Shown here: in pieces, positions 1 to 64,000 of the stretch
Numbering within the stretch: position 1 is the first letter of the stretch
How the letters are laid out: each line of letters starts with the position of its first letter
Assembly: GCA_031553435.1 (NCBI GenBank)
Contig: JAVBLQ010000033.1
Coordinates: 846 to 64,845 of the forward strand
DNA length: 64,000 bases
Source of the DNA: Bacteroidales bacterium
GTDB taxonomy: Bacteria > Bacteroidota > Bacteroidia > Bacteroidales > Azobacteroidaceae
Direction of reading: 5' to 3'
Position numbers and translations under genes: made by a program
Notes under the pieces: generated by a model
Database searches by the model: none
Told to the model about the DNA's origin: nothing
What the model saw: only the letters and a program-made list of their open reading frames with translations

Positions 1-46
1 GGGAGAGGCCATTAGGGGGCCACTCTGCGTTGAAACCTTTGAAATA

Positions 47-121
47 ACTGAAAATGGAAAATTGAAAGTTGAAAATGAGGCTTGCGCACGACAAAATCAT
101 TTTCCATTTTCAATTCATTTT
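47..121. repeat. intergenic hairpin element, GAAAATG/GAAAATT word family, loop GCTTGCGCAC
   Basis: Arms about 59-78 and 97-116 are imperfectly complementary (gaattgaaaatggaaaatga type words). The loop holds GCTTGCGCAC at 80-89. The right arm overlaps the GH28 stop codon (115-117, minus strand). Confidence 0.7.
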
Positions 122-1515
122 GCATGTGTCGGAATCTTAGCCTCTTCCCCTAACACCACATTGTTCATCACAATATTGTATGCATTGGTGATGCTTAGTG
201 CATTCTTTACCGTGTCAATTTTCACATTTGAAAAATAAATATCGTGTACAGGCTTTTCCGGAAAACCTTGAACAACAATTCCGGCAGCAGAAGCTTTCCG
301 GCAAGTAAGGCTATCGACATAGATATTGCTGATATCCGTGCTGTGGCCTTGTCCTTCGCCATGATAATAAGATGTGATGAAAAAACAATCTTCCACATCT
401 CCGAATGACACATTATTGACATAAATATCACGGATAAATCCTCCACGGTCAGCATTTGATTTAAGATAAATGCCTCGTTTGCAATATCCCCCAAAACTGC
501 AATTTTCTATAAATACATTACGTACTCCGGCCGACATTTCACTGCCGATAACTACTCCATGCAAACCTTTGAATTTACAATTACGGATGATGATGTTTTC
601 GGAAGGCATAGCCGTTGCACGTCCTTCATCATCCCTGCCTGCTTTGATGGCTACATTATCATCACCATTATCGAAATTCATATCTTCGATCAGCACATTC
701 TTACAATATTCCGGATCGATACCGTCATTATTAATGTTTTTGGCGATAAAATTAACAGCACGAACCGTAGCATTCTCACATTTAAGCAGATGCACACACC
801 AAAAAGGAGAGTTGGTGATTGTTACACCTTGTATCAGAATATTTTTTGTTTCGATCAATTGCAGCAATTGCGGACGGAGATAATCGCCTTTTCCGAATAT
901 ACGATCTTTAATCGGAACGTTTTTATGATTCATTTCGCGCGAACGGGCTTGCGCTTCACTTTGAAGTTCTTTTCCCGTAGCCTCATTGATCATGCGCCAT
1001 TTACTGAAAGTTCCGGAAGCATTTCCATTGATGGTTCCTTCTCCTATAATCGACACATTTTCAAGTCTGTAACCATAAATGAGAGGACTATAATTATAAA
1101 GCATTGTTCCTTCCCAACTGCTGAGCACAGCAGGCAAGTATTGATCCGGATCGGAAGCAAATTTAAGTGTCGCTCCTTTTTGCAGTTCAAGACAAATATT
1201 ACTTGCCAGATGAAGAGGCCCGTCGATAAAATAAATTCCCGGAGGAACAACAATATGCACACCATTCTTTTCTTTTGTCAAAGCAATAGCCTTTTCAAAT
1301 GCCGGTTTACAATTTGTGACCGAATCACCGGTAGCTCCGAGCGTATCGACAGAAACTTTATATTCGGGAATGGCAGGAGCCTTGATATTTTTCAGGATGG
1401 CATCACGCATTTCTTCCCGGGTGAGTTGTTTATCTGCTTTTTCTTCGGTGCATGAAAAGAAAGCAAAACTCAACAGTAATATGGAAAAGAAGATTTTTTT
1501 CATATAATGAAACAT
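115..1515 (-). CDS. glycoside hydrolase family 28 (polygalacturonase-like), probable lipoprotein
   Basis: 466-aa ORF with GH28 signature blocks NNDGIDPE, GDDNVAIKAG, GLHGVVIGSE and RGIYLKS. N-terminal signal ends in FFSC. Alternative start is M5 at 1503. Confidence 0.85.
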   Translation of the reverse strand: MFHYMKKIFFSILLLSFAFFSCTEEKADKQLTREEMRDAILKNIKAPAIPEYKVSVDTLGATGDSVTNCKPAFEKAIALTKEKNGVHIVVPPGIYFIDGPLHLASNICLELQKGATLKFASDPDQYLPAVLSSWEGTMLYNYSPLIYGYRLENVSIIGEGTINGNASGTFSKWRMINEATGKELQSEAQARSREMNHKNVPIKDRIFGKGDYLRPQLLQLIETKNILIQGVTITNSPFWCVHLLKCENATVRAVNFIAKNINNDGIDPEYCKNVLIEDMNFDNGDDNVAIKAGRDDEGRATAMPSENIIIRNCKFKGLHGVVIGSEMSAGVRNVFIENCSFGGYCKRGIYLKSNADRGGFIRDIYVNNVSFGDVEDCFFITSYYHGEGQGHSTDISNIYVDSLTCRKASAAGIVVQGFPEKPVHDIYFSNVKIDTVKNALSITNAYNIVMNNVVLGEEAKIPTHAK

Positions 1516-1589
1516 TTTAGCTTACAACTTGTTTTGAATTCAATGCAAAATTAAGAACAAATATATACATATTCTATATTCAAAAGTAT

Positions 1590-1597
1590 TACATTTG
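1590..1597 (+). promoter_or_regulatory. candidate Bacteroidetes -7 promoter box TACATTTG (TAnnTTTG)
   Basis: Exact match to TAnnTTTG, about 87 nt upstream of the 1684 start. Confidence 0.35.
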
Positions 1598-1618
1598 CAG
1601 TTTAAAAGAATTGATAGT

Positions 1619-1660
1619 GGACAATTGATAACAATTTTGCCGAAAAATTGTCAATTATCC
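1619..1660. repeat. 42-nt imperfect palindrome, GACAATTG word family
   Basis: ggacaattgataacaattttgccgaaaaattgtcaattatcc. Core stem is acaatttt/aaaattgt around loop gccg. Lies in the divergent region between GH28 (-) and mlaE-like (+). Confidence 0.55.
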
Positions 1661-1683
1661 ATTGCTATTGTCAACTGTAGAAA

Positions 1684-2424
1684 ATGAAAGCTTTACATAA
1701 TTTAGGCGAATATGTATTATTAATGTTCAGGACACTAACAATCCCTGAACGATGGAGCATGTTTTTCAGGCAAACCTCCAAAGAAGTGTATAAACTGGGA
1801 GTTGACTCTTTGTGGATTGTCATTTTTATTTCGATATTCATTGGTGCAGTTCTTACCATTCAGGTTTCTCTGAATATACAATCACCTATGATTCCGGCTT
1901 ATACAATTGGTTATATTACCCGTGAAACAATATTACTGGAATTTTCATCATCCATCATGTGTTTGATTCTGGCCGGAAAAGTCGGTTCGAATATTGCTTC
2001 CGAAATAGGATCCATGCGAATAACGGAACAAATAGATGCATTGGAAATTATGGGCGTAAACTCTGCCAATTATCTGATTCTTCCGAAAATCGTAGCCCTG
2101 ATGGCTTTTATCCCCGTACTGGTAGTTTTCAGTATGTTTTTCGGAATCTCAGGAGGATTTTTGATGGCCAAATTTACAGACGTAACCACAGTTGCAGTCT
2201 ATGAATATGGAATTCGTTTCTGGTTTAATGCCTATTACGTCTGGTATTCTATTATTAAAGCAATAGTATTTGCATTCATCATTTCGTCAATTGCCTCTTA
2301 TTTTGGTTACAACGTGAGAGGAGGAGCGCTTGAAGTGGGAAAAGCAAGTACAAATTCTGTTGTTATGAGTAGCGTCATCATATTATTATTTGACTTATTA
2401 CTAACAAATTTAATGCTTGCTTAA
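1684..2424 (+). CDS. mlaE: MlaE-family ABC transporter permease
   Basis: 246-aa multi-pass membrane ORF of typical MlaE/YrbE size and hydrophobicity. Followed 4 nt later by an ABC ATPase. Confidence 0.7.
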   Translation: MKALHNLGEYVLLMFRTLTIPERWSMFFRQTSKEVYKLGVDSLWIVIFISIFIGAVLTIQVSLNIQSPMIPAYTIGYITRETILLEFSSSIMCLILAGKVGSNIASEIGSMRITEQIDALEIMGVNSANYLILPKIVALMAFIPVLVVFSMFFGISGGFLMAKFTDVTTVAVYEYGIRFWFNAYYVWYSIIKAIVFAFIISSIASYFGYNVRGGALEVGKASTNSVVMSSVIILLFDLLLTNLMLA

Positions 2425-2427
2425 GCT

Positions 2428-3201
2428 ATGATAGAAGTAAAACACGTTGTCAAATCATTTGAAGGAAGAATTGTTTTAAAAGATATATCTACCGTTTTTG
2501 AAGAAGGGAAAACTAATCTGATCATTGGTCGAAGCGGTTCGGGAAAAACCGTTCTTATCAAGAATGTCATCGGCTTAATGAAACCCGATTCGGGTGAGAT
2601 TCTTTACTCTGGAAGAGATATTATCCATATGGATGAAAAAGAACTGAAAATGATGCGCCGTGAAATGGGAATGTTGTTTCAAGGTTCAGCTTTGTTCGAC
2701 TCAATGACAGTGATGGAAAATGTAATGTTTCCATTGCAAATGTTTTCCTCCGCAACTAATAAAGAAAAGCAAAAAAGAGCACAGTTTTGCCTCGACAGGG
2801 TTAATCTGAGTGAAGCCGGCCACCTTTATCCCTCCGAAATCAGTGGTGGGATGATGAAAAGAGCCGCCATCGCCCGGGCTATTTCCTTAAATCCCAAATA
2901 TTTATTTTGTGATGAGCCCAACTCCGGCTTAGATCCTAAGACTTCCTTGCTTATCGATGACCTGATTCATGATATTACAAAGGAATATCAAATGACAACA
3001 GTCATCAATACTCACGATATGAATTCAGTAATGGGTATCGGGGAAAATATTGTTTTTACCAATAACGGAGAAAAAGCATGGACCGGCACCAAAGACGATA
3101 TCATGACTTCTACCAACAAAGATCTGAACGACTTTATTTTTGCTTCGGATTTATTCCGTAAAGTCAAAGAGGTTGAGTCATTTAATAATAGTGAAGGATA
3201 A
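2428..3201 (+). CDS. mlaF: ABC transporter ATP-binding protein (MlaF-like)
   Basis: Walker A GRSGSGKT, ABC signature ISGGMMKRAAIARA, Walker B LFCDEP. Confidence 0.8.
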   Translation: MIEVKHVVKSFEGRIVLKDISTVFEEGKTNLIIGRSGSGKTVLIKNVIGLMKPDSGEILYSGRDIIHMDEKELKMMRREMGMLFQGSALFDSMTVMENVMFPLQMFSSATNKEKQKRAQFCLDRVNLSEAGHLYPSEISGGMMKRAAIARAISLNPKYLFCDEPNSGLDPKTSLLIDDLIHDITKEYQMTTVINTHDMNSVMGIGENIVFTNNGEKAWTGTKDDIMTSTNKDLNDFIFASDLFRKVKEVESFNNSEG

Positions 3202-3204
3202 ATA

Positions 3205-3288
3205 ATATGCCAATAAGATAATATGCCGATATGCCAATGAAATTTGGCAAACTGATAAGCATATTATCCTATTGGCACATTGGCATAT
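3205..3288. repeat. intergenic hairpin element, ATATGCCAAT word family
   Basis: Left arm atatgccgatatgccaat (3221-3238) pairs 16/18 with right arm attggcacattggcatat (3271-3288). An extra word copy sits at 3205-3214. The right-arm 18-mer is identical to 37755-37772. Confidence 0.75.
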
Positions 3289-3311
3289 TAATAAATCGGT
3301 ACATTAAATTC

Positions 3312-5747
3312 ATGAAAATAATGAAATTCGGCGGAACATCCGTAGGTTCCGTAAAAAGTATTTTAAGTGTTAAAAAAAATGTTGAATCGGTTGAAGAACC
3401 CGTCATTATTGTAGTTTCTGCCTTGGGTGGAATAACCGATCAATTGATTTACACGTCCAAATTAGCATCACAGGGAGATTATTTATACGAAAAAGAATAT
3501 AATGATATTGTATATCGTCATATCGAGCTGACGGAAGGAGTGATTCCGGATCTGAAGTTACGTAATACTGTTTTAGGGGATATATCCGCATTGCTGGACG
3601 AACTGGGAAATATATTCAAAGGCGTTTTCCTGATTCAGGATTTATCTCCCAAAACTTCGGATATTATTGTTAGTTACGGAGAACGACTTTCCGCTCTGAT
3701 TATCAGCAATGTAATTGAAAATGCAAAACTTTTCGATTCACGAGAATTTATTAAAACAGAAAAACAATTCAACAAACATATCGTTGACTTTTCTATAACC
3801 AACGGATTAATCCGGAAAACATTTTCACCACTACCGCAAATTTCAGTAGTGCCGGGATTCATTGCCAGTCACAAGGAAACCGGAGAAGTAAGTAACCTGG
3901 GAAGAGGAGGTTCCGATTACACAGCGTCCATTATCGCAGCTGCTTTAGAAGCTTCTGTTCTTGAAATATGGACGGATGTTGATGGTTTTATGACTGCAGA
4001 TCCCAAAGTAATCAGTAATACTTATGTGATAGATCGTTTGAGTTACATCGAAGCGATGGAACTTTCCAACTTTGGAGCCAAAGTGATCTATCCTCCCACT
4101 ATTTTTCCGGCATATCATAAAAATATTCCAATCAGGATTAAAAATACATTCAATCCCGAAGGAACCGGAACGCTCATCACAAGAGACAAAGGAGAAGGCG
4201 GCAAGTCTATCAAGGGAATTTCATCCATCAGCAATACTTGCCTGATTACGGTACAAGGGCTTGGAATGGTAGGCGTGATCGGTGTTAATTACCGGATTTT
4301 CCGTATTCTGGCCAAAAATGGGATCAGCGTATTTATGGTTTCCCAGGCTTCATCTGAAAATACAACTTCATTTGCCGTCAGAAATGAAGATTCCGATCTG
4401 GCTGTTAAGGTGTTAAGAGAAGAATTTGCCTTGGAAATGTCTCAAGGCGAAATCAATGATATCAAACCGGAGAAAGATTTGGCAACACTCGCTATTGTGG
4501 GTGAAAATATGAAACGTACACCCGGAATTGCCGGAAAACTTTTCGGTACGCTCGGAAGAAGTGGAATCAATGTAATTGCCTGTGCACAGGGAGCTTCTGA
4601 AACAAATATTTCTTTTGTTATCAAAGCAAAACATTTGCGGAAAGCACTGAATTCAATCCACGATTCTTTTTTCCTTTCAGAATATCAGGTGTTGAATATT
4701 TTCCTGACAGGAATTGGTACTGTCGGTAGTAATCTGTTGGAACAGATCAGGATGCAGCAACCTAAACTCATGCAGCAAAATAGTCTGAAAATCAAAGTGG
4801 TAGGCATTGCAAGTTCTCAAAAAGCTATTTTCGACAGAAATGGCATTGATCTGGAAAACTATCGTCAGATTTTGAAAAACGACGGGCTGGAAAGTTCCCC
4901 TCATTTTCTGAAAGAAGAAATCCTGAAAATGAATATTTTCAATTCCGTATTTGTCGATTGTACGGCAAGTTCTCAGATATCAGCGTTATATCAGGATTTA
5001 TTATCTCAAAATATTTCGGTAGTCACCGCCAATAAAATTGCAGCATCTTCTTCTTACGAAAATTATTTGCATCTGAAAGAAACCGCCCGGAAAACAAGTG
5101 CAAAATTCTTATTTGAAACCAATGTCGGAGCAGGTCTACCCATCATCAACACGATGAATGCCTTGACCAACAGCGGAGATAAGATTTTGAAACTAAAAGC
5201 AGTTCTTTCCGGCACATTGAATTTTATTTTCAATACCATCAGCGCAGATATTCCTTTAAGCAAAGCAATTTTGATGGCCAAAGAAGCAGGTTTTTCAGAA
5301 CCCGATCCGCGGATTGATTTAAGTGGAACAGATGTTGTCCGGAAATTGGTAATTCTTTCCAGAGAAGCCGGATATCGTGTTGAGCAGGAAGATGTTGTTA
5401 AAAATCTTTTTGTTCCCAACCAATACTTTCAAGGTTCTTTAGATGATTTTTGGAAAAAAATTCCGGAATTGGATGCCGAATTTGAAGATAAACGGGAAAA
5501 ACTCGAATTTCAAAACAAGAAATATCGGTTTGTTGCCGAAATGGACAATGGCAAATGCCGGGTAGGTCTGGAAGAAGTTGAACAAGGAAATCCTCTGTAC
5601 GACCTGGAAGGAAGTAACAACATTATCCTGATGACAACCGAAAGATACAATGAATATCCCATGTTGATCAAAGGATATGGAGCCGGTGCAGGAGTCACTG
5701 CCGCCGGAGTGTTTTCGGATATTATCTCGATTGCAAACATCAGATAA
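3312..5747 (+). CDS. thrA: bifunctional aspartokinase / homoserine dehydrogenase
   Basis: MKIMKFGGTSVG aspartokinase N-terminus, ACT-type middle region, homoserine dehydrogenase C-terminal half (GYGAGAGVTAAGVFSDI). The ORF track starts at 3231 inside the hairpin, so I prefer the ATG at 3312 (or 3321). Confidence 0.9.
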   Translation: MKIMKFGGTSVGSVKSILSVKKNVESVEEPVIIVVSALGGITDQLIYTSKLASQGDYLYEKEYNDIVYRHIELTEGVIPDLKLRNTVLGDISALLDELGNIFKGVFLIQDLSPKTSDIIVSYGERLSALIISNVIENAKLFDSREFIKTEKQFNKHIVDFSITNGLIRKTFSPLPQISVVPGFIASHKETGEVSNLGRGGSDYTASIIAAALEASVLEIWTDVDGFMTADPKVISNTYVIDRLSYIEAMELSNFGAKVIYPPTIFPAYHKNIPIRIKNTFNPEGTGTLITRDKGEGGKSIKGISSISNTCLITVQGLGMVGVIGVNYRIFRILAKNGISVFMVSQASSENTTSFAVRNEDSDLAVKVLREEFALEMSQGEINDIKPEKDLATLAIVGENMKRTPGIAGKLFGTLGRSGINVIACAQGASETNISFVIKAKHLRKALNSIHDSFFLSEYQVLNIFLTGIGTVGSNLLEQIRMQQPKLMQQNSLKIKVVGIASSQKAIFDRNGIDLENYRQILKNDGLESSPHFLKEEILKMNIFNSVFVDCTASSQISALYQDLLSQNISVVTANKIAASSSYENYLHLKETARKTSAKFLFETNVGAGLPIINTMNALTNSGDKILKLKAVLSGTLNFIFNTISADIPLSKAILMAKEAGFSEPDPRIDLSGTDVVRKLVILSREAGYRVEQEDVVKNLFVPNQYFQGSLDDFWKKIPELDAEFEDKREKLEFQNKKYRFVAEMDNGKCRVGLEEVEQGNPLYDLEGSNNIILMTTERYNEYPMLIKGYGAGAGVTAAGVFSDIISIANIR

Positions 5748-5794
5748 TAATCAAAAGAAAATTTGTATTAATTTGTATAATTCGCGACAAAAAT

Positions 5795-7000
5795 ATGAAA
5801 TATATAATCATTTTAGGCGATGGAATGGCCGATGAACCAGTCAAAGAGCTCGGCAACAAAACTCCTTTGCAGGTAGCCGATACTCCATACCTGGACGAGT
5901 TGGCCCGCATGGGAAGATCCGGCATGCTCGACACCATTCCCGAAGGATTTCATCCCGGAAGTGAAATCGCTAATCTTTCCGTCTTAGGATACAATGTCGC
6001 TGAAGTTTTCGAAGGGAGAGGATCCCTTGAAGCCGCCAGCATGGGTGTGGAAATTATGTCCGACGAAATGGCCATGCGCTGTAATCTGATCTGCATAGAA
6101 AACGGGAAAATAAAAAATCATTCGGCCGGACACATTTCCAACGGTGAAGCCGCCGAACTGATTCAATATTTAAACGAACATCTGTCCAATGACCGGATTC
6201 AATTTTTTCCCGGTGTGTCATACCGGCATTTATTGAAACTAAAAAACGGTAGTAAACACCTGGAATGTACGCCTCCGCACGATGTGCCGGGAACTGCATT
6301 CACGGATGTTCTGATAAAAGCACAAGATGCTGAAGCTCAAGAAACTGCTGATTTACTAAATCAATTGATTCTCCGTTCGCAGGAATTACTCGAAAATCAT
6401 CCCGTCAACATCAAACGGAAAAAAGAAGGAAAAGATCCGGCCAACAGCATCTGGCCCTGGTCGCCCGGCTATAAGCCTCAAATGAAGACAATGCCGGAAT
6501 TATACCCGATTAAAAACGGTGCGGTCATTTCCGCCGTCGATTTGATCAAAGGTATTGGCGTATATGCCGGACTGGAATCTATTGAGGTAGAAGGAGTTAC
6601 CGGATTATACAACACCAATTACGAAGGAAAAGCGCAGGCTGCTTTGAATGCTTTGAAGACGAAAGACTTCGTTTATCTTCACATAGAAGCCAGCGATGAA
6701 GCCGGACATGAGGGTGATGTTGCCCTCAAAGTCAAGACAATAGAATATTTAGATAAAAGAATCGTCAAAACAATCCTGGAAGAAACTAAAAACTGGGAAG
6801 AACCTGTAACAATAGCGCTTCTCCCTGATCATCCGACTCCTTGCAGCATAAAAACTCATACATCCGATCCGGTTCCGTTTGTTATATACAAACCTGGCCA
6901 ACAACCTGATGATGTGAATGTTTATGATGAATTTGCCGCAAAATCCGGCGGATACGGTTTGTTGAAAGGAGCAGAATTTATTCAGGAATTTTTCAATTAA
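5795..7000 (+). CDS. cofactor-independent phosphoglycerate mutase family protein (ApgM-like)
   Basis: 401 aa. N-terminus MKYIIILGDGMADEP and metal-site block HIEASDEAGHEGD are typical of the archaeal-type iPGM / alkaline-phosphatase superfamily. Sits immediately downstream of thrA. Confidence 0.75.
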   Translation: MKYIIILGDGMADEPVKELGNKTPLQVADTPYLDELARMGRSGMLDTIPEGFHPGSEIANLSVLGYNVAEVFEGRGSLEAASMGVEIMSDEMAMRCNLICIENGKIKNHSAGHISNGEAAELIQYLNEHLSNDRIQFFPGVSYRHLLKLKNGSKHLECTPPHDVPGTAFTDVLIKAQDAEAQETADLLNQLILRSQELLENHPVNIKRKKEGKDPANSIWPWSPGYKPQMKTMPELYPIKNGAVISAVDLIKGIGVYAGLESIEVEGVTGLYNTNYEGKAQAALNALKTKDFVYLHIEASDEAGHEGDVALKVKTIEYLDKRIVKTILEETKNWEEPVTIALLPDHPTPCSIKTHTSDPVPFVIYKPGQQPDDVNVYDEFAAKSGGYGLLKGAEFIQEFFN

Positions 7001-7006
7001 AAAACT

Positions 7007-7447
7007 ATGAACACTTGGTTTGAATGCAAAGTCAGTTATGAAAAAATGATGGAAAATGGGGTTCAGAAAAAAGTAACGGAACCTTATTTAGTGGATGCTC
7101 TTTCGTTTACAGAAGCAGAAGCCCGGATTATTGAAGAAATTAAACCTTATATCAGTGGAGAATTTACCATTGCTGATATAAAAAGAGCGCGATTGGCAGA
7201 GCTTTTTTTCAACGAAGCCGGAGACCGCTATTATAAAATTAAAATATATTTCATCACATTAGACGAAAAAAGTGGCGCTGAGAAAAAAACTGCCGCTCAA
7301 ATGTTAGCACAAGCTTCAGACATCAAAGAAGCGATTGCCGTCCTTGAGAATGCGATGAAAGGTTCGATGGCAGATTATACAATCGCTTCTGTGAGCGAAA
7401 CTCCCATCATGGATGTGTTTCCGTTTGCTCCCAAAAAAGACGAATAA
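7007..7447 (+). CDS. DUF4494-like conserved Bacteroidetes protein
   Basis: 146 aa. N-terminal WFECKVSYEKMMENGVQKKVTEPYLVDALSFTEAEARIIEE matches my recollection of DUF4494 proteins. No function known. Confidence 0.55.
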   Translation: MNTWFECKVSYEKMMENGVQKKVTEPYLVDALSFTEAEARIIEEIKPYISGEFTIADIKRARLAELFFNEAGDRYYKIKIYFITLDEKSGAEKKTAAQMLAQASDIKEAIAVLENAMKGSMADYTIASVSETPIMDVFPFAPKKDE

Positions 7448-7557
7448 GTGATGGATTAAAGTCGCTTCGCTTTTTGTGAACTCATTTCGTTCGTGGTGAA
7501 GCTTCACGGTGAACAAAGTGAACTTCACAGAGAAGTGAAGCGACCTTACCCTTTCAC
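7448..7557. repeat. ~110-bp palindromic repeat, GTGAAG-TCGCTTCGC family, copy 1 of 4
   Basis: gtcgcttcgc...gtgaactc...gtgaagcttcac...gaagtgaagcgac. Outer arms GTCGCTTCGC and GAAGCGAC are complementary. Starts 1 nt after the DUF4494 stop. Confidence 0.8.
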
Positions 7558-7570
7558 AAAAAACATTATC

Positions 7571-8239
7571 ATGAGTATTACTTCAAACTTGCATAAAGAG
7601 TTAGAAAGTCTTCCGGAAGGAGTTAAGCTAGTAGCTGTCTCTAAATTTCATTCCGTTGATGATATTATGGAAGCTTATGTTGCAGGTCAAAGAATATTCG
7701 GAGAAAGCAGAGTTCAGGAATTAATACCCAAACACGAAGCCCTTCCGAAAGATATTGAATGGCATTTTATCGGTCATCTGCAAACCAACAAGGTAAAATA
7801 TATCACTCCATTTATCCATACAATTCATAGTATCGATAGTTTCAAATTATTGGAAGAGGTTGATAAATCAGCCCGGCAAACCGGTAGAATCATCAATATT
7901 CTTTTACAAATACATGTCGCCCAAGAAGAAAATAAATTCGGATTCAGCGAAGAAGAATGCTTGGAAATGCTTTCAAAAGGAGAATGGAAAGCATTAGAAA
8001 ATGTACAAATCTGCGGACTAATGGGAATGGCTTCTTTTACCGAAAATACAGAACAAATCAGGAAAGAATATCAAAGCTTAGCTCTTTTTTTTAGAAAATT
8101 AAAATCAAAACATTTTTCTGATTGTCAATATTTTAAAGAACTTTCTATGGGGATGAGCGATGATTATCCCATAGCCGTTGAAGAAGGAAGTACGATGGTC
8201 CGCATCGGGACAGGAATTTTTGGCACCAGAATTGCGTAA
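7571..8239 (+). CDS. yggS: YggS-family pyridoxal-phosphate homeostasis protein
   Basis: About 222 aa from MSITSNLHKEL. LVAVSKF lysine block and C-terminal MVRIGTGIFG are typical of the YggS/PROSC family. The ORF track start (7493, GTG) lies inside the repeat. The start is inferred from the track frame and is uncertain by about 1 nt. Confidence 0.8.
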   Translation: MSITSNLHKELESLPEGVKLVAVSKFHSVDDIMEAYVAGQRIFGESRVQELIPKHEALPKDIEWHFIGHLQTNKVKYITPFIHTIHSIDSFKLLEEVDKSARQTGRIINILLQIHVAQEENKFGFSEEECLEMLSKGEWKALENVQICGLMGMASFTENTEQIRKEYQSLALFFRKLKSKHFSDCQYFKELSMGMSDDYPIAVEEGSTMVRIGTGIFGTRIA

Positions 8240-8277
8240 TTCTCCCGCTAAAAATTTAACTTTAGGAAATTATTTGG

Positions 8278-8285
8278 TAGATTTG
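8278..8285 (+). promoter_or_regulatory. candidate -7 promoter box TAGATTTG
   Basis: TAnnTTTG match 26 nt upstream of the 8311 start. Confidence 0.35.
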
Positions 8286-8310
8286 CAAACTTGAATAAAA
8301 CTTTTGAGTC

Positions 8311-9285
8311 ATGATTAGCTTACACACAAAATATGCAGGATTGAATCTTAAAAATCCAATCATCGTTGGAAGTTCAGGTCTTACAAACAACGCGAAAAAA
8401 AATAAGGAATTGGAAAAAGCGGGCGCCGGAGCAATCGTTTTGAAATCCTTATTTGAAGAACAAATTGAAATGATGTCCGACAATATGTTGGAAGGTACTG
8501 ATTATCCTGAAGCTGGGGATTATATCCGCAATTACATAAAAAGCGATCAAGTATCTGATTATCTCAATCTGATCAGGGAAACTAAAAAATCGTGTTCGAT
8601 TCCTGTTATTGCCAGCATTAACTGTTACAGGGCCAGCGCCTGGATTGATTTTGCAAAACAAATTGAAACCTCCGGAGCTGACGCCATTGAATTAAATATT
8701 CTGTCTATTTCTACAGACATTCACAGCAATAATCATCTGTTAGACAGTTATATTCAAATTCTTAGCAGAACTAAATCCGTCGTAAAAATACCTGTCATTA
8801 TAAAAATGACAAAAACATTCGAAAATATTCCATATGTAGTCTATCGCTTATTTGAAAACGAAGTCGATGCTATCGTAATGTTCAACAAATTTTATCAACC
8901 GGACATTAACATACATTCTTTGCAGATAGTATCGGGTCATGTATTCAGTTCGTCTGCAGATATCAGTGATACGCTTCGGTGGACAGGTATTGTATCTGGG
9001 CTTGTTCCTCAGGTCGACATTGCATGTTCAACCGGTATTCTTGATTGGGAAGATGGAGTAAAGTGTTTGTTGGCAGGCGCTTCTGCAATTCAATTGGCTA
9101 CTGCGATTTACCAGCATGGCAATCAGATTATTCCTCAAATGATACAAAGTATTGAAGAGTGGATGACAAGTATGAATTATAAAACAATTGCCGATTTTAA
9201 AGGAAAACTCAATTATTCTAATATTTCAAATCCACAAATGTACGAACGGTCACAGTTCATGAAGTATTTTTCAAACAGAGACTAA
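8311..9285 (+). CDS. dihydroorotate dehydrogenase-like protein (class 1 PyrD fold)
   Basis: 324 aa. N-terminus YAGLNLKNPIIVGSSGLT and TIM-barrel flavoenzyme pattern (ELNILS, IIKMT) resemble the PyrD-like family. Confidence 0.65.
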   Translation: MISLHTKYAGLNLKNPIIVGSSGLTNNAKKNKELEKAGAGAIVLKSLFEEQIEMMSDNMLEGTDYPEAGDYIRNYIKSDQVSDYLNLIRETKKSCSIPVIASINCYRASAWIDFAKQIETSGADAIELNILSISTDIHSNNHLLDSYIQILSRTKSVVKIPVIIKMTKTFENIPYVVYRLFENEVDAIVMFNKFYQPDINIHSLQIVSGHVFSSSADISDTLRWTGIVSGLVPQVDIACSTGILDWEDGVKCLLAGASAIQLATAIYQHGNQIIPQMIQSIEEWMTSMNYKTIADFKGKLNYSNISNPQMYERSQFMKYFSNRD

Positions 9286-9321
9286 GGAACTGATTAAATT
9301 TTGTAACAACCTATTTATCTA

Positions 9322-9436
9322 GTGAAAGGTGAAGATCGCTTCGCTCTTTTGTGAACTCGTTTCACTTGTTGAGAAGAGATGATAAATAAAATTCATCTTT
9401 CACAGGAGATCGAAGTGAGCTTCACTTTTCACTTTT
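9322..9436. repeat. ~110-bp palindromic repeat, GTGAAG-TCGCTTCGC family, copy 2 of 4
   Basis: gtgaaaggtgaagatcgcttcgctcttttgtgaactcgtttcac...ctttcacaggagatcgaagtgagcttcacttttcac. Lies between convergent genes, so it may act as a bidirectional terminator. Confidence 0.8.
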
Positions 9437-9443
9437 AATTTTA

Positions 9444-10205
9444 CTACTCGACGCCGGCTAACTGCGGGTCAATCATAATCCTGCCGCAGTGTTCGCAAAC
9501 GATAATTTTTTTACGGAGTTTGATATCCATTTGTCTTTGTGGTGGAATTTTATTGAAACAACCGCCACAAGCATCACGTTGAATATAAGCAATGGCCAAA
9601 CCGTTTCTTGCACTTTTACGGATACGTTTGAATGCTGCAAGTAAACGAGGTTCAACAGATGCTTCCAATTGTTTTGCTTTTTCACGAAGTTGTTCTTCTT
9701 GTTGTTTTGTTTCCGCCACAATTTCGTCCAATTCGTCTTTTTTGGACTCAAGGTCTATTTTTCTTTCTGCCAGATTATGTTTACTTTTCTCAATCTCTTC
9801 AGTGATTGATTTCATATCGGCAGTGAATTCGCGAATTCTTTTTTCGGCCAATTCAATCTCCAAACCCTGAAACTCAACTTCTTTTGTCAAAGTATCGAAT
9901 TCACGGTTATTGCGAACATTATCTAATTGCTCTTTATATCTGGAAATTAAATGATTAGATTCTGTAATTTTTATTTTCTGCTGGCCAATGGCAAATTCCA
10001 CATCTTTCAATTCAGCCTGAAAATTCTGGATACGGGTGTCCAAACCTGCAACTTCGTCTTCAAGATCTTGCACTTCCAAAGGAAGCTCACCTCTCAAAGT
10101 TTTGATTTTATCGATCTCTGATAACATCATTTGAAGTTGGTATAATGCACTGAGTTTTTCTTCAACAGTTAAATCTTTTTCAACCGGTTGTTTTTCTGTA
10201 GCCAT
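9444..10205 (-). CDS. coiled-coil zinc-ribbon protein (COG1579-like)
   Basis: 253 aa. Long heptad-rich coiled coil, then C-terminal CGGC...CEHCGRI zinc ribbon. Sits in the usual position next to a NIF3 gene. Confidence 0.7.
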   Translation of the reverse strand: MATEKQPVEKDLTVEEKLSALYQLQMMLSEIDKIKTLRGELPLEVQDLEDEVAGLDTRIQNFQAELKDVEFAIGQQKIKITESNHLISRYKEQLDNVRNNREFDTLTKEVEFQGLEIELAEKRIREFTADMKSITEEIEKSKHNLAERKIDLESKKDELDEIVAETKQQEEQLREKAKQLEASVEPRLLAAFKRIRKSARNGLAIAYIQRDACGGCFNKIPPQRQMDIKLRKKIIVCEHCGRIMIDPQLAGVE

Positions 10206-10210
10206 ATATC

Positions 10211-11308
10211 TTATATTAAATAATTTACTGGGTTTGAATTTGTATCTGAAAAATGGATCGCAAAGTTAGGTATTTTTTTTGTAATTATTTCAAAAAAGAT
10301 TTCTTTTGTAAATATTTCGGATTCATAATGACCGATTGTCGCCAAAAGAATATTTTTTTCAACATCATAAAAATCATTGTATTTTGCTTCTCCGGTAATA
10401 AAAACATCGGCTTTTTGTCTGATGGCTTCCGGATAGAGGAACGATCCGCTACCTCCGCAAATGGCAATCTTCCGTATTTTTTTATTTCGTAAGGCTGAAT
10501 GTTGAATACATTTCAGGTTCAATATATTTTTCAATTTCTGAAGAAAATCCATCTCATTTTCTTCAACAGGCAATTCTCCGATAATTCCGGAACCGACCTT
10601 ATTCCACGTATTTTCAAGTGCATAAATATCATAAGCCGGTTCTTCATAAGGATGTGATGACAAAAGAGCCCGAACCACTGTATTTTTTTTATAAACAGGC
10701 AAAATGATTTCGATACGGGTTTCTCTTTCAAAATGTAAATCACCGGTTGCACCACAAAAAGGATTCGCATTTTTTCCTGCACGGAAAGAACCTTCACCTT
10801 CCAGATTGTAAGAACAAGAGTCGTAATCACCAATTTGTCCGGCTCCGGCTTCAAATAATGCACTGCGTACTTGTTCAGCTTGTGCGATAGGAACAAACGT
10901 AACCAGTTTCAACAGAGCATCTTTCTGAGGCATCAGAACTCTGGTATTTTGCAAACCTATTTTTTCTGCAATTTTAAAACTAACTCCATCGAATGCGTTA
11001 TCCAGGTTGGTATGAGCTGAGTAAATCGCAATCTGATGCTGGCAGGCTTTGATAATACAACGCTCAATATAGTTTTTTCCAATCAATGATTTAACCGGCT
11101 TGAAAAGAACAGGATGATGAGAAATAATCAGATTACAGGATAACTTAATAGCTTCATCAATAACACTTTCAGTAACATCCAGACAAAGTAATAGGCCGGA
11201 AATTTCCTGATCTGCATTTCCCACTTGCAAGCCGGAATTATCATAATTCTCCTGCAAGGATAGTGGAGCAAATTCTTCGATGATTGATGTTATTTCTTTG
11301 ATTTTCAT
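10211..11308 (-). CDS. Nif3-like dinuclear metal center protein
   Basis: 365 aa. NIF3 family blocks NYDNSGLQVG, IISHHP and GHYESE. Confidence 0.8.
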   Translation of the reverse strand: MKIKEITSIIEEFAPLSLQENYDNSGLQVGNADQEISGLLLCLDVTESVIDEAIKLSCNLIISHHPVLFKPVKSLIGKNYIERCIIKACQHQIAIYSAHTNLDNAFDGVSFKIAEKIGLQNTRVLMPQKDALLKLVTFVPIAQAEQVRSALFEAGAGQIGDYDSCSYNLEGEGSFRAGKNANPFCGATGDLHFERETRIEIILPVYKKNTVVRALLSSHPYEEPAYDIYALENTWNKVGSGIIGELPVEENEMDFLQKLKNILNLKCIQHSALRNKKIRKIAICGGSGSFLYPEAIRQKADVFITGEAKYNDFYDVEKNILLATIGHYESEIFTKEIFFEIITKKIPNFAIHFSDTNSNPVNYLI

Positions 11309-11311
11309 GAT

Positions 11312-11452
11312 GGTTACGAGTTACGAGTTACAAGTTACAAGTTACGAGTTACAAGTTACGGGTTACGGGTTACGAGTTACAGAAATTGAGTTTGGATCGT
11401 CACTCGTCACTTGTAATTTATCACTTGTAACCCGTGACTTGTCACTCGTAAC
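11312..11452. repeat. intergenic hairpin element, GTTACRR heptamer family
   Basis: Left arm 11312-11382 is about 10 tandem GTTACGA/GTTACAA/GTTACGG heptamers. Right arm 11399-11452 is tandem YYGTRAC heptamers. Loop is aaattgagtttggatc. Begins 4 nt from the NIF3 start and overlaps the last ~30 codons of the phoH ORF. Confidence 0.85.
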
Positions 11453-12385
11453 TTTATCAAACTTTTCATATGCTTCCACAATCCGTTGAACCAGTTTATG
11501 GCGGACAATATCTTTTTTCGTGAATTCTACTTTTCCGATCCCTTCTACATTTTTCAAAATATACATGGCTTGTATCAAACCTGATTTTTGGGTGGGAGGA
11601 AGATCGATTTGAGTAATATCTCCGGTAACAATCATTTTAGCATTCAATCCCAAACGGGTAAGAAACATTTTGATTTGGTGAACTGTTGTATTTTGTGCTT
11701 CATCCAAAATAATAACCGCATCATTCAATGTCCTTCCACGCATGTATGCAAGCGGAGCAATTTGAATGATGTTGTTTTCCATATGTTCTTTTAATTTCGC
11801 TGCCGGGATCATATCCTGCAAAGCATCATACAATGGTTGAAGGTAGGGGTCCAGCTTATCCTTTGTATCTCCGGGAAGAAAACCCAGCTTTTCTCCTGCT
11901 TCAACAGCCGGGCGACTTAAAATAATTTTTTTGACTTCTTTGTTTTTCAATGCTTTGACAGCCAATGCAATTGCCGTATAGGTCTTACCTGAACCGGCAG
12001 GGCCGATAGCAAATATCAAGTCATTCTTATCGAACTCCTTCACTAATTTTTGTTGATTTTCTGTTCGTGCAAGGATTGCCTTACCATTCATTCCGTGAAT
12101 AATAAGATTATCCTGATTAACAGTTAAGGGTGCTTTGCCTTTAACGATATCAATGATACTTTCTTCTGTCAGCAAATTATATTCAAGACAATATTTTTCA
12201 AGTTCTTTGATTTTTTCTTCGAAGGTTAGTAAATCGGTATCATCGCCGATCACTTTCATTACATTTCCTCTGGCAACAATTCTCAGTTTTGGGAACAATG
12301 ACCTGATTAATTGAAAATTAACATTGTTAATTCCGAAAAAGATAACAGGGTCAACGCTATCTATAATAATTATTCGTTCTATCAT
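11363..12385 (-). CDS. phoH: PhoH-family ATPase
   Basis: Walker A GPAGSGKT and Walker B ILDEAQN. The C-terminal ~30 aa ([29 protein letters not shown]) are translated from the heptamer hairpin. Confidence 0.85.
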
Positions 12386-12446
12386 TCAAAATTTCATTAT
12401 ACTAAAACACAAAAGTAGTAATTTATTTCATAATTTTGTATCCCAA

Positions 12447-13208
12447 ATGCAACGCTATTTCATCTATTTAAGTTATAACGGGAAAAATTATTGTGGTTGG
12501 CAAAATCAACCGAATGGTATCTCCGTACAAGAAAAAATAGAAGAAGCATTGTCAACTATCCTGAGAGAAAAAAAATCCATTACCGGAGCCGGACGCACTG
12601 ATGCCGGTGTCCACGCACTTCTGATGATCGCTCATTTTGATTGGGAAAAAGAAGATCTGAATTGCATTCAGCTTACGGAAAAATTAAACCGGATATTACC
12701 ACGGGATATTGCTATTTCAAAAATAATTCCGGTTCAACCGGATGCACATGCAAGGTTTGATGCAACTTCCCGTACTTATAAATATTATATTACAAAAGAA
12801 AAAGATCCGTTCAGAAATGATTTTACATATAAAATACATGGAGAATTGGATATTGAATTAATGAACCGGGCAGCTTCCATCCTGTTTGAATACACTGATT
12901 TCACTAGTTTCAGCAAATTACACACTGATGTTAAGACAAACAATTGTAAGATTATGGAGGTTCGTTGGGAATATCTGAACAACGAATATGTTTTCACAAT
13001 CAAAGCCGACCGTTTTCTCCGGAATATGGTGAGAGCCATAGTCGGAACATTATTAGATGTTGGGCGAGGCAAACTTTCAATCGAAGGTTTCAAACAAATC
13101 ATAGAGACGAAAGATCGTTGTAGAGCCGGAACTTCTGTTCCCGGAAACGCCTTGTTTTTAGTCGATGTATCTTACCCCGAATATCTTTTTCAACCAAATA
13201 ATTCTTAA
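12447..13208 (+). CDS. truA: tRNA pseudouridine(38-40) synthase
   Basis: [20 protein letters not shown]-terminus, catalytic [11 protein letters not shown] block and RFLRNMVR block. The ORF track start 12324 overlaps phoH and is rejected in favour of the ATG at 12447. Confidence 0.9.
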
Positions 13209-13229
13209 CTTTTAATTTTTCACTTCAAT

Positions 13230-14129
13230 ATGTGGTTAAGTTTAGCATTTTTATCCGCTTTTTTATTAGGGATTTACGAAGTTTCCAAAAAAGTTTCTTT
13301 AAATAACAATGCTGTCATTCCGGTATTATTTCTGAATACATTTTTCAGCAGTCTTATATTTGTTCCGTTTGTAGTTATTTCTTTTTGTAAACCGGAATTA
13401 TTGGAAGGAACTCTATTTTTCGTCCCCAAAATGCCATTAAATGTTCATGGATATATTCTCATCAAATCATTTATCGTTCTCTCTTCCTGGCTGTTTGCTT
13501 ACTTTGCCACCAAACATCTTCCTTTAACCATCATCGGCCCGATCAAAGCAACTCAACCGGTCATGGTATTGATAGGCGCTTTATTGATATTCGGAGAAAG
13601 ATTAAATTTATACCAATGGACCGGGGTTATTTTATCGATTTTATCTTTTTATTTACTTTCAGTTACAGGAAAAAAAGAAGGAATCAATTTTAAGAATGAT
13701 AAATGGATCATTTTCCTTGTACTATCTGTGATTACAGGTGCGACCAGTGGTTTGTACGACAAGTATCTGATGAAGCAGTTCGACGTAATGACAGTGCAGG
13801 TTTGGTACAATTTTTATCAGTTTCTGATCATGATTCCGGTTTTGCTTTTTCTTTGGTATCCGATGCGGAAAAAGACAACTTCGTTTGATTGGCGTTGGTC
13901 GATTCTTCTTATATCTGTTTTTCTGACCATTGCTGATTTTGTTTATTTTTACGCATTATCTTTCCCTGACTCAATGATTTCCATTGTTTCCATGATCAGA
14001 AGGAGTAATGTGATTGTAACTTTTATTGCAGGAGCTTTGTTTTATAGGGAAAAGAATTTGAAAAGTAAAGCATTTGATCTGTTTCTGGTGCTGTTAGGGA
14101 TGTTTTTCTTATATTTAGGGACGAAATAA
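13230..14129 (+). CDS. EamA/DMT-family membrane transporter
   Basis: 299 aa, about 10 hydrophobic helices in two halves. Typical drug/metabolite transporter architecture. Confidence 0.65.
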   Translation: MWLSLAFLSAFLLGIYEVSKKVSLNNNAVIPVLFLNTFFSSLIFVPFVVISFCKPELLEGTLFFVPKMPLNVHGYILIKSFIVLSSWLFAYFATKHLPLTIIGPIKATQPVMVLIGALLIFGERLNLYQWTGVILSILSFYLLSVTGKKEGINFKNDKWIIFLVLSVITGATSGLYDKYLMKQFDVMTVQVWYNFYQFLIMIPVLLFLWYPMRKKTTSFDWRWSILLISVFLTIADFVYFYALSFPDSMISIVSMIRRSNVIVTFIAGALFYREKNLKSKAFDLFLVLLGMFFLYLGTK

Positions 14130-14159
14130 CGAAGGATGCTAAGGGTAAATTATTTTTCA

Positions 14160-14167
14160 TATCTTTG
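14160..14167 (+). promoter_or_regulatory. candidate -7 promoter box TATCTTTG
   Basis: TAnnTTTG match 47 nt upstream of the 14214 start. Confidence 0.35.
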
Positions 14168-14213
14168 TAGCAAATCAAGCAATTAGAACACAAACAGTAT
14201 AAAGCATTTTATT

Positions 14214-14462
14214 ATGAAACACATGAGTTTAGATAATATCTACAATGAAATAATGCTTTTGTCGGATGCTGACCGGAAGAAATTATACAACCGGATGAAA
14301 AAAGAATTTAATCCGGATAGAGAGATTGTTGCATATACAACAGTTGGTAAGTCTCTTACAAAGAAAGAATATGTTGAAAAGATTGAAAGGGCTATTGCAG
14401 AGGCTGACAAAGGCAAACTAATTTCGGATGAAGAATTAGAAAAAGAGATTGCAACGTGGTAA
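14214..14462 (+). CDS. putative type II antitoxin
   Basis: 82-aa acidic/basic helical ORF whose stop overlaps the GTG start of a ParE/RelE-like reading frame by 7 nt. This is classic toxin-antitoxin operon geometry. Confidence 0.5.
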   Translation: MKHMSLDNIYNEIMLLSDADRKKLYNRMKKEFNPDREIVAYTTVGKSLTKKEYVEKIERAIAEADKGKLISDEELEKEIATW

Positions 14463-14708
14463 AACATACAGTTCGCTGGTCTGAAGAATCAAAAATAGAT
14501 TTAAAAGAAATTTTTGAATACATCAAAAAAGTAGAAAGCCGAAATCGTGCAAAGCATGTTGTTTCAGGTATCAGAGATGCAGGAAAATGGTTCAGTTCGA
14601 TATGCTGTAAAATGGAGTTACAAAATATCATACACTACAGATGAAAAATGTGTGAATATTGTCCGCGTATTCCATACCTCGCAAAGTTCTGAGAAAATTA
14701 ATTTATGA
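14456..14708 (+). pseudogene. RelE/ParE-family toxin, disrupted by frameshift or internal deletion
   Basis: Frame A (14456-14644) gives VKHTVRWSEESKIDLKEIFEYIKK...AKHVVSGI, a ParE-like N-terminus. The +1 frame gives ...VRYAVKWSYKISYTTDEKCVNIVRVFHTSQSSEKINL with stop at 14706-14708, a ParE-like C-terminus. The central segment is missing or shifted. Confidence 0.55.
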
Positions 14709-14715
14709 AAATTCA

Positions 14716-15348
14716 ATGAAAAAAATAAGTTTATTCATCATCAGCATCCTCTCATTCCTATCTGTCAATGCACAACAGGAAATTGCAGCCTATTTTGCAT
14801 CCATGCCGGATGAATTGATGCCTTTACTGGAAATAAACCGGAGAAAAGACCTGATTGATTTATACAACAATAACAAAGAAGCCCGGATAGAAAATTCCCT
14901 GAAAGATATTACTTCCATTGAGACGCTGAAAGATAATTATATATTACTTCTTTCTGATTCGTCAAGAACCGATATCGCTTTATTGCCAATGGTAAATGAC
15001 TCCTATATTATTTGTATGATCAATACCGTATGCGGGCCTGTATGTGACAGTGAAATAAGATTTTTCACCACGGAATGGAAACTTTTACAAAAAGATATAT
15101 TTCTATCACCTGCTGACAGTGAATGGTTTATCAAAAAAGATGCTGATAAAACAAGTAATGAGTTCATCTATCTTTCATCTCTTTTGGACATGGACCTGAT
15201 GCAATATCAGATTGACCCGGACAAGTTGGAGTTGCTGCAAAAATATAATACACCTTTATATCTGAATAAAAGCGACCGGGAAAAATTGCAACCTTTTTTG
15301 AAAGAAGAACCTAAAATTTATCAATGGAATAAAATGAGATTCCAATAA
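14716..15348 (+). CDS. secreted protein, DUF3256-like
   Basis: MKKISLFIISILSFLSVNAQ signal peptide. FASMPDELMPLLEINRRKDLIDLY resembles DUF3256 proteins of Bacteroidales. The ORF track start 14659 overlaps the toxin remnant. Confidence 0.5.
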   Translation: MKKISLFIISILSFLSVNAQQEIAAYFASMPDELMPLLEINRRKDLIDLYNNNKEARIENSLKDITSIETLKDNYILLLSDSSRTDIALLPMVNDSYIICMINTVCGPVCDSEIRFFTTEWKLLQKDIFLSPADSEWFIKKDADKTSNEFIYLSSLLDMDLMQYQIDPDKLELLQKYNTPLYLNKSDREKLQPFLKEEPKIYQWNKMRFQ

Positions 15349-15353
15349 CAATT

Positions 15354-16583
15354 TTACCATCCGCCGCGAGCGCCACCACCACCGGTGCGTCCACCGCCCC
15401 AGGAACCGCCGCCACCTCCACCGCCGAAACTGCCTCCTCTTCCGGAAGACGAACTGCTGATACGAGGAATCGTATATCTTTTTGTTATACCATAATGGCA
15501 ATTTTTGCAGGAATACACTCTTTCACCCATTCCGGATGAAACAGTTGTTGCACGGGATATTATCCTGTCCTGAACAATTGTATATGTTTTGGCTTGACAT
15601 TGAGGACAAGCCGAGTAAGAAGAAAGCATCTTGTTGTAAGGATAGATTTCCGTTTTTCCGCAATGTCCGCAAAACCAAACATCATAATCTACAGAACCAA
15701 CTGTTTCTTCGGTTTGTTGTGACTTTGTCAGATAAACATCCTCTTCTACCTCACTTAATTTTTTCATCATATTTCCACATGAAGGACAAGGAAACGGATT
15801 GTTTCTCAATGCTTTTCGTTTCCGGAAATAAAAAATGGCATAAATAATCATCAAAAGCGGAAATAAGATCGCTCCAATAATTACAAAAGCCCTTCCATTA
15901 TTCAGCAATGAATATTTTTTATAATTATTTTTTGAAGAATTCAAGACAGATAATAAAAAAACAAGGAATAAGAGGAATACAACTACTGTAATTCCAAGAT
16001 AGCCAATACTATATTTTTTCAAATCTTCCATTTGACGGTTGTCGGTAGCTTTAATTTCTTCAACAGCATTTGTATCAAGCAAGTAACTGGAAATTTTTTC
16101 CATGCCATTAATTATTCCACTGTCAAAATCTCCTTGTTTCAGATACGGACTGATATCATTTCTGATGATTTGTCCCAAGACGATATCCGGCAAAACGCCT
16201 TCCAATCCATATCCGGTACGAAAAACCATCTGTTTCTGATCATAAACCAATAAGAAAAGTAAACCGTTGTCTTTTTCTCTTTTTCCAATTCCCCATTTAG
16301 TAAAAAGATCTGTTGCAAAACTATCAATATCTTTTGATCCTATTGAATTGATTAATACAACGGCTATTTCAACAGTTGCCGAATCTCTGATTGATGCAAT
16401 GATTGAATTGACTCTATATTCAGCTTCGGAAGATATGATTCCATCCGGATTGGTCACAAAATCGGTCGCATCCTGCAATTGGTCATTGGGTACTGTTTCT
16501 ACAGTATATAGTTTTCCGGATCTTGCTGATTGCAAGGTAGTTACAAGTAAACTTAGAAAAAAGATGAATAATATTTTTTTCAT
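15354..16583 (-). CDS. TPM-domain membrane protein with double zinc ribbon and Gly-rich tail
   Basis: Signal peptide, TPM/YgcG-like domain (GLLFLLVYDQKQMVFRTGYGLEG), two TM helices, four CxxC pairs (CPSC, CGHC, CPQC, CKNC), and tail GRGGSFGGGGGGGSWGGGRTGGGGARGGW. Confidence 0.7.
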   Translation of the reverse strand: MKKILFIFFLSLLVTTLQSARSGKLYTVETVPNDQLQDATDFVTNPDGIISSEAEYRVNSIIASIRDSATVEIAVVLINSIGSKDIDSFATDLFTKWGIGKREKDNGLLFLLVYDQKQMVFRTGYGLEGVLPDIVLGQIIRNDISPYLKQGDFDSGIINGMEKISSYLLDTNAVEEIKATDNRQMEDLKKYSIGYLGITVVVFLLFLVFLLSVLNSSKNNYKKYSLLNNGRAFVIIGAILFPLLMIIYAIFYFRKRKALRNNPFPCPSCGNMMKKLSEVEEDVYLTKSQQTEETVGSVDYDVWFCGHCGKTEIYPYNKMLSSYSACPQCQAKTYTIVQDRIISRATTVSSGMGERVYSCKNCHYGITKRYTIPRISSSSSGRGGSFGGGGGGGSWGGGRTGGGGARGGW

Positions 16584-16600
16584 AGATAAATTACAATTTC

Positions 16601-16627
16601 AAAATGTATTTCGCAAAGATACATTTT
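16601..16627 (-). terminator. small hairpin directly after the dgt stop
   Basis: aaaatgta / tacatttt 8-bp stem around the 11-nt loop tttcgcaaaga. Begins 1 nt after the dgt stop. No long U-tract. Confidence 0.3.
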
Positions 16628-17956
16628 TTACAACGCAGGCAAATTCATTCCAGTAATTTTTCTGTATAAATCCAATGCATACACATCAGTCATCCCTGAA
16701 ACATAGTCAATTATAGATTGTACCTGACCATAAGTGGTCGATGTGTCAAATTCATATTGTTCAGGAATTCTTCTTAATAATAAATCGGAATATACTTTGG
16801 ACGGAGATTGCGTTGCTTCAATCAAAGTATCTAACAAAAAACCGATGATACGATAACCGGCCAGTTCAATATCCAATACATCCTTCGAACGATAAATTTT
16901 TTTGTATGCTGTCCGGGAACATTGTTCATATGCTTTTTTAGGTATTTCACTGATACATTTAATCAATGATCCTTCAAAAGTTCCCTGCAAAATAGATCGT
17001 TCGTTTTCCAAAAACACCCGGCTACATCCATCGATCAACAAACCTATAACCGAGGAACGAAGGTATGCTATTTTTTCATTGATATCATTAACAAAAGACA
17101 TTACCTGTTGGATATGTTCTTTTTTCTTTTCTCCGAAAAAACCAAGAAAGAGATGAATAGTTTCTTCTGTTGACAAAAGTTTAAGTTTGTGTGCATCTTC
17201 CAGATCCATCACCTGATAACAAATATCATCGGCAGCTTCCACCAGATAGACCAAGGGATATCGCACAAAACGTAAAGGGTTATCGGATAAACAAATAAGG
17301 CCTAACTCTATAGCTATTTTACGATAATCATCCTCTTCGGAAGCAAAAAAACCGAATTTACCCTTCTTACCACAAAGTTCTGACGAATAAGGATATTTGA
17401 CGATGGATGCCAATGTAGAATAAGTCATGGCAAATCCGCCTTTTCTCCGGCCTTTGAATTGATGTGTTAACAAACGGATGGAATTGGCATTCCCTTCAAA
17501 ATGAACGAAATCGGTATATCTGGCTCCTTCCTCTTTTAATTTATCCAATAAATTTTTTCCTTTTCCTTCGGAAAAAAAAGTAGCAATTGCCTGTTCTCCG
17601 GAATGTCCGAAAGGAGGATTTCCCAGATCATGAGCCAGACATGCAGCCGAAACTATAGCTCCCATTTCCAGAAAAGGAGCATCCACAGACGGATTTTGCC
17701 TGAATAATTCGCGACCGATTTTGTCTCCCAATGAACGTCCCACACATGCAACTTCTAAACTATGAGTCAATCTGTTATGAACAAATATACTCCCCGGAAG
17801 CGGAAATACCTGTGTTTTATTCTGCAATCGCCGGAAAGGAGATGAAAAGATCAAACGATCATAATCCCGTTGAAAATCAGTTCGATCATGTTTTCTTATG
17901 TCATGATATTCTTCCATTCCGAATCGCTTAGAAGAAAGAAGTTGTTGCCAGTTCAT
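16628..17956 (-). CDS. dgt: dGTP triphosphohydrolase (HD domain)
   Basis: 442 aa. Blocks RTDFQRDYDRLIFSSPFRRLQNKTQV, HNRLTHSLEV and HDLGNPPFGH are typical of Dgt-family dNTPases. Confidence 0.85.
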   Translation of the reverse strand: MNWQQLLSSKRFGMEEYHDIRKHDRTDFQRDYDRLIFSSPFRRLQNKTQVFPLPGSIFVHNRLTHSLEVACVGRSLGDKIGRELFRQNPSVDAPFLEMGAIVSAACLAHDLGNPPFGHSGEQAIATFFSEGKGKNLLDKLKEEGARYTDFVHFEGNANSIRLLTHQFKGRRKGGFAMTYSTLASIVKYPYSSELCGKKGKFGFFASEEDDYRKIAIELGLICLSDNPLRFVRYPLVYLVEAADDICYQVMDLEDAHKLKLLSTEETIHLFLGFFGEKKKEHIQQVMSFVNDINEKIAYLRSSVIGLLIDGCSRVFLENERSILQGTFEGSLIKCISEIPKKAYEQCSRTAYKKIYRSKDVLDIELAGYRIIGFLLDTLIEATQSPSKVYSDLLLRRIPEQYEFDTSTTYGQVQSIIDYVSGMTDVYALDLYRKITGMNLPAL

Positions 17957-18003
17957 ATTATCAAATGCTTATTAATCATCAACAAAGATACTATGATTTC
18001 TTT

Positions 18004-18068
18004 AATTGAAAATGGACAATTGAAAATGAGAAGTGATTTTCGTGCGCAAGCAATCATTTTCCATTTTG
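18004..18068. repeat. intergenic hairpin element, GAAAATG word family, loop GCTTGCGCAC (minus strand)
   Basis: aattgaaaatggacaattgaaaatgag...cgtgcgcaagca...atcattttccattttg. The reverse complement aligns with the element at 47-121, including the identical 10-mer at 18042-18051. Lies in the divergent region between dgt and cbpA. Confidence 0.75.
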
Positions 18069-18125
18069 TGAACGTTTATGGCGTTCAAACGTTATACCTT
18101 TATAGGGTTCAAACGAAAAAATGTT

Positions 18126-19016
18126 ATGGCTTTTATAGATTACTATCAGGTTTTAGGTATCGATAAATCTGCTTCTGCCGATGATATTAAGAAAGCTTAC
18201 AGAAAGTTGGCCAGAAAGTACCATCCGGATATGAATCCGAATGATGTGGAAGCGCATCGAAAATTCCAACAAATCAATGAGGCGAACGAGGTTCTAAGCG
18301 ATCCGGAAAAACGTAAAAAGTATGATGGATACGGTGAAAACTGGAAACATGCCGAAGAGTATGAGCAAGCTCGTAAACAACAATCACAACAAGGTGGTTT
18401 CTGGTCGTCATCCCAGGGATTTTCAGGTGCAGATGAAGGTGAATTTTCTGATTTCTTTGAAACGCTTTTCGGTAATAGGAGGGGTGGTCAGAGAAGCAGA
18501 GGTTTCAGAGGACAGGATTATAATGCCGAATTACATCTGACATTAAGAGATGCAGCTCAAACGCACAAACAAACATTAAGCGTTAATGGAAAAAATATTC
18601 GTATTACCGTACCTGCCGGGATTGCTGATGGACAAGTAATTAAGCTTGCCGGACAAGGTGGCCCGGGCGTTAATGGAGGTCCAGCCGGTGATTTATATAT
18701 CACTTTTGTTATTGAGAATGATCCTGATTTTAAACGGATGGGTGATGATTTACTTACAACAGCAACCATTGACCTATATACCGCTGTTTTAGGTGGAGAA
18801 AAAACAATCGATACATTGTCAGGCCAGGTGAAAATAAAGATAAATCCTGAAACCCAGAATAATACAAAAATCCGTTTGAAGGGCAAAGGTTTTCCTGTGT
18901 ACAAAAAAGAAGGTGAATCCGGTGATCTGATAGTGACTCTGTCCGTACAGATTCCAACCAATCTCACTCAAAGGCAGAAGGATTTATTTCAACAATTGTC
19001 AGGACTTAATAATTGA
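18126..19016 (+). CDS. cbpA: DnaJ-class co-chaperone without zinc finger (CbpA-like)
   Basis: J domain [12 protein letters not shown]...KYHPDMNP, a G/F-rich linker, C-terminal DnaJ substrate-binding domains, and no CxxCxGxG repeats. Confidence 0.8.
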
Positions 19017-19044
19017 GTTGAAGTCTTAAATTAAGAAATCGATG

Positions 19045-19082
19045 TGAACATTTTTTGGTACGCGGTGCACCCAAAACATTCA
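19045..19082. repeat. minimal 38-nt version of the GTGCACC-family element
   Basis: tgaacattttttgg-tacgc-ggtgcac-ccaaaacattca. It shares both termini (TGAACAyTTTTGG / CCAAAACATTCA) with the 125-nt element at 60631-60755 but carries a single GTGCAC word. Confidence 0.55.
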
Positions 19083-19108
19083 TATCGGTCACAATAAAAA
19101 GCATAATT

Positions 19109-19396
19109 ATGAAAGGAGAATTAATCATAGTAAATGAATATTGTCTGAAATGCAATATCGAACCTTCCTTCATCCTGTTATTAGAAGAAGTAGGACTGAT
19201 TGAAATCCGTGAAATAGCCAATGAAAAATATTTTCATACATCCCAATTGTATGAATTAGAAAAGTATATCCGTTGGTATTATGATTTATCCATCAATATA
19301 GAAGGAATCGAAGTCATCAAACATTTGCTTGAAAAAATGAATGTGATGAGGGAAGAAATCAGGGAATTGAGGATGAGGCTAAATGCTTTTGATTAA
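19109..19396 (+). CDS. chaperone modulator CbpM-like (MerR-type fold)
   Basis: About 95 aa, directly downstream of cbpA. Size and position match CbpM. Start chosen at the ATG at 19109. Confidence 0.55.
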   Translation: MKGELIIVNEYCLKCNIEPSFILLLEEVGLIEIREIANEKYFHTSQLYELEKYIRWYYDLSINIEGIEVIKHLLEKMNVMREEIRELRMRLNAFD

Positions 19397-19512
19397 GTGA
19401 AAAATTAAAAGTTAACTTCATTAGTGTTACTCCTGTAAAACGATTTGTTTCAAAATCCAAAGAAAGCTTACAGACACAAAAATATAAGTAACGACCGTAT
19501 AAATATATTGTT

Positions 19513-19520
19513 TATATTTG
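19513..19520 (+). promoter_or_regulatory. candidate -7 promoter box TATATTTG
   Basis: TAnnTTTG match 52 nt upstream of the 19572 start. Confidence 0.35.
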
Positions 19521-19571
19521 TAATAATTTTGAACTCATAATTCCTTTATTATTAACTTTAATAATGTTATT

Positions 19572-21962
19572 ATGAGAAGAAAATTTTTTACCCTGTTTGC
19601 CTTATTGTGGACAATTGTAGCAATTGCTGATGTTCCCTTTGTTTATACAGTTGAAAACACAGGAGTTGGTTGTACGGCTCCTCCTCTGCCTTCTGTTAAT
19701 GACTTACCTTCAATTGTTCGCTTACCAGATCCGTTTGCCTGGTCTGATGGACATGGGAGGATCACTTCTTTTGATGACTGGAAATGTCGTCGCTCCGAAA
19801 TTAAAGCTGAAATTGAACATTACGAAATTGGCGTAAAACCCAATCGTCCGGCAAACATTTCAGCTACTTATTCAGGAAACATACTTACAGTCACTGTAAT
19901 TGAAAACGAAAAAACAGTTACATTGAAATCAAATGTTGTAATGCCTACAGCAGGTACAGGTCCGTTTCCTGTTATTATCGGAATGAATAGTCCTACAGGA
20001 AGTCTCTCTTCCTCAATCTTTTCAAGCTGTATACAGATCCCATTCATGCATGATCAGGTTGCTACGTATAATATGAGTGGAACAAAAGATCTGAATTCTC
20101 CTTTTTACCAAATGTATCCGGAGCTTTCGCAGGCGGGAGATTATTGTGCATGGTCATGGGGCGTCAGCCGTTTAATCGATGGAATAGAACTGGTGCAGCA
20201 ACAACTGAATGCCGATCTAAAACATATCGGAGTAACAGGTTGTTCTTACGCAGGTAAAATGGCGTTGTTTGCCGGAGCTTTCGATGAACGGATTGCACTT
20301 ACCATCGCTCAGGAATCAGGTGGCGGAGGAACAGCTTCATGGCGTATTTCGGAAACTCTCGGCAGTGTTGAAAAAATAAGCAGCACCAATTATTCATGGT
20401 TTATGCCGGCTTTAAGGGATAATTTCAACGGAAAAGTTGAAAAATTACCTTATGATCATCATGAATTATTATCCATGATAGCGCCCCGAGCATTATTGGC
20501 TTTAGGAAATGACGGATGGACCTGGATGGCTGATGAATCAGGCTACATAGCATGTATGGCAGCCAGAGAAGTATGGAAATTGATGGGCGTAGAAGATAGA
20601 TTTGGTTTTGATTTTACCGGCGGACACAATCATTGTTCTGCTGCTCAAAGTCAAGTTGCAGCCGTCACAAGTTTTGTTGATAGATTTTTGTGTGGTAACA
20701 ATGATATAAATACTAACATTTTAACATCTCCCTATCAAAATGTAAACTATCAGTTCTGGATCAGTGACTGGGCAAATGTAACAGAGCCCGATGTAGCATT
20801 AGAGAAAGTTTGGCTCGAAGCAGAATCAGTAGATTGCGTAACCATCGGTAGTGATTTTGCTGTAAAAGAAGACCCTAATGCTTCGAATGGAAAATATGTA
20901 ACGGCAAAAGACAATCTGAACAGTCTGGATGCAGCGCCTGGAGTACAAGGATTAATAACCATTCCTTTTACAGTAAATAAACACCGGGATTTTCATGTAT
21001 ATTTTCGTTTGAATTGTCCGGCCGGAAGCGAAGATTCATTCTGGGTACAAATAGATAATGGCCCGTTTGTTGCCTATGACGGATTAAATACTAACGGCGA
21101 ATGGCAATGGACTCATATCGTGAGCCAGGCTTTACTCGCAGGCCCTCATAAAATCAATATTGGTTATCGTGAAAATGGCGCTAAACTAGACAAAATATGT
21201 ATTACAAACGATCCGGCTAACCAGCTTCCAACAGGAATGGGGGAGTCGGAAACAGGGTGTGTTTCCATACCGAAATACTTTATTTTTGATTTTGAAACGG
21301 GAAATATTACCGGTTGGACAAAACAAAATCCGGGAAGAGGAATCGATATTACGCAAGAAGACAAATATTCGGGAGAATATGCCTTGAAAATGGTCAACGG
21401 TACAGGGACAAGTGCATGGAGCATACAAGCATTTACACCTCCGGTTGAAGTCGTATCAGGACATGCATACAATGTTTCATTTTGGATAAGAGCTGTAGGA
21501 GGAGGGGGTAAAGGACGAATTTCGACAACTGGCTCCGGACAATTGGGAAATCAATATTGGGCTGATTTTACTGTAGGAGATACATGGCAACAAGTTGCAT
21601 ATAAAAATTTAACAGCTACAGGAAATACCGTGCAATTAGCTTTTGATATGGGATATATTGCCAATAAAACTTATTACATAGATGATATTGAGTTTAAGGA
21701 TATCTCTGTTGATCCTCAACCTACTGTCATTATACCTGATATTGAAATTTCAGATATAAAGATGTTTTCTCCGGCTCCGGGTGTACTCAATGTAATGGCT
21801 CCTGAAAATTCGAAAGTGAAGATTACTGATATCATCGGAAGAACAATCGGAACATACAGTGTCCAGACGTATTCATTGGAATTATCTTTGTACACAGGAA
21901 CTTATATTGTCAGCATCGAAAATAAAAATAGAACCTGGACTCAGAAAGTCCTTGTGAAGTAG
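19572..21962 (+). CDS. CE15-like glucuronoyl esterase with carbohydrate-binding modules and T9SS C-terminal sorting domain
   Basis: 796 aa with a signal peptide. Esterase core has serine block GVTGCSYAGKMALFAG (CE15 consensus is GCSRxGK). Two beta-sandwich CBM-like regions follow (WLEAES...KICITND; GWTKQNPG...YYIDDIEF). The terminal ~75 aa end in GTYIVSIENKNRTWTQKVLVK, a T9SS type A pattern. Confidence 0.65.
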   Translation: MRRKFFTLFALLWTIVAIADVPFVYTVENTGVGCTAPPLPSVNDLPSIVRLPDPFAWSDGHGRITSFDDWKCRRSEIKAEIEHYEIGVKPNRPANISATYSGNILTVTVIENEKTVTLKSNVVMPTAGTGPFPVIIGMNSPTGSLSSSIFSSCIQIPFMHDQVATYNMSGTKDLNSPFYQMYPELSQAGDYCAWSWGVSRLIDGIELVQQQLNADLKHIGVTGCSYAGKMALFAGAFDERIALTIAQESGGGGTASWRISETLGSVEKISSTNYSWFMPALRDNFNGKVEKLPYDHHELLSMIAPRALLALGNDGWTWMADESGYIACMAAREVWKLMGVEDRFGFDFTGGHNHCSAAQSQVAAVTSFVDRFLCGNNDINTNILTSPYQNVNYQFWISDWANVTEPDVALEKVWLEAESVDCVTIGSDFAVKEDPNASNGKYVTAKDNLNSLDAAPGVQGLITIPFTVNKHRDFHVYFRLNCPAGSEDSFWVQIDNGPFVAYDGLNTNGEWQWTHIVSQALLAGPHKINIGYRENGAKLDKICITNDPANQLPTGMGESETGCVSIPKYFIFDFETGNITGWTKQNPGRGIDITQEDKYSGEYALKMVNGTGTSAWSIQAFTPPVEVVSGHAYNVSFWIRAVGGGGKGRISTTGSGQLGNQYWADFTVGDTWQQVAYKNLTATGNTVQLAFDMGYIANKTYYIDDIEFKDISVDPQPTVIIPDIEISDIKMFSPAPGVLNVMAPENSKVKITDIIGRTIGTYSVQTYSLELSLYTGTYIVSIENKNRTWTQKVLVK

Positions 21963-21973
21963 AAAAACGCTTT

Positions 21974-22049
21974 AAAAATTAACAATTAAGAATGAAAAAT
22001 GGGACTTGCACCTGACAATTCATTTTTCATTCTTAATTGTTAATTTTTT
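21974..22049 (+). terminator. long near-perfect hairpin plus T-run (AATTAAGAATGAAAAATG words), loop ACTTGCACCT
   Basis: aaaaattaacaattaagaatgaaaaatg pairs with ttcatttttcattcttaattgttaattttt (about 28 bp), followed by ttttttt. Lies 12 nt after the CE15 stop. Confidence 0.75.
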
Positions 22050-22110
22050 TTATACTAAACTTTAACTATAAATAAATAAAACAAAACTTTATTACTAATT
22101 GTTTTCTATA

Positions 22111-22118
22111 TAACTTTG
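22111..22118 (+). promoter_or_regulatory. candidate -7 promoter box TAACTTTG
   Basis: TAnnTTTG match 27 nt upstream of the kup start. Confidence 0.35.
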
Positions 22119-22144
22119 CAGCCGTTTTTTTATTTATTCGGAAG

Positions 22145-24067
22145 ATGGATAAAACGCATTTTCATCGGAAGCACTCCCCATTCCATTGGATGGGGGTTAT
22201 TATTGCGATCGGGATTGTCTACGGAGATATCGGAACTTCTCCGCTTTATGTGATGAAAGCAGTGCTGAATGCATTGCCTCATAATCATCCGGAATACATT
22301 GTCGGCGCTGTTTCCTGTGTGATCTGGACGTTGACACTACAGACAACAATCAAATATGTTTTAATTACGCTGAAGGCAGATAACAAGGGCGAAGGCGGAA
22401 TTCTTTCCTTGTTTGCTTTGATCCGTAAAAAACATCGATGGGCATATGTCATTGCAGCTGTCGGAGCAGCGACACTTTTGGCTGATGGTATTATAACTCC
22501 ATCTATTACAGTTGTTTCTGCCATTGAAGGTCTGCATAATGTTTACAATGCTGTTCCGGTTATTCCGGTTGCTATCGGGATTGTACTGGTTCTTTTTGCG
22601 TTGCAGCCATTCGGGACAGCTTCTCTCGGGCGATTTTTCGGAGTGATTATGCTGGGCTGGTTCATCATGTTGGGAGTTGTCGGCTTGTCTAATTTCATCG
22701 AATATCCTGAAATCATCAAAGCGTTTAATCCATATTATGCCATCCGGTTTCTGATTACTTCACCTTCGATTTTGGTTATTTTAGGGGCCATATTTCTTTG
22801 TACGACCGGAGCGGAAGCATTATATTCCGACTTAGGTCATTGTGGTTTGGAAAACATCCGTGCATCCTGGATTTTTGTTAAAATAACTTTGATACTGAAT
22901 TATTTAGGACAAGGAGCCTGGATTATCAACCATCAGAGTCTGATTGTGAAAGATATCAATCCGTTTTTTGAAATTATGCCCTCGTGGTTTTCCATCTTTG
23001 GCGTGATATTGGCGACCTTAGCTGCTATCATTGCCAGCCAGGCTTTGATAAGCGGTTCGTTTACAGTTATTACCGAAGCTATATCTTTGGATCTATGGCC
23101 GAATATCAAGATCAAATATCCTACTGAAGTGAAAGGGCAGATGTTTATTCCAAGCATTAATTGGGTATTGATGTTGCTTTGTATCGTGATGATTCTGGTT
23201 TTTCAAAGTTCGTCCAATATGGAAGCTGCTTACGGACTTTCCATTTCAATTACAATGTTGATGACTACCATGCTGCTTTTCCTTTATTTCAATGTGAAAA
23301 AAATATCTTTGTGGAGAGCAGTTCCGATTACACTTTGTTTTCTGATCATTGAAAGCGGTTTTCTGATGGCTAACAGTGTGAAATTCGTTCATGGAGGTTA
23401 TATTACTATCCTTATTGCAGGCGTTTTATTTTTTATCATGTTTGTCTGGTACAATGGCCGTAGAATTAAAAACCGTTGTATCACATACGAAAAAATCGGA
23501 CCGGTCATTCCGATATTAGATTCTTTGAATCAGGATGAACAGGTTCCTAAATATGCCACACACTTGGTTTATGTAACCCGGGCAAAGTATAAATCAGAAA
23601 TAGAAAGTAAAATAGCTTACTCCTTATTAAGCAGACAACCTAAACGTGCGGATACTTATTGGTTTGTTTATCTTCAGAGAAGTGACGAACCTTATCAGTT
23701 TGAATATAAAATCACCACTTTTGTAGAAAAGAAAATATTCAGGATCGATATTTTAGCAGGTTTCAAAATAGGTCTCCATATGGATACATACATTAAAAAG
23801 ATTGCAAAGAAAATGGAGGCTGATGGAATTGTGGATTTGATCAGTCGTTATCCCTCATTGAAAAAACATAAAATCAAAGGAGACTTCCGGTTTATGGTTA
23901 TTGAACGTGTGATGAGAAGCAATATCCATCTTTCGTTTTACAGGAAAACAATTTTGTCGTTGTATGCAGGAATTCAGAAATTTACAACTTCCGATACTCA
24001 GATACTGGATCTGGATCCTTCTAATGTGACGGTAGAGTCTGTGCCGTTGTTGAGGAGCCTGCCATGA
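22145..24067 (+). CDS. kup: KUP/HAK/KT potassium transporter
   Basis: 640 aa. N-terminal GIVYGDIGTSPLYVMK signature, about 12 TM helices and a cytoplasmic C-terminal domain. Confidence 0.9.
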   Translation: MDKTHFHRKHSPFHWMGVIIAIGIVYGDIGTSPLYVMKAVLNALPHNHPEYIVGAVSCVIWTLTLQTTIKYVLITLKADNKGEGGILSLFALIRKKHRWAYVIAAVGAATLLADGIITPSITVVSAIEGLHNVYNAVPVIPVAIGIVLVLFALQPFGTASLGRFFGVIMLGWFIMLGVVGLSNFIEYPEIIKAFNPYYAIRFLITSPSILVILGAIFLCTTGAEALYSDLGHCGLENIRASWIFVKITLILNYLGQGAWIINHQSLIVKDINPFFEIMPSWFSIFGVILATLAAIIASQALISGSFTVITEAISLDLWPNIKIKYPTEVKGQMFIPSINWVLMLLCIVMILVFQSSSNMEAAYGLSISITMLMTTMLLFLYFNVKKISLWRAVPITLCFLIIESGFLMANSVKFVHGGYITILIAGVLFFIMFVWYNGRRIKNRCITYEKIGPVIPILDSLNQDEQVPKYATHLVYVTRAKYKSEIESKIAYSLLSRQPKRADTYWFVYLQRSDEPYQFEYKITTFVEKKIFRIDILAGFKIGLHMDTYIKKIAKKMEADGIVDLISRYPSLKKHKIKGDFRFMVIERVMRSNIHLSFYRKTILSLYAGIQKFTTSDTQILDLDPSNVTVESVPLLRSLP

Positions 24068-24077
24068 AGAACTTATT

Positions 24078-25193
24078 TCACCATTCACATCGGTCACGAT
24101 TTGTAAAATATAAGTCGAGCATCTGCTTAGCTGCAATAAATGAGCTGATCTTTCCTTCCAGGATTTCCTGTTCTTTAGTTTCAAGAATAGATTGAATGTC
24201 AGGATTTTGATAAAAATTTGATTTCAGTTGTTCATTGATACTTTCATACATCCAGTATTTGGCTTGTTCGTTCCGTTTGTGTTGGAAATACTGATTTTCT
24301 TTGGTAAAAGAAATATACTCATCGATCATATCCCAGATTTCAGTAATTCCCAAATCATAAAAACCGGAATAAGTCAAAACTTTAGGAATCCAACCGGATT
24401 CCGGTAAAGGAAATAAATGCAGGGCATTGCGGAATTGTGCAGCTGCCAGTTTGGCGCGTTCTATATTATCTCCGTCGGCTTTGTTGATTATGATTCCATC
24501 AGCCATCTCCATGATTCCCCGTTTGATACCTTGAAGCTCATCTCCGGTACCTGCCAATTGTATAAGGAGAAAAAAATCAACCATCGAATGAACAGCCGTT
24601 TCCGATTGTCCGACACCGACAGTTTCTACGAAAATCGTGTCAAAACCTGCGGCTTCACAAAGTACGATTGTTTCTCTTGTTTTACGGGCAACACCGCCTA
24701 AAGATCCGGCTGAAGGAGAGGGGCGGATGAATGCGTCTTTTTCTCTCGAAAGTTTTTCCATTCTTGTTTTATCGCCCAGAATACTTCCTTTGGTGCGTTC
24801 GCTACTTGGATCGATAGCCAAGACTGCTAATTTTCTTTTTCTTTCATTAATAAGGTGAGTGCCGAAAGTATCTATGGAAGTACTTTTCCCGGCTCCGGGA
24901 ACGCCTGTAATACCGATTCTTGTGGAATTTCCGGAATAGGAAAGGCATTTTTCTATTACTTCTTGGGCTATTTGCTGGTGTTCGTATCTGGAGCTTTCGA
25001 CCAATGTAACAGCCTGGCTCAGGATAGTAATATTTCCTTTAACGATACCGTCAACATATTCGGCGGGAGAGTATTCTTTTCGTTGAATACGTTTTTTCGT
25101 AAGGTAAGGATTGATTGTTGGAGGTTGAGGGATTCCCTCATTAACCGTCAAACCTTTGTATTTGGGTTCGTTTTCGGGATGTTTGATCATCAC
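24078..25193 (-). CDS. meaB: methylmalonyl-CoA mutase-associated G3E GTPase (MeaB/ArgK)
   Basis: Blocks GVPGAGKST, VLAIDPSS, ETVGVGQSE and INKAD. No mutase gene lies in the window. Confidence 0.85.
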   Translation of the reverse strand: MMIKHPENEPKYKGLTVNEGIPQPPTINPYLTKKRIQRKEYSPAEYVDGIVKGNITILSQAVTLVESSRYEHQQIAQEVIEKCLSYSGNSTRIGITGVPGAGKSTSIDTFGTHLINERKRKLAVLAIDPSSERTKGSILGDKTRMEKLSREKDAFIRPSPSAGSLGGVARKTRETIVLCEAAGFDTIFVETVGVGQSETAVHSMVDFFLLIQLAGTGDELQGIKRGIMEMADGIIINKADGDNIERAKLAAAQFRNALHLFPLPESGWIPKVLTYSGFYDLGITEIWDMIDEYISFTKENQYFQHKRNEQAKYWMYESINEQLKSNFYQNPDIQSILETKEQEILEGKISSFIAAKQMLDLYFTNRDRCEW

Positions 25194-25201
25194 GATTGGA
25201 T

Positions 25202-26266
25202 TTATGATAATGATTTGATCGACAAATAAACGACCTTCGACGGATTATTGGGATCATTAGCTATGATAGTAACAAATCCGGAAAAACCATTGAAAACTTT
25301 TTTAGAATCGATGGCGATTTTGTAATTGGCAGTTTCACCCGGTTTAATTTCTTTCTTTCCTTGTGAAATGGTGATGGCATCCGAAGAAGATACGATGTCA
25401 CGGATCATCAGGTTACTTTTTCCGGTATTGGATATTCTCAATACTTTGGAGTTTTCTTTGCTGATGTTATCGAAGCTGATATAAGCCGGATTTAAACTCA
25501 GTACCGGAGAGTTTTCGCGTTGAGCAGATGTCAATGTTGAAAAATCATCCACGACAGTTGCTGTAGTTTTGATTGTTTGATTGGCTCCTTTTTTTCCATT
25601 AACCAATACATCGATTTCATTGAAGATCAAACCGTATTTTTTTGCTTTAGCTGCATCAAATGCAATGTTGATGCCACCTTCCTGTCCGGCAGCCAGTGTT
25701 GCCGGAGAAGGAGTAATGGTCATATATTGAGGAACATTGCCAAACGATATTGTTAAAGGCGCTGAACCACTGTTGTACACTTGAATGTATTGACTGGCAG
25801 ATTGTTTGTTGCTTAAATTGTTAAAAGCAAGTGTCGAGCTTTTCAATCTGAAATCACCCATTTGGATAGGATACAGAGACTGGGTTGTTTTTGCGTCGGC
25901 AATAACTTCTCCTTTAAGAGTTAAAACTAATGCACCCTCTTTACCATTGCTGAAAACAGAAACTGTCTTGGAAAACGGACCGGTTGTCGAAGGTTTAAAA
26001 GTTGTAGTAACAGTGCCGGTTGCTCCCGGAGCTATCGGACTTTTTGTCCAGGTTGGAGTTGTACAACCACACGATGCAGTCACATTATTGATTACAAGAT
26101 CGGCATTACCTGTATTTTTAACAACGAAATTGCAGGTAACAGCTCCTTTGTCTAACGAAATTTTACCAAAGTCGTAAGTCGGCTTTTCTGCACTGATAAC
26201 AGCTTGTGACATTGCTGAACTTCCGAAAAGCAATATCCCGAATAGAAAAAATATAATTCGTCTCAT
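25202..26266 (-). CDS. DUF1573 repeat protein (secreted)
   Basis: Signal peptide MRRIIFFLFGILLFGSSAMSQ. DUF1573 hallmark NTGNADLVINNVTASCGCTTPTW, followed by further Ig-like repeats. The ORF track start is 26302. Confidence 0.75.
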   Translation of the reverse strand: MRRIIFFLFGILLFGSSAMSQAVISAEKPTYDFGKISLDKGAVTCNFVVKNTGNADLVINNVTASCGCTTPTWTKSPIAPGATGTVTTTFKPSTTGPFSKTVSVFSNGKEGALVLTLKGEVIADAKTTQSLYPIQMGDFRLKSSTLAFNNLSNKQSASQYIQVYNSGSAPLTISFGNVPQYMTITPSPATLAAGQEGGINIAFDAAKAKKYGLIFNEIDVLVNGKKGANQTIKTTATVVDDFSTLTSAQRENSPVLSLNPAYISFDNISKENSKVLRISNTGKSNLMIRDIVSSSDAITISQGKKEIKPGETANYKIAIDSKKVFNGFSGFVTIIANDPNNPSKVVYLSIKSLS

Positions 26267-26331
26267 AAAATATAATTTGATTAAGTTATTACAATATAAC
26301 AAATTTGATGTTGCAAAGTTACAAAAAGGTC

Positions 26332-26369
26332 ATAACGTTATTGCGTTTTTAACGTTAAAACGTTTTAAC
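26332..26369. repeat. short AACGTT-word palindrome
   Basis: ataacgttattgcgtttttaacgttaaaacgttttaac, with near-perfect palindromic core at 26344-26362. Overlaps the HAD stop codon. Its words are related to the AAACGT hairpin at 32245-32329. Confidence 0.45.
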
Positions 26370-26979
26370 ATTGGAAGAAGAGTCTGTAATCCTCTCCTTC
26401 TTTAGGTTGAAAAGTTTTGAATCCGAGCAACTCTGCCGTTTTAACGTTGGAAGCTCCATCATCAATGAACAATGTTTCCGAAGGATTCAGATCGGCATCC
26501 TTTATCATTTTCATGAAAATCTCCGGATGCGGTTTGGTAACTCCCATCTGATAAGAGAGATAGAGCTTGTCGAAATAATCGTCCAATGGCTTGCCCGTTT
26601 CGGAAAAATTGGTTGATCGCGCCCAACTCATAATGATCGGATTGGTGTTGCTAAGCAGGTAAAGTTTGTATTTTTTCCTCAATTCAAGAAGAAAATCCAG
26701 ACGACCCTGGTTTACTGGGAGGAAAAATCCGAACCAACCATAATCGATACGTTCGTCGCTGATGTTTTTTCCGGCCAGTTCCCGCAAAGCATCATAAAAA
26801 TCATTTGCATCTAATTTTCCTTCCTCTAATTCCAGAAAAATACCGTTCTGTTTGTAAGCATCCAATAATTCGTCGGCATTTTCCAATCCGATTTCGATAA
26901 AACGCTTAACGGCAATTTTTCTATCGATATCGACAATCACACCGCCGAAATCGAAAACAATGTTTTTTATATTTTCCAT
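26365..26979 (-). CDS. HAD-superfamily hydrolase (subfamily IA, YihX-like)
   Basis: 204 aa. Motif I VFDFGGV, motif II LLSNTN, motif III/IV FIDDG. Confidence 0.75.
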   Translation of the reverse strand: MENIKNIVFDFGGVIVDIDRKIAVKRFIEIGLENADELLDAYKQNGIFLELEEGKLDANDFYDALRELAGKNISDERIDYGWFGFFLPVNQGRLDFLLELRKKYKLYLLSNTNPIIMSWARSTNFSETGKPLDDYFDKLYLSYQMGVTKPHPEIFMKMIKDADLNPSETLFIDDGASNVKTAELLGFKTFQPKEGEDYRLFFQC

Positions 26980-26987
26980 ATATTTTT

Positions 26988-27103
26988 GGGTTACGGGTTA
27001 CAAGTTACGGGTTACAGGTTACGAGTTACGGGTTACAAGTAAAATGCTATAGATTACTGATTATAACCTGTAACTTGTAACCTGTAACTTGTAACCCGCA
27101 ACC
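26988..27103. repeat. intergenic hairpin element, GTTACRR heptamer family
   Basis: Left arm 26988-27039 has 7 GTTACGG/GTTACAA/GTTACAG/GTTACGA heptamers. Right arm 27066-27103 is acctgtaacttgtaacctgtaacttgtaacccgcaacc. Lies in the divergent region between the HAD (-) and S9 peptidase (+) starts. Confidence 0.85.
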
Positions 27104-27207
27104 TTATCACTTTTTTGTTAAAATCGACACAAAAGTAATAAAATTATACTTAATAAAGCATTTTTATTTTACCTTCGTAATCTATTGATCATACTAAATT
27201 GTTATTT

Positions 27208-29115
27208 ATGAAAAAGAATCACATTTTATCGTTAGGCCTTGTCCTGATCATGTTATCATTTATTGCTATGAGTTGCAAAAACTCCAAGCCGGAAGTTGTA
27301 AAGATCCCAATGGAAGATTTTTTCAAAAATCCTGAAAAATCATCTTATTCTATTTCTCCCGATGGGAAATATTATTCTTACAAAGCTCCGTATAATCAAC
27401 GGATGAATATTTTTGTTCAGGAAATCGGTAAAGATTCGGCCATCCGTGTTACATCCGAAACAGAACGGGATGTTGCCGGTTATTTCTGGGCTAATAATAG
27501 CCGGATTCTTTTTGTGAAAGATACAGGAGGAGATGAAAATTTTCAACTGTATGGCGTGAATGCTGACGGCAGTGACATGAAAGCTTTGACGGCTTTCCCC
27601 AAAGTCAGAACAATGATTATTGACGATTTACCTGATATTGAAGAAGAAGTGATTATCGGTCTGAATAAACGCAATCCTCAGGTATTCGATCCCTATCGTT
27701 TGAATATTGTTACAGGAGAAATGACTATGCTTGCCGAAAATCCGGGGAATATACAAGGTTGGATGACCGATCACGATGGTAAACTTCGTGTGGCGATTGC
27801 ACTCGATGGCGTAAATACAAGTTTGCTGTATAGAGATAATGAAACTGATCCATTCAAAACTATTATTACCACCAGTTTCAAAGAAACTTTGAGTCCCTAT
27901 TTTTTTACATTTGATAATCAAAGACTTTATGCCGCTTCTAATATCGGAAGAGATAAAGAAGCTCTGGTTGAATTTGATCCTAAAACAGGAAAAGAAGTTT
28001 CAGTATTGTATGAAAATGATACTTACGATATTTCGGGCGCCAGTTATTCCCGTAAAGACAAAAAATTACAAGCAGTTTCTTTTATTTCCCATCAAAAAAG
28101 GGAACGTCATTTCTTTGATGAAAATTTCAAAATTATGTTTGATAAACTGGCTACAAAACTGCCTGGAGTTGAATTTGGTCTTTCTTCCAATACAAAAGAT
28201 GAAAATAAATATATTGTAGTTGCTTACAGCGATAAGTCTATGGGAACATATTATGTTTATGATGTAACCACAGACAATTTGTCGAAGATAGCGGATATTG
28301 CTCCCTGGCTGGATCAATCTATGATGGCAGATATGAATTGTGTAGAATATAAATCCCGTGACGGATTGAGAATCGAAGCTTATCTGACTTTGCCCAAAGG
28401 ATATACGATGGAGAATGCCAAAAATCTTCCGGTTGTTGTAAATCCACATGGCGGACCTTGGGCGCGCGATGATTGGGGATATTCTTCCGAAGTGCAATTC
28501 CTGGCCAACAGAGGTTATGCTGTTTTCCAAATGAATTTCAGAGGATCTACCGGTTATGGTAAAAAATTCTGGGAAACTTCTTTCAAAGAATGGGGAAAAA
28601 CTATGCAAAATGATATTACCGATGGCGTAAACTGGTTGATTGAAAAAGGAATAGCCGATCCTAAGAAAGTTGCAATTTATGGAGGAAGCTACGGCGGGTA
28701 TGCCACTTTGGCGGGAATGACTTTCACACCGGATCTGTATGCCTGTGGAATCGATTATGTAGGTGTGTCTAATTTGTTTACATTCCTGAATACAATACCT
28801 CCTTACTGGAAACCCATGCTGGACATGATGTATGAAATGGTAGGAGATCCGAAGGCCGACAGCACATTGCTGGCCAGTGCTTCTCCTGTATTCCATGCCG
28901 ATCAGATCAAAGCGCCGTTGTTTATTGCACAGGGAGCAAACGATCCACGTGTGAATAAAGACGAATCGGATCAAATGGTGGAAGCATTGAAGAAAAGAGG
29001 TGTTCAGGTCGAATATATGGTCAAAGATAATGAAGGCCACGGCTTCCACAACGAAGAAAACAGGTTTGATTTCTATCGTGCGATGGAAGCGTTTTTGGAG
29101 AAAAACCTGAAGTGA
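27208..29115 (+). CDS. S9-family serine peptidase (prolyl oligopeptidase / dipeptidyl aminopeptidase type)
   Basis: Signal or lipoprotein N-terminus (SC), beta-propeller half, then catalytic GGSYGGY, GANDPRV and EGHGF blocks. Confidence 0.85.
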   Translation: MKKNHILSLGLVLIMLSFIAMSCKNSKPEVVKIPMEDFFKNPEKSSYSISPDGKYYSYKAPYNQRMNIFVQEIGKDSAIRVTSETERDVAGYFWANNSRILFVKDTGGDENFQLYGVNADGSDMKALTAFPKVRTMIIDDLPDIEEEVIIGLNKRNPQVFDPYRLNIVTGEMTMLAENPGNIQGWMTDHDGKLRVAIALDGVNTSLLYRDNETDPFKTIITTSFKETLSPYFFTFDNQRLYAASNIGRDKEALVEFDPKTGKEVSVLYENDTYDISGASYSRKDKKLQAVSFISHQKRERHFFDENFKIMFDKLATKLPGVEFGLSSNTKDENKYIVVAYSDKSMGTYYVYDVTTDNLSKIADIAPWLDQSMMADMNCVEYKSRDGLRIEAYLTLPKGYTMENAKNLPVVVNPHGGPWARDDWGYSSEVQFLANRGYAVFQMNFRGSTGYGKKFWETSFKEWGKTMQNDITDGVNWLIEKGIADPKKVAIYGGSYGGYATLAGMTFTPDLYACGIDYVGVSNLFTFLNTIPPYWKPMLDMMYEMVGDPKADSTLLASASPVFHADQIKAPLFIAQGANDPRVNKDESDQMVEALKKRGVQVEYMVKDNEGHGFHNEENRFDFYRAMEAFLEKNLK

Positions 29116-29220
29116 ATTGAGAAAGTGAAGAGTGAAGAGTGAAGAATTAAAATTGACTTTGTCAATTTTATTTTATCATGCGTAAGCAAAATTCTTCACT
29201 CTTCATTCTTCACTCTCAAT
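29116..29220. repeat. intergenic hairpin element, GTGAAGA word family, with nested inner hairpin and loop GCTTACGCAT (minus strand)
   Basis: attgagaaagtgaagagtgaagagtgaagaat pairs with attcttcactcttcattcttcactctcaat. The loop contains a perfect 9-bp hairpin aaaattgac-ttt-gtcaatttt (29149-29169) and atgcgtaagc (29178-29187). Lies between convergent genes and starts 1 nt after the S9 stop. Confidence 0.85.
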
Positions 29221-30193
29221 CACTCCATCCAAACGGATGCCTCGCTAGCGGTAATTTCGCCAACGGATGATAATCTCCCTTTAATCCGACTGGTTTTGCA
29301 TGGCGGATATCATGTACAATGTTGATGGCGTTGCGGGCATCTTCGATTCTAAAGCCTTCTCCGGATAGGATACCTTTATAACTTTCTGTGTGTAGTTCTG
29401 TAAATCCTTCGCTGAATTCAAAACTCTCTCCATCGATGGTGATGGTGCGGTAAGTCCGTTTTTCGCCTTGTACGGCATTCTCCGGAAGAGAGTCTGCATT
29501 GATGCTTAAAAAATAACGTACCCTAGCCTGATCCAACTCCATAAAACCAGCTACCCGGTCATGCGAACTGATATGTACGATATTCTCCTTAACATTCCCG
29601 AATATCCAGGAAAGCATATCATAAAAATGAATGCCGATGTTGGTAGCCACACCTCCGCTTTTATGAACGTCTCCTTTCCAGCTGGTGTAGTACCAATGTC
29701 CTCTTGAAGTAATATAAGTCAGATCAATATCATAGACTTTATCTTTGGGCCCGGATTCAATTTTCTTTTTCAGATCGATGATGGCTTGGTGTAAACGAAG
29801 TTGAAGGATTGTATAAATTCTTTTTCCTGTTTCTTTTTCCACATCTTTCAGGAAATCAATATTCCAGGGATTCAATACCAATGGTTTTTCACAAATTACA
29901 TCACAACCCAGGCGTAAACCGTAACGCATGTGAGCGTCGTGTAAATAATTCGGAGTACAAATAGATACAAAATCGATTTGTCGATTTGTTCCTTTTAGTT
30001 TTGTACAATGCCGGTCGAACAACTCCAGTTCTACAAAAAAAGAACTTTCCGGAAAAAAGCTGTCCAGGATTCCTACACTATCGAATTTATCATAAGCGGC
30101 AACCAAATGGTTTCCGGTGTCTTTGATAGCTCGTAAATGACGGGGAGCAATATAACCGGCAGAACCGATAAGAGCGAAATTTTTCATTTCCAT
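29216..30193 (-). CDS. Gfo/Idh/MocA-family oxidoreductase, WbpB-like
   Basis: 325 aa. N-terminus MKNFALIGSAGYIAPRHLRAIKDTGN, plus ICEKPL and GVATNIGIHFYDML blocks, resemble WbpB-type sugar-nucleotide 3-dehydrogenases. The start abuts the uxuA stop with no gap. Confidence 0.7.
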   Translation of the reverse strand: MEMKNFALIGSAGYIAPRHLRAIKDTGNHLVAAYDKFDSVGILDSFFPESSFFVELELFDRHCTKLKGTNRQIDFVSICTPNYLHDAHMRYGLRLGCDVICEKPLVLNPWNIDFLKDVEKETGKRIYTILQLRLHQAIIDLKKKIESGPKDKVYDIDLTYITSRGHWYYTSWKGDVHKSGGVATNIGIHFYDMLSWIFGNVKENIVHISSHDRVAGFMELDQARVRYFLSINADSLPENAVQGEKRTYRTITIDGESFEFSEGFTELHTESYKGILSGEGFRIEDARNAINIVHDIRHAKPVGLKGDYHPLAKLPLARHPFGWSD

Positions 30194-31357
30194 TTATGGA
30201 TAATTTATCACAGCCATCATTCCTGAAACTTCAGCCAGCGCTTTCATTCTTCCCAAAAATGAGTAACCGGGGTTATAGTTTTTATTTACATCATCAAGCA
30301 TCAATAATCCATGATCAACACGCATGGGCAATGATGGGTTTTCTTTTTCGAATATCCTGATAACTTCCGCCAAACGGCCCCGGCCGGATAGATGGGATGC
30401 TTCCTTAAAATTACCATCGGGAAAGATTTCGGTGCTTCTCAAGTGAACGAAATGTACTCTTGAGGCAAATTTTGCAGCCAAAGCCGGAACATCGTTATGA
30501 ATCCCCGAACTCAGAGAACCAGCACAAAATGTCAGTCCGTTGTGAGGATTATCAACCGCTTTCAGGATCCAATCAATATCTTCATCGTTCGTTACGATAC
30601 GGGGTAAACCCAGCACCGGGAAAGGAGGATCATCCGGATGGATACACATATTAATACCGGATTCTTCGGCAACAGGGATTACCTGTTCCAGGAAGTATTT
30701 CAGGTTATTCCTCAAATCATCTTTATCGATATGATTGTATTGAGCCAGCAAAGCATTGAAAATCCTGACGGGATCTTGTTCGTTTTCTTTTATATTCCCA
30801 TTGATGAATCCTTGTGTCTTAATAATAATGGTATAGATGAGATCGTCTTTTTCTTTTTGAGTAATTACTTTATCCAGTTCTATGACCTGACGCATCACTT
30901 CATCGGAATAGTCTTTGGCAGCATTTTCACGGTTCAGAATAAAACAATCGAAATAGGCAAAACGTATCCAGTCAAAATACAAGGTAACCGTGCCATCAGG
31001 TTGTTTATGGTTCAAATCGGTACGTATCCAGTCTATAACAGGCATAAAGTTGTAACAGACGGTTTTGATACCTGCTTTCCCCAGGTTTTGCAAGCTGATT
31101 TTATAATTGTGTATAAGCCGTTTCCTGTCTTTGCTACCGTTTTTTATTCCTTCGGAAACGGGTAAACTTTCAACGACCGACCAGTGTAATCCTGCATCCT
31201 CAATATATTGTTTTAAATCCAGGATATCTTCCAGTGGCCAGATTTCGCCATTCGGTATATGGTGCAGGGCTGTGACGATTCCCTCCACACCTATTTGTTT
31301 TAATGATTCTAAAGAAATAATGTCGTTTTTACCAAACCAACGCCAAGTTTTTTCCAT
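30194..31357 (-). CDS. uxuA: mannonate dehydratase
   Basis: 387 aa. MEKTWRWFGKND...VTALHHIPNGEIW N-terminus is characteristic of UxuA. Confidence 0.9.
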   Translation of the reverse strand: MEKTWRWFGKNDIISLESLKQIGVEGIVTALHHIPNGEIWPLEDILDLKQYIEDAGLHWSVVESLPVSEGIKNGSKDRKRLIHNYKISLQNLGKAGIKTVCYNFMPVIDWIRTDLNHKQPDGTVTLYFDWIRFAYFDCFILNRENAAKDYSDEVMRQVIELDKVITQKEKDDLIYTIIIKTQGFINGNIKENEQDPVRIFNALLAQYNHIDKDDLRNNLKYFLEQVIPVAEESGINMCIHPDDPPFPVLGLPRIVTNDEDIDWILKAVDNPHNGLTFCAGSLSSGIHNDVPALAAKFASRVHFVHLRSTEIFPDGNFKEASHLSGRGRLAEVIRIFEKENPSLPMRVDHGLLMLDDVNKNYNPGYSFLGRMKALAEVSGMMAVINYP

Positions 31358-31375
31358 GCTATGTTATTTTTTAAT

Positions 31376-31490
31376 GTGAAAGATGATGGTCGTTTCGCTC
31401 CTTTGTGAACTCGTTTCACTCGCTGTGAAGAGATGAGAAATACAACTCACCTTTCACAAAGGAGCGAAGCGATCTTCACCCTTCACTTTC
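31376..31490. repeat. ~110-bp palindromic repeat, GTGAAG-TCGCTTCGC family, copy 3 of 4
   Basis: gtgaaagatgatggtcgtttcgctcctttgtgaactcgtttcactcgctgtgaagagatgagaaatacaactcacctttcacaaaggagcgaagcgatcttcacccttcactttc. Lies in the divergent region between uxuA and hdrC. Confidence 0.85.
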
Positions 31491-31570
31491 ATAATGATTT
31501 CAATTTGTCAAATTTTTCATCAAAAATAAGAATTAAGTGGGAAAAACAATTCGATATTCAAATTATTTTG

Positions 31571-31578
31571 TATGTTTG
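31571..31578 (+). promoter_or_regulatory. candidate -7 promoter box TATGTTTG
   Basis: TAnnTTTG match 116 nt upstream of the hdrC-like start. Confidence 0.3.
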
Positions 31579-31693
31579 TCCCCTGAAATTTTGTATTTGA
31601 ACAGGATAAGATTTTAGAAATGGTATATACACCTTGATTCATACCCAAATTCCAAATTCTTGGGTGAATTTCTTTTGGATAATTTAATAAAAC

Positions 31694-32245
31694 ATGATAA
31701 AAACACATTCTCAATCAACTCTCAGTGGTCAAATCAGCGAGTCCGTGTGCGTACACAGTTCCCATTGCTATCAATGCGGGAAGTGTTCGGCGGGTTGTCC
31801 TTTGGCTCAGGATATGGATTACACGTCAAGTATGGTAATGCGGATGTTACAGGTAGAAGATGAGGCTATTGACAAAGAACTGCTTCAGTCACAGTCAATC
31901 TGGCTTTGTGCTTCCTGCGAAATGTGCATATCCCGTTGTCCGATGTCTGTCGACATACCAAAAATAATGGATTTTCTTCGTCAGAAATCTATTGAAAAAG
32001 GACTGCAAAATAAAAATGCAGCGAAAAATATCATACCTTTTCATCGTTCTTTTCTGGATATGATCCGTCTCACCGGTCGTTCTTATGAAATCGGATTAGT
32101 GGCTGATTATAAACTTCGAAGCAAAAATCTGTTTCAGGATTTGACATTGGCTCCTAAAATGTTTTTGAAAGGAAAATTGTCACTCATCCCGGAAAATGTG
32201 AAGGACAAGAAGAATATATCAATGATTTTTAAAAAGACTAAATAG
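31694..32245 (+). CDS. hdrC: heterodisulfide reductase subunit C-like (2x[4Fe-4S])
   Basis: 183 aa with two ferredoxin motifs, CYQCGKCSAGCP and CASCEMCISRCP. Confidence 0.8.
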   Translation: MIKTHSQSTLSGQISESVCVHSSHCYQCGKCSAGCPLAQDMDYTSSMVMRMLQVEDEAIDKELLQSQSIWLCASCEMCISRCPMSVDIPKIMDFLRQKSIEKGLQNKNAAKNIIPFHRSFLDMIRLTGRSYEIGLVADYKLRSKNLFQDLTLAPKMFLKGKLSLIPENVKDKKNISMIFKKTK

Positions 32246-32329
32246 TTTTACGTTTTGTGTTTTACGTTATACGTTGGCTTACGCACAACAAAACGTAAAA
32301 CGTAAAACGTAAAACGTACCACGTATAAC
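32245..32329. repeat. intercistronic hairpin element, AAACGT word family, loop GCTTACGCAC
   Basis: gttttacgttttgtgttttacgttatacgt / aaaacgtaaaacgtaaaacgtaaaacgtaccacgtataac, with the loop motif at 32277-32286. Confidence 0.85.
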
Positions 32330-32334
32330 TTGTT

Positions 32335-33204
32335 ATGAAAGAAACATTAGGATTTTACCCTGGTTGCTCACTGGAAGGAACTGCACGAGAATACTCCGAA
32401 TCCGTTATTTCACTTGCTAAAGCTTTCGATATAGAGCTCCAACAGGTACCTGACTGGAATTGTTGTGGAGCAACAGCCGCGCATAATTTAAACAAGGTGT
32501 TGTCACTTGCATTGCCTGCCCGTATTTTGGCTTTGGCTGAGAAAGCAGGAATGAAAGAAATTCTGGTTCCTTGCGCTGCCTGTTCTAACCGTTTACTGGT
32601 CACTCAACATGAATTGTTTGAAAATCAGAAGCTTAAAAAGGACGTGGAAGCTGCAATGGAAATGACTTTATCGGCTCCCATCCGTATCTTAAATGTAATC
32701 CAGTTTATACAAGAACATATTTTATCTGAGCTACCGGAGAAAATCAAAACTCCTTTTGGTAAGAAAACGGCTTGTTATTACGGATGCTTGCTGGTACGCC
32801 CCCATGAAATATTGCAATTTGATCGTTTAGAAGATCCGCAATCAATGGATGAGGTAATGAAAATTTTAGGTTCGGATACCATCGACTGGCCTTTCAAGAC
32901 CGAATGTTGCGGAGCGGGATTATCTGTCAGCCGTACGGATTTGGTAGCCAAATTATCGGGAAAAATAGTAAAAGAAGCAACAGACAGAGGAGCCGAAGCT
33001 ATCATTGTGGCCTGTCCGATGTGTCATGCGAATCTGGATATGCGCCGCTCAGCGATTGATAAATTTATCGGGAAAAAATCAGATATTCCTGTCTTGTATC
33101 TCACACAAGCCATTGGCCTTTCCGTTGGTTTAAGTGAAAAAGAAGTAGGAATTCAAAGACATTTAGTGAAAGTTGACTGGAAAAAATTGACAATGGAAAA
33201 TTGA
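32335..33204 (+). CDS. hdrB: heterodisulfide reductase subunit B-like (two CCG domains)
   Basis: 289 aa. CCG-domain cysteine pattern occurs twice (YPGC...NCCGA...PCAAC and YYGC...ECCGA...ACPMC). Confidence 0.8.
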   Translation: MKETLGFYPGCSLEGTAREYSESVISLAKAFDIELQQVPDWNCCGATAAHNLNKVLSLALPARILALAEKAGMKEILVPCAACSNRLLVTQHELFENQKLKKDVEAAMEMTLSAPIRILNVIQFIQEHILSELPEKIKTPFGKKTACYYGCLLVRPHEILQFDRLEDPQSMDEVMKILGSDTIDWPFKTECCGAGLSVSRTDLVAKLSGKIVKEATDRGAEAIIVACPMCHANLDMRRSAIDKFIGKKSDIPVLYLTQAIGLSVGLSEKEVGIQRHLVKVDWKKLTMEN

Positions 33205-33266
33205 CAATTGAAAATGAATGAATTGATACGATTTTTAATTGTCAATTCTCGATTTTCAATTGTCCA
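33195..33266. repeat. intercistronic hairpin element, GAAAATTGACAATTG word family
   Basis: ggaaaattgacaattgaaaatgaatgaattga pairs with taattgtcaattctcgattttcaattgtcc. The hdrB stop codon (33202-33204) lies inside the left arm. Confidence 0.8.
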
Positions 33267-33277
33267 TTAAAAAAATT

Positions 33278-35278
33278 ATGGCAAGAATTGGAGTTTTTAT
33301 ATGTCATTGCGGCGAAAATATTTCGGCAACCGTCGATTGTCCGAAAGTATCGGATGTCGCTGCAAAATTACCAGGTGTAGTTTACAGCACCGATTATAAA
33401 TATATGTGTTCCGACCCGGGACAATCAAAAATCAAGGACGCTATACTGGAGCATAAGTTGACGGGAGTGGTAGTTTCCGCCTGTTCGCCTCGTATGCACG
33501 AACCCACGTTTCGCAAAGCTTGTGCCGAAGCCGGGTTGAATCCATATCTCTGTGAAATGGCCAATATCCGCGAACATTGTTCCTGGGTACACGAAAAAGG
33601 TGAAGCAACCACTCAAAAGGCAATTGATCTGGTTCGTACTTTGGTAGAAAAGGTAAAGAACAATCATCCGCTTGAACCGATCAAAGTTCCGGTAAATAAA
33701 ACCGCGGTGGTGATTGGTGGTGGAGTGACAGGTATTCAAGCTTCGCTTGATATTGCCAATGCAGGACAAAAAGTAATTTTGGTAGAGCGTGAGCCGTCTA
33801 TCGGTGGAAAAATGGCGGGACTTTCCGAAACTTTCCCTACGCTCGACTGTTCGCAATGTATTCTTACGCCTCGAATGGTAGATGTGGCGCAACACCCCAA
33901 TATTACGCTTCTTACTTGTGCCGAAGTTGAAAGTCTGGATGGATTTATTGGTAACTTCAATGTGCGTATTCGCAAAAAAGCCAAATCGGTAGACGAAAAA
34001 TTGTGTACCGGTTGCGGATTGTGTACTACTAAATGTCCTTCTAAGAAGATTCCAAGTGAATTTGAACAAGGCCTGGCAAACCGTACAGCTATTTATGTGC
34101 CTTTTCCACAAGCTGTTCCAAATAAGCCGGTAATTGATCGTGCGAATTGTACTTATTTCAAAACAGGAAAATGCGGTGTTTGTAAAAAAATCTGCCCGAC
34201 AGGTGCAATTAATTACGAACAAGAAGACGAAATAATCGAAGTAAAAGCAGGCGCATTGGTTCTTGCTACTGGTTTTGACGTAAAAAAAGCTGATTTCTTT
34301 CCCGAATATGGTTACGGAAAATATAAAGACGTGATCAACGGATTACAATTTGAACGTTTGGCTTCGGCTTCCGGACCCACTAAAGGAGAAATTCGTCGTC
34401 CTTCTGACGGTGAAATTCCTAAAAAAGTAGTCTTCCTAGCTTGTGCAGGCTCACGTGATCCGGCTAAGGGAATTCCTTATTGCTCTAAAATCTGTTGTAT
34501 GTACACAGCGAAACACGCTATTCTGTACAAACACAAAGTACATGAAGGAACTCCTTACGTTTTCTACATGGATATCCGTGCTGCCGGCAAAAATTATGAT
34601 GAATTTACGCGCCGCGCCATTGAAGAAGACGGTGCAAAATATATCCGTGGCCGAGTTTCCAATATTTATGAAAAAGACGGAAAACTCATTGTTCGCGGAG
34701 CAGATACTCTGATGGGTGGTAAACCCGTTGAAATTGAAGCGGATATGGTGGTTTTGGCAAGCGCTGCCGTTTCATCCTGCGGCTCGGAAGAATTGGCTCA
34801 AAGACTTCACGTATCTTACGATCCTTATAAATTTTTTGCAGAAGCGCATCCTAAATTGAAACCGGTAGAAACAAACACAGCAGGAATCTTCTTAGCGGGT
34901 GCTTGTCAATCTCCGAAAGATATCCCGGAGTCGGTTTCTGCTGCATCTGGAGCTGCTGCGAAAGTAATCGGTCTGTTCTCAAACAGTGAGTTGACACGCG
35001 AACCGATTGTTGCAAAAGTGAATCGCATGCCTCCTCCTCTCTTCTCTACTTGCATGGGATGTGGAATGTGTGCTCAGATTTGTCCTTATCAAGCCATTGA
35101 TAAAGAAGAAATTAAAGATCGTGGCGGTAATGTGGTAAAAACAATTGCAGCGATCAATCCCGGACTTTGTCAGGGATGCGGAACCTGTGTCGCTTTCTGT
35201 AAATCCAAGTCCATTGATTTGGAAGGATACTCGAACAAACAAGTTTACGAAGAAGTTTTAGCATTACTTAATGAATAA
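33278..35278 (+). CDS. hdrA: heterodisulfide reductase subunit A-like flavo-iron-sulfur protein
   Basis: About 666 aa from MARIGVFICHCGENIS. FAD fold VIGGGVTGIQASLDIA and several ferredoxin motifs (CTGCGLCTTKCP, CGVCKKICP, CMGCGMCAQICP, CQGCGTCVAFC). Confidence 0.85.
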   Translation: MARIGVFICHCGENISATVDCPKVSDVAAKLPGVVYSTDYKYMCSDPGQSKIKDAILEHKLTGVVVSACSPRMHEPTFRKACAEAGLNPYLCEMANIREHCSWVHEKGEATTQKAIDLVRTLVEKVKNNHPLEPIKVPVNKTAVVIGGGVTGIQASLDIANAGQKVILVEREPSIGGKMAGLSETFPTLDCSQCILTPRMVDVAQHPNITLLTCAEVESLDGFIGNFNVRIRKKAKSVDEKLCTGCGLCTTKCPSKKIPSEFEQGLANRTAIYVPFPQAVPNKPVIDRANCTYFKTGKCGVCKKICPTGAINYEQEDEIIEVKAGALVLATGFDVKKADFFPEYGYGKYKDVINGLQFERLASASGPTKGEIRRPSDGEIPKKVVFLACAGSRDPAKGIPYCSKICCMYTAKHAILYKHKVHEGTPYVFYMDIRAAGKNYDEFTRRAIEEDGAKYIRGRVSNIYEKDGKLIVRGADTLMGGKPVEIEADMVVLASAAVSSCGSEELAQRLHVSYDPYKFFAEAHPKLKPVETNTAGIFLAGACQSPKDIPESVSAASGAAAKVIGLFSNSELTREPIVAKVNRMPPPLFSTCMGCGMCAQICPYQAIDKEEIKDRGGNVVKTIAAINPGLCQGCGTCVAFCKSKSIDLEGYSNKQVYEEVLALLNE

Positions 35279-35280
35279 AT

Positions 35281-35357
35281 CAATGTGACAATATGCCAAT
35301 GTGCCAATTTTTTGCGTATTAATTTGACTTATTGGCATATTAGCATATTGGCAAATT
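35281..35357. repeat. intercistronic hairpin element, ATATGCCAAT word family
   Basis: Left 18-mer atatgccaatgtgccaat (35291-35308) pairs with attggcatattagcatattggcaa (35331-35354). Starts 3 nt after the hdrA stop and ends 9 nt before the next start. Confidence 0.85.
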
Positions 35358-35365
35358 AAATAATT

Positions 35366-35812
35366 ATGTCTGAGTTTGAACCAAAAATAGTCGCATTTGT
35401 CTGTAACTGGTGTACTTATGCCGGTGCAGACTTAACAGGTACAAGCCGTATCAAATATTCGCCAAACGTAAAAATCATTCGTTTTCCCTGTACCGGACGG
35501 ATTGATTTCATGTTGCTTATCAAAGCTTTTGCCAATGGAGCCGACGGGATTATCGTATCTGGTTGTCATCCCAATGATTGTCATTACACTTCGGGTAATT
35601 TCCATGCGCGCCGCCGTTGGACAATTTTCCGCTCATTACTTAATTTCATGGGTGTGGAAATCGATCGGATCACATTTACCTGGGTTTCTGCTGCCGAAGG
35701 CGCCAAATGGGCCGAAGTAGTCAACTCAACTGCCGATAAGCTCAAGGCAATGGGGCCTTATGAAAAATATCAAAAAATTGCCAACGAAGTGTGGATAGAA
35801 CAGGAGTTATGA
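35366..35812 (+). CDS. MvhD/FlxD-like hydrogenase iron-sulfur subunit
   Basis: 148 aa. KIVAFVCNWCTYAGADLTG and PCTGRIDFMLLIKAFANGADGIIVSGCHPNDCHY are typical of the methyl-viologen-reducing hydrogenase delta subunit family. Confidence 0.8.
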   Translation: MSEFEPKIVAFVCNWCTYAGADLTGTSRIKYSPNVKIIRFPCTGRIDFMLLIKAFANGADGIIVSGCHPNDCHYTSGNFHARRRWTIFRSLLNFMGVEIDRITFTWVSAAEGAKWAEVVNSTADKLKAMGPYEKYQKIANEVWIEQEL

Positions 35813-35833
35813 ATTAAAAGTGAAAAATGAACA

Positions 35834-36637
35834 ATGAAAAATTTAATTGAGATAGCATCCAAACTCCTGCAATCCGGCGAAGTACAATGTATTGTAGGTT
35901 ATGGTGAAGGTTCCAATGAACGCGTCCGTCCTGCTTTTGCACGCAATGAAGAAGAAGTTTCAAAACTAATTTACGATAAACGTTGCACACAGAATCTGGC
36001 AATGTATCTGTATAAAAGAGAAATTGTCAAATTGGGAAAACCAGCTATTGTTGCCAATATTCACACTTTGCGCGGAATCATTCGTCTGGCTGCCGAAAAG
36101 CAAGTCAAAGACGGAACGCTCATTACTCTTTGTACCAAAGAAAACGGGGAAATTACCGAATGTCACACATTTGAAGAGATAGAAAATTATCTTTCAGGCA
36201 TTGAACATAAACTTAGTGTGGAAGATCAGGCTTTACTGGATAAAATCTCAGCGATGTCGCCCGATGAACGCTGGGCTTTCTGGAAAGTTGAAATGGAAAA
36301 CTGCATCAAATGTTACGCATGCCGTCAGGCTTGTCCGCTTTGTTATTGCAACCAATGTACCGTTGAAAATAATCAACCGCAATGGATTCCGGTTGCTGCC
36401 AGCACGTTAGGTAATTTTGAATGGCATATCATGAGAGCGATGCATCTTTCAGGACGTTGCATTTCGTGCGGACAATGTGCCGATGCATGTCCTGTAAATA
36501 TCCCGATCCACTTGCTGCCTATCAAATTATCCGAAGAAATCAGGGAAGTATATGGAACGGTTTCCGGGGTAAACAGACAGGAAGGTTGTGCAATGTCGAC
36601 ATATCAACCCAATGATAAAGAAGAATTTATAAATTAA
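35834..36637 (+). CDS. 4Fe-4S dicluster protein (FlxC-like)
   Basis: 267 aa with CIKCYACRQACP and CISCGQCADACP motifs. Positioned between the MvhD-like and AsrA-like genes. Confidence 0.6.
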   Translation: MKNLIEIASKLLQSGEVQCIVGYGEGSNERVRPAFARNEEEVSKLIYDKRCTQNLAMYLYKREIVKLGKPAIVANIHTLRGIIRLAAEKQVKDGTLITLCTKENGEITECHTFEEIENYLSGIEHKLSVEDQALLDKISAMSPDERWAFWKVEMENCIKCYACRQACPLCYCNQCTVENNQPQWIPVAASTLGNFEWHIMRAMHLSGRCISCGQCADACPVNIPIHLLPIKLSEEIREVYGTVSGVNRQEGCAMSTYQPNDKEEFIN

Positions 36638-36645
36638 ATAATGTG

Positions 36646-36715
36646 TTAATATGCCAATGTGCCAATAAGTAGGTAATAATTGGCATATTGGCATATTAGA
36701 AAATTGGCATATTAA
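36646..36715. repeat. intercistronic hairpin element, ATATGCCAAT word family
   Basis: atatgccaatgtgccaat (36649-36666) pairs 17/18 (one G-U) with attggcatattggcatat (36679-36696). A third word copy at 36704-36714 ends 2 nt before the ATG at 36717. Confidence 0.85.
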
Positions 36716-36716
36716 A

Positions 36717-37727
36717 ATGGCTAATATAAAATTATTAAGAAAAGAAGCTTACAACAAACTGGTTAATAAGCTTCTTGAAAAAAATAAAATCTACGCACCA
36801 ACCCAACAAGGCAAACGCGTAGGATACCAACGGATCACATCTGCTGAAGAAATTGCCGACGATTTCATCATTCCGGATATGTCGGCCAAATCCATTGTTT
36901 TTCCACGGACAGAAAAATTATTCGGATATACTAAAGATCAGAATGATGTGGAAGTCCAGGATTTTGATATGGAAGCTGTTCCTTACAAGATTGTTTGGGG
37001 AATCCGTCCATGCGATGCGGCAGGCATTCAAAGTCTGGCTGCTATTTTCAACTGGGGTCCGGCCGATCCGATTTTTGCACGCCGTTTGGAATGTACAACT
37101 TTCGTAGGACTTTCCTGTTCAAAAGCTGATGATTATTGCTTTTGTACTTCTTTAGGTGGAGGTCCTGGTAATACCAAAGGATGTGATATTTTACTCACAA
37201 AAACAGATGATGGAGATTTCATCGCTGAAATCCTTACTCCAAAAGGAGACGCAATTTTTGAATCTGCACCTGAATTATTCGAAGATTCGGAGAACTTAGA
37301 TAAAGAAAAATATCTGGCCAATGTTCCCAAACGCTTTGATGATACAAATTTAACTGAACGCATCAATGGTGTTTTTGATACCAATATGTTTGATGAATAT
37401 GCTATGCGTTGTCTGGGTTGTGCGGCTTGTGCCTATGTTTGCCCAGTTTGCGCCTGTTTCGACATTCAGGATGAAACCAAAGGAAGCAAAGGACAACGGA
37501 TACGTACCTGGGATTCCTGCGGAGCTAAATTATTTACTTTACATACTTCGGGACATAATCCGCGTGAAACTCAGGGAGCCCGCTGGCGTCAACGCCTGAT
37601 GCATAAGTTTGCCTATATGCCCGAACGTTTGAGTGTACGTGGCTGCATCGGTTGCGGACGTTGCTCACGCCGTTGCCCGGTCGACATGAACATTGCAGAA
37701 AGTTTAAATAATTTGCCAATTAAATAA
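36717..37727 (+). CDS. AsrA/HydB/FlxB-like iron-sulfur protein
   Basis: 336 aa with CLGCAACAYVCPVCACF and CIGCGRCSRRCP motifs. Size and pattern resemble the anaerobic sulfite reductase A / sulfhydrogenase beta family. Confidence 0.65.
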   Translation: MANIKLLRKEAYNKLVNKLLEKNKIYAPTQQGKRVGYQRITSAEEIADDFIIPDMSAKSIVFPRTEKLFGYTKDQNDVEVQDFDMEAVPYKIVWGIRPCDAAGIQSLAAIFNWGPADPIFARRLECTTFVGLSCSKADDYCFCTSLGGGPGNTKGCDILLTKTDDGDFIAEILTPKGDAIFESAPELFEDSENLDKEKYLANVPKRFDDTNLTERINGVFDTNMFDEYAMRCLGCAACAYVCPVCACFDIQDETKGSKGQRIRTWDSCGAKLFTLHTSGHNPRETQGARWRQRLMHKFAYMPERLSVRGCIGCGRCSRRCPVDMNIAESLNNLPIK

Positions 37728-37773
37728 TTTGCCAATATGCCAATGTTACGAAAAATTGGCACATTGGCATATT
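37710..37773. repeat. intercistronic hairpin element, ATATGCCAAT word family
   Basis: Left words aatttgccaat...tttgccaatatgccaatg overlap the last codons (NNLPIK) and the stop codon. The right arm attggcacattggcatat (37755-37772) is identical to 3271-3288. Loop is ttacgaaaa. Confidence 0.8.
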
Positions 37774-37791
37774 ATCACATTAATTTATTAA

Positions 37792-38637
37792 ATGATTATG
37801 GACGAAAGAAATATATATTTACCTTATAAAATGCGCCTGGCCAAAGTAACAGAAGAAGCGCCCGGCGTCCGCACTTTCCGTTTGGAATTTATGAATCCGG
37901 AAGAAGGAGAAAACTTCAATTTCCGTACCGGACAATTTGCCGAATATTCAGTATTTGGAGAAGGAGAATCAACTTTTTGTATCGCATCTCCACATACCCG
38001 TAAAGGTTATGTAGAATGTACTTTCCGTAGGGCAGGACGGGTGACTTCGGCTTTGTCCAATCTGGAAGAAGGTGCAGTTGTCGGTTTTCGCGGCCCATAT
38101 GGTAATACTTTCCCTATTGATGAATGGAAAGGTAAAAATCTGGTTTTCATTGCCGGAGGAATCGCTTTGCCACCGATGCGCAGCGTAATCTGGTCATGTC
38201 TGGATAATCGTGAGAATTACAAAGATGTAACCATTTTCTATGGAGCGAAAACGGTTGCGGACTTAGTATATAAAGACGAATTGAAAGACTGGGAAGAACG
38301 TCCTGACGTAAATCTTTACACAACAGTTGATCCGGGTGGAGAAACTCCCGATTGGAAAGGTCAGGTAGGATTCGTGCCCATGATCGTGGAAAAATTTGCT
38401 CCTGTAGCCGAAAATACAATTGTTATTGTTTGCGGCCCTCCAATCATGATCAAGAATACTTTCCCTGTATTGAAGAAATTAGGATTTACAGACGAAAACA
38501 TTTATACTACTCTCGAAAACCGGATGAAATGCGGATTCGGGAAATGCGGCAGATGCAATGTCGGAAAAACTTACGTTTGTAAGGACGGACCGGTGTTTAC
38601 TGCTGCGGAATTGGCAGAGCTACCTAACGAATACTAA
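37792..38637 (+). CDS. FAD/NAD(P)-binding oxidoreductase with C-terminal [2Fe-2S] (AsrB/HydG/FlxA/PyrK-like)
   Basis: 281 aa. Ferredoxin-reductase fold (RTGQFAEYS, FIAGGIALPP) and C-terminal CGFGKCGRCNVG cluster motif. Alternative start at 37798. Confidence 0.75.
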   Translation: MIMDERNIYLPYKMRLAKVTEEAPGVRTFRLEFMNPEEGENFNFRTGQFAEYSVFGEGESTFCIASPHTRKGYVECTFRRAGRVTSALSNLEEGAVVGFRGPYGNTFPIDEWKGKNLVFIAGGIALPPMRSVIWSCLDNRENYKDVTIFYGAKTVADLVYKDELKDWEERPDVNLYTTVDPGGETPDWKGQVGFVPMIVEKFAPVAENTIVIVCGPPIMIKNTFPVLKKLGFTDENIYTTLENRMKCGFGKCGRCNVGKTYVCKDGPVFTAAELAELPNEY

Positions 38638-38640
38638 AAA

Positions 38641-38717
38641 GAAAGTGAAAAGTGAAAAATTAAAAGTGAGCTTACGCCCAAAATAACTTTTCACTTTTCA
38701 CTTTCTTTTTCACTTTC
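38641..38717. repeat. intergenic hairpin element, GTGAAAA word family, loop GCTTACGCCC
   Basis: gaaagtgaaaagtgaaaaattaaaagtgag pairs with ttttcacttttcactttctttttcactttc. Loop motif at 38670-38679. Lies between convergent genes and overlaps the stop of the 38710 esterase gene. Confidence 0.85.
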
Positions 38718-40206
38718 TGAACGGAAAGGCCGGAAGGTTATCCCCATTATACAAATTGGCATCAACAGTATTATTCCAAGCATATTTTACAGCTACAGGA
38801 GATTGGATATCGGGATGATAAACAATTAGTTTGTTGTTTTCTACTTTTGCCAGGGCCGGTAGAAAATTAGTTCCATCTGTTGAAATAAAGATGTCGTTTA
38901 ATTTCTCTCCCTTGATATATAATCCCTTATTATTTTCAAAACTAATCACTAAAGTTCCGCTTTGTTGTTTCATACTTTTAAAAATAGGCGATGTAAAAGG
39001 AACATCTTTGAAGTGATACACTTTACTCAAAGCCAGAAAAGAAAAACGTTCGCCGTAAGGAAATTTATTGACCGGATGAACATCTTTTAAATCTCCCGAA
39101 TCAATCGAACAGAAGACGTAGGTGTTCTTCAATTTTCGTTGATTTAGTTGCGCCTCTCGTAAAATCGATGCATTATCGGATGATGCATAATCATAAGCCG
39201 TCAGTTGCCCGATCAATGCATCAAAATCTTCTCCCCAAGCTTTGCGCCAGGATTGAATCAGGGTATTCAGTTGATGCTCATATTCATCGGCGAAATTTAC
39301 ATTGGATGTTCCCTGATACCAAAGGATTCCTGTAAGTGCATACGGAATACATGGAGCAATCATACCATTATATAAGACACCGGGTTTGCGATGCGGACGA
39401 TTGATAGCGATCAAGCCCTGCGGTTCTTGCGGCCTTTTCCTTTTAATACCATTGATACTATCGGTTTTCCAACGTAATTTTTCGTTTTCGTAATTCAGGC
39501 TATCTGTTTTATAAGAGATCAGCCAGTTGTTCCAGCGTTCGATCGGCTTTTGCAGAAGCGTATCCGATTGTTGGACTGTATCCGAAATCCAGGCTTCGAT
39601 ACCTGTTCCTCCCCAGGAAGCATTGATCAATCCGATGGGTACATGTAATTTTTCCTGCAGTTGAACAGCGAAATAGTAAGTCATCGCTGAAAAACCGGCA
39701 GCAGTTTCTTTTGAGCAGATCTTCCAGGAAGTGTTGGGAGCGAAGTTTTCCTGAATTTGTTCGCAGACCTGCCTTTGTACTTTGAACAGTCTGATTGTGG
39801 GATGATTATTCGCATCTTCCAAAGCTGTTTTTGCCTGTTTGTCGCGTTTCAATGTAAACTCCATGTTTGATTGTCCGGAACTTAGCCAAACTTCTCCGAT
39901 CAATACATCGGTCAACGTTACTGTATTTTTTCCTTTGATAATTACTTCATAAGGACCTCCGGCGACAGGTGTTTTGATGTTTATCTTCCAATCTCCTTTC
40001 AAATCGCTTATCGTGGAATATGTCTTTTTGTTCCAACTGGTGTAGATGGAGATTGGAGTTCCGGCGTCTTCTTTTCCCCAGAGAGGCACCGAGCCTTTTT
40101 GTTTCAGCACCATGTGATTTCCGATGATGGCCGGTAATTGAATATCGGCAGACATGGAAAAGTTGGAGAAGATAATGATTGTAAACAGAAGTATGATTTT
40201 CTTCAT
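38710..40206 (-). CDS. sialate O-acetylesterase-like (SASA/DUF303) carbohydrate esterase
   Basis: 498 aa with a signal peptide. GEVWLSSGQSNME serine block and WYQGTSN block are typical of SASA-family acetylesterases. Confidence 0.75.
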   Translation of the reverse strand: MKKIILLFTIIIFSNFSMSADIQLPAIIGNHMVLKQKGSVPLWGKEDAGTPISIYTSWNKKTYSTISDLKGDWKINIKTPVAGGPYEVIIKGKNTVTLTDVLIGEVWLSSGQSNMEFTLKRDKQAKTALEDANNHPTIRLFKVQRQVCEQIQENFAPNTSWKICSKETAAGFSAMTYYFAVQLQEKLHVPIGLINASWGGTGIEAWISDTVQQSDTLLQKPIERWNNWLISYKTDSLNYENEKLRWKTDSINGIKRKRPQEPQGLIAINRPHRKPGVLYNGMIAPCIPYALTGILWYQGTSNVNFADEYEHQLNTLIQSWRKAWGEDFDALIGQLTAYDYASSDNASILREAQLNQRKLKNTYVFCSIDSGDLKDVHPVNKFPYGERFSFLALSKVYHFKDVPFTSPIFKSMKQQSGTLVISFENNKGLYIKGEKLNDIFISTDGTNFLPALAKVENNKLIVYHPDIQSPVAVKYAWNNTVDANLYNGDNLPAFPFRK

Positions 40207-40221
40207 GTTTTTTTAATATTC

Positions 40222-42027
40222 TTAGTTCCTCACTCTTAGTTCTTCACTTAAATAATTTCCCGAATAATACGCCTTATCCAGCCTTTTCTCCAATTGTTTG
40301 TCTTTATTGATGCGGGCAAGATGCTGCAAATCTTTATAAATGTAGAAATTAAGCCAGTAACCATATGAATATTTCTCAAACTGCGTATGCGGCTGTTTCC
40401 AGAAAGCATACCAGGAAGAGTTCAGTTTCATTTCTTTGGCTACTGACAAAGCATCCTGCGCTCTTTGCCAAATGCTATCGGTAACTGTTTTGAATAATTG
40501 ATTGAAATCTGCATATTTCATGGTTGCCGGATCAAAGACAGGGCCTTTGTCATCTATTCCCAATTCGATTAAAGAGATTTTTTCTTCGAAGATAGTATCT
40601 CCGTCCAGATCATATTCTATCAAATCGAAGAAACCATTGTTATCTATATCCGAATATTTTACGGTTGCCCAGGAATCAGGATCGGGGTACAGGCGTTTTT
40701 TTTCTTTCATTGGGGGATATAAACCTCCGTATCCTTGAAAATAGGCTGCTTTCTGATCGATCCGCCAGGCGCCCCATTCTGCTCCGTACAAATGTATTCG
40801 CCCGTCAATCGGGGAGATATACAATTTTCCTTTTCCCGAATTATCCAAGTCAAACTCACCCCGGTCTCCAATGGCGTCCGATTGTTGGTTATTATCCAAT
40901 CCTCCTTGTTTGGATCCGGTTTTGAATAAATCCAAAGGTTGGTATAATTCCACTCTTTCCCAACGGTTGCAATCATCGTCTTCGTCAAAAATGAACCAAC
41001 ATTGATCCCATTTTCCTTTTTGGAAAGTCATATCGTAAGATACCTTTTCGTCCGGATAGATTAATTCGGTCATTTGTCGCCAACGCGGATCGTATAGATA
41101 TTTGTCGGCAGCAGGCAATCCTCTTAAATTGTTGAATTTATGAACCTGATCGGAATAATCGAAACCTTCTCCGCGGAAATGTAAAGTCATATCCAGGTCA
41201 AATTCATTGCCTTGCCCATTGTCATTATCCATGTCCCAGGCAATGCTTACCCAGGTGATTTTTTTACTGAAGATCACATCTATTTCTTTATCTACAGAAT
41301 CAAAACGCTTATTGGGATCTTTTCCTGGACGGGGACGGAAGTAAGGAATATCCAGCATACGGATAGCCATTTCCGACAAATTGTCGTTATCATAATCATA
41401 AAATATGAATGGATTTTCCCAATTATACCGTGTATCGGCAATCCGGAAACTGGAAGCGTGCATTTTCAGGAATAAGGTATTACCGTGATAATCCTGGAAA
41501 AAATTCGAATGCCCGTTGTGTTCCCAGCACCTCAATACCACCTGATTCCAATCTACAAAGTTTTTGATGTCGTCTTTTTCAATATCGATCACGCACATAT
41601 AATCGGAAGTAAAATCGTAGCCATAGCGTGCATCCAGCTTTCCGTTGCATATAACGAACTGGATATCGGCAATGCCATCGCCATCGGAATCTACCCAATC
41701 GATGGAAACGTCTTCGGGGCCGCCGAATATACCGTCTTTGTTCAGATCGACCAACAGACAATCGTTGTCGGTATCGCCTTCCAGATCACCATATTCCATA
41801 TCTCCATCATCGTCTATCCACATGATAGGAATTCCGTCCAGGATTGTTGTCCGGATGATTTCAGGTTTTCCATCTCTATCGATGTCTTCATATGATATTT
41901 TGGATTTATCAATAACAATCGGAAATCTCCAGGGAATCAATTTGGTTTTTTCATTCCAGTATTTGGACTGGGCGGATGAAGAAGTTCCGGCAATCAAACA
42001 ACAAAAGATAATTAACAAGTTTTTCAT
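40222..42027 (-). CDS. secreted protein of unknown function with multiple Asp-rich Ca-binding / FG-GAP-like repeats
   Basis: 601 aa with signal peptide MKNLLIIFCCLIAGTSSSAQ. Repeated DxDxDG-type loops (DIDRDGKPE, DDDGDMEYGD, DLNKDGIFGG, DSDGDGIADI, DIDNNGFFD, DLDGD). I recognise no catalytic family. Confidence 0.5.
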   Translation of the reverse strand: MKNLLIIFCCLIAGTSSSAQSKYWNEKTKLIPWRFPIVIDKSKISYEDIDRDGKPEIIRTTILDGIPIMWIDDDGDMEYGDLEGDTDNDCLLVDLNKDGIFGGPEDVSIDWVDSDGDGIADIQFVICNGKLDARYGYDFTSDYMCVIDIEKDDIKNFVDWNQVVLRCWEHNGHSNFFQDYHGNTLFLKMHASSFRIADTRYNWENPFIFYDYDNDNLSEMAIRMLDIPYFRPRPGKDPNKRFDSVDKEIDVIFSKKITWVSIAWDMDNDNGQGNEFDLDMTLHFRGEGFDYSDQVHKFNNLRGLPAADKYLYDPRWRQMTELIYPDEKVSYDMTFQKGKWDQCWFIFDEDDDCNRWERVELYQPLDLFKTGSKQGGLDNNQQSDAIGDRGEFDLDNSGKGKLYISPIDGRIHLYGAEWGAWRIDQKAAYFQGYGGLYPPMKEKKRLYPDPDSWATVKYSDIDNNGFFDLIEYDLDGDTIFEEKISLIELGIDDKGPVFDPATMKYADFNQLFKTVTDSIWQRAQDALSVAKEMKLNSSWYAFWKQPHTQFEKYSYGYWLNFYIYKDLQHLARINKDKQLEKRLDKAYYSGNYLSEELRVRN

Positions 42028-42246
42028 GTAACGATATATGTGTTAAAAAAGATGAATTTGAACAATATGACTATTTTACCTTAAAAGATTCAAATCTACA
42101 AACAAACCAAATCAATCAATGTAAATTCCGTACGCTTTTAAGTTCATATTGTACGATAACTACAAATAAAAAGTTAAAATGAGAATTCCGTACAAAAGTG
42201 CTATTATTCGGTAAAATTTTTACATTATTTTTTTGGATATACGGCA

Positions 42247-42254
42247 TATCTTTG
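42247..42254 (+). promoter_or_regulatory. candidate -7 promoter box TATCTTTG
   Basis: TAnnTTTG match 36 nt upstream of the ATG at 42290. Confidence 0.35.
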
Positions 42255-42289
42255 AGCATCTTTGTCACCAATTTGTTAACTGTAACCAC

Positions 42290-45200
42290 ATGATTTTAAG
42301 ATACATATTATTATTAACCATTATTATTGTCGTAAGTCACCTTTCCTTTTCCCAGGAAATTCATTTTCAAAAAATAGATGCAGAAGACGGATTGTCGCAA
42401 TCAACTGTTACATCCATTTATCAGGATGAATTCGGTATCATGTGGATTGGAACCAAAGATGGATTGAACAGGTATAGCGGAGACGATTTCCAGGTGTTCA
42501 GACCTATAACCGGAAACAAAAACAGTATTTTCAATAACAATATCGGTACGGTATGCGGCGACCGGAATGGCCATATTTATGTGCGTTGCAAATTTGCCGC
42601 CGTTGAATATGATATGCGCCTGAATATTTTCCATACCATTCAGGAAAATAATGTTCAAACCATTTCCTACGGATTAAACCGGCTGTGGATCTGTACTTCC
42701 GATTCGATATATTCTTATGATAGCAAGGGAAAGAAGAAACAATTTTACTATGCATTTCCTGAAAAGAAAATAAAAATTACCTGTATTCTGGAAAACAGTA
42801 ATAAAGAAATTTATGTCGGCACGCAAAATTCAGGGCTGTTTATTATCGACGGAAATAAAAAACGATTGAATTACCTGCCGGGAGTGCATATCATTCAGAT
42901 TTACGAAGACTCGAAACGAAATATGTGGATTTCCACCAGAGACGACGGGTTGATTAAAATGGACCGGAACGGAGAATTTGTTAACTACAAAAATGATCCT
43001 CAGGACAAAAATTCTATTTCAGACAACTACACCCGCGCCGTTTGTGAAGATAATTTCGGAAATTACTGGATCGCTACTTTCAAAGGTTTGAATAAGTTGG
43101 ATCTTTCAACCGGAAAAATTACCTATTATCAAAAGGAAAACAAGCCTTACAGTCTGGTTAATTCGTCCTTGATCTGTATCACCAAAGATCAGCAAGGCTC
43201 TTTGTGGATAGGTTCTTATCATGGTGGAATCAATATTTTTAATCCGGAATATGAAATCTATAATTATTATTATCCGGACGAATCGATTCCCGGAAAATTG
43301 AGTTCTCCCTTTGTGGTGCGAATGCAGGAAGACGAAAAAGGCAACCTCTGGATCGCAACCGAAGGCGGCGGATTGAATTATCTGGACAGGGAAACCAAAC
43401 ATTTCACGGTTTATCGACATCAGTCGCAGTCCAACTCCATATCAACCAATAATATACAAGGTTTGTATCTTGATCGCAACAGAAATGCACTTTGGATAGG
43501 AACTTTATTGGGAGGTTTGGATAAGCTGGACCTGAAATCGAAAAAATTCACCAATTACCATCATATCAGCGGTGACAAAGAATCATTGGTCAATAATAAT
43601 GTCAGGAAAATAATTCCGTATAAAGACAGCCTGTTACTGAGCACCCATAACGGAATTGTAATGTTCAAGCCCGAAAATGGGAAATGCCGCAGATTGTTTG
43701 ATAAGCCCCAATTCGACTACCGGTTTATCATCGATATGATTGTAGACGGAGATAATAATTTATGGTTTTCTTATTCTCTCGGACTCATTAAATATAACCT
43801 TGAAACAGGTGTACTTAAAGAATATCTGGCAGCAGACATCCCTATTGGAAACAATCTGGTCAATGTTATTTTCCAGGACAGGGAAAAACGCATCTGGATC
43901 GGCTCTTCCGGCGACGGTATTTTTTTATACGAGCCTCAACATGATAAATTCAAACCGTATAATTCCGGTAATTCCGATTTGATCAATAATTATATTCTGG
44001 ATATAAAAGAATCATTATCAGGATATTTACTGATCTCGACCAATCAGGGATTTTCCCGTTTCGATATTGAAAACGGAAAATTTTACAATTACAATAAGCA
44101 AAATGGATTTCCGGTGACCGCGTTGAATCCCTATGGTATGTTTGTGACTTCCAACAATCAGATTTTCCTGTCCGGAACCAAAATGATGATTTCGTTCAAT
44201 GAAAAAGAACTGAATTCGAATGTCAAGCCCTGTCAGGTCAATTTTATATCGATGGAACTCAACAATAAGCTGATTGTTCCGAATGATGATTCCGGCATTT
44301 TGTCCGAATCATTATTATATCAATCGACTATCCAATTGAATCATAAACATTCGGTTATGAGCATCAATTTATCACTGCCGGATTATGTTTCCCTGCTCAA
44401 AAACAAAATATATTACAAACTGGAAGGTTTTGATAATACGTGGACTGACATCAACTACCGTAACAGAATTATTTACACCAATTTAAGTCCCGGAAAATAT
44501 AAGCTTGTTATCAAAAGTGTAGATGAAAATTCTTCCAACGACAGGATCCTCAAAGAATTAAATATCATCGTAACACCGCCGTTTTACAGGACATGGACGG
44601 CTTACGGACTGTATTTATTTATCCTTGTCATTTCTATTTATTTGATTGCATCTTTTTATTCTTCCAAATTGAAACTGAGAAACTCATTGGATCTGGAAAA
44701 GAAGGAAAAAATACAGATTGAGAAAATCAATCAATCCAAACTTCGCTTTTTTACCAATATATCTCATGAATTCAGAACTCCTTTAACATTAATCATCAGT
44801 CAATTAGAAATGTTGATCGAAAGAAACGACATCAAACCGCAGGTTTACAACAGACTGGTGAATGTACACCGTAACGCCATCCGCATGAAACGCCTGATTA
44901 CGGAATTACTGGATTTCCGCAAACAGGAACAAGGATTTAAAGAACTGAAATTCAGTAAACAGAACATCTATCTTTTTCTCGAAGAAGTTTATTTGTCATT
45001 CAAAGAATATGCACGTTTCAGAGAGATTAACCTTGAGTTCCTGAACAAAGATTCTTTTCTGGAAGTCTGGTTTGATGTGGAACAAATGGAAAAATCCGTT
45101 AATAATATTCTGTCCAATGCATTCAAATATACACCACAGAAAGGAACAATCGCCATCTCTGTCGAAATAGATAATCACAACGTATATATCCGTATTTCAG

Positions 45201-46294
45201 ATACCGGAATCGGTATTCCGGCCGATAAACTGAACCAGATTTTCGATCGTTTTTATCAGGTGGATGATAATTATACTACCGGGACCGGACTGGGTCTGGC
45301 CATTACAAAAGAGATTATCACCGCCCATCATGGAGAAATCAGGGTGAACAGCGAAGTGGAAAAAGGAACCACATTCCTGATCCGCCTTCCCTTGGGAGAT
45401 CAGCATATCCTGGATTCGCAAAAAGTACCGGCAAGGAATGTAGACATGTCGTGCATCGAAGAATTATCCATGAATCAGGATATTAATTTCTCTGAAGATA
45501 TTGAAAACAATGAAAACGAAGAAGATAAAACAAAGTCCAAAATATTGATTGTAGAAGATAACAGAGAATTAGTAGAACTTCTGAATCGTTTATTTTCATC
45601 CGTCTACGAAGTTCATACAGCCTTTGATGGAGAAGAAGGTCTGGAAAAAGCCAAAGAAATACAACCGAATATCATTTTAAGCGATATCATGATGCCTAAA
45701 ATGTCAGGCATCGAAATGTGTCGCAAGATCAAAGATAATTTTGATACCTGTCACATCCCCGTCATTCTCTTGACTGCCCAAAATTCGGAAGAATACTTGA
45801 TTGAAGGCTTGAAAATGAGCGCCGACGATTATATCACTAAACCATTCAATGTAAAACATTTGTTCACCCGATGCAACAATCTGTTGAACAACAGAAAATT
45901 ACTACAAAAGAAATATGCAAAACTTTCAGACTCCAACCCGGATACACTGGCAACAAACAGTTACGATCAACAGTTCCTGACCCAATGTATCCAGATTATA
46001 GAAAACAACATCAGCGATATTGATTTTGATGTCAACCAGTTTGCCCAGGAAATAGGACTGGGAAGAACCAAACTCTTTTTGAAAATAAAAGGCATCACCG
46101 GCTTAACTCCGAATGACTTTATTCTCAATGTCCGCCTGAAAAAATCACAAGTATTATTGGAAGAACCCGGAGAAAGAACCATTTCGGAAATTGCCTACGA
46201 CGTAGGATTCAATTCCCCCAGTTATTTCATCAAACGATTCAGGGAGCTGTATGGGGTGACGCCTTCGCAGTTCAAGAAAAAAGTGAAAAACTAA
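42290..46294 (+). CDS. hybrid two-component system sensor/regulator (HTCS)
   Basis: About 1334 aa. Periplasmic beta-propeller repeats (GLSQSTV, WIGT motifs) and a Y_Y_Y region, a TM helix, H-box FFTNISHEFRTPLTL, ATPase G-boxes, receiver ILIVEDN...SDIMMP, and AraC HTH SPSYFIKRFRELYGVTPSQF. The ORF track start 42233 is a TTG and is rejected. Confidence 0.9.
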   Translation: MILRYILLLTIIIVVSHLSFSQEIHFQKIDAEDGLSQSTVTSIYQDEFGIMWIGTKDGLNRYSGDDFQVFRPITGNKNSIFNNNIGTVCGDRNGHIYVRCKFAAVEYDMRLNIFHTIQENNVQTISYGLNRLWICTSDSIYSYDSKGKKKQFYYAFPEKKIKITCILENSNKEIYVGTQNSGLFIIDGNKKRLNYLPGVHIIQIYEDSKRNMWISTRDDGLIKMDRNGEFVNYKNDPQDKNSISDNYTRAVCEDNFGNYWIATFKGLNKLDLSTGKITYYQKENKPYSLVNSSLICITKDQQGSLWIGSYHGGINIFNPEYEIYNYYYPDESIPGKLSSPFVVRMQEDEKGNLWIATEGGGLNYLDRETKHFTVYRHQSQSNSISTNNIQGLYLDRNRNALWIGTLLGGLDKLDLKSKKFTNYHHISGDKESLVNNNVRKIIPYKDSLLLSTHNGIVMFKPENGKCRRLFDKPQFDYRFIIDMIVDGDNNLWFSYSLGLIKYNLETGVLKEYLAADIPIGNNLVNVIFQDREKRIWIGSSGDGIFLYEPQHDKFKPYNSGNSDLINNYILDIKESLSGYLLISTNQGFSRFDIENGKFYNYNKQNGFPVTALNPYGMFVTSNNQIFLSGTKMMISFNEKELNSNVKPCQVNFISMELNNKLIVPNDDSGILSESLLYQSTIQLNHKHSVMSINLSLPDYVSLLKNKIYYKLEGFDNTWTDINYRNRIIYTNLSPGKYKLVIKSVDENSSNDRILKELNIIVTPPFYRTWTAYGLYLFILVISIYLIASFYSSKLKLRNSLDLEKKEKIQIEKINQSKLRFFTNISHEFRTPLTLIISQLEMLIERNDIKPQVYNRLVNVHRNAIRMKRLITELLDFRKQEQGFKELKFSKQNIYLFLEEVYLSFKEYARFREINLEFLNKDSFLEVWFDVEQMEKSVNNILSNAFKYTPQKGTIAISVEIDNHNVYIRISDTGIGIPADKLNQIFDRFYQVDDNYTTGTGLGLAITKEIITAHHGEIRVNSEVEKGTTFLIRLPLGDQHILDSQKVPARNVDMSCIEELSMNQDINFSEDIENNENEEDKTKSKILIVEDNRELVELLNRLFSSVYEVHTAFDGEEGLEKAKEIQPNIILSDIMMPKMSGIEMCRKIKDNFDTCHIPVILLTAQNSEEYLIEGLKMSADDYITKPFNVKHLFTRCNNLLNNRKLLQKKYAKLSDSNPDTLATNSYDQQFLTQCIQIIENNISDIDFDVNQFAQEIGLGRTKLFLKIKGITGLTPNDFILNVRLKKSQVLLEEPGERTISEIAYDVGFNSPSYFIKRFRELYGVTPSQFKKKVKN

Positions 46295-46363
46295 AAACTA
46301 AAAGTGAAAAGTAAATTGTTATGCGCAAGTCCAACTTTTCACTTCTCACTTTTAGTTTTTCAC
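46278..46363. repeat. intergenic hairpin element, GTGAAAA/CTAAAAA word family, loop ACTTGCGCAT (minus strand)
   Basis: aaaaagtgaaaaactaaaaactaaaagtgaaaagt pairs with ttttcacttctcacttttagtttttcac. The HTCS stop (46292-46294) lies inside the left arm. Confidence 0.85.
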
Positions 46364-46425
46364 TCCATTGTACGAAATTAATGCTTTTCCGTATGATTCT
46401 GATATGCTTTTGGGGACGTCATTTT

Positions 46426-46433
46426 TACTTTTG
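46426..46433 (+). promoter_or_regulatory. candidate -7 promoter box TACTTTTG
   Basis: TAnnTTTG match 70 nt upstream of the SusC-like start. Confidence 0.35.
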
Positions 46434-46502
46434 TTCACATAAAAACCACGAAAGAACCCCACAGATTATAAAATAGAAATCACATAACAATTAACTTAAA
46501 TA

Positions 46503-49500
46503 ATGATGCTAAGAACTTTCAAATCTAAATTACTACTGTTAACCGGTCTATGCTGGTTGATGTGTTTTTCGGCAGCTTTAGCCCAAAACATCGCAGTAAC
46601 AGGTACTGTTACAGACGAACTTGGTCCCTTAACAGGAGCTGTAATATCCGTCAAAGGAACAACCATAGGAACAATCACCGACCTGGATGGAAATTTTTCC
46701 ATTAGCGCTCCTTCAAACGGGACATTAAAAATTTCACTCCTGGGATATCTTTCACAAGAAATCAGTATCAACGGACAAAAAACAATCCATGTAAAAATGA
46801 AAGAAGACACCCAACAATTGGAAGAAGTTGTTGTGGTAGGTTATGGAGCCATCAAGAAAAGCGACGTAACCGGAGCGGTGGCTTCCGTTCAGGCCAAAGA
46901 CCTGAAATATCCATCTTCCAGCGTAGCTGAAATGATGAGGGGAAAAGCTGCCGGAGTACAAATCAATTTGGCTTCCGGACGCCCTGGGTCAGGTTCAACA
47001 ATGAGAATTCGAGGTAAACGTTCTCTTGCTGATGATGCAAATGTTCCATTATACATTGTTGATGGGGTAGAAGTCGAATCTATCAATGTAATCAATCCCA
47101 ATGACATTTCATCTATTGACATATTGAAAGATGCTTCATCTCAAGCTATATATGGAGCGCGTGCCGCTAATGGAGTCGTATTAATCACTACTAAAAGAGG
47201 AGAAAAAGGAAAACCTCAGATCACTTTTGATTCATACGTAGGAACTCAAAGCTTATCGAAAAATTTTGATTATTACAATGCGGATGAATTCTATGAACTC
47301 CGTTGGCAGGGCAAAAAAAACTACTATGGATACACTGATGACCAACGAACTCCGGATATCGTTTTAGCAGATAAAATGATGGAAGAAATGTATGCCAAAC
47401 GTGAATTTACCGATTGGGAAAATTTGATGTTCAGCAATGCCATCAGTCAAAAATACGACATTAGCGTCAGAGGCGCTACCGACAAAATGAGAATCGCTTT
47501 CATGATGGGATACTTTGACCAGGATGGTATGGTTGATAAATCTAACTACAGAAGAGCCAACTTCCGACTCAATGCAGATTATGATGCATCGAAGTTTTTA
47601 TCCTTAGGTTCAAATATTTCATTTATTAAAGGTTGGTCGCAAACAGAAGACGGTTCTTTTGACGAATTTATTACGAGACCTCCTATCGCAAAAGTTTACA
47701 ATGAAGATGGCAGCTATTCTCCCGAAATTAACACTGAAGGATTGGAGAATCCATTGTACAAAAATCAACATTCCGACCAGAAATCCATATCAGATCGTTT
47801 GGATGCAAATCTCTATCTCAATCTGAAACCTTTTGCAGGATTCAATTATAAATTGAATCTAGGTTACCGGACAAGATTTACAGAAACCGGAGTCTTCAAA
47901 GATAGTGAATATGCTCCGGAAAAGACATTTAATTCAGGAACTTTGACAAACACTTATTTCAATAAATTATTGTTGGAAAATATTTTTTCTTATGAGAAAA
48001 AAATCGGGTCTGAACATAAATTGACGTTAACCGCCGTTCAAAGTTACGAAAAAGAAGAAACTAAAACCATGGGATTTGGAGGTAGTCAACTTCCGGTAGA
48101 TTTCTTTGAGTGGAACGGATTACCGGATGCTATACAACCCAGCAAACCGACTCGTGGCATTACAGATAGAACCATGATATCTTTTCTTGGCAGGGTGAAT
48201 TACTCTTTATATGACAGATATCTATTAACAGCTTCTATTCGTAGAGACGGATCGTCTGTCTTTGGGGAAAATCATAAATGGGGAAATTTTCCATCCGTCG
48301 CATTGGCCTGGAGAATTTCAGAAGAAAAATTCGTCAAACCAATAGAATGGATTGATAATTTAAAATTCAGATTAAGTTATGGAGCCGTTGGAAATCAATC
48401 ACCTCTTCCTCCTTACCGGACTTTGGGATTAACCTCCGGTTACGATATGCGTTTCGACGAAAATATTTTGATTGTCGGTTATTCGCCTACCAATGAACTG
48501 AATAATCCCAATTTAAAATGGGAATCAACAACTTCTCTGAATGTCGGATTGGATTTCGGATTTTTTGACAATAGAATTACCGGAGCAATCGAACATTTCA
48601 ATACTACCACTAATGATTTGCTTGTTAAAAAAACGATAACCTCTACATCCGGCTATACTAATATGTGGGATAATCTGGCTGAGAGTAAGACAAGGGGTTG
48701 GGAACTTACTTTAGGAGGTGACGTTATTAGAAAAAAAGATTTTAACTGGAATGTAAATGCAACACTTTCTACTGCAAAATCTGAAGTTGTCAAAATCAGT
48801 GGAAAGGTAGATGCCGATGGTAAACCTATAAATGACATTACAAACGGCTGGTTTATCGGAGAACCCATTGATATAACTTATGGATTTATTTTTGATGGAA
48901 TCTGGCAGGCAAGCGATGATCAGGATGGTGACGGATTTATAGATAAAACCATCGACACTGATGGAGATGGAATTGCCGACAAACAAGTAATGGAAAATGC
49001 CAAACCCGGAAATGTGAGAGTAAAAGACATTGATGGCAATGGTTATATTACCAATGACGACCGCATACCTCGTTCATTAGAACCAGACTGGATAGGTTCA
49101 TTAAGTTCAACCATTACATACAAAGGCCTTGATCTCTATGCCGAACTTTATACTGTTCAAGGTTTGTTAAAAAACAACAGTTACCTGAAAGGCGGAAACT
49201 TACAAGGAAAATTAAATGCCATTAAAGTAAATTACTGGACGCCGGAAAATCCTTCCAATGAATATCCCCGTCCGAATTATGTGAATCAGGATCCGTATAA
49301 TGGAGCTTTGGGTTGGCAAGATGGTTCTTATGTACGTCTGAGAACATTGACATTAGGCTACACCTTACCCAATAATGTATCTAAAAAATTCTTTGTGAAC
49401 AAACTCAGGCTTTATTGTACAGCAACAAATCTGTGGACATTGACAGATTATCTTTCATACAGTCCGGAACTTTCCGTCAATGGTTATCCTGAAGCTCGCC

Positions 49501-49532
49501 AAATCATTTTTGGTCTGAATGTTCAATTTTAA
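46503..49532 (+). CDS. SusC/RagA-family TonB-dependent outer membrane transporter
   Basis: 1009 aa. Signal peptide, carboxypeptidase-regulatory-like domain (VTGTVTDELGPLTGAVISVKGT), plug (VVVVGYGAIKKSDVTGAV), and a beta-barrel ending in FGLNVQF. Confidence 0.92.
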   Translation: MMLRTFKSKLLLLTGLCWLMCFSAALAQNIAVTGTVTDELGPLTGAVISVKGTTIGTITDLDGNFSISAPSNGTLKISLLGYLSQEISINGQKTIHVKMKEDTQQLEEVVVVGYGAIKKSDVTGAVASVQAKDLKYPSSSVAEMMRGKAAGVQINLASGRPGSGSTMRIRGKRSLADDANVPLYIVDGVEVESINVINPNDISSIDILKDASSQAIYGARAANGVVLITTKRGEKGKPQITFDSYVGTQSLSKNFDYYNADEFYELRWQGKKNYYGYTDDQRTPDIVLADKMMEEMYAKREFTDWENLMFSNAISQKYDISVRGATDKMRIAFMMGYFDQDGMVDKSNYRRANFRLNADYDASKFLSLGSNISFIKGWSQTEDGSFDEFITRPPIAKVYNEDGSYSPEINTEGLENPLYKNQHSDQKSISDRLDANLYLNLKPFAGFNYKLNLGYRTRFTETGVFKDSEYAPEKTFNSGTLTNTYFNKLLLENIFSYEKKIGSEHKLTLTAVQSYEKEETKTMGFGGSQLPVDFFEWNGLPDAIQPSKPTRGITDRTMISFLGRVNYSLYDRYLLTASIRRDGSSVFGENHKWGNFPSVALAWRISEEKFVKPIEWIDNLKFRLSYGAVGNQSPLPPYRTLGLTSGYDMRFDENILIVGYSPTNELNNPNLKWESTTSLNVGLDFGFFDNRITGAIEHFNTTTNDLLVKKTITSTSGYTNMWDNLAESKTRGWELTLGGDVIRKKDFNWNVNATLSTAKSEVVKISGKVDADGKPINDITNGWFIGEPIDITYGFIFDGIWQASDDQDGDGFIDKTIDTDGDGIADKQVMENAKPGNVRVKDIDGNGYITNDDRIPRSLEPDWIGSLSSTITYKGLDLYAELYTVQGLLKNNSYLKGGNLQGKLNAIKVNYWTPENPSNEYPRPNYVNQDPYNGALGWQDGSYVRLRTLTLGYTLPNNVSKKFFVNKLRLYCTATNLWTLTDYLSYSPELSVNGYPEARQIIFGLNVQF

Positions 49533-49544
49533 TACAATTATACA

Positions 49545-51206
49545 ATGAAAAATATAAAATATATCATCCTGTTATTTCTATCTGTCATTACAGTGACCTC
49601 CTGTACGGATATGCTGGAAGAAGAAAATAAAACCGAAGTATCCAGAGATTTCTTATACTCCAATCCTGAAGCATTGGAAAGAGCCGTCATTGCACTGTAT
49701 GCCATAGACCGTTCTTACTTCAAAAAAGACGAACAAACAAGTCCTTACGCTTATATGCTGGATATCGGAACAGACATCGACTGGTTTCGTGCCGGAGGAG
49801 GTTCAACATTTGCCAATTATGATGCATTGAATTCCAGAAATGCCAATGTAAGAGACTTCTGGACACAACAATACCAGATCATCGGAAAGTCGAACGAAAT
49901 CCTGGCTGCGGCAAGCACAATGGAACAAGACTCCCTTGTAACCAGAATTGTAGGCGAAGCCTCTTTATTCAGAGCGCACGCATACTATTGGTTGATGATT
50001 AAATTCGGAAAGATCTTCTTAACAACAGAACCAACCACTTACGAAAATCTGGACAAAACAACTTATTTTCCCGCTGCTCCTGAGGATGTGTGGAAATTAA
50101 TCAATGACGATCTGGATGTGGCAATTTCCATTTTAAGTTGGGATACACCCAAAGTGATTTCAGGCACCGAAAATGGCAGATACAACAAAGTTGTAGCCAA
50201 ACACATCAAAGCCAAAGTCGCCATGTGGACGCATGACTGGAAAGAAGCCATCAAACAATGTGAAGATATATTTGCAACCGGCAAATACGAATTAAAAGCA
50301 CAACCCAAAGATGTATTTGAAGGAGCTAACCTGAATCACTCCGAAACAATATACGCCTACCAGTTCAAAAATGATATTGGCGGAGGAGGTGCTGCATCCG
50401 ACGGTAAATTCGTAGGACATCGTCTGGGTATCATCACCGTTGCCCAATACCGCCTGATTATGGGTTATGAAGACTTAGCCTTGGGCGGATATGGCTGGGG
50501 ACGTTTGATGCCGAACAACTATCTGTTCAGCCTTTACACAGATAAGGTGAAAGATAAACGCTATCAACAATTTTTCCGTCACTATTTTACTTATGAAATG
50601 ACTGATAAACTCCCTGCCGGAAAAGCTCTGGGCGACACAATATTCCCGACCAATGCATCTCAATACTGGGAAAACTTCCATCCGCAATGCACCAAATTTG
50701 TTGACAAATGGACGGCTTTAACGCCCAGTCAGACCAACAGTTTCAAAGACGTTATCCTCTATCGTCTGGCCGAAACATATCTCATTGCCGCCGAAGCTTA
50801 TATGAACGACGGCAATCAGACAAAAGCCCGCGAATATTACAACAAAACATGGACACGCGCAGGAAACGACCCCGAAACAAGAGACATCACCCTGCAAATG
50901 ATCATGGATGAAAATGCCCGCGAACTATGTATGGAAGGACACCGTTTCGCATTCCTGAAACGAATCGGCAAACTGGCCGATCAGGTCAGAAATTACGGTG
51001 GAGAATTTACAACCAACGCCGCTGCTGCCGGTCGCAACAAAGGAGTAAACGTTCCCACATCATACTATAAATCGTATGCTGCCCCTGCCGCCGCCGCCAA
51101 CCGTCGCTATTATTTCAAAGACGGATACGAAAACTGGCCGATTCCACAAGCTGAAATCGATCAGATGGGAGCGGAGAATTTCCCGCAACATGATGTTTAT
51201 AAATAA
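49545..51206 (+). CDS. SusD/RagB-family nutrient-binding outer membrane lipoprotein
   Basis: 553 aa. Lipoprotein signal ending in VTSC, TPR-like helical pattern, and position directly after the SusC gene. Confidence 0.9.
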   Translation: MKNIKYIILLFLSVITVTSCTDMLEEENKTEVSRDFLYSNPEALERAVIALYAIDRSYFKKDEQTSPYAYMLDIGTDIDWFRAGGGSTFANYDALNSRNANVRDFWTQQYQIIGKSNEILAAASTMEQDSLVTRIVGEASLFRAHAYYWLMIKFGKIFLTTEPTTYENLDKTTYFPAAPEDVWKLINDDLDVAISILSWDTPKVISGTENGRYNKVVAKHIKAKVAMWTHDWKEAIKQCEDIFATGKYELKAQPKDVFEGANLNHSETIYAYQFKNDIGGGGAASDGKFVGHRLGIITVAQYRLIMGYEDLALGGYGWGRLMPNNYLFSLYTDKVKDKRYQQFFRHYFTYEMTDKLPAGKALGDTIFPTNASQYWENFHPQCTKFVDKWTALTPSQTNSFKDVILYRLAETYLIAAEAYMNDGNQTKAREYYNKTWTRAGNDPETRDITLQMIMDENARELCMEGHRFAFLKRIGKLADQVRNYGGEFTTNAAAAGRNKGVNVPTSYYKSYAAPAAAANRRYYFKDGYENWPIPQAEIDQMGAENFPQHDVYK

Positions 51207-51208
51207 AT

Positions 51209-51312
51209 GGTGAAGGGGTCGCTTCGCTCCTGTGAACTCACTTCGTTCGTTGTGAAGGTTTCACTGTAAACGAAGTGAATTTCACAGGAGCGAAGCGACT
51301 TTCACCTTTCAC
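51209..51312. repeat. ~110-bp palindromic repeat, GTGAAG-TCGCTTCGC family, copy 4 of 4
   Basis: ggtgaaggggtcgcttcgctcctgtgaactcacttcgttcgttgtgaaggtttcactgtaaacgaagtgaatttcacaggagcgaagcgactttcacctttcac. Lies inside the PUL operon between SusD and the next gene. Confidence 0.85.
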
Positions 51313-51329
51313 AAATAAATTCTATGCAC

Positions 51330-54284
51330 ATGAAAAAAATACTACTCCTGTTATTCATCCTGACAACCACTATTGTCAACGCAGAAGACATTATCCTGAC
51401 TCCAACGGATGACGCATTGGTACAGCGCCTGCAAACCGTACCATTTACGGGGACTACACAAAATTTACTCGTCAGAAGAGGTACGGAAGAACCTTTATAC
51501 AACCGCTATGCCGTTTTCAAATTCGATATATCCTCCCTTCCTGCAACTATAAGCGGAGATGTACTGTTCCGGTTTTATTTCAAAGAAGAACGTTCAGGCA
51601 GTAATCTGGTATATTATGATATTGTCCGGCAACTCATAGCGGCCGAATTACCGGGATGGAACTGGACGGAGGCAACACTCACTCCATATACCGTTCCCAC
51701 TCCGACATCAACACACAACAATCAATTTACGGCATACATACAAACGTTGGAAAATGCACGGAAAGACATTGTATCCGTCAGCCGGTCCACCATCACTACA
51801 GGTGTTTACTGGGAATGGGATCTTACCGATTTTGTTAAAGACAAAAAAGAAAAAGGAGAGTCGACCTTTACCCTTTTGATTTATGAATCAAAAAACACAG
51901 GAGGCCAGGGCTCCAGCGATATGTATTTTCTTTCCAAAGAAAGCGCTGCAAATAAACCTCACATGGTTGCGACATCGGTTTCTACCAACGCTCGGCTTGC
52001 TTCTGTTTCTATCGACAAAGAAGGGACAGGTAATTTCGTAACTCTTTCTGATTTTGATGAATATAAAACAAATTATACTTATCAATTACCGGCAACAGCA
52101 ACAGAAACCCCTGTTATCAATGCTGTTCCGAAGAAAGCAGGCGCTTCTATGCAAATACAACAGGCGCAAGGCATTGAAGGTGAAGTAGAAGAACGTTCGG
52201 CAACAATCACCGTAACAGCACTCGACGGAATCACTCAACAAACTTATACCATCACTTTCGAAAAACAGGAAAGTGGGGGAGGAGGCGCCACCACCGTGGA
52301 ACTCAAATTATGGAAATCGGCCACAGCCAAATATACAAGGAACGCACAAATCGTTTCGTTAATGCCCAACTTTGAGAAAGACGAAAACGCCATAGATGTC
52401 GAAAACTGGTATGGTAGCAATCACAGGTTAAGAACAGACTCTACCGGATTTTTCCATGTCAAAAAAATAGACGGACGCTGGTGGCTGATCGATCCCGACG
52501 GTTATGCCGGAATCAATAAAGCGGTGACCACCATCAATACACCTGCCAATAAAGCAGATTGGGCTTATGACTTATTGAAAAACTTAGGATACAATGGCGC
52601 CGGTAACTTCATCACTCCTGAAAATCTGCCGGTCACCCAATACAACAACAAATCATTTGAGCCATTCTCTTATACCCGCCGGGGGTTAAGTGATAAAGGC
52701 AGTGGCGGAGGGTTCTTCCAGCGATTCAACAATCCATTTCCCGCCGGAAAAACACAGGCAAATTATATCACCATCATGGGGCCGGAATTCGAAACATTCT
52801 GTGACAACCATGCCAAAAACTTTTATGCACCTTCAGCCAATGAACGGAATTTGATGGGTGTTTTTTCAGACAACGAAATCGGATTCAACCAGGATCAATT
52901 ACAATTGTTCCTGCGCGACCTCCCCGAAACAGATCCGAACTATATTTTTGCTTTGAATTTCATTACAGCAAAAGGCATTTCCTTGAGCACTGTTGTCAAT
53001 AATTACACTTCGGTTTCCAATGCCGTTAAAGAAGAATTTGCCGGACTTATAGCCGAACAGTATTATAGCAAAGTATCTGTTGCCATCAGAAAATACATGC
53101 CGAATCATCTCTATCTGGGAAGCCGTTTGCATGGCCGTCCGCGTGGTATCAGACAAGTAGTGGAAGCTGCAGCACATTATTGTGATGTCATTTCGGTCAA
53201 TTTCTATGATTATCCTACACCCAACGACGAAATCACCCATCCTAAAAAATGGAAAGAATGGACACTCGACAAACCTTGTCTGATTACCGAATTCTATGCC
53301 AAAGGTCTTGAACCCAGCAATATCGATATGCAGGACGGAGCCGGATATATGGTTCGGACACAAAACGATCGCGGCGTATTCTACCAAAATACCTGTCTGG
53401 AAATACTTCAATCCAAATACTTCATCGGTTGGCAATATTTCCGCTGGATCGATGACGGGACTTCCAACAAAGGCATCGTGTCGGTCAATTACGAACCCTG
53501 GACAGAAATGGGTAACTACATGCAGGAACTGAACACTCAGGTATATAACCTGATAGACTTCATGGATAACAGAACTTATGATCCGGTCAAAACAACAACA
53601 GTAACATTGAATCCTGTCGCCGATTCTTACTTTAATACGCCTTCCGAAGCATTCCTGAAATTCTCATTAGGCAATTACAAAGATTCGCTTCAATACCTGG
53701 AAGATGCCTTTGTCCGTCTTTATGATGCTTCGGGAAATTATACCCAACACGAACTTACAATCTTTGGAGTAAACGATAACAACTGGGATGAGGCAACACT
53801 CACGCCCGAAACGGCAACTACAGAAATGCGTAGCGCTTTCGGAAAATTAAAAGCTAAAAAAGCCAGCATCTCAGCCGCCAAAGATTATGTGGATTTGAAC
53901 GTCCGCAACTGGTTGTTGAAAGGTGTCGATAAGCCCGAAAATGTGACTTTCAGGGTTACAGACAACACAAACGCCTCCTGGTATTCCAGAGAAAGCGATG
54001 TTAAAAAACCGGAACTGATCCTCAATTTCAGGGAACAAACTCCGACAGGAATCGCCAACCAAGAAATAAGCCGAACTCATGTTTATCAAAAAGGCGACAG
54101 ATTGTATTTCAACGGAATACAAGATATGACACAATGCAATATTTACACTACATCAGGAATATGTGTGCAGAAAAATAGGATCACATCTGACGGCAGTGTC
54201 GGTATTTCACTTCCGGCTGGGGTTTATATCATCCAATTATGGAATAAGAATCAAGTGAGTAACCATAAAATAATTGTTCAATAA
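51330..54284 (+). CDS. multidomain clan-GH-A-like glycoside hydrolase (family unassigned) with T9SS C-terminal sorting domain
   Basis: About 984 aa. Signal peptide, N-terminal beta-sandwich (NRYAVFKFDISSLP), cadherin-like beta-sandwich (NARLASVSID...YTITFEKQ), and a TIM-barrel-like core with candidate acid/base VFSDNEIGF and nucleophile CLITEFYAKG. A second FLKFSL-type sandwich follows, then a tail ending in GVYIIQLWNKNQVSNHKIIVQ. Confidence 0.55.
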   Translation: MKKILLLLFILTTTIVNAEDIILTPTDDALVQRLQTVPFTGTTQNLLVRRGTEEPLYNRYAVFKFDISSLPATISGDVLFRFYFKEERSGSNLVYYDIVRQLIAAELPGWNWTEATLTPYTVPTPTSTHNNQFTAYIQTLENARKDIVSVSRSTITTGVYWEWDLTDFVKDKKEKGESTFTLLIYESKNTGGQGSSDMYFLSKESAANKPHMVATSVSTNARLASVSIDKEGTGNFVTLSDFDEYKTNYTYQLPATATETPVINAVPKKAGASMQIQQAQGIEGEVEERSATITVTALDGITQQTYTITFEKQESGGGGATTVELKLWKSATAKYTRNAQIVSLMPNFEKDENAIDVENWYGSNHRLRTDSTGFFHVKKIDGRWWLIDPDGYAGINKAVTTINTPANKADWAYDLLKNLGYNGAGNFITPENLPVTQYNNKSFEPFSYTRRGLSDKGSGGGFFQRFNNPFPAGKTQANYITIMGPEFETFCDNHAKNFYAPSANERNLMGVFSDNEIGFNQDQLQLFLRDLPETDPNYIFALNFITAKGISLSTVVNNYTSVSNAVKEEFAGLIAEQYYSKVSVAIRKYMPNHLYLGSRLHGRPRGIRQVVEAAAHYCDVISVNFYDYPTPNDEITHPKKWKEWTLDKPCLITEFYAKGLEPSNIDMQDGAGYMVRTQNDRGVFYQNTCLEILQSKYFIGWQYFRWIDDGTSNKGIVSVNYEPWTEMGNYMQELNTQVYNLIDFMDNRTYDPVKTTTVTLNPVADSYFNTPSEAFLKFSLGNYKDSLQYLEDAFVRLYDASGNYTQHELTIFGVNDNNWDEATLTPETATTEMRSAFGKLKAKKASISAAKDYVDLNVRNWLLKGVDKPENVTFRVTDNTNASWYSRESDVKKPELILNFREQTPTGIANQEISRTHVYQKGDRLYFNGIQDMTQCNIYTTSGICVQKNRITSDGSVGISLPAGVYIIQLWNKNQVSNHKIIVQ

Positions 54285-54301
54285 ATTAAAATTAAAAAGT
54301 T

Positions 54302-55237
54302 ATGAAAAAAAATCTACTGTTAACAACGATTTGTGCATTTGCATTATGCACAGGATCTTTATTTGCACAAGAACGTCAAACAATCGCATCTTGGGATTTT
54401 GATAGTTTTGATGGTGCTCCGGGTACAGCAACTTACTCTTATTGGGGTACAGACGAAGTCGGAGGAACCACAAGACCTTGGGCTTTAAACGAATACCAAA
54501 GTAAGAAAAATGCTACGTTCGGAGCTGTATATGAAGGTGTAAGAGATGGAGAAAATATCTTAGCCAACATATCACACACATTAGTTACTACAACTTCATT
54601 CGGAAGCTACTGTCTGAATGCTTCCGGTGCCTGGCACAGAAATGATGAATTAGGACAAAGTACCCGATATTGGCTGATGGATAATATCACCACTACAGGA
54701 ATAAAAGACCTGATCATTACTTTATACATGGCGGGTGTCGGTTCTCAAGGCCCGACTCAATTCAAATTCGGATACAAAATAGGTAATGGCAATTGGGTGG
54801 ACGGAGACTTTAAGACAATCCGTTCTAATGCCGCTGCCGGAGCTCCGCTTGCAGTCGGTGACCTATGGACAGAAACAGTTCCTGTAGCATGTAACAATCA
54901 GGCAAAAGTTTCTTTCAGATGGGTAGTAGGAGAGAATATGTTGAATGGTTCTCCATTAGTTTCAGGAAGCGCTGTCCGTGTAGACAAAATTTTAGTTACC
55001 GGTATTGCTACAGCCACATCCATCTCAAACGCAAAAGCAGAACAATCAGTTTACGCCTCCGGCAACAAACTATTCAGCGATGTCGATGCCAACATCACAG
55101 TATTTAACTCTGTAGGAGCAAGTGTTTACAACGGAGCCATTCTGAAAGGCGAATCCGTTGAATTACCAACAGGAATCTATGTTGTAAAAGCCGTATCGAA
55201 TAACAATACAGAATCTGTTAAAGTTGTAATCAGATAG
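54302..55237 (+). CDS. secreted protein of unknown function with T9SS C-terminal sorting domain
   Basis: 311 aa. Signal peptide, about 230 aa of beta-rich sequence with no motif I recognise, and a tail ending in GIYVVKAVSNNNTESVKVVIR. Confidence 0.5.
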   Translation: MKKNLLLTTICAFALCTGSLFAQERQTIASWDFDSFDGAPGTATYSYWGTDEVGGTTRPWALNEYQSKKNATFGAVYEGVRDGENILANISHTLVTTTSFGSYCLNASGAWHRNDELGQSTRYWLMDNITTTGIKDLIITLYMAGVGSQGPTQFKFGYKIGNGNWVDGDFKTIRSNAAAGAPLAVGDLWTETVPVACNNQAKVSFRWVVGENMLNGSPLVSGSAVRVDKILVTGIATATSISNAKAEQSVYASGNKLFSDVDANITVFNSVGASVYNGAILKGESVELPTGIYVVKAVSNNNTESVKVVIR

Positions 55238-55320
55238 AACACTGAACACACGGATTACACGGAGAGTCACAGAAATATAATATTCCGCGAAACTCCGTGT
55301 ACTCCGCGTATTCCGCGTTC
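55237..55320. repeat. intercistronic hairpin element, ACACGGA/TACGCGGA word family
   Basis: gaacactgaacacacggattacacggag is about 70 percent complementary to ctccgtgtactccgcgtattccgcgttc. Begins at the upstream stop codon. Confidence 0.65.
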
Positions 55321-55338
55321 TATTCAAATACAAAAATC

Positions 55339-58300
55339 ATGAAATTGACATACCACATACACATCCTTCTTCTATTTATCTTCTTATGGATAAATAAAAA
55401 TACGCTCGTGGCAGGAGATATAAACCTGGCCCTGCATAAGCCTGTAACCGCTTCATCACAAGACGATAACGGGCCGGCCTCCAATGTCACCGACGGACGG
55501 ATTTCACGCAATCATGCATGGATCACAAGAACTTCCGCCCGCCCGCCGCATATGCTGGATGTCAACTTGCAAAAATATTGCGAAATCAATCGCATCATAA
55601 TATACACTGGTATCCCCACTACAGAAAAGAAAAAAAACGAAACCGGACAAGCTGCCGGATTCTGGTCGGTCAAAAACCTGAAACTGCAATACTGGGACGA
55701 TGCCAACTGGACAGACCTTCCACAAACCGAGATCAATGAAAACAGACTGGATACCATTGTATTTAACTTCAAACCCTCATTAACTACATTCCGGATCCGC
55801 TTGATTTCTCTGGACGGAGAACCCATCCGGATCAATGAAATAGAAATTTACGGAACGGAAAAGAAAAACATGCCTTCTCCCGAAGCCTCCGAAGTAAAAA
55901 ACATTCCTGCCGGAAAACAAACAGGCAACGATATAAACATTTACATTAACAATGAAGTGATCGGTAAGTCAATGAAATACGTGGCTTACAATCAAGGTTA
56001 CTACATGCCGGGAAGTAATGCATCCGACTGGCTCGATTATTCAAACGCAAACAGCCTTCGCGTTTGGACATCATTGAGAGAGTACATTCCCGAATCATTC
56101 GTCATGGTCGATAAAAAGCTCAATACCTTATCCCAGTTTGAAACTTACAAACAGGAGTTACGCAACAATCCTGAAAACAACCGCTTCATCGATTGGAAAA
56201 CAATCAATGAAAACGCTGAAAAAGAAATGACATCCACCAACTCCATGATATTAAAATATACATTGGAAGAAACCAAACGGATGAAAATCGACGTAGTCTT
56301 GCAAATCAACGACCGCAATTTTACCAACGAATGGTCGAACAAATGGCAGCAATGGCAACGTTTCTATGCACTGGCCTTCTATGCCGCCAAAACAGGAGAT
56401 GTGAACATGTTTGCCATGCAAAACGAACCCAATCACCGTCATTCCGGCCCGATGACCATAGATAATTACATCACCGGACTGCAAATCGTTTCGGATGCCG
56501 TACACTGCGCCGTTGACGATGTGAACAGAATTTACGGAAAAAATCTGCAGGCCAAAGTAGTTTCACCCGTCACGGCAGGAGCCAATGCCAACTGGTGGTC
56601 GGAAATCATGAAAAATATCCGCACCAATTATAAAGGAACTCCCGGAGAAAGAGATCTATTGGATATCTTTTCTACTCACGCCTACAATCTTCCGGCTATG
56701 GGGTATAGTACCAAAGTAAACGAAATAAGGGAATTACTCAAGGAAAATCATCCCTTGAAAACAGCTCCTCCTATTGTTTTTACAGAAACAGGCCGCTGGA
56801 TGAATGCCTATTTGATCGATAAATACGAAACAATGGATTCACCTTCCTTATTCACCGAATGGGCCGGAGAATACACCAATAATACATTGAACGGTTGCTA
56901 CGGAATGTGGGCCTTCAAATTCGCCAATACAACAAGCGGAACCTACCCGCGGGGAATCAAATCAGGACACCACTTTACCTGGCAGGGAAAAAGAATCGTG
57001 GAAGACGCATACACAAACGTAGCCAAAGGAAAAACCGTTTGGGATAAAACTTCCTCACAACCGGTAAAAGCAAATCAGGTCTGCGACGGAGATAAAAGCG
57101 ACGAATCTGCATGGTTCTCTCCGGCCACTACAGATGATAAATATCTTGAAATAGACCTGGACAACCCATATTCGTTGGGAGGCGCCGTAGTATACACAGG
57201 TTCTTCGGCAGGCGTTTATACCGGTCCGGACCGCGTCAAGAAATTCAAACTGCAATACTGGACAGGAAGCGACTGGCAAGACATCAAAGAAACAATAGAA
57301 CAAAACGCCAGATACGCTCAATCATTCTATATTTTCGACTCTCCGGTCAAAACTTCCAAAGTTCGCTTTGTATCGACCGACGACGGTATTATCAAAGTAC
57401 GGGAAATTAAACTTTTCGAAGCCTCGTCCATGCAAAATATCAAGCCATCATACGATATAAGCGGCATACAACGCACCGGAGAAGTAGTCCGCCTGTTCGC
57501 CAAAGGATTCAAAGAAGAAAGACCCATCTTTAATACGACCAAATCTGAGGCAGACAACGATCTGGATGCCTTAACTTCCTTTGATCCGCAAGCCAATGTT
57601 TATTATATGTGGCTGGTGCAACGTAAACCCATCTCAAACAAATTAACGATAGATTTCAGTAAGCTGAATCTTCCCGAAAATGCAAGAATCATTGCCGAAG
57701 AAGTCAGCAACAACCATTACGGAGATGTTATCTGGGTGAAAGCAGTCGACAATAATCAGACTTTGACAATGGATCTGCCGGCACAAAGTGTTGTACTGCT
57801 GACAATCCCTGTAGCCGGTAATGAAAACTATAAAAAGCTGACTTGCGATGCCGATGCTACCATCAAAGGAGGAAAAAATAGTCGAACAAATCAAGGAGCC
57901 GGAAAAGAACTTTTTGTAGAAATGAATGCATCACAAGCAGACAACAACCAGATCAGCTACATTCGTTTCGATCTGAAAGATATGGATAAAAACAAACTGA
58001 ATGCAGCCATCTTATCCGTCTATGCAAAATCATCATCCGAATCTCCTTACCGCTTACACGTATATGCCGTTGAAGACGAAAACTGGAAAGAAAATAATAT
58101 CACCTGGGAAAATGCACCCAATCTCGACAAAGGACAATGTATCATTTCCGGCGCCGGAAAAACAGCACGGATGGCTGGAGAATTAGTGGCGGAACAAACA
58201 CCCGGCTATTGTTCGTTGGATGTAACAAAAATCCTTCGTAACACTAAAGGAAGATACATCTCTTTCGTTTTCATCCGTGAACTGAGACAATTAGGAGACG

Positions 58301-58374
58301 ATACCGATAACGGGAAAAAGATGATTATTCATTCCCGCGAGTCAGCCAATCAACCACAGCTTATATGTTGGTAA
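55339..58374 (+). CDS. multidomain clan-GH-A-like glycoside hydrolase (family unassigned) with two F5/8 type C (discoidin) domains
   Basis: About 1011 aa from MKLTYHIHILLLF. Discoidin-like regions (NLALHKPVTASSQ...IRINEIEIYG and NVAKGKTVWDKTSS...IKVREIKLFE). Core has FAMQNEPNH (acid/base) and IVFTETGRW (nucleophile). C-terminal beta-sandwich ISYIRFDL...ITWENAP. Confidence 0.55.
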   Translation: MKLTYHIHILLLFIFLWINKNTLVAGDINLALHKPVTASSQDDNGPASNVTDGRISRNHAWITRTSARPPHMLDVNLQKYCEINRIIIYTGIPTTEKKKNETGQAAGFWSVKNLKLQYWDDANWTDLPQTEINENRLDTIVFNFKPSLTTFRIRLISLDGEPIRINEIEIYGTEKKNMPSPEASEVKNIPAGKQTGNDINIYINNEVIGKSMKYVAYNQGYYMPGSNASDWLDYSNANSLRVWTSLREYIPESFVMVDKKLNTLSQFETYKQELRNNPENNRFIDWKTINENAEKEMTSTNSMILKYTLEETKRMKIDVVLQINDRNFTNEWSNKWQQWQRFYALAFYAAKTGDVNMFAMQNEPNHRHSGPMTIDNYITGLQIVSDAVHCAVDDVNRIYGKNLQAKVVSPVTAGANANWWSEIMKNIRTNYKGTPGERDLLDIFSTHAYNLPAMGYSTKVNEIRELLKENHPLKTAPPIVFTETGRWMNAYLIDKYETMDSPSLFTEWAGEYTNNTLNGCYGMWAFKFANTTSGTYPRGIKSGHHFTWQGKRIVEDAYTNVAKGKTVWDKTSSQPVKANQVCDGDKSDESAWFSPATTDDKYLEIDLDNPYSLGGAVVYTGSSAGVYTGPDRVKKFKLQYWTGSDWQDIKETIEQNARYAQSFYIFDSPVKTSKVRFVSTDDGIIKVREIKLFEASSMQNIKPSYDISGIQRTGEVVRLFAKGFKEERPIFNTTKSEADNDLDALTSFDPQANVYYMWLVQRKPISNKLTIDFSKLNLPENARIIAEEVSNNHYGDVIWVKAVDNNQTLTMDLPAQSVVLLTIPVAGNENYKKLTCDADATIKGGKNSRTNQGAGKELFVEMNASQADNNQISYIRFDLKDMDKNKLNAAILSVYAKSSSESPYRLHVYAVEDENWKENNITWENAPNLDKGQCIISGAGKTARMAGELVAEQTPGYCSLDVTKILRNTKGRYISFVFIRELRQLGDDTDNGKKMIIHSRESANQPQLICW

Positions 58375-58393
58375 AACTATATACGGTTGCGGA

Positions 58394-58454
58394 AAAATTT
58401 ACGCCTGTCGTAAGAAAATTTACGCCTGTCGTAGCAAAATTTACGCCTGTCGTA
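58394..58454. repeat. 3 x 21-bp tandem direct repeat AAAATTTACGCCTGTCGTA
   Basis: Identical 19-mers at 58394, 58415 and 58436, each holding the inverted pair TTACG-N5-CGTAA. A degenerate fourth copy, aaaatttacttgcaat, sits at 58475. Confidence 0.85.
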
Positions 58455-58506
58455 AATTTTTCCACAAACGGATGAAAATTTACTTGCAATAATATTGAAA
58501 TTGATA

Positions 58507-58557
58507 TGAACATTTTTGAGGGCACCGTGTACCGTGTACCGTGCACCTTTGCACCTA
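58507..58557. repeat. half element of the GTGCACC/GTGTACC word family
   Basis: tgaacatttttgagggcaccgtgtaccgtgtaccgtgcacctttgcaccta. It shares the terminus TGAACAyTTTTG and the word array with 60631-60755, but I found no complementary arm nearby. Confidence 0.6.
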
Positions 58558-58606
58558 AAAGATTCATATCGGCACTATATAAAACAACACAAACTAATTT
58601 TCAACC

Positions 58607-60622
58607 ATGCTAAAAAATATATCCATCCCAATCAAACCATTACTGATTCTCCTGCTTATAGGACTCGGTAATACGGCATATGCTGAAAATCATGTGATTG
58701 AACTACCCAAATGTATCAGTTCGCACATGGTGCTTCAGCGCGAAACGCCTGTAAAGTTGTGGGGATGGGGAACGCCCGGAGATACGATTATCGTGGAATT
58801 AACCAGACAAGGCCAGATCTTCAAAGACTCCGTCAAAGTAGATGAAAACAAACGTTGGCTCATCAGGTTGCCAGCTCAACCGGTATGTAGTGAAGCCTGT
58901 AAGCTGAAATTCCATATCAAAGGCCATCCGGAAATCACACAGACACTGGATGATATACTGATTGGAGATGTTTGGTTCGCCGGAGGCCAGTCTAACATGG
59001 AGAAAAAAGTGAACTATATGCTCGAAACAGGACAATATACACAGGAAGCCGACAATTATCCGCAAATCCGTTCGTTCAGGGCGAGCTATTATCCGCAAAC
59101 AAGCCCTCAGGAAAGAGTCAACAGCGCATCAGGTACCTGGTTTGTGTGCAACAGTACGGAAATTGCAGATAAAGTCTCTGCCGTAGCCTATGTTTATGCC
59201 CGTAGTTTATATGAAAATCTCAATATTCCGATAGGCATCATGCAATCATACCGGGGAGGAACGGAAATCGAGACATGGATGAGCCCCGGGATATTCAATG
59301 ATCCCGAATTATGTAAAATAGCGGGACGCAAAGCATATATAACTCCGGGAACCGCATCCCAGGATCATTCCCTTCATTTTAACGGACAAATCAATCCCCT
59401 GCTCAATTTCCCTATCAAAGGTTTTATTTTCTATCAGGGAGAAAGCAATATCAAACGGGCGCTGGAATATCGTTTCATGATGAGAAAACTGATTGAAGAT
59501 TGGAGAAACCTCTGGGGAATGGGCGATTTGCCTTTTTATTATGTCCAATTGCCTAATATTTATGCAACTTCTTCATACGACGAATCCAACTGGCCGGACT
59601 GCCGCGAACAACAAGCATTGCTTTTGTCTGACTATGTGGCAAACCTTGGTATGGCCGTTACAATCGACACCAATGATGAAGCGCTTAATCCGGACAACAA
59701 CATCAATATCCATCCGCATAATAAAAAACCGGTGGGAGAAAGACTTGCCCGTATTGCATTGAAAAACACATACCATTTCGATATCCTTGCCGAAGGACCT
59801 GCCGTGAACCGTTATGAATTTTCCGGCAATTCCGTTTATCTGTATTTCAAAAATTATGGCGACGGATTAAAAATAAAAGCAGGAGAAAGCTCCCTCAAAG
59901 GTTTTATCATCAGCGGAAGCGATAAAAAATTCTATACGGCAACCGCAACAATACATGATGACAGTACTGTCGTGGTCAGTAGCAGTTCCGTTTCCAGTCC
60001 GGTAGCCGTACGCTATGACTGGGCAAGGAATCCCATAGGTAATTTGTATAATTCCATTGATATACCGGCAACACCGTTCAGAACAGATATCTGGAAATCG
60101 AAGTTTACCTATACATCTTTCCAGTCTTCCTGTACTTCAAAAAGTAGTGATGCGGATTTAATGATGATTAAAGTAAACGGGGTAACACTTCCTGACTTCG
60201 ATCCTCAAAAGCTAACTTACAACTATATCCCTGAAAATCAGAATTATCAGGACGTAAGTGCTGTAACCAACAATCCTTTCGCCTCAATCGTCAAAGTAGA
60301 AACAGAAAACAAAGTGACACTGAAAGTAACAGCCGAAAATGGTTCCGTTCAATCATACGAAATCAACTTCAAAAGTCCGACATCTATACCGGAAAACACA
60401 ATCCAATTATTTCATGTTTTTCAGGAAAACAAAAAGATAATCATACAAAACAACTCAGGCAAACAACATCAGATCAAAATATATAATCACAACGGACAGC
60501 ATATTATCTCTGATAAAATAAAAGAAAATGAGCAGAAGACTTATACTTTGCCACTTGGTGTTTATATTATCGATTGGATAAATAGCGGGCAAAGCAATAG
60601 CATGAAATTTATTTTGAAGTGA
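58607..60622 (+). CDS. sialate O-acetylesterase-like esterase with cadherin-like domain and T9SS C-terminal sorting domain
   Basis: 671 aa. GDVWFAGGQSNME and FYQGESN blocks (SASA family), a cadherin-like sandwich (DADLMMIKVNGVTLPDFDPQKLTYNY...YEINFK), and a tail ending in GVYIIDWINSGQSNSMKFILK. Confidence 0.7.
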   Translation: MLKNISIPIKPLLILLLIGLGNTAYAENHVIELPKCISSHMVLQRETPVKLWGWGTPGDTIIVELTRQGQIFKDSVKVDENKRWLIRLPAQPVCSEACKLKFHIKGHPEITQTLDDILIGDVWFAGGQSNMEKKVNYMLETGQYTQEADNYPQIRSFRASYYPQTSPQERVNSASGTWFVCNSTEIADKVSAVAYVYARSLYENLNIPIGIMQSYRGGTEIETWMSPGIFNDPELCKIAGRKAYITPGTASQDHSLHFNGQINPLLNFPIKGFIFYQGESNIKRALEYRFMMRKLIEDWRNLWGMGDLPFYYVQLPNIYATSSYDESNWPDCREQQALLLSDYVANLGMAVTIDTNDEALNPDNNINIHPHNKKPVGERLARIALKNTYHFDILAEGPAVNRYEFSGNSVYLYFKNYGDGLKIKAGESSLKGFIISGSDKKFYTATATIHDDSTVVVSSSSVSSPVAVRYDWARNPIGNLYNSIDIPATPFRTDIWKSKFTYTSFQSSCTSKSSDADLMMIKVNGVTLPDFDPQKLTYNYIPENQNYQDVSAVTNNPFASIVKVETENKVTLKVTAENGSVQSYEINFKSPTSIPENTIQLFHVFQENKKIIIQNNSGKQHQIKIYNHNGQHIISDKIKENEQKTYTLPLGVYIIDWINSGQSNSMKFILK

Positions 60623-60630
60623 AATCGGTA

Positions 60631-60755
60631 TGAACACTTTTGGGTGCAAAGGTGCACGGTGCAGGGTGCACGAATTGCTTACGCCTGATAGTGCACTACA
60701 TCTGATAAACCGACCGTGCACCGTGCACCGTGTACCGTGCACCCAAAAACATTCA
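60631..60755. repeat. intercistronic hairpin element, GTGCACC/GTGTACC word family, loop GCTTACGCCT
   Basis: tgaacacttttgggtgcaaaggtgcacggtgcagggtgcacg pairs with cgtgcaccgtgcaccgtgtaccgtgcacccaaaaacattca. Loop motif at 60677-60686. Confidence 0.85.
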
Positions 60756-60797
60756 ATTAGGTTACAATTTGAAACAATACAAATAACAATCTCAATA

Positions 60798-63179
60798 ATG
60801 AAAAAAAACAAAACAATTTTCAGAAGCCTTTTATTATGCATCTTTATTTTTTCTACTTCGACAGCATTCCCTGTTTCGAAGCAAATGAAAAAAGTAGTGG
60901 ATGACGCTTTGGATTTCTCTTTAAAACAATCCATGCAGATGTACGAAACAATGGAAAATCAAAAAGATATTTTGCCTCGTACAGCCAAAGACGGAGAACT
61001 CATAACTTGTAATCCCCACTGGTGGACAAGCGGTTTCTATCCCGGAACACTATGGTATTTGTATGAATACAGCAACAATCCCGCAGTTCTGAAAGCCGCA
61101 GAAGACATGACTTCCCGTCTGGAAGAAGAAAAATATACGACCGATAACCATGATGTAGGTTTCATTATCAATTGCAGCTATGGCAACGGTTACCGTTTAA
61201 CAAAAAACGAAACATATCGCGAAGTAATTAACACTGCCGCACAATCTTTAGCCACCCGATTTCATCCGGTTACAGGTTGTACCCGTTCATGGAACAGCAA
61301 AAAATGGCAATTTACCGTTATCATCGACAATATGATGAACCTGGAACTACTCACTGTTTCATCCTTTTTGTCAGGAGATAACAAATATTACGATATGGCT
61401 AAATCTCATGCCGATAAAACATTGAAGTGTCATTTTCGTCCCGATGGAAGTTCTTACCATGTAGTAAGTTACGATACGATTACGGGAAAAGTACTGAATC
61501 AGGTAACACACCAGGGTATAAGTGATGATTCATCCTGGTCGCGCGGACAAGCCTGGGGACTATACGGATACACCATGATGTACCGGCAAACAGGCAAAAA
61601 AGAATACCTGGATCATGCCGTCAAAATCGGTCAATACATCATGAATCATCCGCGCTTGCCGAAAGACAAGATTCCATATTGGGATTTCGATGCACCGGAT
61701 ATTCCCAAAGCCGACAGAGATGCATCTGCCGGAGCGATCATGGCTGCTGCTTATGTTGAACTGAGTACTTATGTGGATGGAATATTAGCCGCAGACTTCC
61801 TTTCATTAGCCGAACAACAAATCAAATCACTGGCATCTACAGCCTATCGTGCAAAAAACATAGGTGATAACAACAACTTTATTATTCGACATTGCACCGG
61901 ATTTATGGCCAAACAATATGAAATTGATGCTCCTTTAACTTATGCCGATTACTATTTTGTAGAGGCCTTGATCAGATATAAAAATCTGTTGGAAAGACGT
62001 CCGGTAGTAGATGTTGTTACCACTCTTTCCGAGAATGCCGGCCGCTCTTTCTGGCTCAGTTCTATGCTCAGGATTGTTGATCCTGTATTAACCAATCTGG
62101 CAAACAATACTTTAAGAAAAAATATGCCGGTCGAATCGAGCGCCGAAGACTTGAATAAACGCAAAGAATGTACCCATCTCGAAGCCTTCGGTCGTACATT
62201 AACCGGAATAGCACCCTGGCTCTCCTTAGGAGCAGACAATACAATTGAAGGAAAAGCAAGAGAAAAATATATCTTACTAACACTTCAAAGCCTGAAAAAT
62301 AGCGTGGATCCGCAATCCCCCGATAAACTGAATTTCAATGTCGGACGGCAACCCCTGGTAGATGCCGCTTTCCTTGCCCACGGCCTGTTAAGAGCCAAAG
62401 ATCAGCTATGGCCAAAGTTGGATAAAGTTACTCAACAACGCTTGATAGATGCTTTGAAATCTTCACGCGTCATCAAACCCTCGGAAAGCAACTGGTTGTT
62501 TTTCTCGGCAATGGTAGAAGTCGCCTTGAAAGAATATGCCGGAGAATGGAATCTCGACATAATCAATTATGCTTTGCAAAAACATAAAGAATGGTACAAA
62601 GGCGATGCCTGGTATGGCGACGGACCCGAATTTCACCTCGATTATTACAACAGCTTCGTCATTCAACCCATGATGGTACAGATATTGGAAATCATGAAAA
62701 AATACAAAGCTCCCGGATATGAGTTTTATGACGTGGAACTCCCCAGATATCAACGCTATGCAGAACAACAGGAACGAATGATCTCTCCCGAAGGAGCCTA
62801 TCCCGTAGTTGGTCGTTCACTGGCTTACCGCTTCGGAGCCTTCCAGGCATTAGCGGATGTGGCTTACAGACAAATACTTCCGGAAAAAGTAAGTCCTGCT
62901 CAGGCGAGAGGAGCATTGACCTCCATCATCAAAAGACAAATACAGGCTCCCGGCACATTCAATGAAAAAGGTTGGCTCAAAGTAGGTTTCTGTGGCGATC
63001 AGATAGGTATTGGCGAAGGCTATATCTCGACAGGAAGCCTGTATTTATGCTCCGGAGTTTTTCTCCCGCTTGGATTACCGGAAAATAATTCCTTCTGGAA
63101 CAGTCCCGCTCAGGATTGGACTTCCAAAAAAGCTTATTCGGGACAACCGATGACGCTGGATAAAGCATACAAAAATTAA
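60798..63179 (+). CDS. fusion protein: GH88 unsaturated glucuronyl hydrolase domain plus DUF2264-like domain
   Basis: About 793 aa from MKKNKTIFRSLLLC. GH88 blocks are HWWTSGFYPG, DNHDVGF, IIDNMMNLELL, SWSRGQAWGLYG and ADYYFVEAL. The C-terminal half has DUF2264-like blocks NWLFFS, WYKGDAWYGDG, DYYNSF and GRSLAYRFGAF. The ORF track start 60630 lies inside the hairpin. Confidence 0.7.
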   Translation: MKKNKTIFRSLLLCIFIFSTSTAFPVSKQMKKVVDDALDFSLKQSMQMYETMENQKDILPRTAKDGELITCNPHWWTSGFYPGTLWYLYEYSNNPAVLKAAEDMTSRLEEEKYTTDNHDVGFIINCSYGNGYRLTKNETYREVINTAAQSLATRFHPVTGCTRSWNSKKWQFTVIIDNMMNLELLTVSSFLSGDNKYYDMAKSHADKTLKCHFRPDGSSYHVVSYDTITGKVLNQVTHQGISDDSSWSRGQAWGLYGYTMMYRQTGKKEYLDHAVKIGQYIMNHPRLPKDKIPYWDFDAPDIPKADRDASAGAIMAAAYVELSTYVDGILAADFLSLAEQQIKSLASTAYRAKNIGDNNNFIIRHCTGFMAKQYEIDAPLTYADYYFVEALIRYKNLLERRPVVDVVTTLSENAGRSFWLSSMLRIVDPVLTNLANNTLRKNMPVESSAEDLNKRKECTHLEAFGRTLTGIAPWLSLGADNTIEGKAREKYILLTLQSLKNSVDPQSPDKLNFNVGRQPLVDAAFLAHGLLRAKDQLWPKLDKVTQQRLIDALKSSRVIKPSESNWLFFSAMVEVALKEYAGEWNLDIINYALQKHKEWYKGDAWYGDGPEFHLDYYNSFVIQPMMVQILEIMKKYKAPGYEFYDVELPRYQRYAEQQERMISPEGAYPVVGRSLAYRFGAFQALADVAYRQILPEKVSPAQARGALTSIIKRQIQAPGTFNEKGWLKVGFCGDQIGIGEGYISTGSLYLCSGVFLPLGLPENNSFWNSPAQDWTSKKAYSGQPMTLDKAYKN

Positions 63180-63191
63180 CCAAAAATATTC

Positions 63192-64000
63192 ATGAAACAC
63201 ACTTTTTTTATAATCCTATTCATAGCTTTTCTCCCCATTCACAGCCAGTCCCAAAAAGATGCAACCTATTGCAATCCGCTGGACCTGGATTATGGTTGGA
63301 GTATTTTCCAGAAAACCATGTCGCGTTCTTCCGCCGACCCGGTAGTTGTTCTTTTCAAAGGGAAATACTATCTTTTTTCAACGAATGATATAGGAGGATA
63401 CAGAGTCTCCGATGACTTAATCCATTGGAGAAACATTTTTTTCAATAAAGAGATTCATTCTGCAGCCTTGAACCAAGGATTTTATGTAGCTCCCGGAGTT
63501 GCTGCCGATGATAAATATATGTACTTCGTCAAACTGAATCGCAACCGGGAAGAAAAAACGGTAAAAATAATACGAAGTTCAGACCCTGAAAGTGGAATCT
63601 GGGAAGTAGCGTCCGATATCAGGAGAGTTTCGGATCCGACAATCTTCATCGATAAAGGACGCTATTTTATTTATTACGGACTCGGAGCCGAGCAGTCCAT
63701 CAAAGTATTTGAACTCGATCCCGTAACTCTTCAGGAAATACCAGGATCAGAAAGATTGTTGCTGGATTATATCACTGATGTCAACAATCATCAAAGTGGC
63801 TACCACATGGGACGCCGCGAAATATGGGATGAAATCGATACCCGCGCATGGAAAGGGAAATTCAAACGTTTGCCCAGTATCGAGGGCGCCTGGATTATCA
63901 ATCACAACGACCGGTATTACCTTCAGTTCGCTACCAATGGAACCCTTTCCATCTGGTATTGTGATGCTGTAATGGAAAGCAATGAACCGGACAGAGATTT
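63192..64000 (+). CDS. GH43-like glycoside hydrolase (5-bladed propeller), 3-prime partial at window end
   Basis: I translated this frame by hand from ATG 63192 and found no stop before 64000. Signal peptide MKHTFFIILFIAFLPIHSQ, SSADPVVVLFKGKYYLFST (catalytic Asp block) and LPSIEGAWIINHNDRYYL (Glu block). It is absent from the ORF track because it is open-ended. Confidence 0.6.
   Translation, partial: MKHTFFIILFIAFLPIHSQSQKDATYCNPLDLDYGWSIFQKTMSRSSADPVVVLFKGKYYLFSTNDIGGYRVSDDLIHWRNIFFNKEIHSAALNQGFYVAPGVAADDKYMYFVKLNRNREEKTVKIIRSSDPESGIWEVASDIRRVSDPTIFIDKGRYFIYYGLGAEQSIKVFELDPVTLQEIPGSERLLLDYITDVNNHQSGYHMGRREIWDEIDTRAWKGKFKRLPSIEGAWIINHNDRYYLQFATNGTLSIWYCDAVMESNEPDRD

Follow-up and report, generated by a model that had tools for sequence, protein, structure and literature searches.

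What are the long hairpins that occupy the gaps between genes in this 64-kb stretch of DNA (hereafter the window), and how did they arise? The initial annotation had claimed more than twenty of them, with arms made of word arrays, in nearly every intergenic gap over about 60 nt. Both claims hold. Using RNAfold and inverted-repeat scans of the 64 kb, we found about 23-25 hairpins of 52-143 nt, and the repeat search returned 58 inverted pairs, the long ones lying where hairpins had been annotated. In addition, TRF detected arrays of period 7, 8, 14 or 21 in both arms, the words being mostly tandem 7- or 8-mers. A separate inverted-repeat scan of the 64 kb gave 19 hairpins with a score of at least 30, none of them wholly within a gene, and those at 1611, 7448, 18004, 19038 and 58501, which are shorter or contain indels, were confirmed by RNAfold. 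Once over-extended ORF starts had been corrected, a hairpin was present in about 23 of the about 28 gaps of at least 59 nt in the window, and every hairpin lay within or abutted intergenic DNA. Together they span about 2.1 kb, equal to 3.3% of the window and to roughly half of its intergenic DNA. Furthermore, against dinucleotide-shuffle controls, a comparison that had been proposed initially, the fold z was about −4 to −12 for hairpin-bearing gaps versus about 0 to −3 for gaps without a hairpin.

The source is a metagenome-assembled contig and short-read contigs break within the arrays (for instance, one Logan contig from SRR23967709 stops 31 nt inside the 26989 array), which could mean that an assembly or amplification artefact created the inverted duplications. 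However, independent Logan contigs of the same sample (SRR23967709) match hairpin sequence exactly: one is identical to window positions 32279-33763, covering the entire hairpin at 33173-33270, and a second is identical to 35395-36709. The elements also keep to gene boundaries, and unrelated IMG/VR contigs carry the same family. This reading is effectively refuted already.

The word families proposed initially were all recovered, although the member at 26332 is weak. Four hairpins have octamer words of the ATGCCAAT family: 3197..3293, upstream of thrA (real start about 3312); 35274..35365, with a degenerate core in the loop (TTTTTTGCGTA...); 36639..36714; and 37704..37785, in the opposite orientation, with loop GTTACGAAAAA. 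The exact 18-mer claimed for four loci, ATATGCCAATGTGCCAAT, was confirmed at 3271 (−), 35291 (+), 36649 (+) and 37755 (−), where 0 would be expected. In every copy one arm has the GTG variant and the other arm has ATA, with two copies per orientation. The 110-mer family lies at 7448..7557, 9321..9433, 31376..31486 and 51210..51312, and its alignment shows 74% mean column identity; repeated searches outside the window gave no further copy. Its first member is built of outer GTGAARR words, arms TCGCTTCGC...GCGAAGCGA and an inner hairpin, the second has convergent genes on either side and a T-rich tail on the + strand, the third lies 18 nt from the uxuA start (5′ side), and the last has an 8-bp direct repeat, AAATAAAT, on its flanks. 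Another family is defined by the outer frame ATGAACAyTTTTGGG...[GTGCACC]n...CCCAAAArATTCAT. It includes a short member of 1-2 words (19038..19089), one of about 4 GTGTACC/GTGCACC words, mostly in one arm (58501..58572), and one of 4-5 GGTGCAC words per arm (60631..60755, through which the ORF listed from 60630 is over-extended). Array lengths in this family differ by whole words.

Seven hairpins, which belong to five word families, have a 13-nt motif, GCTTRCGCMYRAY, in the loop. They are 49..121 (GAAAATG/GAAAATT words; core GCTTGCGCACGAC at 80-92), 18004..18067 (GAAAATG words; core at 18039-18051, − strand), 29111..29224 (GTGAAGA words; core at 29175-29187, − strand, with a small inner hairpin), 32245..32315 (AAAACGT words; core at 32277-32289), 38636..38710 (GTGAAAA words; core at 38670-38682), 46282..46364 (GTGAAAA/ACTAAAA words; core at 46318-46330, − strand) and the frame-family member at 60631 (core at 60677-60689). 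With at most one mismatch, the motif has 7 matches in the window, all in hairpin loops with flanks complementary at 11-12 of 12 positions, versus 25 matches in 1.42 Mb of 82 other loci, 0 of them in palindromic context. It forms a mini-hairpin that reads GCTTRCGC on one strand and GCGYAAGC on the other, a GNRA-type tetraloop, C(GYAA)G, in which the N of GNRA corresponds to the position that varies in the motif. A related sequence, GCGAAGC, is present in the 110-mers and in one phage copy. Because of the 18-mer with its common asymmetry, the loop motif, the 110-mers and the outer frames, the hairpins are dispersed related repeats rather than independent terminators, as had been suggested.

The remaining elements differ in their words. 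In the longest hairpin (11313..11455), each arm holds about 10 GTTACRR words, those on the right having been homogenised to GTGAC variants; a NIF3-like start is 4 nt away, and the tail of the PhoH ORF reads through the element. GTTACRR words in a 21-nt higher-order repeat also make up 26989..27103, which is 9 nt from the start codon of a HAD hydrolase (5′ side). The hairpin at 21974..22048 has perfect 28-bp arms of four non-identical heptamers and a degenerate core (ACTTGCACCTGAC), followed by a T-run, and is terminator-like. Other hairpins consist of GACAATTG-type words (1611..1674), 14-nt GAAAATTGACAAT words (33173..33270; reproduced in Logan contig L299) and ACACGGA / TCCGCGT(A) words (55224..55333), and the interior of 58391..58464 holds three tandem 21-nt units, each a mini-hairpin (TTTACG-CCTGT-CGTAAA) with a core-like TTACGCCTG. 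The AACGTT/AAAACGT array at 26333..26366 forms only a weak hairpin. In addition, a solo arm at 19397..19415 (GTGAAAAATTAAAAGT), directly after a MerR-like gene, resembles the left arm of 38636. Several hairpins contribute to coding ends: the TGA stop of the gene upstream of 29111..29224 falls within its first word, the CCG-domain gene takes its last codons and stop from 33173..33270, and the final four codons and stop of a hybrid two-component gene lie in 46282..46364. The hairpin at 38636..38710, with 27-nt arms that are 96% complementary, occupies exactly the gap between two convergent stop codons.

The fold energies showed no strand bias across the hairpins, and the core or loop points either with or against transcription, depending on the hairpin. 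Divergent 5′ regions contain four of the elements, one of them 10 nt ahead of an mlaE-like start (1611..1674) and another upstream of a dnaJ-like gene (18004..18067). A convincing sense-strand U-tract was seen only at 9321 and 21974, with a marginal one at 38636, which bears out the claim that most hairpins lack it. For these reasons, the origin of the hairpins is at the DNA level.

Orthologous gaps were compared with those of relatives, as the initial annotation had advised. In the two closest relatives (L002, whose HdrA is 89% identical in amino acids, and L082), genes overlap or are separated by 1-8 nt at junctions that in the window span 64-89 nt and hold hairpins; in L002, for example, the genes overlap at the site of 32245..32315 and the spacer is 4 nt at the junction of 36639..36714. 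Almost no periodic-arm hairpins were found in 80 related loci. The ATGCCAAT octamer family was found also in the tra operon of an integrative and conjugative element (ICE) and in phage structural operons. The site is filled in the ICE L288 and empty in its close relatives L289 and L290. Phage L291 has copies at two sites, both of them empty in its sister L292, with flanks of 86-92% nucleotide identity. The two phage copies have about 35 nt in common, non-word sequence included, and the native spacer in this pair seems replaced rather than simply interrupted, an odd outcome for classical transposition. The comparisons thus show that copies at different loci are homologous, that either orientation is used and that the orthologous junctions of the closest relatives lack them. 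Furthermore, since one family is present in phages and a conjugative element, the hairpins look like poorly described small mobile DNA and not like ordinary terminators. The initial annotation had overlooked four points: that the loop motif crosses word families, that orientation is mixed and 5′ regions are included, that the closest relatives lack the elements, and that one family extends to an ICE and phages.

The two arms of a hairpin are more alike in register than after a one-word shift, and more alike than expected from within-arm autocorrelation. This complementarity goes beyond that of two independent arrays of the same word and fits copying or recent palindromic duplication, in line with the suggestion that arm matching needs copying or repair, or else repeated mobilisation.

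We therefore favour, with a probability of roughly 0.55, a superfamily of small REP/MITE-like non-coding palindromic foldback elements that spread as copies to gene junctions, were strongly amplified in this lineage of Bacteroidales and have arms that change through slippage of entire words. Each element has two inverted arms, made up of 2 to 10 tandem words of 7 or 8 nt that keep a conserved core of 3-6 nt; many have an asymmetric A/T-rich loop bearing the GC-rich mini-hairpin motif, and some a conserved outer frame. The arms may grow or shrink by slipped pairing in steps of 7, 8, 14 or 21 nt, and copying across the palindrome would keep the two arms alike or reset them. New copies would arise by copy-paste on DNA, probably from single-stranded hairpin DNA recognised through its loop by an enzyme encoded elsewhere. 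For the host, the element would be a long stem-loop in intercistronic or untranslated RNA and could serve as an RNase III substrate, 3′-end protector or weak terminator, presumably as a side effect and not the cause of its existence. No consistent target-site duplication or conserved terminal tag was found among the elements, and the 64-kb window contains no transposase or RAYT-like gene; a search for Y1 transposases of the RAYT-like type had been proposed in the initial annotation. As five of the six junctions of one tight operon are filled, mobility would require very strong junction targeting.

Could the hairpins have formed in place, in a lineage whose high rate of 7-8-nt replication slippage expands short native intergenic palindromes (small hairpins of terminator-like form)? 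The arms would then stay symmetric through template switching across the palindrome, and mutational preference, or gene conversion among neighbouring hairpins, would explain why words are alike at different loci. The empty sites of L292 are indeed small 5-7-bp hairpins exactly at the filled positions of L291, there is a likeness between the words at 33185 (GGAAATTGA) and the junction native to L002 (GGAAAATTGA), and one orthologous junction of L002 has a heptamer array in direct orientation only. The window too contains direct-only arrays, such as the 14-nt array of GTGAAGAACTAAGA-type words (in reverse complement) at 40220..40248, a 15-nt gene junction, and same-family hairpins cluster locally (6 neighbours vs 2.5 expected in the window, p=0.03), which counts for the mobile reading as well. 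In addition, inverted arrays of many heptamer words occur in Geobacter-type loci and phage contigs, even with a permuted control word; since such arrays with arbitrary words are found in many taxa, part of the architecture may arise without mobility. However, local expansion does not readily account for identical 18-mers with equal asymmetry 32 kb apart and in other genomes, for a non-repetitive loop motif in hairpins with unrelated words, for common outer non-word sequence, for both orientations, or for one phage filled twice by the same family where its sister has neither copy. We consider this reading unlikely.

Two further readings give the hairpins a function. Junction-by-junction selection for terminators, attenuators or mRNA-stabilising or processing stem-loops, like the operon REPs of E. 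coli, would make the similarity of the hairpins a by-product. Their strictly extragenic position, often beginning at a stop codon, their very stable stems, the phage copies behind the genes for major head and sheath proteins (a usual place for stabilising hairpins) and the resemblance of 21974 and 9321 to canonical terminators agree with this. It is nevertheless quite improbable, as the transcribed strand shows no surplus of stability: in two of the largest asymmetries the non-transcribed strand is the more stable, and 55224..55333 is far more stable on that strand. Of the informative cases, only about half place the GNRA-type loop on the sense strand, and the U-tracts missing from most hairpins and the four elements beside start codons in divergent regions also speak against it. 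Elements separate genes that overlap in relatives, and Rfam, which the initial annotation had suggested to consult, holds no matching family. Still less probable, in our view, are site arrays for DNA-binding proteins, either ribbon-helix-helix proteins polymerising on 7-8-bp repeats or IHF/HU-type proteins, with roles in chromosome organisation or operator or centromere-like functions. The omega protein of pSM19035 binds direct or inverted arrays of 7-bp heptads, and MetJ binds tandem 8-bp boxes. The words here combine a conserved core with 2-3 variable bases, the octamer arms carry AAT/ATT each 8 nt over 4-5 units, many phage contigs have GTTACRR arrays flanking AT-rich spacers, and analogous Geobacter sites were so interpreted (Aklujkar et al., PMC2700814). 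However, the 64 kb contain at least eight word families, each of which would call for a protein of its own, and no candidate was found; the sites lie between coupled genes within operons and at 3′ ends, not at promoters, and relatives with the same genes have no such arrays.

The foldback elements favoured here have parallels in several known systems. REP, BIME and REPIN sequences are extragenic palindromes mobilised by RAYTs, and in BIME-1/RIP a conserved central motif lies between inverted arms. Our elements are likewise exclusively extragenic hairpins in operons and at 3′ ends, in both orientations and at lineage-specific high copy, and the 110-mer is similar to a REPIN in size and doublet-like build. 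However, they have no GTAG/CGTC tag, their A/T-rich arms are word arrays instead of a fixed 20-40-nt palindrome, and the 64 kb checked holds no RAYT gene. In the FB foldback transposons of Drosophila, too, the long inverted arms are tandem short-repeat arrays whose length varies from copy to copy; these are kilobase-scale and eukaryotic, some with coding sequence, and no homology is implied. The heptamer repeats of cyanobacteria (STRR) are mostly described as direct arrays, and LSSRs were reportedly treated by Mrazek et al. in 2007. Both share with our elements the preference for a 7-nt unit, the intergenic position, the lineage-specific abundance and several word families per genome, but a hairpin arrangement with conserved loop is not a defining feature of STRR. 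Passages of PMC4679880 cite both. The BrickBuilt MITE of Porphyromonas gingivalis is also a Bacteroidota intergenic element with tandem internal repeats and small inverted ends, but it is present in only 19 copies per genome, and a direct 23-nt minisatellite stands in place of the two inverted word arrays (PMC4596501).

The architecture itself, which the initial annotation did not recognise as a described class, had been reported before. Xanthomonas genomes have 70-75 inverted pairs of intergenic GGGAATC heptamer repeats each; related genomes keep the type of repeat but differ in its length (Rehm et al. 2015, PMC4692102). They too are tandem heptamers in two convergent opposite-strand arrays with stem-loop or cruciform potential, but they have a single G-rich word, studied as a G-quadruplex former, and no conserved loop, multiple word families or phage or ICE copies were reported (PMC4692102). 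In Geobacter metallireducens, "paired sites on opposite strands" of 3-5 tandem 7-9-nt repeats were termed "putative global regulator binding sites" and interpreted as IHF/HU sites (Aklujkar et al. 2009, PMC2700814). Their lower density, other words, the lack of a known common loop motif and of presented copy-paste evidence set them apart, but they share paired opposite-strand arrays of variable spacing, several word classes, an intergenic position (including between proB and proA) and absence from a sister species (PMC2700814). The new points here are the conservation of the loop, the large number of word families and the distribution over several replicons.

The long inverted repeats reported by the initial annotation were recovered with a repeat search and Tandem Repeats Finder. 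Their arms have periods of 7 or 8 nt (also 14 and 21), with 2–10 copies per array, and every array is intergenic. An inverted-repeat scan of the whole window gave 19 hairpins with scores of at least 30, none of them wholly within a gene, and 5 further hairpins with indels or short arms were recognised from their folds. The 64-kb window holds ~24 copies, which lie outside genes or adjoin their ends and occur in both orientations, with A/T-rich stems of 18–57 bp. In addition, the fold energies differ from those of shuffled sequences: the RNAfold domains (52–163 nt) have z of about −4 to −12 in a dinucleotide-shuffle control, and gaps without elements only 0 to −3. Nearly every long gap is indeed filled, since an element is present in roughly 23 of the 28 gaps that measure ≥59 nt, a count made after correcting ORF starts that had been extended through hairpins (thrA, yggS-like, dnaJ-like, MerR-like, hdrA and the ORF listed at 60630). 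The summed element length is ~2.1 kb, which is roughly half of the intergenic DNA of the window.

Divergent regions hold four elements, 9–18 nt from the start codon. Meanwhile, the elements at 33173 and 46282 provide the final codons and the stop codon of the upstream gene. Furthermore, the PhoH ORF (11363–11465, − strand) does not end with its Pfam/NCBIfam domain but extends ~30 codons further, into the GTTACRR hairpin. The native stop codon of the gene has been replaced by this element, which supplies a periodic tail of 29–34 residues (VTSDK...).

The copies are related to one another in several ways. The four octamer hairpins (3197, 35274, 36639 and 37704) share the claimed 18-mer exactly, and in all four one arm carries ATATGCCAAT-GTGCCAAT and the other an ATA variant, a common asymmetry; within co-directional genes there are two copies per orientation. 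The four copies of the 110-mer family (7448, 9321, 31376 and 51210) are alignable. The three elements with GTGCACC-type words (19038, 58501 and 60631) have a common frame, ATGAACAyTTTTGGG...CCCAAAArATTCAT, around 1–2, ~4 and 4–5 words, respectively. Together with a common loop 13-mer, these features bear out the view that the hairpins are dispersed repeats and not independent terminators. In addition, adjacent elements belong to the same family in 6 pairs versus 2.5 expected by chance (p = 0.03).

The loop 13-mer, GCTTRCGCMYRAY, joins hairpins with unrelated words. Allowing at most one mismatch, it occurs seven times in the window, always in a hairpin loop, and the bases flanking it are 11–12 of 12 complementary at all seven occurrences. 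Exact matches number 4, against ~0.06 expected. Because chance matches would swamp real ones if whole collections were scanned for so short a motif, it was tested on the window and 82 other loci (1.42 Mb); the latter gave 25 background matches, none in a palindromic context. Aligned on the opposite strand, the loops read about ATTTTGTCRTGCGYAAGCMA, and only one position of the core varies freely, namely the N in a GNRA-type tetraloop, C(GYAA)G. The loops of the octamer family are degenerate versions of this core. A related GCGAAGC is present in the 110-mer arms and in one phage copy, and d(GCGAAGC) is a DNA mini-hairpin of unusual stability. Stem covariation is uninformative here, as it is trivial for DNA palindromes. 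A further nested structure is seen at 58394–58455, where three 21-nt units, each a mini-hairpin (TTTACG-CCTGT-CGTAAA) with a core-like TTACGCCTG, lie within a larger hairpin.

The initial annotation argued that complementary arms need copying, and the arms agree with this. Compared in register, the two arms of an element are usually more alike than after a shift by one word, and their identity also exceeds the within-arm autocorrelation (1.00 versus 0.81 at 21974, 0.96 versus ~0.72 at 38636). Thus, the arms are mirror copies, word variants included, which implies either a palindromic duplication of recent date or copying from one side of the palindrome to the other. The longest element, at 11313, has the opposite pattern, with a right arm homogenised to a variant word, which indicates within-arm slippage after the arms had diverged. 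The higher periods of 14 and 21 nt and the unequal word counts around the common frame point to a probable gain and loss of whole words.

The results from relatives showed where the elements are absent. In the window, 5 of the 6 junctions of the hdr-type operon are filled. In the two closest available relatives, both Bacteroidales MAGs, the genes of this operon overlap or lie 1–8 nt apart; HdrA of the first (L002) is 89% identical to that of the window in amino acids and ~72–74% in nucleotides, and the MvhD proteins of the second (L082) and of the window share a 90% cluster. Across the neighbourhoods of HdrA orthologues from many phyla (80 loci, 1.3 Mb), such hairpins are nearly absent from the Bacteroidota relatives, and several Geobacter-type loci have 2 or 3 of the same architecture with other words. 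At 10595–10643 of L002, the junction orthologous to window 37704–37785, there is a direct-only heptamer array (TTAAGAA/TTAAAAA, ~5 units) without an inverted partner.

The octamer 18-mer pattern was also found in 16 IMG/VR stretches. On three of those contigs there are 2 or 3 complete hairpins per contig; their words are the same, their outer sequences similar and their loops core-like. One of the three is a CTnDOT-like tra operon of an integrative and conjugative element (ICE; L125/L288). A relative (L289, TraJ 72% identical) has spacers of 3 nt and 31 nt at both junctions filled in L288, and another relative (L290) has a 35-nt spacer at the traJ–traK junction. Another of the three, a myovirus-like phage (L132/L291), has octamer hairpins at two sites. 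In its sister phage L292, with a sheath protein 95% identical (amino acids) and flanks 86–92% identical (nucleotides), both sites hold spacers of only 25 nt and 18 nt, each a small native hairpin. We regard this pair of phages as direct presence/absence evidence for a putative copy-paste process.

GTTACRR arrays are also common in viral contigs, where 115 stretches were found and inverse words lie close by in 28 of these. With a permuted control word, 35 stretches were obtained, and one inverted pair was among them. We therefore regard heptamer arrays, and inverted pairs of them, as a general phenomenon and claim no word-specific enrichment. Other arrangements were seen as well. At a tra-operon junction of the ICE (L125, 4915–4965), the direct heptamers CAGTTAA CAGTCAA CAGTGAT CAGTTAA are followed by a core-like GGCGTAA. 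Three IMG/VR contigs (L119, L124, L130) have ATAATGTGTTAAT and then the octamer 18-mer, as at window 36640; the position is conserved, upstream of a gene that starts with MAQKFKLIERKN, and this may be the start of a Bacteroidales HU-like DNA-binding protein. Two more (L123, L126) contain ~15 direct octamers of the TGCCAAT/TGCCAGA type without an obvious inverted partner, and then TTTTTGACCCC repeats. In many phage contigs from IMG/VR, of 32–58% G+C (L148, L141/L144/L168, L145, L149, L164), three GGTTACR heptamers and three inverse copies flank an A/T-rich spacer of 75–130 nt, with several repeats in some; this arrangement looks like an operator or origin.

Heptamer arrays are abundant in some bacteria, often as inverted pairs. 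The architecture was also noticed in cyanobacterial STRRs. The window elements resemble LSSR/STRR-type arrays in being mostly intergenic, head-to-tail arrays of 5–11-nt units, and Xanthomonas/Geobacter-type pairs in having the same word on opposite strands within ~100 nt. With REP/REPIN they have in common the high copy number, extragenic position, hairpin formation and both orientations; the REP/REPIN tags GTAG and CGTC lie near 1 and 0 of 23 element ends, respectively, and no RAYT (IS200/IS605-like Y1 transposase) gene is found among the 43 ORFs of the window. With regard to MITE termini, the elements are inverted repeats throughout. Their flanking direct repeats are no commoner than at random positions, with a single 8-bp repeat at 51210–51312, and no consistent target-site duplication was found in the window. 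No candidate mobilising enzyme was found there either. Integron attC sites were rejected, as the elements lack conserved core sites and an integrase, and their flanks are housekeeping genes syntenic with relatives. Outside the window, no copy of the 110-mer was found: a blastn comparison with plasmids and phages gave nothing for it or for the octamer hairpins, the 35 stretches of JGI metagenome contigs with the 110-mer pattern were all chance matches, and the viral scan (IMG/VR) gave 0. The initial annotation did not recognise the elements as a described class; for the architecture this must be revised, as inverted heptamer arrays were noticed before in Xanthomonas (PMC4692102) and Geobacter metallireducens (PMC2700814). 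A literature search with the word sequences matched only primers. New here are the presence of at least eight word families together at very high density in one Bacteroidales genome, the conserved GNRA-type loop across word families, the insertion between formerly overlapping genes, and one family that occurs on chromosome, ICE and phages alike and has clean empty sites.

The copies are homologous, lie in both orientations, are absent from relatives and have both filled and empty sites. Our preferred reading, with a probability of about 0.55, is a superfamily of non-autonomous foldback repeats with a lifestyle like that of REP/REPIN and MITEs, amplified in this lineage and common to its mobile elements. 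The loop would be the conserved and probably recognised part, and the arms would need only to pair, with slippage in word units and symmetrisation across the palindrome driving their evolution. We infer these two steps, as well as single-strand hairpin recognition and any RNA effect. A more specific version is tentative: a new class of prokaryotic foldback mobile elements in which a conserved GC-rich loop mini-hairpin (GNRA/GNA-type) would be recognised on single-stranded DNA by a putative enzyme, with free-running arms of 7–8-nt words grown by slippage, invading gene junctions of Bacteroidota chromosomes, conjugative elements and phages. If such a class exists, a like process might also have given rise to the inverted heptamer arrays seen in Xanthomonas, Geobacter and cyanobacteria.

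The other explanations are not fully exclusive of spreading as DNA, because an element that does so can also stabilise RNA or bind protein. Purely in-situ growth out of small native hairpins, such as those in the L292 spacers, is unlikely; ~35 nt, non-word sequence included, are common to both L291 copies. Selection for RNA stem-loops is less likely still. The stable folds occur on both strands without preference for the transcribed one, the two largest asymmetries (11313 and 55224) favour the non-transcribed strand, and the loop motif has no fixed orientation with respect to transcription. Rfam, a check proposed initially, gave 0 matches at gathering thresholds, and its sub-threshold matches were miRNA-precursor models only, i.e. 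generic long hairpins. Intrinsic (Rho-independent) terminators were rejected given the long A/T-rich stems, the four elements in divergent 5′ regions, the five inside one operon and the few U-tracts; as first described, most elements lack one, and a sense-strand T-run is present only at 9321 and 21974 and marginally at 38636. Arrays that bind protein are rather improbable. Sigma-54 promoters, the IHF consensus and invertible-promoter inverted repeats were also considered for the words or core and rejected on the grounds of spacing or context. An assembly artefact can be practically dismissed, since independently assembled Logan contigs match whole hairpins base for base; one of these contigs ends 31 nt into a word array. 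Three short-read Logan contigs of the same sample (L001, L299, L300) begin or end within arrays (window 27019, 32279 and 36709), and carrier genomes will therefore assemble poorly, with the elements under-represented in MAGs.

If copy-paste is true, a small non-coding element can fill about half of the intergenic DNA of a bacterium, wedge between translationally coupled genes and travel on phages and conjugative elements, with no recognisable transposase signature in any of this. It would also provide a sequence-defined system for the old heptamer-array puzzle, with a loop that is conserved, arms whose words vary, and sites that are filled in one phage and empty in another at 86–92% identity. 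In practice, carrier genomes are fragmented in short-read assemblies and the elements under-counted, and ORF callers run genes through elements, as in the PhoH tail and several false starts.

The window itself has a G+C of ~39% and an ordinary Bacteroidales gene content, including thrA, phoH, truA, kup, dGTPase, dnaJ-like, hybrid two-component regulator and SusC/SusD-type genes as well as an HdrA/MvhD-type flavin/iron-sulfur operon. No tRNA genes, Rfam families or transposases were found in it. The only known sources of the exact window proteins are one NCBI contig of 65,357 bp and SRA run SRR23967709, and a single exact-protein look-up gave no match. Furthermore, 8 of the 10 proteins checked form singleton 90% clusters. 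The 90%-identity cluster of the GFO/IDH/MocA oxidoreductase (29216–30193, − strand) has 941 members, Bacteroides fragilis proteins among them; this difference may point to a recent horizontal transfer. Finally, the 529-nt "gap" without a hairpin at 14130–14658 holds two short reading frames that are not among the listed ORFs (MKHMSLDNIYNEIMLLSDADRKK... and ...KHTVRWSEESKIDLKEIFEYIKK...) and look like a small antitoxin/toxin-type pair.

Follow-up and report, generated by a model that had tools for sequence, protein, structure and literature searches.

In the 64-kb window (the whole stretch of Bacteroidales DNA that was analysed, 64,000 nucleotides), the motif GCTTRCGCMY is the core of a cassette found at the tips of intergenic hairpins, and we read this cassette, with moderate confidence, as marking young copies in a family of insertional palindromic repeats (REP/MITE/STRR-like, AT-rich, with arms of 7-8-nt arrays). 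The tip sequence recurs on a comparable hairpin of an unrelated bacterium from soil, which points to inserted repeat elements of a family not yet described, and away from ordinary terminators.

We assessed the occurrence of the motif over the whole window. The six exact sites of the original prediction are correct in coordinates and strand, against 0.31 expected, and none of 100 shuffles reached this number. Two degenerate copies, ACTTGCGCAT at 46321 (-) and ACTTGCACCT at 22004 (+), accompany them, and all eight copies lie at the apex of intergenic inverted repeats whose arms are tandem 7-nt repeats. The hairpins are listed below, with z-scores of folding relative to shuffles.

s1, 49..112: motif 80-89 (+); GAAAATG/GAAAGTT repeat arms; cassette GCTTGCGCAC-GACAAAAT; z = -1.5; just 3' of the stop codon of the GH28 gene 115..1515 (-).
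s2, 17997..18075: motif 18042-18051 (-); cassette GCTTGCGCAC-GAAAATCA; truncated, with a long left arm (GAAAATG/GACAATT repeats) and a short right arm; z = -0.4, no better than shuffles; between the divergent genes 16628..17956 (-) and a dnaJ-like gene from ~18126 (+).
s8, 21974..22048: degenerate cassette ACTTGCACCT-GACAATT, 22004-22013 (+); perfect arms of 28 bp (100% complementary; TTAACAA/TTAAGAA/TGAAAAA), then a T-run; z = -9.0.
s3, 29110..29225: motif 29178-29187 (-); GTGAAGA arms at 29124-29148 and 29190-29214; cassette TTGCTTACGCATGATAAAAT; z = -9.3; outer stem overlaps both stop codons of the convergent gene pair, and a small inner hairpin lies within the loop as well.
s4, 32245..32321: motif 32277-32286 (+); AACGTAA arms; cassette GCTTACGCAC-AACAAAAC; z = -3.6; fills the gap that separates genes 1 and 2 of an hdr/mvh-like operon.
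s5, 38636..38710: motif 38670-38679 (+); GTGAAAA arms, 96% complementary; cassette GCTTACGCCC-AAAATAAC; z = -8.2; occupies the whole 72-nt gap separating two convergent stop codons, where relatives carry a canonical (bidirectional) terminator instead.
s7, 46282..46364: motif 46321-46330 (-); GTGAAAA/CTAAAAA arms; cassette ACTTGCGCAT-AACAATTT; z = -5.7; the hybrid two-component gene 42233..46294 has its stop codon inside the left arm.
s6, 60638..60749: motif 60677-60686 (+); GGTGCAC arms nested in the outer stem ATGAACACTTTTGGG/CCCAAAAACATTCA; cassette TTGCTTACGCCTGATA; z = -7.8.

Six of these hairpins fold far better than shuffles, while those at 80 and 18042 are weak and truncated. The short core CTTRCGC by itself shows a mild excess (13 in the window vs 7.1 expected), and it lies in the loops of large hairpins at 6 of all 13 sites and at 6 of the 7 intergenic ones. 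The window holds 19 large hairpins, whose loops sum to 569 nt, i.e., 0.9% of the window and 12% of its 4.8 kb of intergenic DNA; binomial estimates for the loop enrichment are ~1e-9 (all sites) and ~2e-5 (intergenic sites). Thus, the claim that the motif occupies hairpin loops beyond chance holds within the window. About half of the large hairpins are devoid of it. The weaker versions proposed earlier fared less well: no hairpin contains the one at 19466 (z = +0.4), TTTACGCCTG, present three times at 58398-58449, belongs to a 21-nt tandem repeat whose TTACG forms a stem and no loop, and TACGC at 19059 does lie in a loop, but it comprises only 5 nt in a small hairpin of another repeat family. 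One further hairpin possibly carries a decayed cassette.

35282..35357: TGCCAATR-armed hairpin, loop reading AATACGCAAAAAAT on the - strand.

The alignment score of this loop with the cassette is 9, which ~1% of shuffled loops reach. The TGCCAATR hairpin is older, since it is also present, with other loops, in the related loci L003 and L004.

A longer apical cassette of 17-25 nt, (GAATK)n0-3-GCTTRCGCAY-GAYAAAAT, proved to have the 10-mer as its core. Read on the complementary strand, this core is GC[GYAA]GC, a GNRA tetraloop with a clamp, and on the other strand GC[TTRC]GC. This GNRA reading fits all 12 of 12 cassettes, with G, A and A invariant and N the sole variable loop position, and the two degenerate copies retain G-U pairs on the GNRA strand only. 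Comparable small structures are the GNRA tetraloop hairpins C(GCAA)G and C(GUAA)G, together with the DNA mini-hairpins d(GCGAAGC) and d(GCGAAAGC). The core complement resembles them in its GC-GYAA-GC form with G, A, A fixed and N free, and in its closing pairs C-G and G-C (G-U in the two degenerate copies). Unlike in GNRA hairpins, the cassette helix has 2 bp only and lies off-centre in a 16-49-nt loop, covariation is absent (the core pairs are either conserved or changed one-sidedly, with no compensatory changes), and the GNRA-bearing strand is not preferentially transcribed.

Loop and arms behave as separate modules. Hairpins s3 and s6 have 15 of 16 loop bases in common and unrelated arms; the arms of s1 and s2 are also found in 33185-33261, whose loop differs; and the arms of s6 recur without a cassette at 19040 and 58500 (hairpins 19035-19095 and 58500-58575). 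The earlier statement that the stems differ completely is accurate only for AACGTAA (32277) and GGTGCAC (60677), which are clearly different, whereas six of the eight hairpins use related A-rich words (TGAAAAT, GTGAAAA, GTGAAGA, TGAAAAA).

Comparison with related Bacteroidales showed that intergenic spacers, even those within a tightly packed operon, are where the elements arise or insert, that neighbouring genes often take their stop codon from them, and that at equivalent sites in related species they are absent or different. In a conserved 7-gene operon, heptamer-armed hairpins are inserted in the spacers, which are hairpin-filled and 64-89 nt long here vs 5-25 nt in many species. In Acetobacteroides, L132 and L138 have an empty g3-g4 spacer, L135-137 have an unrelated hairpin there, and L059 has a double cassette element, in which the cassette is flanked by two differing, non-complementary arrays and forms no hairpin. 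Within 1.24 Mb from 80 related Bacteroidales, 0 of ~168 CTTRCGC sites lie in strong hairpins, and the sole other such case (L081) is a short-read contig of the window's own organism. Hairpins with heptamer arms are common in relatives and draw on the same arm words, but their loops lack the motif; the closest relatives compared have at most 90% protein identity, the databases holding no nearer one.

An exact-match metagenome search with the 19-nt cassette matched ~15 independent loci, and only at one of them does a hairpin surround it (score 19-20 vs 9 or less for the others). This Roseiflexaceae locus (Chloroflexota, soil) has the geometry seen in the window, with ATTGCAA heptamer arms of ~30% GC in a genome of 63% GC. 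The cassette thus occurs in like geometry in a second phylum, where the hairpin arms are quite different; this cross-phylum evidence is ascertainment-biased, as it comes from one locus found by exact matching. In Roseiflexaceae, the only orthologous series in which the cassette could be followed, the loop evolves at roughly the rate of four-fold degenerate sites, on arms that are conserved (L096 vs L110: left arm 41/41 identical, loop 12/16, ybeY four-fold sites 69%). In further orthologues the loops are unrelated or the entire hairpin is replaced. The Roseiflexaceae spacer shows the arms ATTGCAA, AATTGAG and GGAAATGAA at one locus, and in-situ concerted evolution of the arms is seen there.

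The view that these are not generic terminators is supported: the sites include a conserved operon and a divergent promoter region besides 3' ends, the stems are AT-rich tandem repeats, the insertions are absent or different in relatives, and loop and arms are modular. The elements are like intrinsic (Rho-independent) terminators in that some lie 3' of stop codons, s5 and s8 have A-tract and T-tract flanks, and one takes the position of the relatives' canonical terminator. Unlike such terminators, they have AT-rich, repeat-built stems of 20-40 bp with large loops, several lie within an operon or promoter region, and a consensus scan of the region found no excess of canonical terminators (19 vs 17.6 in shuffles). 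The idea of a loop maintained as a recognition site on the hairpin is not supported and is partly contradicted, given the nearly neutral Roseiflexaceae loop on conserved arms, the unrelated loops of other orthologues, the hairpin-free cassette in L059, and a motif orientation and folding energy that are both unbiased towards the transcribed strand.

It is unlikely, in our estimation, that the elements are host cis-regulatory RNA hairpins (3'-end, intercistronic stabiliser or terminator) with an apical loop under selection, where C(GYAA)G would serve as a very stable tetraloop nucleating long, slippery AU-rich stems, or would be read by an RNA-binding protein or RNase. Such a role fits the proximity of most hairpins to stop codons, the terminator position of s5, the lack of terminator excess and the GNRA-form core of every cassette, with G-U pairs tolerated on that strand only. 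The GNRA strand is also the sense strand in L096 and L059. Within the window, however, it is sense at s1 and s7 but antisense to co-directional flanking genes at s4, s6 and s8, and the overall tally of four sense and three antisense loci shows no correlation of motif strand with transcription. Moreover, the sense strand has no folding-energy advantage among co-directional window hairpins, 9 of 14 of which fold better antisense. The missing compensatory changes, the motif-free hairpins of relatives and of half the window, the near-neutral loop drift and the copy in a divergent promoter region also speak against it.

Quite unlikely, too, is that the ~20-nt cassette is itself a mobile or exchangeable unit, placed at the apex of existing hairpins or at array junctions by template switching or gene conversion via loop microhomology, or by a loop-targeting enzyme. 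The genealogies of loops and arms disagree, the L059 cassette links one array to another of a different kind, and the same cassette sits on unrelated arms in two phyla. However, we know of no mechanism that moves a 20-nt segment alone, concerted arm evolution as in the Roseiflexaceae spacer can yield the same discordance, and the sample is small.

Passive shared ancestry, i.e., one founder whose loop is too young to have diverged, with no propagation or host role, appears slightly less likely still. It agrees with the related heptamers of six of the eight arms, the neutral drift of the loop where measurable and the confinement of the motif to the window's lineage among the 80 relatives. Nevertheless, two copies combine unrelated arms with near-identical loops, the sole variable core position is the free position of a GNRA loop, and descent within one genome is insufficient because a 19-nt-identical cassette exists in a Chloroflexota genome. 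That the motif arose by chance or from the base composition of GC-poor loops, a view compatible only with the mild excess of the short core, is refuted almost beyond doubt by the 10-mer excess, the placement in loops, the 17-19-nt likeness among cassettes and the absence from relatives' strong hairpins.

Among known systems, REP/BIME (RAYT transposases), Correia/NEMIS, RPE and ERIC-type MITEs are likewise short, dense, non-coding intergenic palindromes that also occupy operon spacers, lie in either orientation, often adjoin or supply stop codons, and undergo lineage-specific bursts that disrupt short-read assemblies. REPs, however, conserve the foot (GTAG or CGTC head) and stem, whereas the present elements conserve the apex on varying stems; the arms here are tandem 7-8-nt arrays, and no RAYT/transposase, IS-derived terminal inverted repeats or target duplications were seen. 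STRRs (short tandemly repeated repetitive heptanucleotides) can be inserted in helix P12 of RNase P RNA. Heptanucleotide arrays are represented by the STRRs of heterocystous cyanobacteria and the TAACTGA arrays of Beggiatoaceae, Cyanobacteria and Bacteroidetes (PMC4679880), and a passage of PMC2858038 mentions the P12 insertion. Like our elements, they are intergenic tandem heptamers, AT-rich relative to the host, able to extend a helix on both arms, and patchy across distant phyla, which suggests horizontal spread by a mechanism not known. Descriptions of them mostly concern direct arrays of a single fixed heptamer, with no conserved central cassette or systematic inverted pairing reported, while the heptamers here are many and varied.

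Hairpin sites for HUH endonucleases or host RNA polymerase include the CRESS-DNA virus nonanucleotide (TAATATTAC), pMV158 dso, ssoA CS-6 (loop hexamer TAGCGT) and IS200/IS605 ends. They share a short conserved sequence in or near the loop of a freely varying stem, which is the model of the original prediction, but are single-copy per replicon or element beside a Rep or TnpA gene, which the window lacks; the cassette matches neither TAGCGT nor TAATATTAC, and in L059 it occurs hairpin-free.

For the insertional family itself, we found no HUH/Y1 or other transposase or recombinase gene within the 64-kb window and, when looked for, no target-site duplication or conserved element termini. The hairpin-free L059 cassette between non-complementary arrays argues against it, and, because young copies have differing arms, simple copy-and-paste of one master is inadequate. 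Every new copy of the family would be born with the canonical cassette, after which its loop would drift while slippage and arm-to-arm correction homogenise the arms and keep them complementary. The window's genome, in which 8 loops within 64 kb are canonical or nearly so, would therefore look like a recent burst, and the relatives would carry older copies with eroded loops, an order read from relatives with no more than 90% protein identity. Any use that the host makes of the elements, as 3'-end or intercistronic hairpins or terminator substitutes, would be secondary and independent of loop sequence. The cassette is probably required by the propagation step: it is possibly a recognition or cleavage site of a putative structure-specific DNA enzyme, or it may be a nucleation point, its core folding as a GC-clamped GYAA (GNRA-type) mini-hairpin.

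The 10-mer GCTTRCGCMY occurs six times in the window against 0.31 expected, and none of 100 dinucleotide-preserving shuffles attained six; the coordinates and strands of these copies all agree with the original prediction. Two near-matches, ACTTGCGCAT (46321, minus strand) and ACTTGCACCT (22004, plus strand), were also found. All eight copies sit in the apical region of inverted repeats, referred to here as s1 to s8.

Motif-bearing hairpins of the window (motif position, strand, setting)
80, plus strand: s1
18042, minus strand: s2, between divergent starts
29178, minus strand: s3, 3' of the stop codons of convergent genes
32277, plus strand: s4, between co-directional genes, intercistronic in a seven-gene operon
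38670, plus strand: s5, 3' of the stop codons of convergent genes
60677, plus strand: s6, between co-directional genes
46321, minus strand: s7, degenerate motif, between co-directional genes
22004, plus strand: s8, degenerate motif, between co-directional genes

Six of these hairpins are much more stable than their shuffled counterparts (z between -3.6 and -9.3); the other two, at 80 and 18042, form weak or truncated structures (z = -1.5 and -0.4). A census of large hairpins over the 64 kb yielded 19, with loops summing to 569 nt. Of 13 occurrences of the core CTTRCGC in the window, 6 fall in these loops; of the 7 in its 4.8 kb of intergenic DNA, again 6 do. Thus, the enrichment in hairpin loops over other intergenic DNA, on which the original prediction turned, is borne out within this window. 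All eight motif copies are intergenic and none is in coding sequence, with five on the plus and three on the minus strand; in a position-weight scan they scored 18-28 bits, and all other sites, every one in coding sequence, reached at most 11.8 bits. Rfam gave nothing at gathering scores, and at E <= 5 only spurious microRNA-precursor models on long hairpins.

Both arms of every element have a period of 7, in some cases 8, as detected by TRF. The units include GAAAATG, GTGAAGA, GTGAAAA, AACGTAA, GGTGCAC and TTAAGAA, and 8-nt units occur in some other hairpins. In all, at least eight different repeat units are set as inverted pairs in 64 kb around a cassette which, after alignment on the motif, proved longer than 10 nt: (GAATK), 0-3 nt, GCTTRCGCAY and GAYAAAAT. 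A gap of 2-4 nt separates the motif from the 5' arm, and on its other side 7-9 further bases lead up to the 3' arm. Stems with unrelated sequences had been proposed. This holds for s3 and s6, and s4 and s8 remained ungrouped; however, BLAST among the elements returned three arm groups (s1, s2 and 33185-33261; s3, s5 and s7; s6, 58500 and 19040), and TGAAAAN is one or two changes away from six of the eight arms. Relationships among the loops conflict with those among the arms in three respects: s3 and s6 have 15 of 16 loop bases in common (TTGCTTACGCMTGATA) on unrelated arms; the arms of s1 and s2 also occur on 33185-33261, whose loop differs; and the outer stem and heptamers of s6 recur in two copies without the cassette (58500, 19040). 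Eight further heptamer- or octamer-armed hairpins of the window lack the motif, namely the TGCCAATR, GTTACGA and GACAATT families and 55234-55323, whose arms are only weakly repetitive. The family to which s6 belongs is present in three states, all upstream of genes.

GGTGCAC repeat family (outer stem GATATGAACATTTTTGGG / CCCAAAAACATTCATATC, inner GGTGCAC heptamers)
19035-19095, 58500-58575 and 60625-60760: the three copies; the states are a short form (loop TACGC), an array on one side, and a pair of inverted arrays with the cassette (s6)

The complement of the core reads GC-GYAA-GC, that is, a GCAA/GUAA tetraloop on a two-pair clamp. The G and both As stay the same in 12 of 12 cassettes, and the only loop position to vary is the N of GNRA. 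Pairing holds in 23 of 24 closing-pair cells, and in the two degenerate copies G-U pairs are retained on the GNRA strand. Since no compensatory change was found in the closing pairs across the 12 cassettes, this is a matter of consistency with GNRA and not proof of it.

The window is ordinary Bacteroidales chromosome, with housekeeping genes, a polysaccharide-utilisation locus and the seven-gene hdr/mvh-like operon; no transposase, HUH (including RAYT, Rep and TnpA) or recombinase gene is present among its approximately 44 genes. Among 185,579 species genomes its closest relatives reach no more than 90% protein identity; most of them are MAGs of Bacteroidales, and several carry the label Dysgonamonadaceae or Candidatus Azobacteroides. 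The window sequence itself was found elsewhere only in short Logan contigs of runs SRR23967707 and SRR23967709. One short-read contig of the same organism (L081, 1400-1580) carries two C-to-T changes relative to window 29080-29260, one within the right arm and the other immediately outside it in the outer stem, and its loop is identical; another (L082, 1400-1511) stops inside hairpin s3. Five reading frames owe their ends to the elements, which have either replaced or supplied them.

Stop codons inside hairpin arms
29113-29115
29216-29218
38635-38637
38710-38712
46292-46294

Intrinsic terminators have a G+C-rich stem of 5-15 bp, a small loop and a 3' U-tract at the end of a transcription unit. 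Here, in contrast, stems are AT-rich, loops span 16-49 nt, T-runs accompany only s8 and s5, s4 is intercistronic and s2 lies between divergent starts; the original prediction was right that these are not generic terminators and that the loop is the informative part. Canonical GC-stem/T-run terminators show no excess in window 20001-40000 (19 vs 17.6 in shuffles); the corresponding gene ends of relatives do carry such terminators. The motif strand does not follow transcription, a correlation that had been suggested as a check: the GNRA strand is sense in s1, s7 and two loci of other lineages (L059 of Acetobacteroides and L096 of Roseiflexaceae), antisense in s4, s6 and s8, and not assignable at convergent or divergent sites. 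Of the hairpins between co-directional genes, 9 of 14 are better folded on the antisense strand. The mixed orientation and this folding leave selection at the mRNA level unsupported, and neither G-U content nor folding energy is skewed to the sense strand. The strand data fit palindromes for which either orientation is open, by insertion or by flipping.

The operon (31694-38637: Fer4, HdrB-like CCG, HdrA-like, MvhD/FlpD, two Fer4 proteins and PyrK-like) offers a comparison with relatives, as its gene order is conserved across dozens of Bacteroidales. Its spacers measure 5-25 nt in many relatives, whereas in the window they are 64-89 nt and hairpin-filled, with repeat-armed hairpins in five of six. 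In relatives L002-L006, L010-L012 and L017 these spacers contain hairpins of their own, likewise heptamer-armed, with a partly common arm vocabulary and no motif in the loops. Approximately 168 CTTRCGC sites and 476 weight-matrix hits in about 1.3 Mb yielded a strong hairpin only at the window copies and one copy in L081. At the gene end after the last operon gene, relatives have a canonical A-tract/GC-stem/T-tract terminator and the window has s5. The TGCCAATR hairpin of the spacer between the third and fourth genes (g3-g4) also occurs in relatives L003 and L004, where the right arm is conserved and the loops differ; a hairpin that lacks the motif can thus be old. The loop of the window copy resembles what may be an eroded cassette. 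Window 35309-35330 and L003 7668-7745 have TATTA(A)TTTGA in common only after one loop is reverse-complemented, which hints at possible inversion by recombination between arms, although an AT-rich match this weak does not support a claim. The search for element termini gave none, and no target-site duplication was visible against empty-site relatives, which are too diverged for certainty, and the arms are tandem heptamers and not IS ends.

Evidence for insertion comes from Acetobacteroides. In one MAG (L059) GAATG-GCTTACGCAY stands twice in the g3-g4 spacer beside GAAGTTA-type arrays. The arrays on either side lack complementarity, and the sequence does not fold into a hairpin (z = +0.4 and +0.5). 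Two other lineages have 9-12 nt in this spacer, and a third has an unrelated hairpin there. A spacer that is near-empty, otherwise filled or cassette-bearing within Acetobacteroides is direct evidence for insertion.

Metagenomes were scanned for exact matches to the 19-nt cassette of s1 and s2, which returned 23 stretches from about 15 independent loci. At 14 of these loci no hairpin surrounds the match (score <= 9). The remaining one, present in four assemblies, has a hairpin (score 19-20) with ATTGCAA arms, the loop CA-GCTTGCGCAC-GAAAAAT and the same geometry as the window hairpins. Its arms have approximately 30% GC in a host of 63% GC, which YbeY homologues place in Roseiflexaceae, phylum Chloroflexota. 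We take this hairpin, a single locus found via exact matching, as a real second occurrence, because such loops make up a tiny share of any metagenome.

This hairpin lies between dgkA and a glycosyltransferase gene, and the orthologous spacer was available from eight lineages. Between L110 and L096 the left arm is identical at 41 of 41 positions and the right arm carries a concerted T-to-G change in two units, while the loop is identical at 12 of 16 positions (ATGCGCAATC) and four-fold degenerate sites of ybeY are 69% identical. By this measure the loop evolves at a roughly neutral rate, and the arms are under constraint or are being homogenised. In L108 these arms carry an unrelated loop; elsewhere in the orthologous spacer the arms are AATTGAG/AATGTAA (L141, L142-146) or GGAAATGAA (L112-119). 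The spacer thus always carries a heptamer hairpin of which arms and loop both turn over. Across these orthologous spacers there is no sign of purifying selection on the cassette. The proposal of a maintained protein or nuclease site displayed on a hairpin is unsupported by the available evolutionary comparisons. The glycosyltransferase gene of L096 itself contains an AT-rich insert (2150-2235), composed of (GTTTTGA)x4, a spacer and TTAACTC-type units, whose in-frame reading is ...ELRVKNKQTVDNSKLKTQNSKL...; coding sequence, too, can thus harbour heptamer arrays.

Other readings of the motif were also rejected. A Bacteroidetes promoter (TTTG / TAnnTTTG) had no properly spaced -7 element by eye on either strand, and a sigma-70-type scan stayed at chance level. 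The XerC arm of dif (GGTGCGCATAA) has GTGCGCA alone in common, the central region and XerD arm being absent. Mimicry of a tRNA anticodon loop (CUUACGC/CUUGCGC) is treated as coincidence, as G at position 37 misfits Val and Ala tRNAs. A small ORF starting in the loop (ATG/GTG-CGY-AAG, M-R-K) has no start codon in three of eight copies, and the downstream peptides differ; cassette matches in viral contigs are gene starts of this M-R-K type with no hairpin. DNA uptake, Chi or KOPS-type oriented words do not agree with mixed orientation inside one 64-kb stretch, and a purine-rich arm polarity relative to the motif is an artefact, since palindromes are alike on both strands.

Three further repeats are separate from the cassette elements. 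A weaker motif version had been placed at 58398-58449; this is a set of tandem TTACG-N5-CGTAA palindromes and not the loop motif. Lying upstream of a PUL gene at 58607, it looks like an array of putative regulator binding sites. The arms of the GTCGCTTCGCTCCTTTGTGAA palindrome contain GCTTCGC/GCGAAGC, and GCGAAGC is a classic stable mini-hairpin word. The abundant Roseiflexaceae palindrome is probably a separate REP-like terminator family.

Separate repeats
58394-58455: three tandem 21-nt units AAAATTTACGCCTGTCGTAAG, each with TTACG-N5-CGTAA, at two-helical-turn spacing
9321-9433, 31376-31486, 51218-51299: REP-like palindrome in three copies, GTCGCTTCGCTCCTTTGTGAA ... TTCACAAAGGAGCGAAGCGAC, loop about 43 nt
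L110 93-136, 8720-8763, 15521-15564; L090 2261-2306; L112 12396-12440: Roseiflexaceae palindrome TGTAYRTCGTTTTTTCGCCC-N4-GGGCGAAAAAACGAYRTACA

We file the elements with small palindromic intergenic repeats, among which apex conservation, periodic arms and a cross-phylum cassette are unusual. Like REP/BIME, they are multi-copy, intergenic only and found in both orientations. REPs, however, are imperfect palindromes of 20-40 nt with GTAG or CGTC at the 5' foot, while the feet of the eight hairpins have no common tetranucleotide and conservation is apical. REP genomes carry a RAYT (Y1 HUH transposase) gene, typically REP-flanked; the approximately 44 genes of the window include none. MITEs have IS-derived terminal inverted repeats and target-site duplications; the arms here are tandem heptamers, and a duplication might go unseen against relatives this diverged. 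Heptamer-repeat arrays have been known in cyanobacteria since 1990. Like such STRRs, our elements are tandem 7-nt arrays in intergenic DNA; unlike STRRs, where each genome has a single invariant heptamer or a small set of them (CCCCAGT, TTGGTCA, TAACTGA) in direct arrays in cyanobacteria or Beggiatoaceae, they have at least eight units, inverted around a cassette, in Bacteroidales and Roseiflexaceae. The TAACTGA/STRR arrays (PMC4679880) and REP/BIME-type palindromes come closest among described systems. HUH-endonuclease sites (CRESS ori, RCR dso/ssoA, IS200/IS605 ends) also have a conserved loop sequence on a free stem, but the likeness fails in the hairpin-less L059, and their cognate Rep/TnpA gene lies nearby and cleavage falls at the motif, with no such gene in the window; such loop-displayed sites are nearest by analogy only. 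Full-text literature searches found no description of the motif or architecture.

The simplest account of all observations is that the cassette would be the birth mark of an insertional, AT-rich, heptamer-armed palindromic element family. The window's genome would have undergone a recent burst, hence its still canonical loops, and in relatives and older copies the loops would have eroded. The arms may persist through homogenisation by pairing, or by arm-to-arm correction and slippage. As the same cassette occurs on different arms, in another phylum and at hairpin-less array junctions, we infer that it is what propagation needs, as a putative recognition or cleavage site or a hyperstable nucleation point. 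A bolder version, which we regard as rather unlikely, is that heptamer-armed GCTTRCGCAY-GAYAAAAT palindromes are cross-phylum mobile or self-propagating DNA: a putative structure-specific enzyme would recognise or nick the apex of extruded single-stranded hairpins and seed copies, with arms built or rewritten by slippage and fold-back synthesis. If true, enzyme-seeded palindromes would explain the origin and patchy spread of STRR-type heptamer arrays.

Small palindromic repeats such as REPs, MITEs and STRRs affect how operons are built, where transcripts end and how genomes assemble. The present ones are unusual in that the apex is conserved rather than the ends and the periodic arms are apparently rewritten over time, with one apex in both a Bacteroidales gut-type MAG and soil Chloroflexota. 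Annotators should recognise these elements, because they interrupt the spacers of operons, provide genes with stop codons and fragment short-read assemblies. If the cassette is the propagation handle, it would provide a concrete sequence with which to find the mechanism, by phylogenetic profiling or pull-down, bursts of the element would become datable, and cyanobacterial heptamer arrays could be tied to a process.

Follow-up and report, generated by a model that had tools for sequence, protein, structure and literature searches.

Three hairpin-shaped sequences with similar 13-nt termini lie at 19045-19082, 58507-58557 and 60631-60755 of the window, the 64,000-nt stretch of DNA analysed here. 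A preliminary description, which located them correctly, read them as minimal, half and fully expanded stages of a growth and decay series. Are these sites related, and if so, did the long form grow where it stands or was it dispersed as a unit? We found that all three are copies of a small, non-coding, hairpin-shaped intergenic repeat, unusual-looking and essentially an ordinary bacterial repeat. In our preferred reading, to which we assign a probability of about 0.7, they belong to one intergenic family of nested palindromes in which full copies were dispersed as units and short copies are internal-deletion derivatives, and which has no dedicated function.

Family membership and architecture

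The host is a member of the Bacteroidota with a 3.3-Mb draft genome (37% GC, 98.5% complete). The assembly consists of 148 contigs, and some copies lie at contig ends; assembly could have shuffled arm alleles or orientations between copies. Gene positions were taken from a crude, purpose-made ORF caller.

The 13-nt terminus by itself has 4 matches in the window against 2.3 expected, which is not significant, and a site at 63180-63192 that matches over the 13 nt only was left out of the copy count. Chance likeness of the termini is ruled out because the homology reaches well outside them. It extends 15-45 nt beyond the termini first described, and there each copy carries the flanking ends of the family (GAAATCGATRTGAACA on one side, CATTCATATCGGTCAC or CATTCAATTAGGTYAC on the other), placing the three sites in a common family well beyond chance. 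With blastn-short, the family end consensuses gave E values of 2e-7, 3e-3 and 9e-8 for the copies at 19045, 58507 and 60631, respectively. The elements had been drawn too small: the real minimal copy is about 60 nt and full copies are about 160-190 nt (Table 1). The copy at 58507, taken for a single terminus with a single array, in fact keeps both ends (TGAACATTTTTGAGGG ... CACCTAAAAGATTCA), with one complete arm and one arm shrunk to a single degenerate word. A CA/CA mismatch said to be kept in all copies is present in two of the three; the third has CA/GA, and the mismatch stems from an asymmetry of the ends that is family-wide, not local.

Table 1. Positions of the three copies and their parts in the window
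Copy	Feature	Position	Strand	Sequence	Remark
Minimal	Whole copy	19035..19092	.		cbpA-cbpM spacer
Minimal	A end	19035-19050		GAAATCGATGTGAACA	
Minimal	T-run	19051-19056			
Minimal	Residual words	19057-19072		GGTACGCGGTGCACCC	
Minimal	A-run	19073-19076			
Minimal	B end	19077-19092		CATTCATATCGGTCAC	
Short	Whole copy	58497..58575	.		'Half' form of the preliminary description
Short	A end	58497-58512		GAAATTGATATGAACA	
Short	T-run	58513-58517			
Short	Words	58518-58556		GAGGGCAC CGTGTAC CGTGTAC CGTGCAC CTTTGCAC C	Collapsed left word, then complete right arm
Short	A-run	58557-58560			
Short	B end	58561-58575		GATTCATATCGGCAC	
Full	Whole copy	60606..60775	.		
Full	Outer-shell remnants	60606-60620 and 60766-60775			
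Full	A end	60621-60637		GAAATCGGTATGAACAC	Start overlaps upstream stop TGA (60620-60622) by two bases
Full	T-run	60638-60641			
Full	Left arm	60642-60671		GGGTGCAAAGGTGCACGGTGCAGGGTGCAC	Allele X
Full	Core	60672..60715	+	GAATTGCTTACGCCTGATAGTGCACTACATCTGATAAACCGACC	44 nt; ACA subfamily; + orientation relative to A-to-B ends
Full	Right arm	60716-60744			
Full	A-run	60745-60749			
Full	B end	60750-60765		CATTCAATTAGGTTAC	

From the outside inward, the nested palindrome comprises an outer shell (AAACTGTTTAAGTTTTCAAAATG), asymmetric A and B ends, a T-run with GGG, heptamer arms and a core. Each arm consists of about four heptamer words based on GTGCAC, a palindromic hexamer, and the first residues of the 44-nt core form the apex motif GCTTACGC. 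Every one of the 19 full copies combines a single A end, of TGAACA or GAATA type, with a single B end, of TGAATG type. The genome holds 19 full copies with the core, 2-3 rearranged copies and at least 15 short copies without a core, all intergenic; a blastn search with the core returned 19 full-length matches at 91-100% identity and 2 truncated ones. Imperfect terminal inverted repeats of 30-45 nt, small size, lack of coding capacity and the number of dispersed copies (19 full and at least 15 short) are traits of a miniature inverted-repeat transposable element (MITE). The ends pass into TTA/TAA, which is part of the inverted repeat proper (C26, C32, C44, C106); neither a target-site duplication nor an empty paralogous site was found.

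The family appears to be confined to this genome. The outer shell is specific to it, with 30 copies where none of 40 relatives has more than 2, and these relatives have no copy of the core, a single 25-nt array match being all that was found. Among the genomes of 185,579 species, an 18-mer of the core gave 25 matches; the two examined, both in Bacteroidota, lie inside coding sequence and are unrelated, and the other 23, single and mostly in unrelated phyla, are near the number expected for a collection of this size and were taken for chance. A 23-mer of the core had no match in metagenomes. The cbpA-cbpM spacer, which houses the minimal copy (stop codon at 19014-19016, ATG at 19110), is 93 nt long in the host genome as against 0-16 nt in 11/11 relatives.

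Origin of full and short copies

The arms of a full copy resemble arms elsewhere more closely than they resemble each other: the mean identity of an arm is 0.80 to its own partner, with no perfect pair in the 19 copies, and 0.97 (mostly 1.00) to the best arm at another locus. Word order is kept across copies, including the variant second word GTACGC or GTACAA. The core falls into two subfamilies, the ACA and GCG variants, and its orientation relative to the A/B ends (10 vs 9 copies) follows the subfamily with two exceptions, C63 and C100. Interiors can also be flipped with respect to the ends. The two subfamilies, the shared arm alleles and the single inherited end asymmetry demonstrate that the full copies were scattered as ready-made units. 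Confinement of the core to the host genome, together with its two subfamilies, leads to the same conclusion, and a core that is 91-100% identical at 19 loci and was found nowhere else makes an origin locus by locus impossible. No partner transposase for the family was found in the draft assembly. Nor was an autonomous partner with the same terminal inverted repeats, since outer-shell ends are never paired at a spacing above 250 nt in the assembly, although contig ends may hide insertion sequence copies.

The short copies have a simple relationship to the full ones. Twelve of 15 can be assembled, without a mismatch, from the prefix and the suffix of an existing full copy; 10 of the 12 (11/15 overall) are joined at the 6-nt GTGCAC. 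One arm is always down to its outermost word, and the words retained, from one to five, form a graded series. The minimal copy shares its junction with C27:4839 and C148:4504 but is shorter by one 7-nt word and carries one substitution; the closest relative of the copy at 58507 is C98:43635, which has the same junction type and from which it differs by an extra CGTGTAC word and about four substitutions. Formally, identity to a prefix and a suffix is symmetric, and insertion and deletion both fit it; we infer deletion on grounds of parsimony, since the short copies have seven different structures and the full copies a single architecture, and the core is unique. The same short form recurs at several loci (C27, C148 and window 19045; C137 and C60); short forms may themselves spread, or the same deletion may recur.

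GTGCAC is its own reverse complement, so the inverted arms double as direct repeats. A polymerase stalled by the hairpin, or repair after hairpin cleavage, could therefore link the outermost word on one side with any word on the other, thereby removing the core and a complete arm. A palindromic repeat of a self-complementary word would thereby carry its own route of decay, a property that predicts the exact junctions of the short copies.

Weighing other origins and roles

The growth and decay series of the preliminary description started from a minimal terminal-repeat hairpin, expanded its words symmetrically in place on both arms and later decayed. One family in several sizes and a decay process are borne out, and close copies do differ by one word, both at C6, which has one additional GGTGCAC, and between the copy at 58507 and C98:43635; one-word slippage on one arm therefore also occurs. 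Heptamer arrays in elements of this class must ultimately come from slippage, their length varies between species (PMC4692102), and GGTGCAC/GGTACAC arrays in unrelated metagenome contigs reach more than 15 units. Growth in place on both arms is nevertheless very improbable. It predicts neither arms that are unmatched within a copy and have twins at other loci nor a conserved order of variant words, and word expansion cannot yield a unique 44-nt core. Interior lengths across the genomic copies are bimodal (18-47 nt and 89-117 nt), with no intermediates, and most short forms are exact joins of full-copy pieces, mostly at GTGCAC.

It is also possible, though unlikely, that the short forms are empty or part-filled hairpins of A/B ends, and that a separate mobile module of arm, core and arm homes to their apexes in either orientation. 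The A/B ends enclose other words as well, GGCGAAA at C15:607, C24:1962 and C67:32256 and AAACGT at C31:896 and C77:61797; the outer shell has a different interior at C32:5329-5511 and is nearly empty at C44:7006 and C34:11164. Both interior orientations are seen, and the junction GTGCAC could be a duplicated target. However, the implied inserts vary from 64 to 85 nt and are asymmetric, consisting of a whole arm plus the core and sometimes part of the other arm, unlike a fixed unit; the graded retention of words leaves no clean empty class; and orientation follows the two core subfamilies, for which a few old inversions suffice.

A selected structural RNA, acting as an RNase III site, mRNA stabiliser or operon decoupler, with stem pairing and apex conserved, would be compatible with a mobile origin. 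The full copy folds at -67 to -68 kcal/mol (z about -7.3 to -7.5) on either strand, and the short copies also fold as hairpins (z -2.6 to -3.2). The hairpins occupy spacers between co-directional genes and are over-represented where genes converge (14/49 hairpins, compared with 11% of spacers). Read directly on one strand, the apex is GC-GYAA-GC, a GNRA-type cap, and the A/B mismatches turn into G-U pairs on one strand. Set against this, the apex motif is unbiased with respect to transcription (15 sense, 13 antisense), for which reason a strand-specific RNA role was rejected; the core faces either way with respect to the ends in a ratio of about 50:50, the arms of every copy pair imperfectly, the family is limited to one genome, and 11 relatives have no element in the cbpA-cbpM spacer. 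The window gave no Rfam match at gathering score, and further Rfam searches returned only sub-threshold generic hairpins (miRNA precursors) and one tRNA. An intrinsic terminator has the wrong geometry, the T-run preceding the stem and the A-run following it on both strands, and a terminator scan made no terminator-like call at any of the three sites. Such a role is unlikely. Under dispersal of full copies and internal deletion, the element would be selfish or neutral DNA tolerated in gene spacers, probably with no dedicated cellular function; a co-transcribed copy would place a long hairpin in operon transcripts.

Relation to other hairpins and known repeats

A TRF census found 218 inverted pairs of heptamer-type arrays in the host genome, 199 of them of period 7. 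The GTGCAC family, whose stem is likewise formed by a pair of inverted arrays with words of about 7 nt, belongs to this class of about 200 heptamer-armed hairpins per 3.3 Mb, which also takes in cassettes bearing a PF05635 gene. In several genera of the bacterial family, the 12-nt apex GCTTRCGCACRA sits at the tip of hairpins whose heptamer arms are quite different. In the host genome a chimera of two families is joined exactly at this motif, which also forms the inverted end of an insert of about 375 nt. We suggest, very tentatively, that the apex might be the recognition or cleavage site of a putative loop-directed DNA recombination system. It would disperse, invert and exchange hairpins with heptamer arms, arm-sharing PF05635 cassettes among them, and the GTGCAC family would be one of its non-autonomous substrates. 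If the apex proved to be an enzyme site, it would open a way to study why heptamer repeats are in such excess between bacterial genes, for which an explanation has long been missing.

The 125-nt form has a larger relative, a 460-nt cassette with a PF05635 gene and near-identical arms (C34:29300-29773), its arms being identical to arm alleles of the GTGCAC family at 31-32/33 positions. Inverted word arrays flank 10/12 PF05635 genes in the host genome; the loops of the three window copies (0-44 nt) contain no such gene. The PF05635 protein was rejected as a specific mobiliser: gene counts do not track apex hairpins across relatives (11 apex hairpins and 0 genes in G006, 0 and 16 in G033), and the closest homologues have unrelated words. 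We also dropped the core as a remnant of the C34 cassette interior, where the resemblance was weak and by eye only, and the notion that it was left by a deletion within the 375-nt C80/C71 insert, with which it shares only the first 25 nt; similarity over the rest is not significant, 969/2000 shuffles scoring as well. Nine gene-sized 'cassettes' with the same word on both sides proved to be ordinary host genes (LolA-like, AraC, TerD, Rex and others) between two hairpins.

Correia elements (CREE/NEMIS) of Neisseria and similar bacterial MITEs are non-coding intergenic sequences, 100-200 nt in size, whose terminal inverted repeats are long and imperfect; they fold into hairpins, are co-transcribed with their neighbours and occur as full-length and internally deleted forms with common termini. 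The GTGCAC family is likewise an intergenic hairpin repeat in full and probably internally deleted sizes, but it has no demonstrable TA-type target duplication and no partner transposase was found, and its arms are tandem heptamer arrays, with shells nested inside shells. BOX elements of Streptococcus pneumoniae are modular repeats whose terminal modules are conserved and whose internal tandem units vary in number. They share conserved ends and variable internal units with the GTGCAC family, but their units are about 45 nt and are not known to form two inverted arrays or to contain a palindromic word. Cyanobacterial short tandemly repeated repetitive (STRR) sequences are intergenic heptamer arrays. 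Such arrays resemble the family in their tandem 7-nt units, often in convergent (inverted) pairs able to form stem-loops, in lying near the end of the upstream gene and in varying in length between relatives. By contrast, GTGCAC arrays are short (about 4 units), sit in a conserved unique shell with a conserved apex and core, and are dispersed whole as a repeat family. Intergenic inverted pairs of GGGAATC heptamers in Xanthomonas (PMC4692102) and TAACTGA repeats in Beggiatoaceae, Cyanobacteria and Bacteroidetes (PMC4679880) are arrays of the same kind.

REP/REPIN sequences with RAYT transposases form GTAG- and CGTC-tagged families (PMC3733652). They too are dispersed extragenic palindromes, whose doublets form long hairpins and decay to non-mobile remnants, but the GTGCAC family is longer and built of heptamer words. 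It lacks a 5' GTAG/CGTC tag, its ends reading AAACTGTTTAAG... and GAAATCGATATGAACA / GTGACCNATNTGAATG, and a RAYT/REPIN system was rejected because PF01797 (IS200/IS605-like Y1) had no match in the host genome, with 6/14 control genomes positive. ORF-bearing intervening sequences of 23S rRNA, as in Coxiella (S23p/PF05635; PMC4990558), are hairpin-bounded cassettes like that at C34:29300-29773, but the three window copies have no gene and lie outside rRNA. We found no published description of dense heptamer-armed hairpins with a cross-genus apex and interchangeable arms.

For annotation, these elements create false start codons and lengthen operon spacers. An ATG at 60630, inside the full copy, extends an ORF whose more plausible start is at 60799.

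A composite repeat family with two distinct ends

The three sequences named in the preliminary description, a minimal, a 'half' and a full hairpin, are present in the window and belong to one real repeat family. Genome-wide collection with a regular expression for word arrays and blastn searches with the 44-nt core and the end consensuses recovered 19 full copies with core, two to three rearranged copies and at least 15 short copies lacking the core; core identity across the 19 full copies is 91-100% (blastn, this genome). The 13-nt terminus proposed as the family mark is, taken alone, not significant in the window, with four matches against 2.3 expected, but the similarity continues beyond it: when copies are aligned with their flanks, homology reaches well past the termini first described. 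One side of the family terminates in TTGAAATCRATRTGAACA (A end). The other terminates in a sequence that resembles the A end without being the same and, followed inward, reads GTGACCNATNTGAATG (B end); an outer shell, AAACTGTTTAAGTTTTCAAAATG, prolongs many copies beyond these ends. From A to B, the full copy consists of outer shell, A end, a T-run and GGG, about four heptamer words built on the hexamer GTGCAC, the 44-nt core GAATTGCTTACGCCTGATARTGCACTRCRTCTGATAAACCGACC, three to four further words, CCC and an A-run, B end and outer shell.

Blastn with the end consensuses found both ends in all three window copies (E-values of 2e-7, 3e-3 and 9e-8 for the minimal, 58507 and full copies). The 58507 copy, described as having a single terminus, thus has both, and just one arm has collapsed. 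Likewise, the reported 'CA/CA mismatch' is the A/B asymmetry, which is common to all 19 full copies; it was inherited from a common ancestor and is not local to these sites. All three window copies fold as hairpins (full copy, z about -7.4 on either strand).

With genes positioned by our own ORF picker, every copy lies between ORFs, mostly in co-directional gene pairs and mostly a few to tens of nucleotides from the upstream stop. An ATG inside the repeat at window position 60630 (ATGAACAC...) opens an 849-aa ORF; the ATG at 60799 (ATGAAAAAAAAC..., signal-peptide-like) is the more plausible start of this gene, the upstream one being a false start created by the element. The assembly is a 148-contig draft with a few copies at contig ends. 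It ends inside family copies on two contigs, C94 and C90, where about 85 nt of flank are identical in reverse-complement orientation; the break is due to the element or to a larger repeat containing it. Arm mosaics and inversions in the family could partly be assembly artefacts.

Positions of family copies and related features (coordinates are in the window or, with a contig number, in this genome, G000; the minimal, collapsed-arm and full window copies are given to the termini first described)
Feature	Position	Strand
Minimal copy	window 19045-19082	
Copy with one collapsed arm	window 58507-58557	
Full copy	window 60631-60755	
Copies at contig ends	C94:47000-47090; C90:1-100	
Full 12-nt apex motif	window 80-91; 32277-32288	
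Full 12-nt apex motif	window 18040-18051	-
GCTTACGC alone (8 nt)	window 38670-38677	
GCTTACGC alone (8 nt)	window 29180-29187	-
Nine inverted array hairpins of other words	window 50-115; 11313-11453; 21972-22048; 26988-27104; 29124-29216; 32259-32329; 37726-37781; 38642-38716; 46279-46351	
Array-flanked PF05635 genes	C34:29300-29773; C8:986-1470; C87:10291-10760; C62:44201-44555; C76:3597-4034; C81:22908-23326; C92:20604-21028; C128:25021-25425; C29:13279-13711; C104:23157-23625	
Chimera	C95:10860-10960	
Family left half with insert	C80:1971-2408; C71:708-1110	
TTTACGCCTGTCGTA triplets	window 58397-58456; C63:27356; C77:27733; C104:8439	
GGGTGCACGGTACGCGGTGCACGGTGCACGG at gene ends	C24:1-70; C30:~400; C26:~1060; C66:~430; C98:41346	
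GGGTGCACGGTACGCGGTGCACGGTGCACGG at gene ends	C8:10138; C10:19300; C146:13375; C73:14205	-

Direction of size change within the family

The preliminary description read the three sizes as a minimal hairpin whose word arrays grew in situ on both arms and then decayed. The size series is real; its direction is mainly downward. The two arms of a full copy are on average only 80% alike and none of the 19 pairs is perfectly complementary, whereas the best counterpart of each arm at another locus shows a mean identity of 0.97, mostly 1.00. The arms are a small set of inherited alleles, such as GGGTGCACGGTACGCGGTGCACGGTGCAC and GGGTGCAAAGGTGCACGGTGCAGGGTGCAC, and did not lengthen together locus by locus. 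The core, a unique sequence, is found in this genome alone: 40 relatives gave nothing but one 25-nt array match and a metagenome scan gave none, while an all-species scan returned 25 single matches, of which the two from Bacteroidota that were inspected lie in coding sequence and the others are taken for chance. Two core subfamilies (...CTACATCTG... and ...CTGCGTCTG...) follow the orientation of the core relative to the A and B ends (10 versus 9 copies, with exceptions on C63 and C100), and full copies have therefore been copied as units. Interior lengths are bimodal, at 89-117 nt and 18-47 nt. Arms unmatched within a copy and shared across loci, a unique core and bimodal interiors all speak against in-situ two-armed growth.

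Twelve of 15 short interiors match, without a single mismatch, a prefix joined to a suffix of a full copy present in the genome. Ten of these 12 (11 of 15 overall) have precisely GTGCAC as the ambiguous junction, and all 12 have one arm cut back to the outermost word, with one to four words retained in the other. The minimal window copy has the junction seen at C27:4839 and C148:4504 and has lost one more 7-nt word; the 58507 copy belongs with C98:43635 but carries an additional CGTGTAC word and several substitutions. One-word slippage is thus real, though one-sided and small. Parsimony and the unique core argue for deletion as the probable direction of change. GTGCAC equals its own reverse complement, which makes the inverted arms direct repeats of each other as well. 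Replication could stall at the foot of the folded palindrome, after which the GTGCAC at the nascent end would re-pair with a GTGCAC in the opposite arm, so that one arm would be skipped together with the core; this would be the classical palindrome-stimulated slipped-mispairing route.

Lineage specificity and the wider class of heptamer hairpins

The minimal copy sits between a DnaJ-type cbpA gene and a cbpM-like gene, whose spacer is 93 nt here versus 0-16 nt, hairpin-free, in all 11 relatives keeping the pair. The outer shell has 30 copies in this genome and at most two in any of 40 relatives. The composite represents a recent lineage-specific acquisition or amplification.

The family is part of a larger population of hairpins. 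A TRF census found 218 inverted word-array pairs no more than 120 nt apart (199 of period 7; just three inside ORFs) against 24 pairs in the direct-orientation control, with GTGCAC the second commonest word; the nine window hairpins built on other words belong to these pairs. Many hairpins with quite different words (GAAAATT, AAACGTA, GGCGAAA, GTGAAGA and others) are capped by a 12-nt apex, GCTTRCGCACRA, with which the GTGCAC family core also starts. This apex has 50 copies here versus one for the reversed control, reads GC-GYAA-GC, a GNRA-like cap, on the reverse strand, and is unbiased in orientation relative to transcription (15 versus 13); the hairpins that carry it are enriched between convergent genes. 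It is also enriched in other genera of the bacterial family (G021, 41; G023, 13; G006, 11; G013, 8; G010, 7), where it again lies between heptamer arms of other words.

The element is not a REPIN, as the RAYT gene and GTAG tag that characterize REPINs are both absent, and it matches no Rfam family. An intrinsic terminator was likewise rejected: on either strand the stem is preceded by the T-run and followed by the A-run, and a terminator scan made no call there. The element has TIRs, as MITEs do, but neither target duplication nor a partner transposase could be shown in this genome, so it cannot be assigned to the cut-and-paste MITEs. Xanthomonas genomes carry 70-75 convergent inverted pairs of heptamer arrays each, variable in length and near the upstream ORF (PMC4692102), and heptamer arrays also occur in Beggiatoaceae, Cyanobacteria and some Bacteroidetes (PMC4679880). 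Heptamer-armed intergenic hairpins are thus a partly described class, of which the present element is a variant specific to its lineage. Full-text literature searches gave no description of a comparable family with apex cap and nested shell, of a GTGCAC deletion series or of a link between such hairpins and PF05635 genes. The GTGCAC-type word recurs far outside this lineage. Metagenome contigs (L069-L078) carry GGTGCAC/GGTACAC heptamer arrays, several clearly with a downstream inverted partner and some exceeding 15 units; these contigs span 37-66% GC, so the arrays are in unrelated organisms.

Possible exchange between elements, and associated genes

Other word families also occur between the same A and B ends, and other interiors within the outer shell; this may stem from nested insertion or from exchange between elements. 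In a chimera on C95, a GTGCAC-family left half (end, arm and GAATT) meets the right half of a GGCGAAA-word hairpin precisely at GCTTACGC, leaving two arms unable to pair; its sequence suggests that families have exchanged parts at the apex motif. On C80 and C71, a family left half (shell, arm and first 25 core nt) is followed by an insert of about 375 nt. The insert, which has inverted GCTTACGC...GCACCAGGATCGCGAAGCGATC ends, holds a 23-nt unit (GTCGTTGAATAACGGGATGAAGG) repeated six to eight times in tandem; it matches no Rfam family and lacks a convincing ORF.

Of the 12 genes in this genome for PF05635, the four-helix-bundle 23S rRNA IVS protein, ten are flanked by inverted short-word arrays, each with its own word. 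The C34 gene has the word GGTGCAC, and its arms are identical at 31-32 of 33 positions to arm alleles of the gene-less family. Inverted arrays flank at least 17 of its 29 closest homologues in the order, none with GTGCAC words. Because of this, and because across 41 genomes the number of PF05635 genes does not rise and fall with that of apex hairpins, we do not regard the protein as a demonstrated mobiliser.

Four loci, mostly just upstream of genes, carry TTTACGCCTGTCGTA three times in direct orientation at a spacing of about 21-22 nt, an operator-like arrangement. A decayed family copy adjoins the triplet at two of the four; the TTACGCCTG common to triplets and core is probably a coincidence. 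Nine paralogous genes also carry the arm sequence GGGTGCACGGTACGCGGTGCACGGTGCACGG at their 3' ends, without a downstream partner arm. At five of the seven loci translated, those with a readable ORF, the arm encodes in frame the C-terminal end of a signal-peptide protein of about 90 aa, whose tail, ...LLLLAALAGARYAVHGARRKTKR before the stop, varies as the words vary (RYAVH, RCTVR, RLAVH, RYMVQ).
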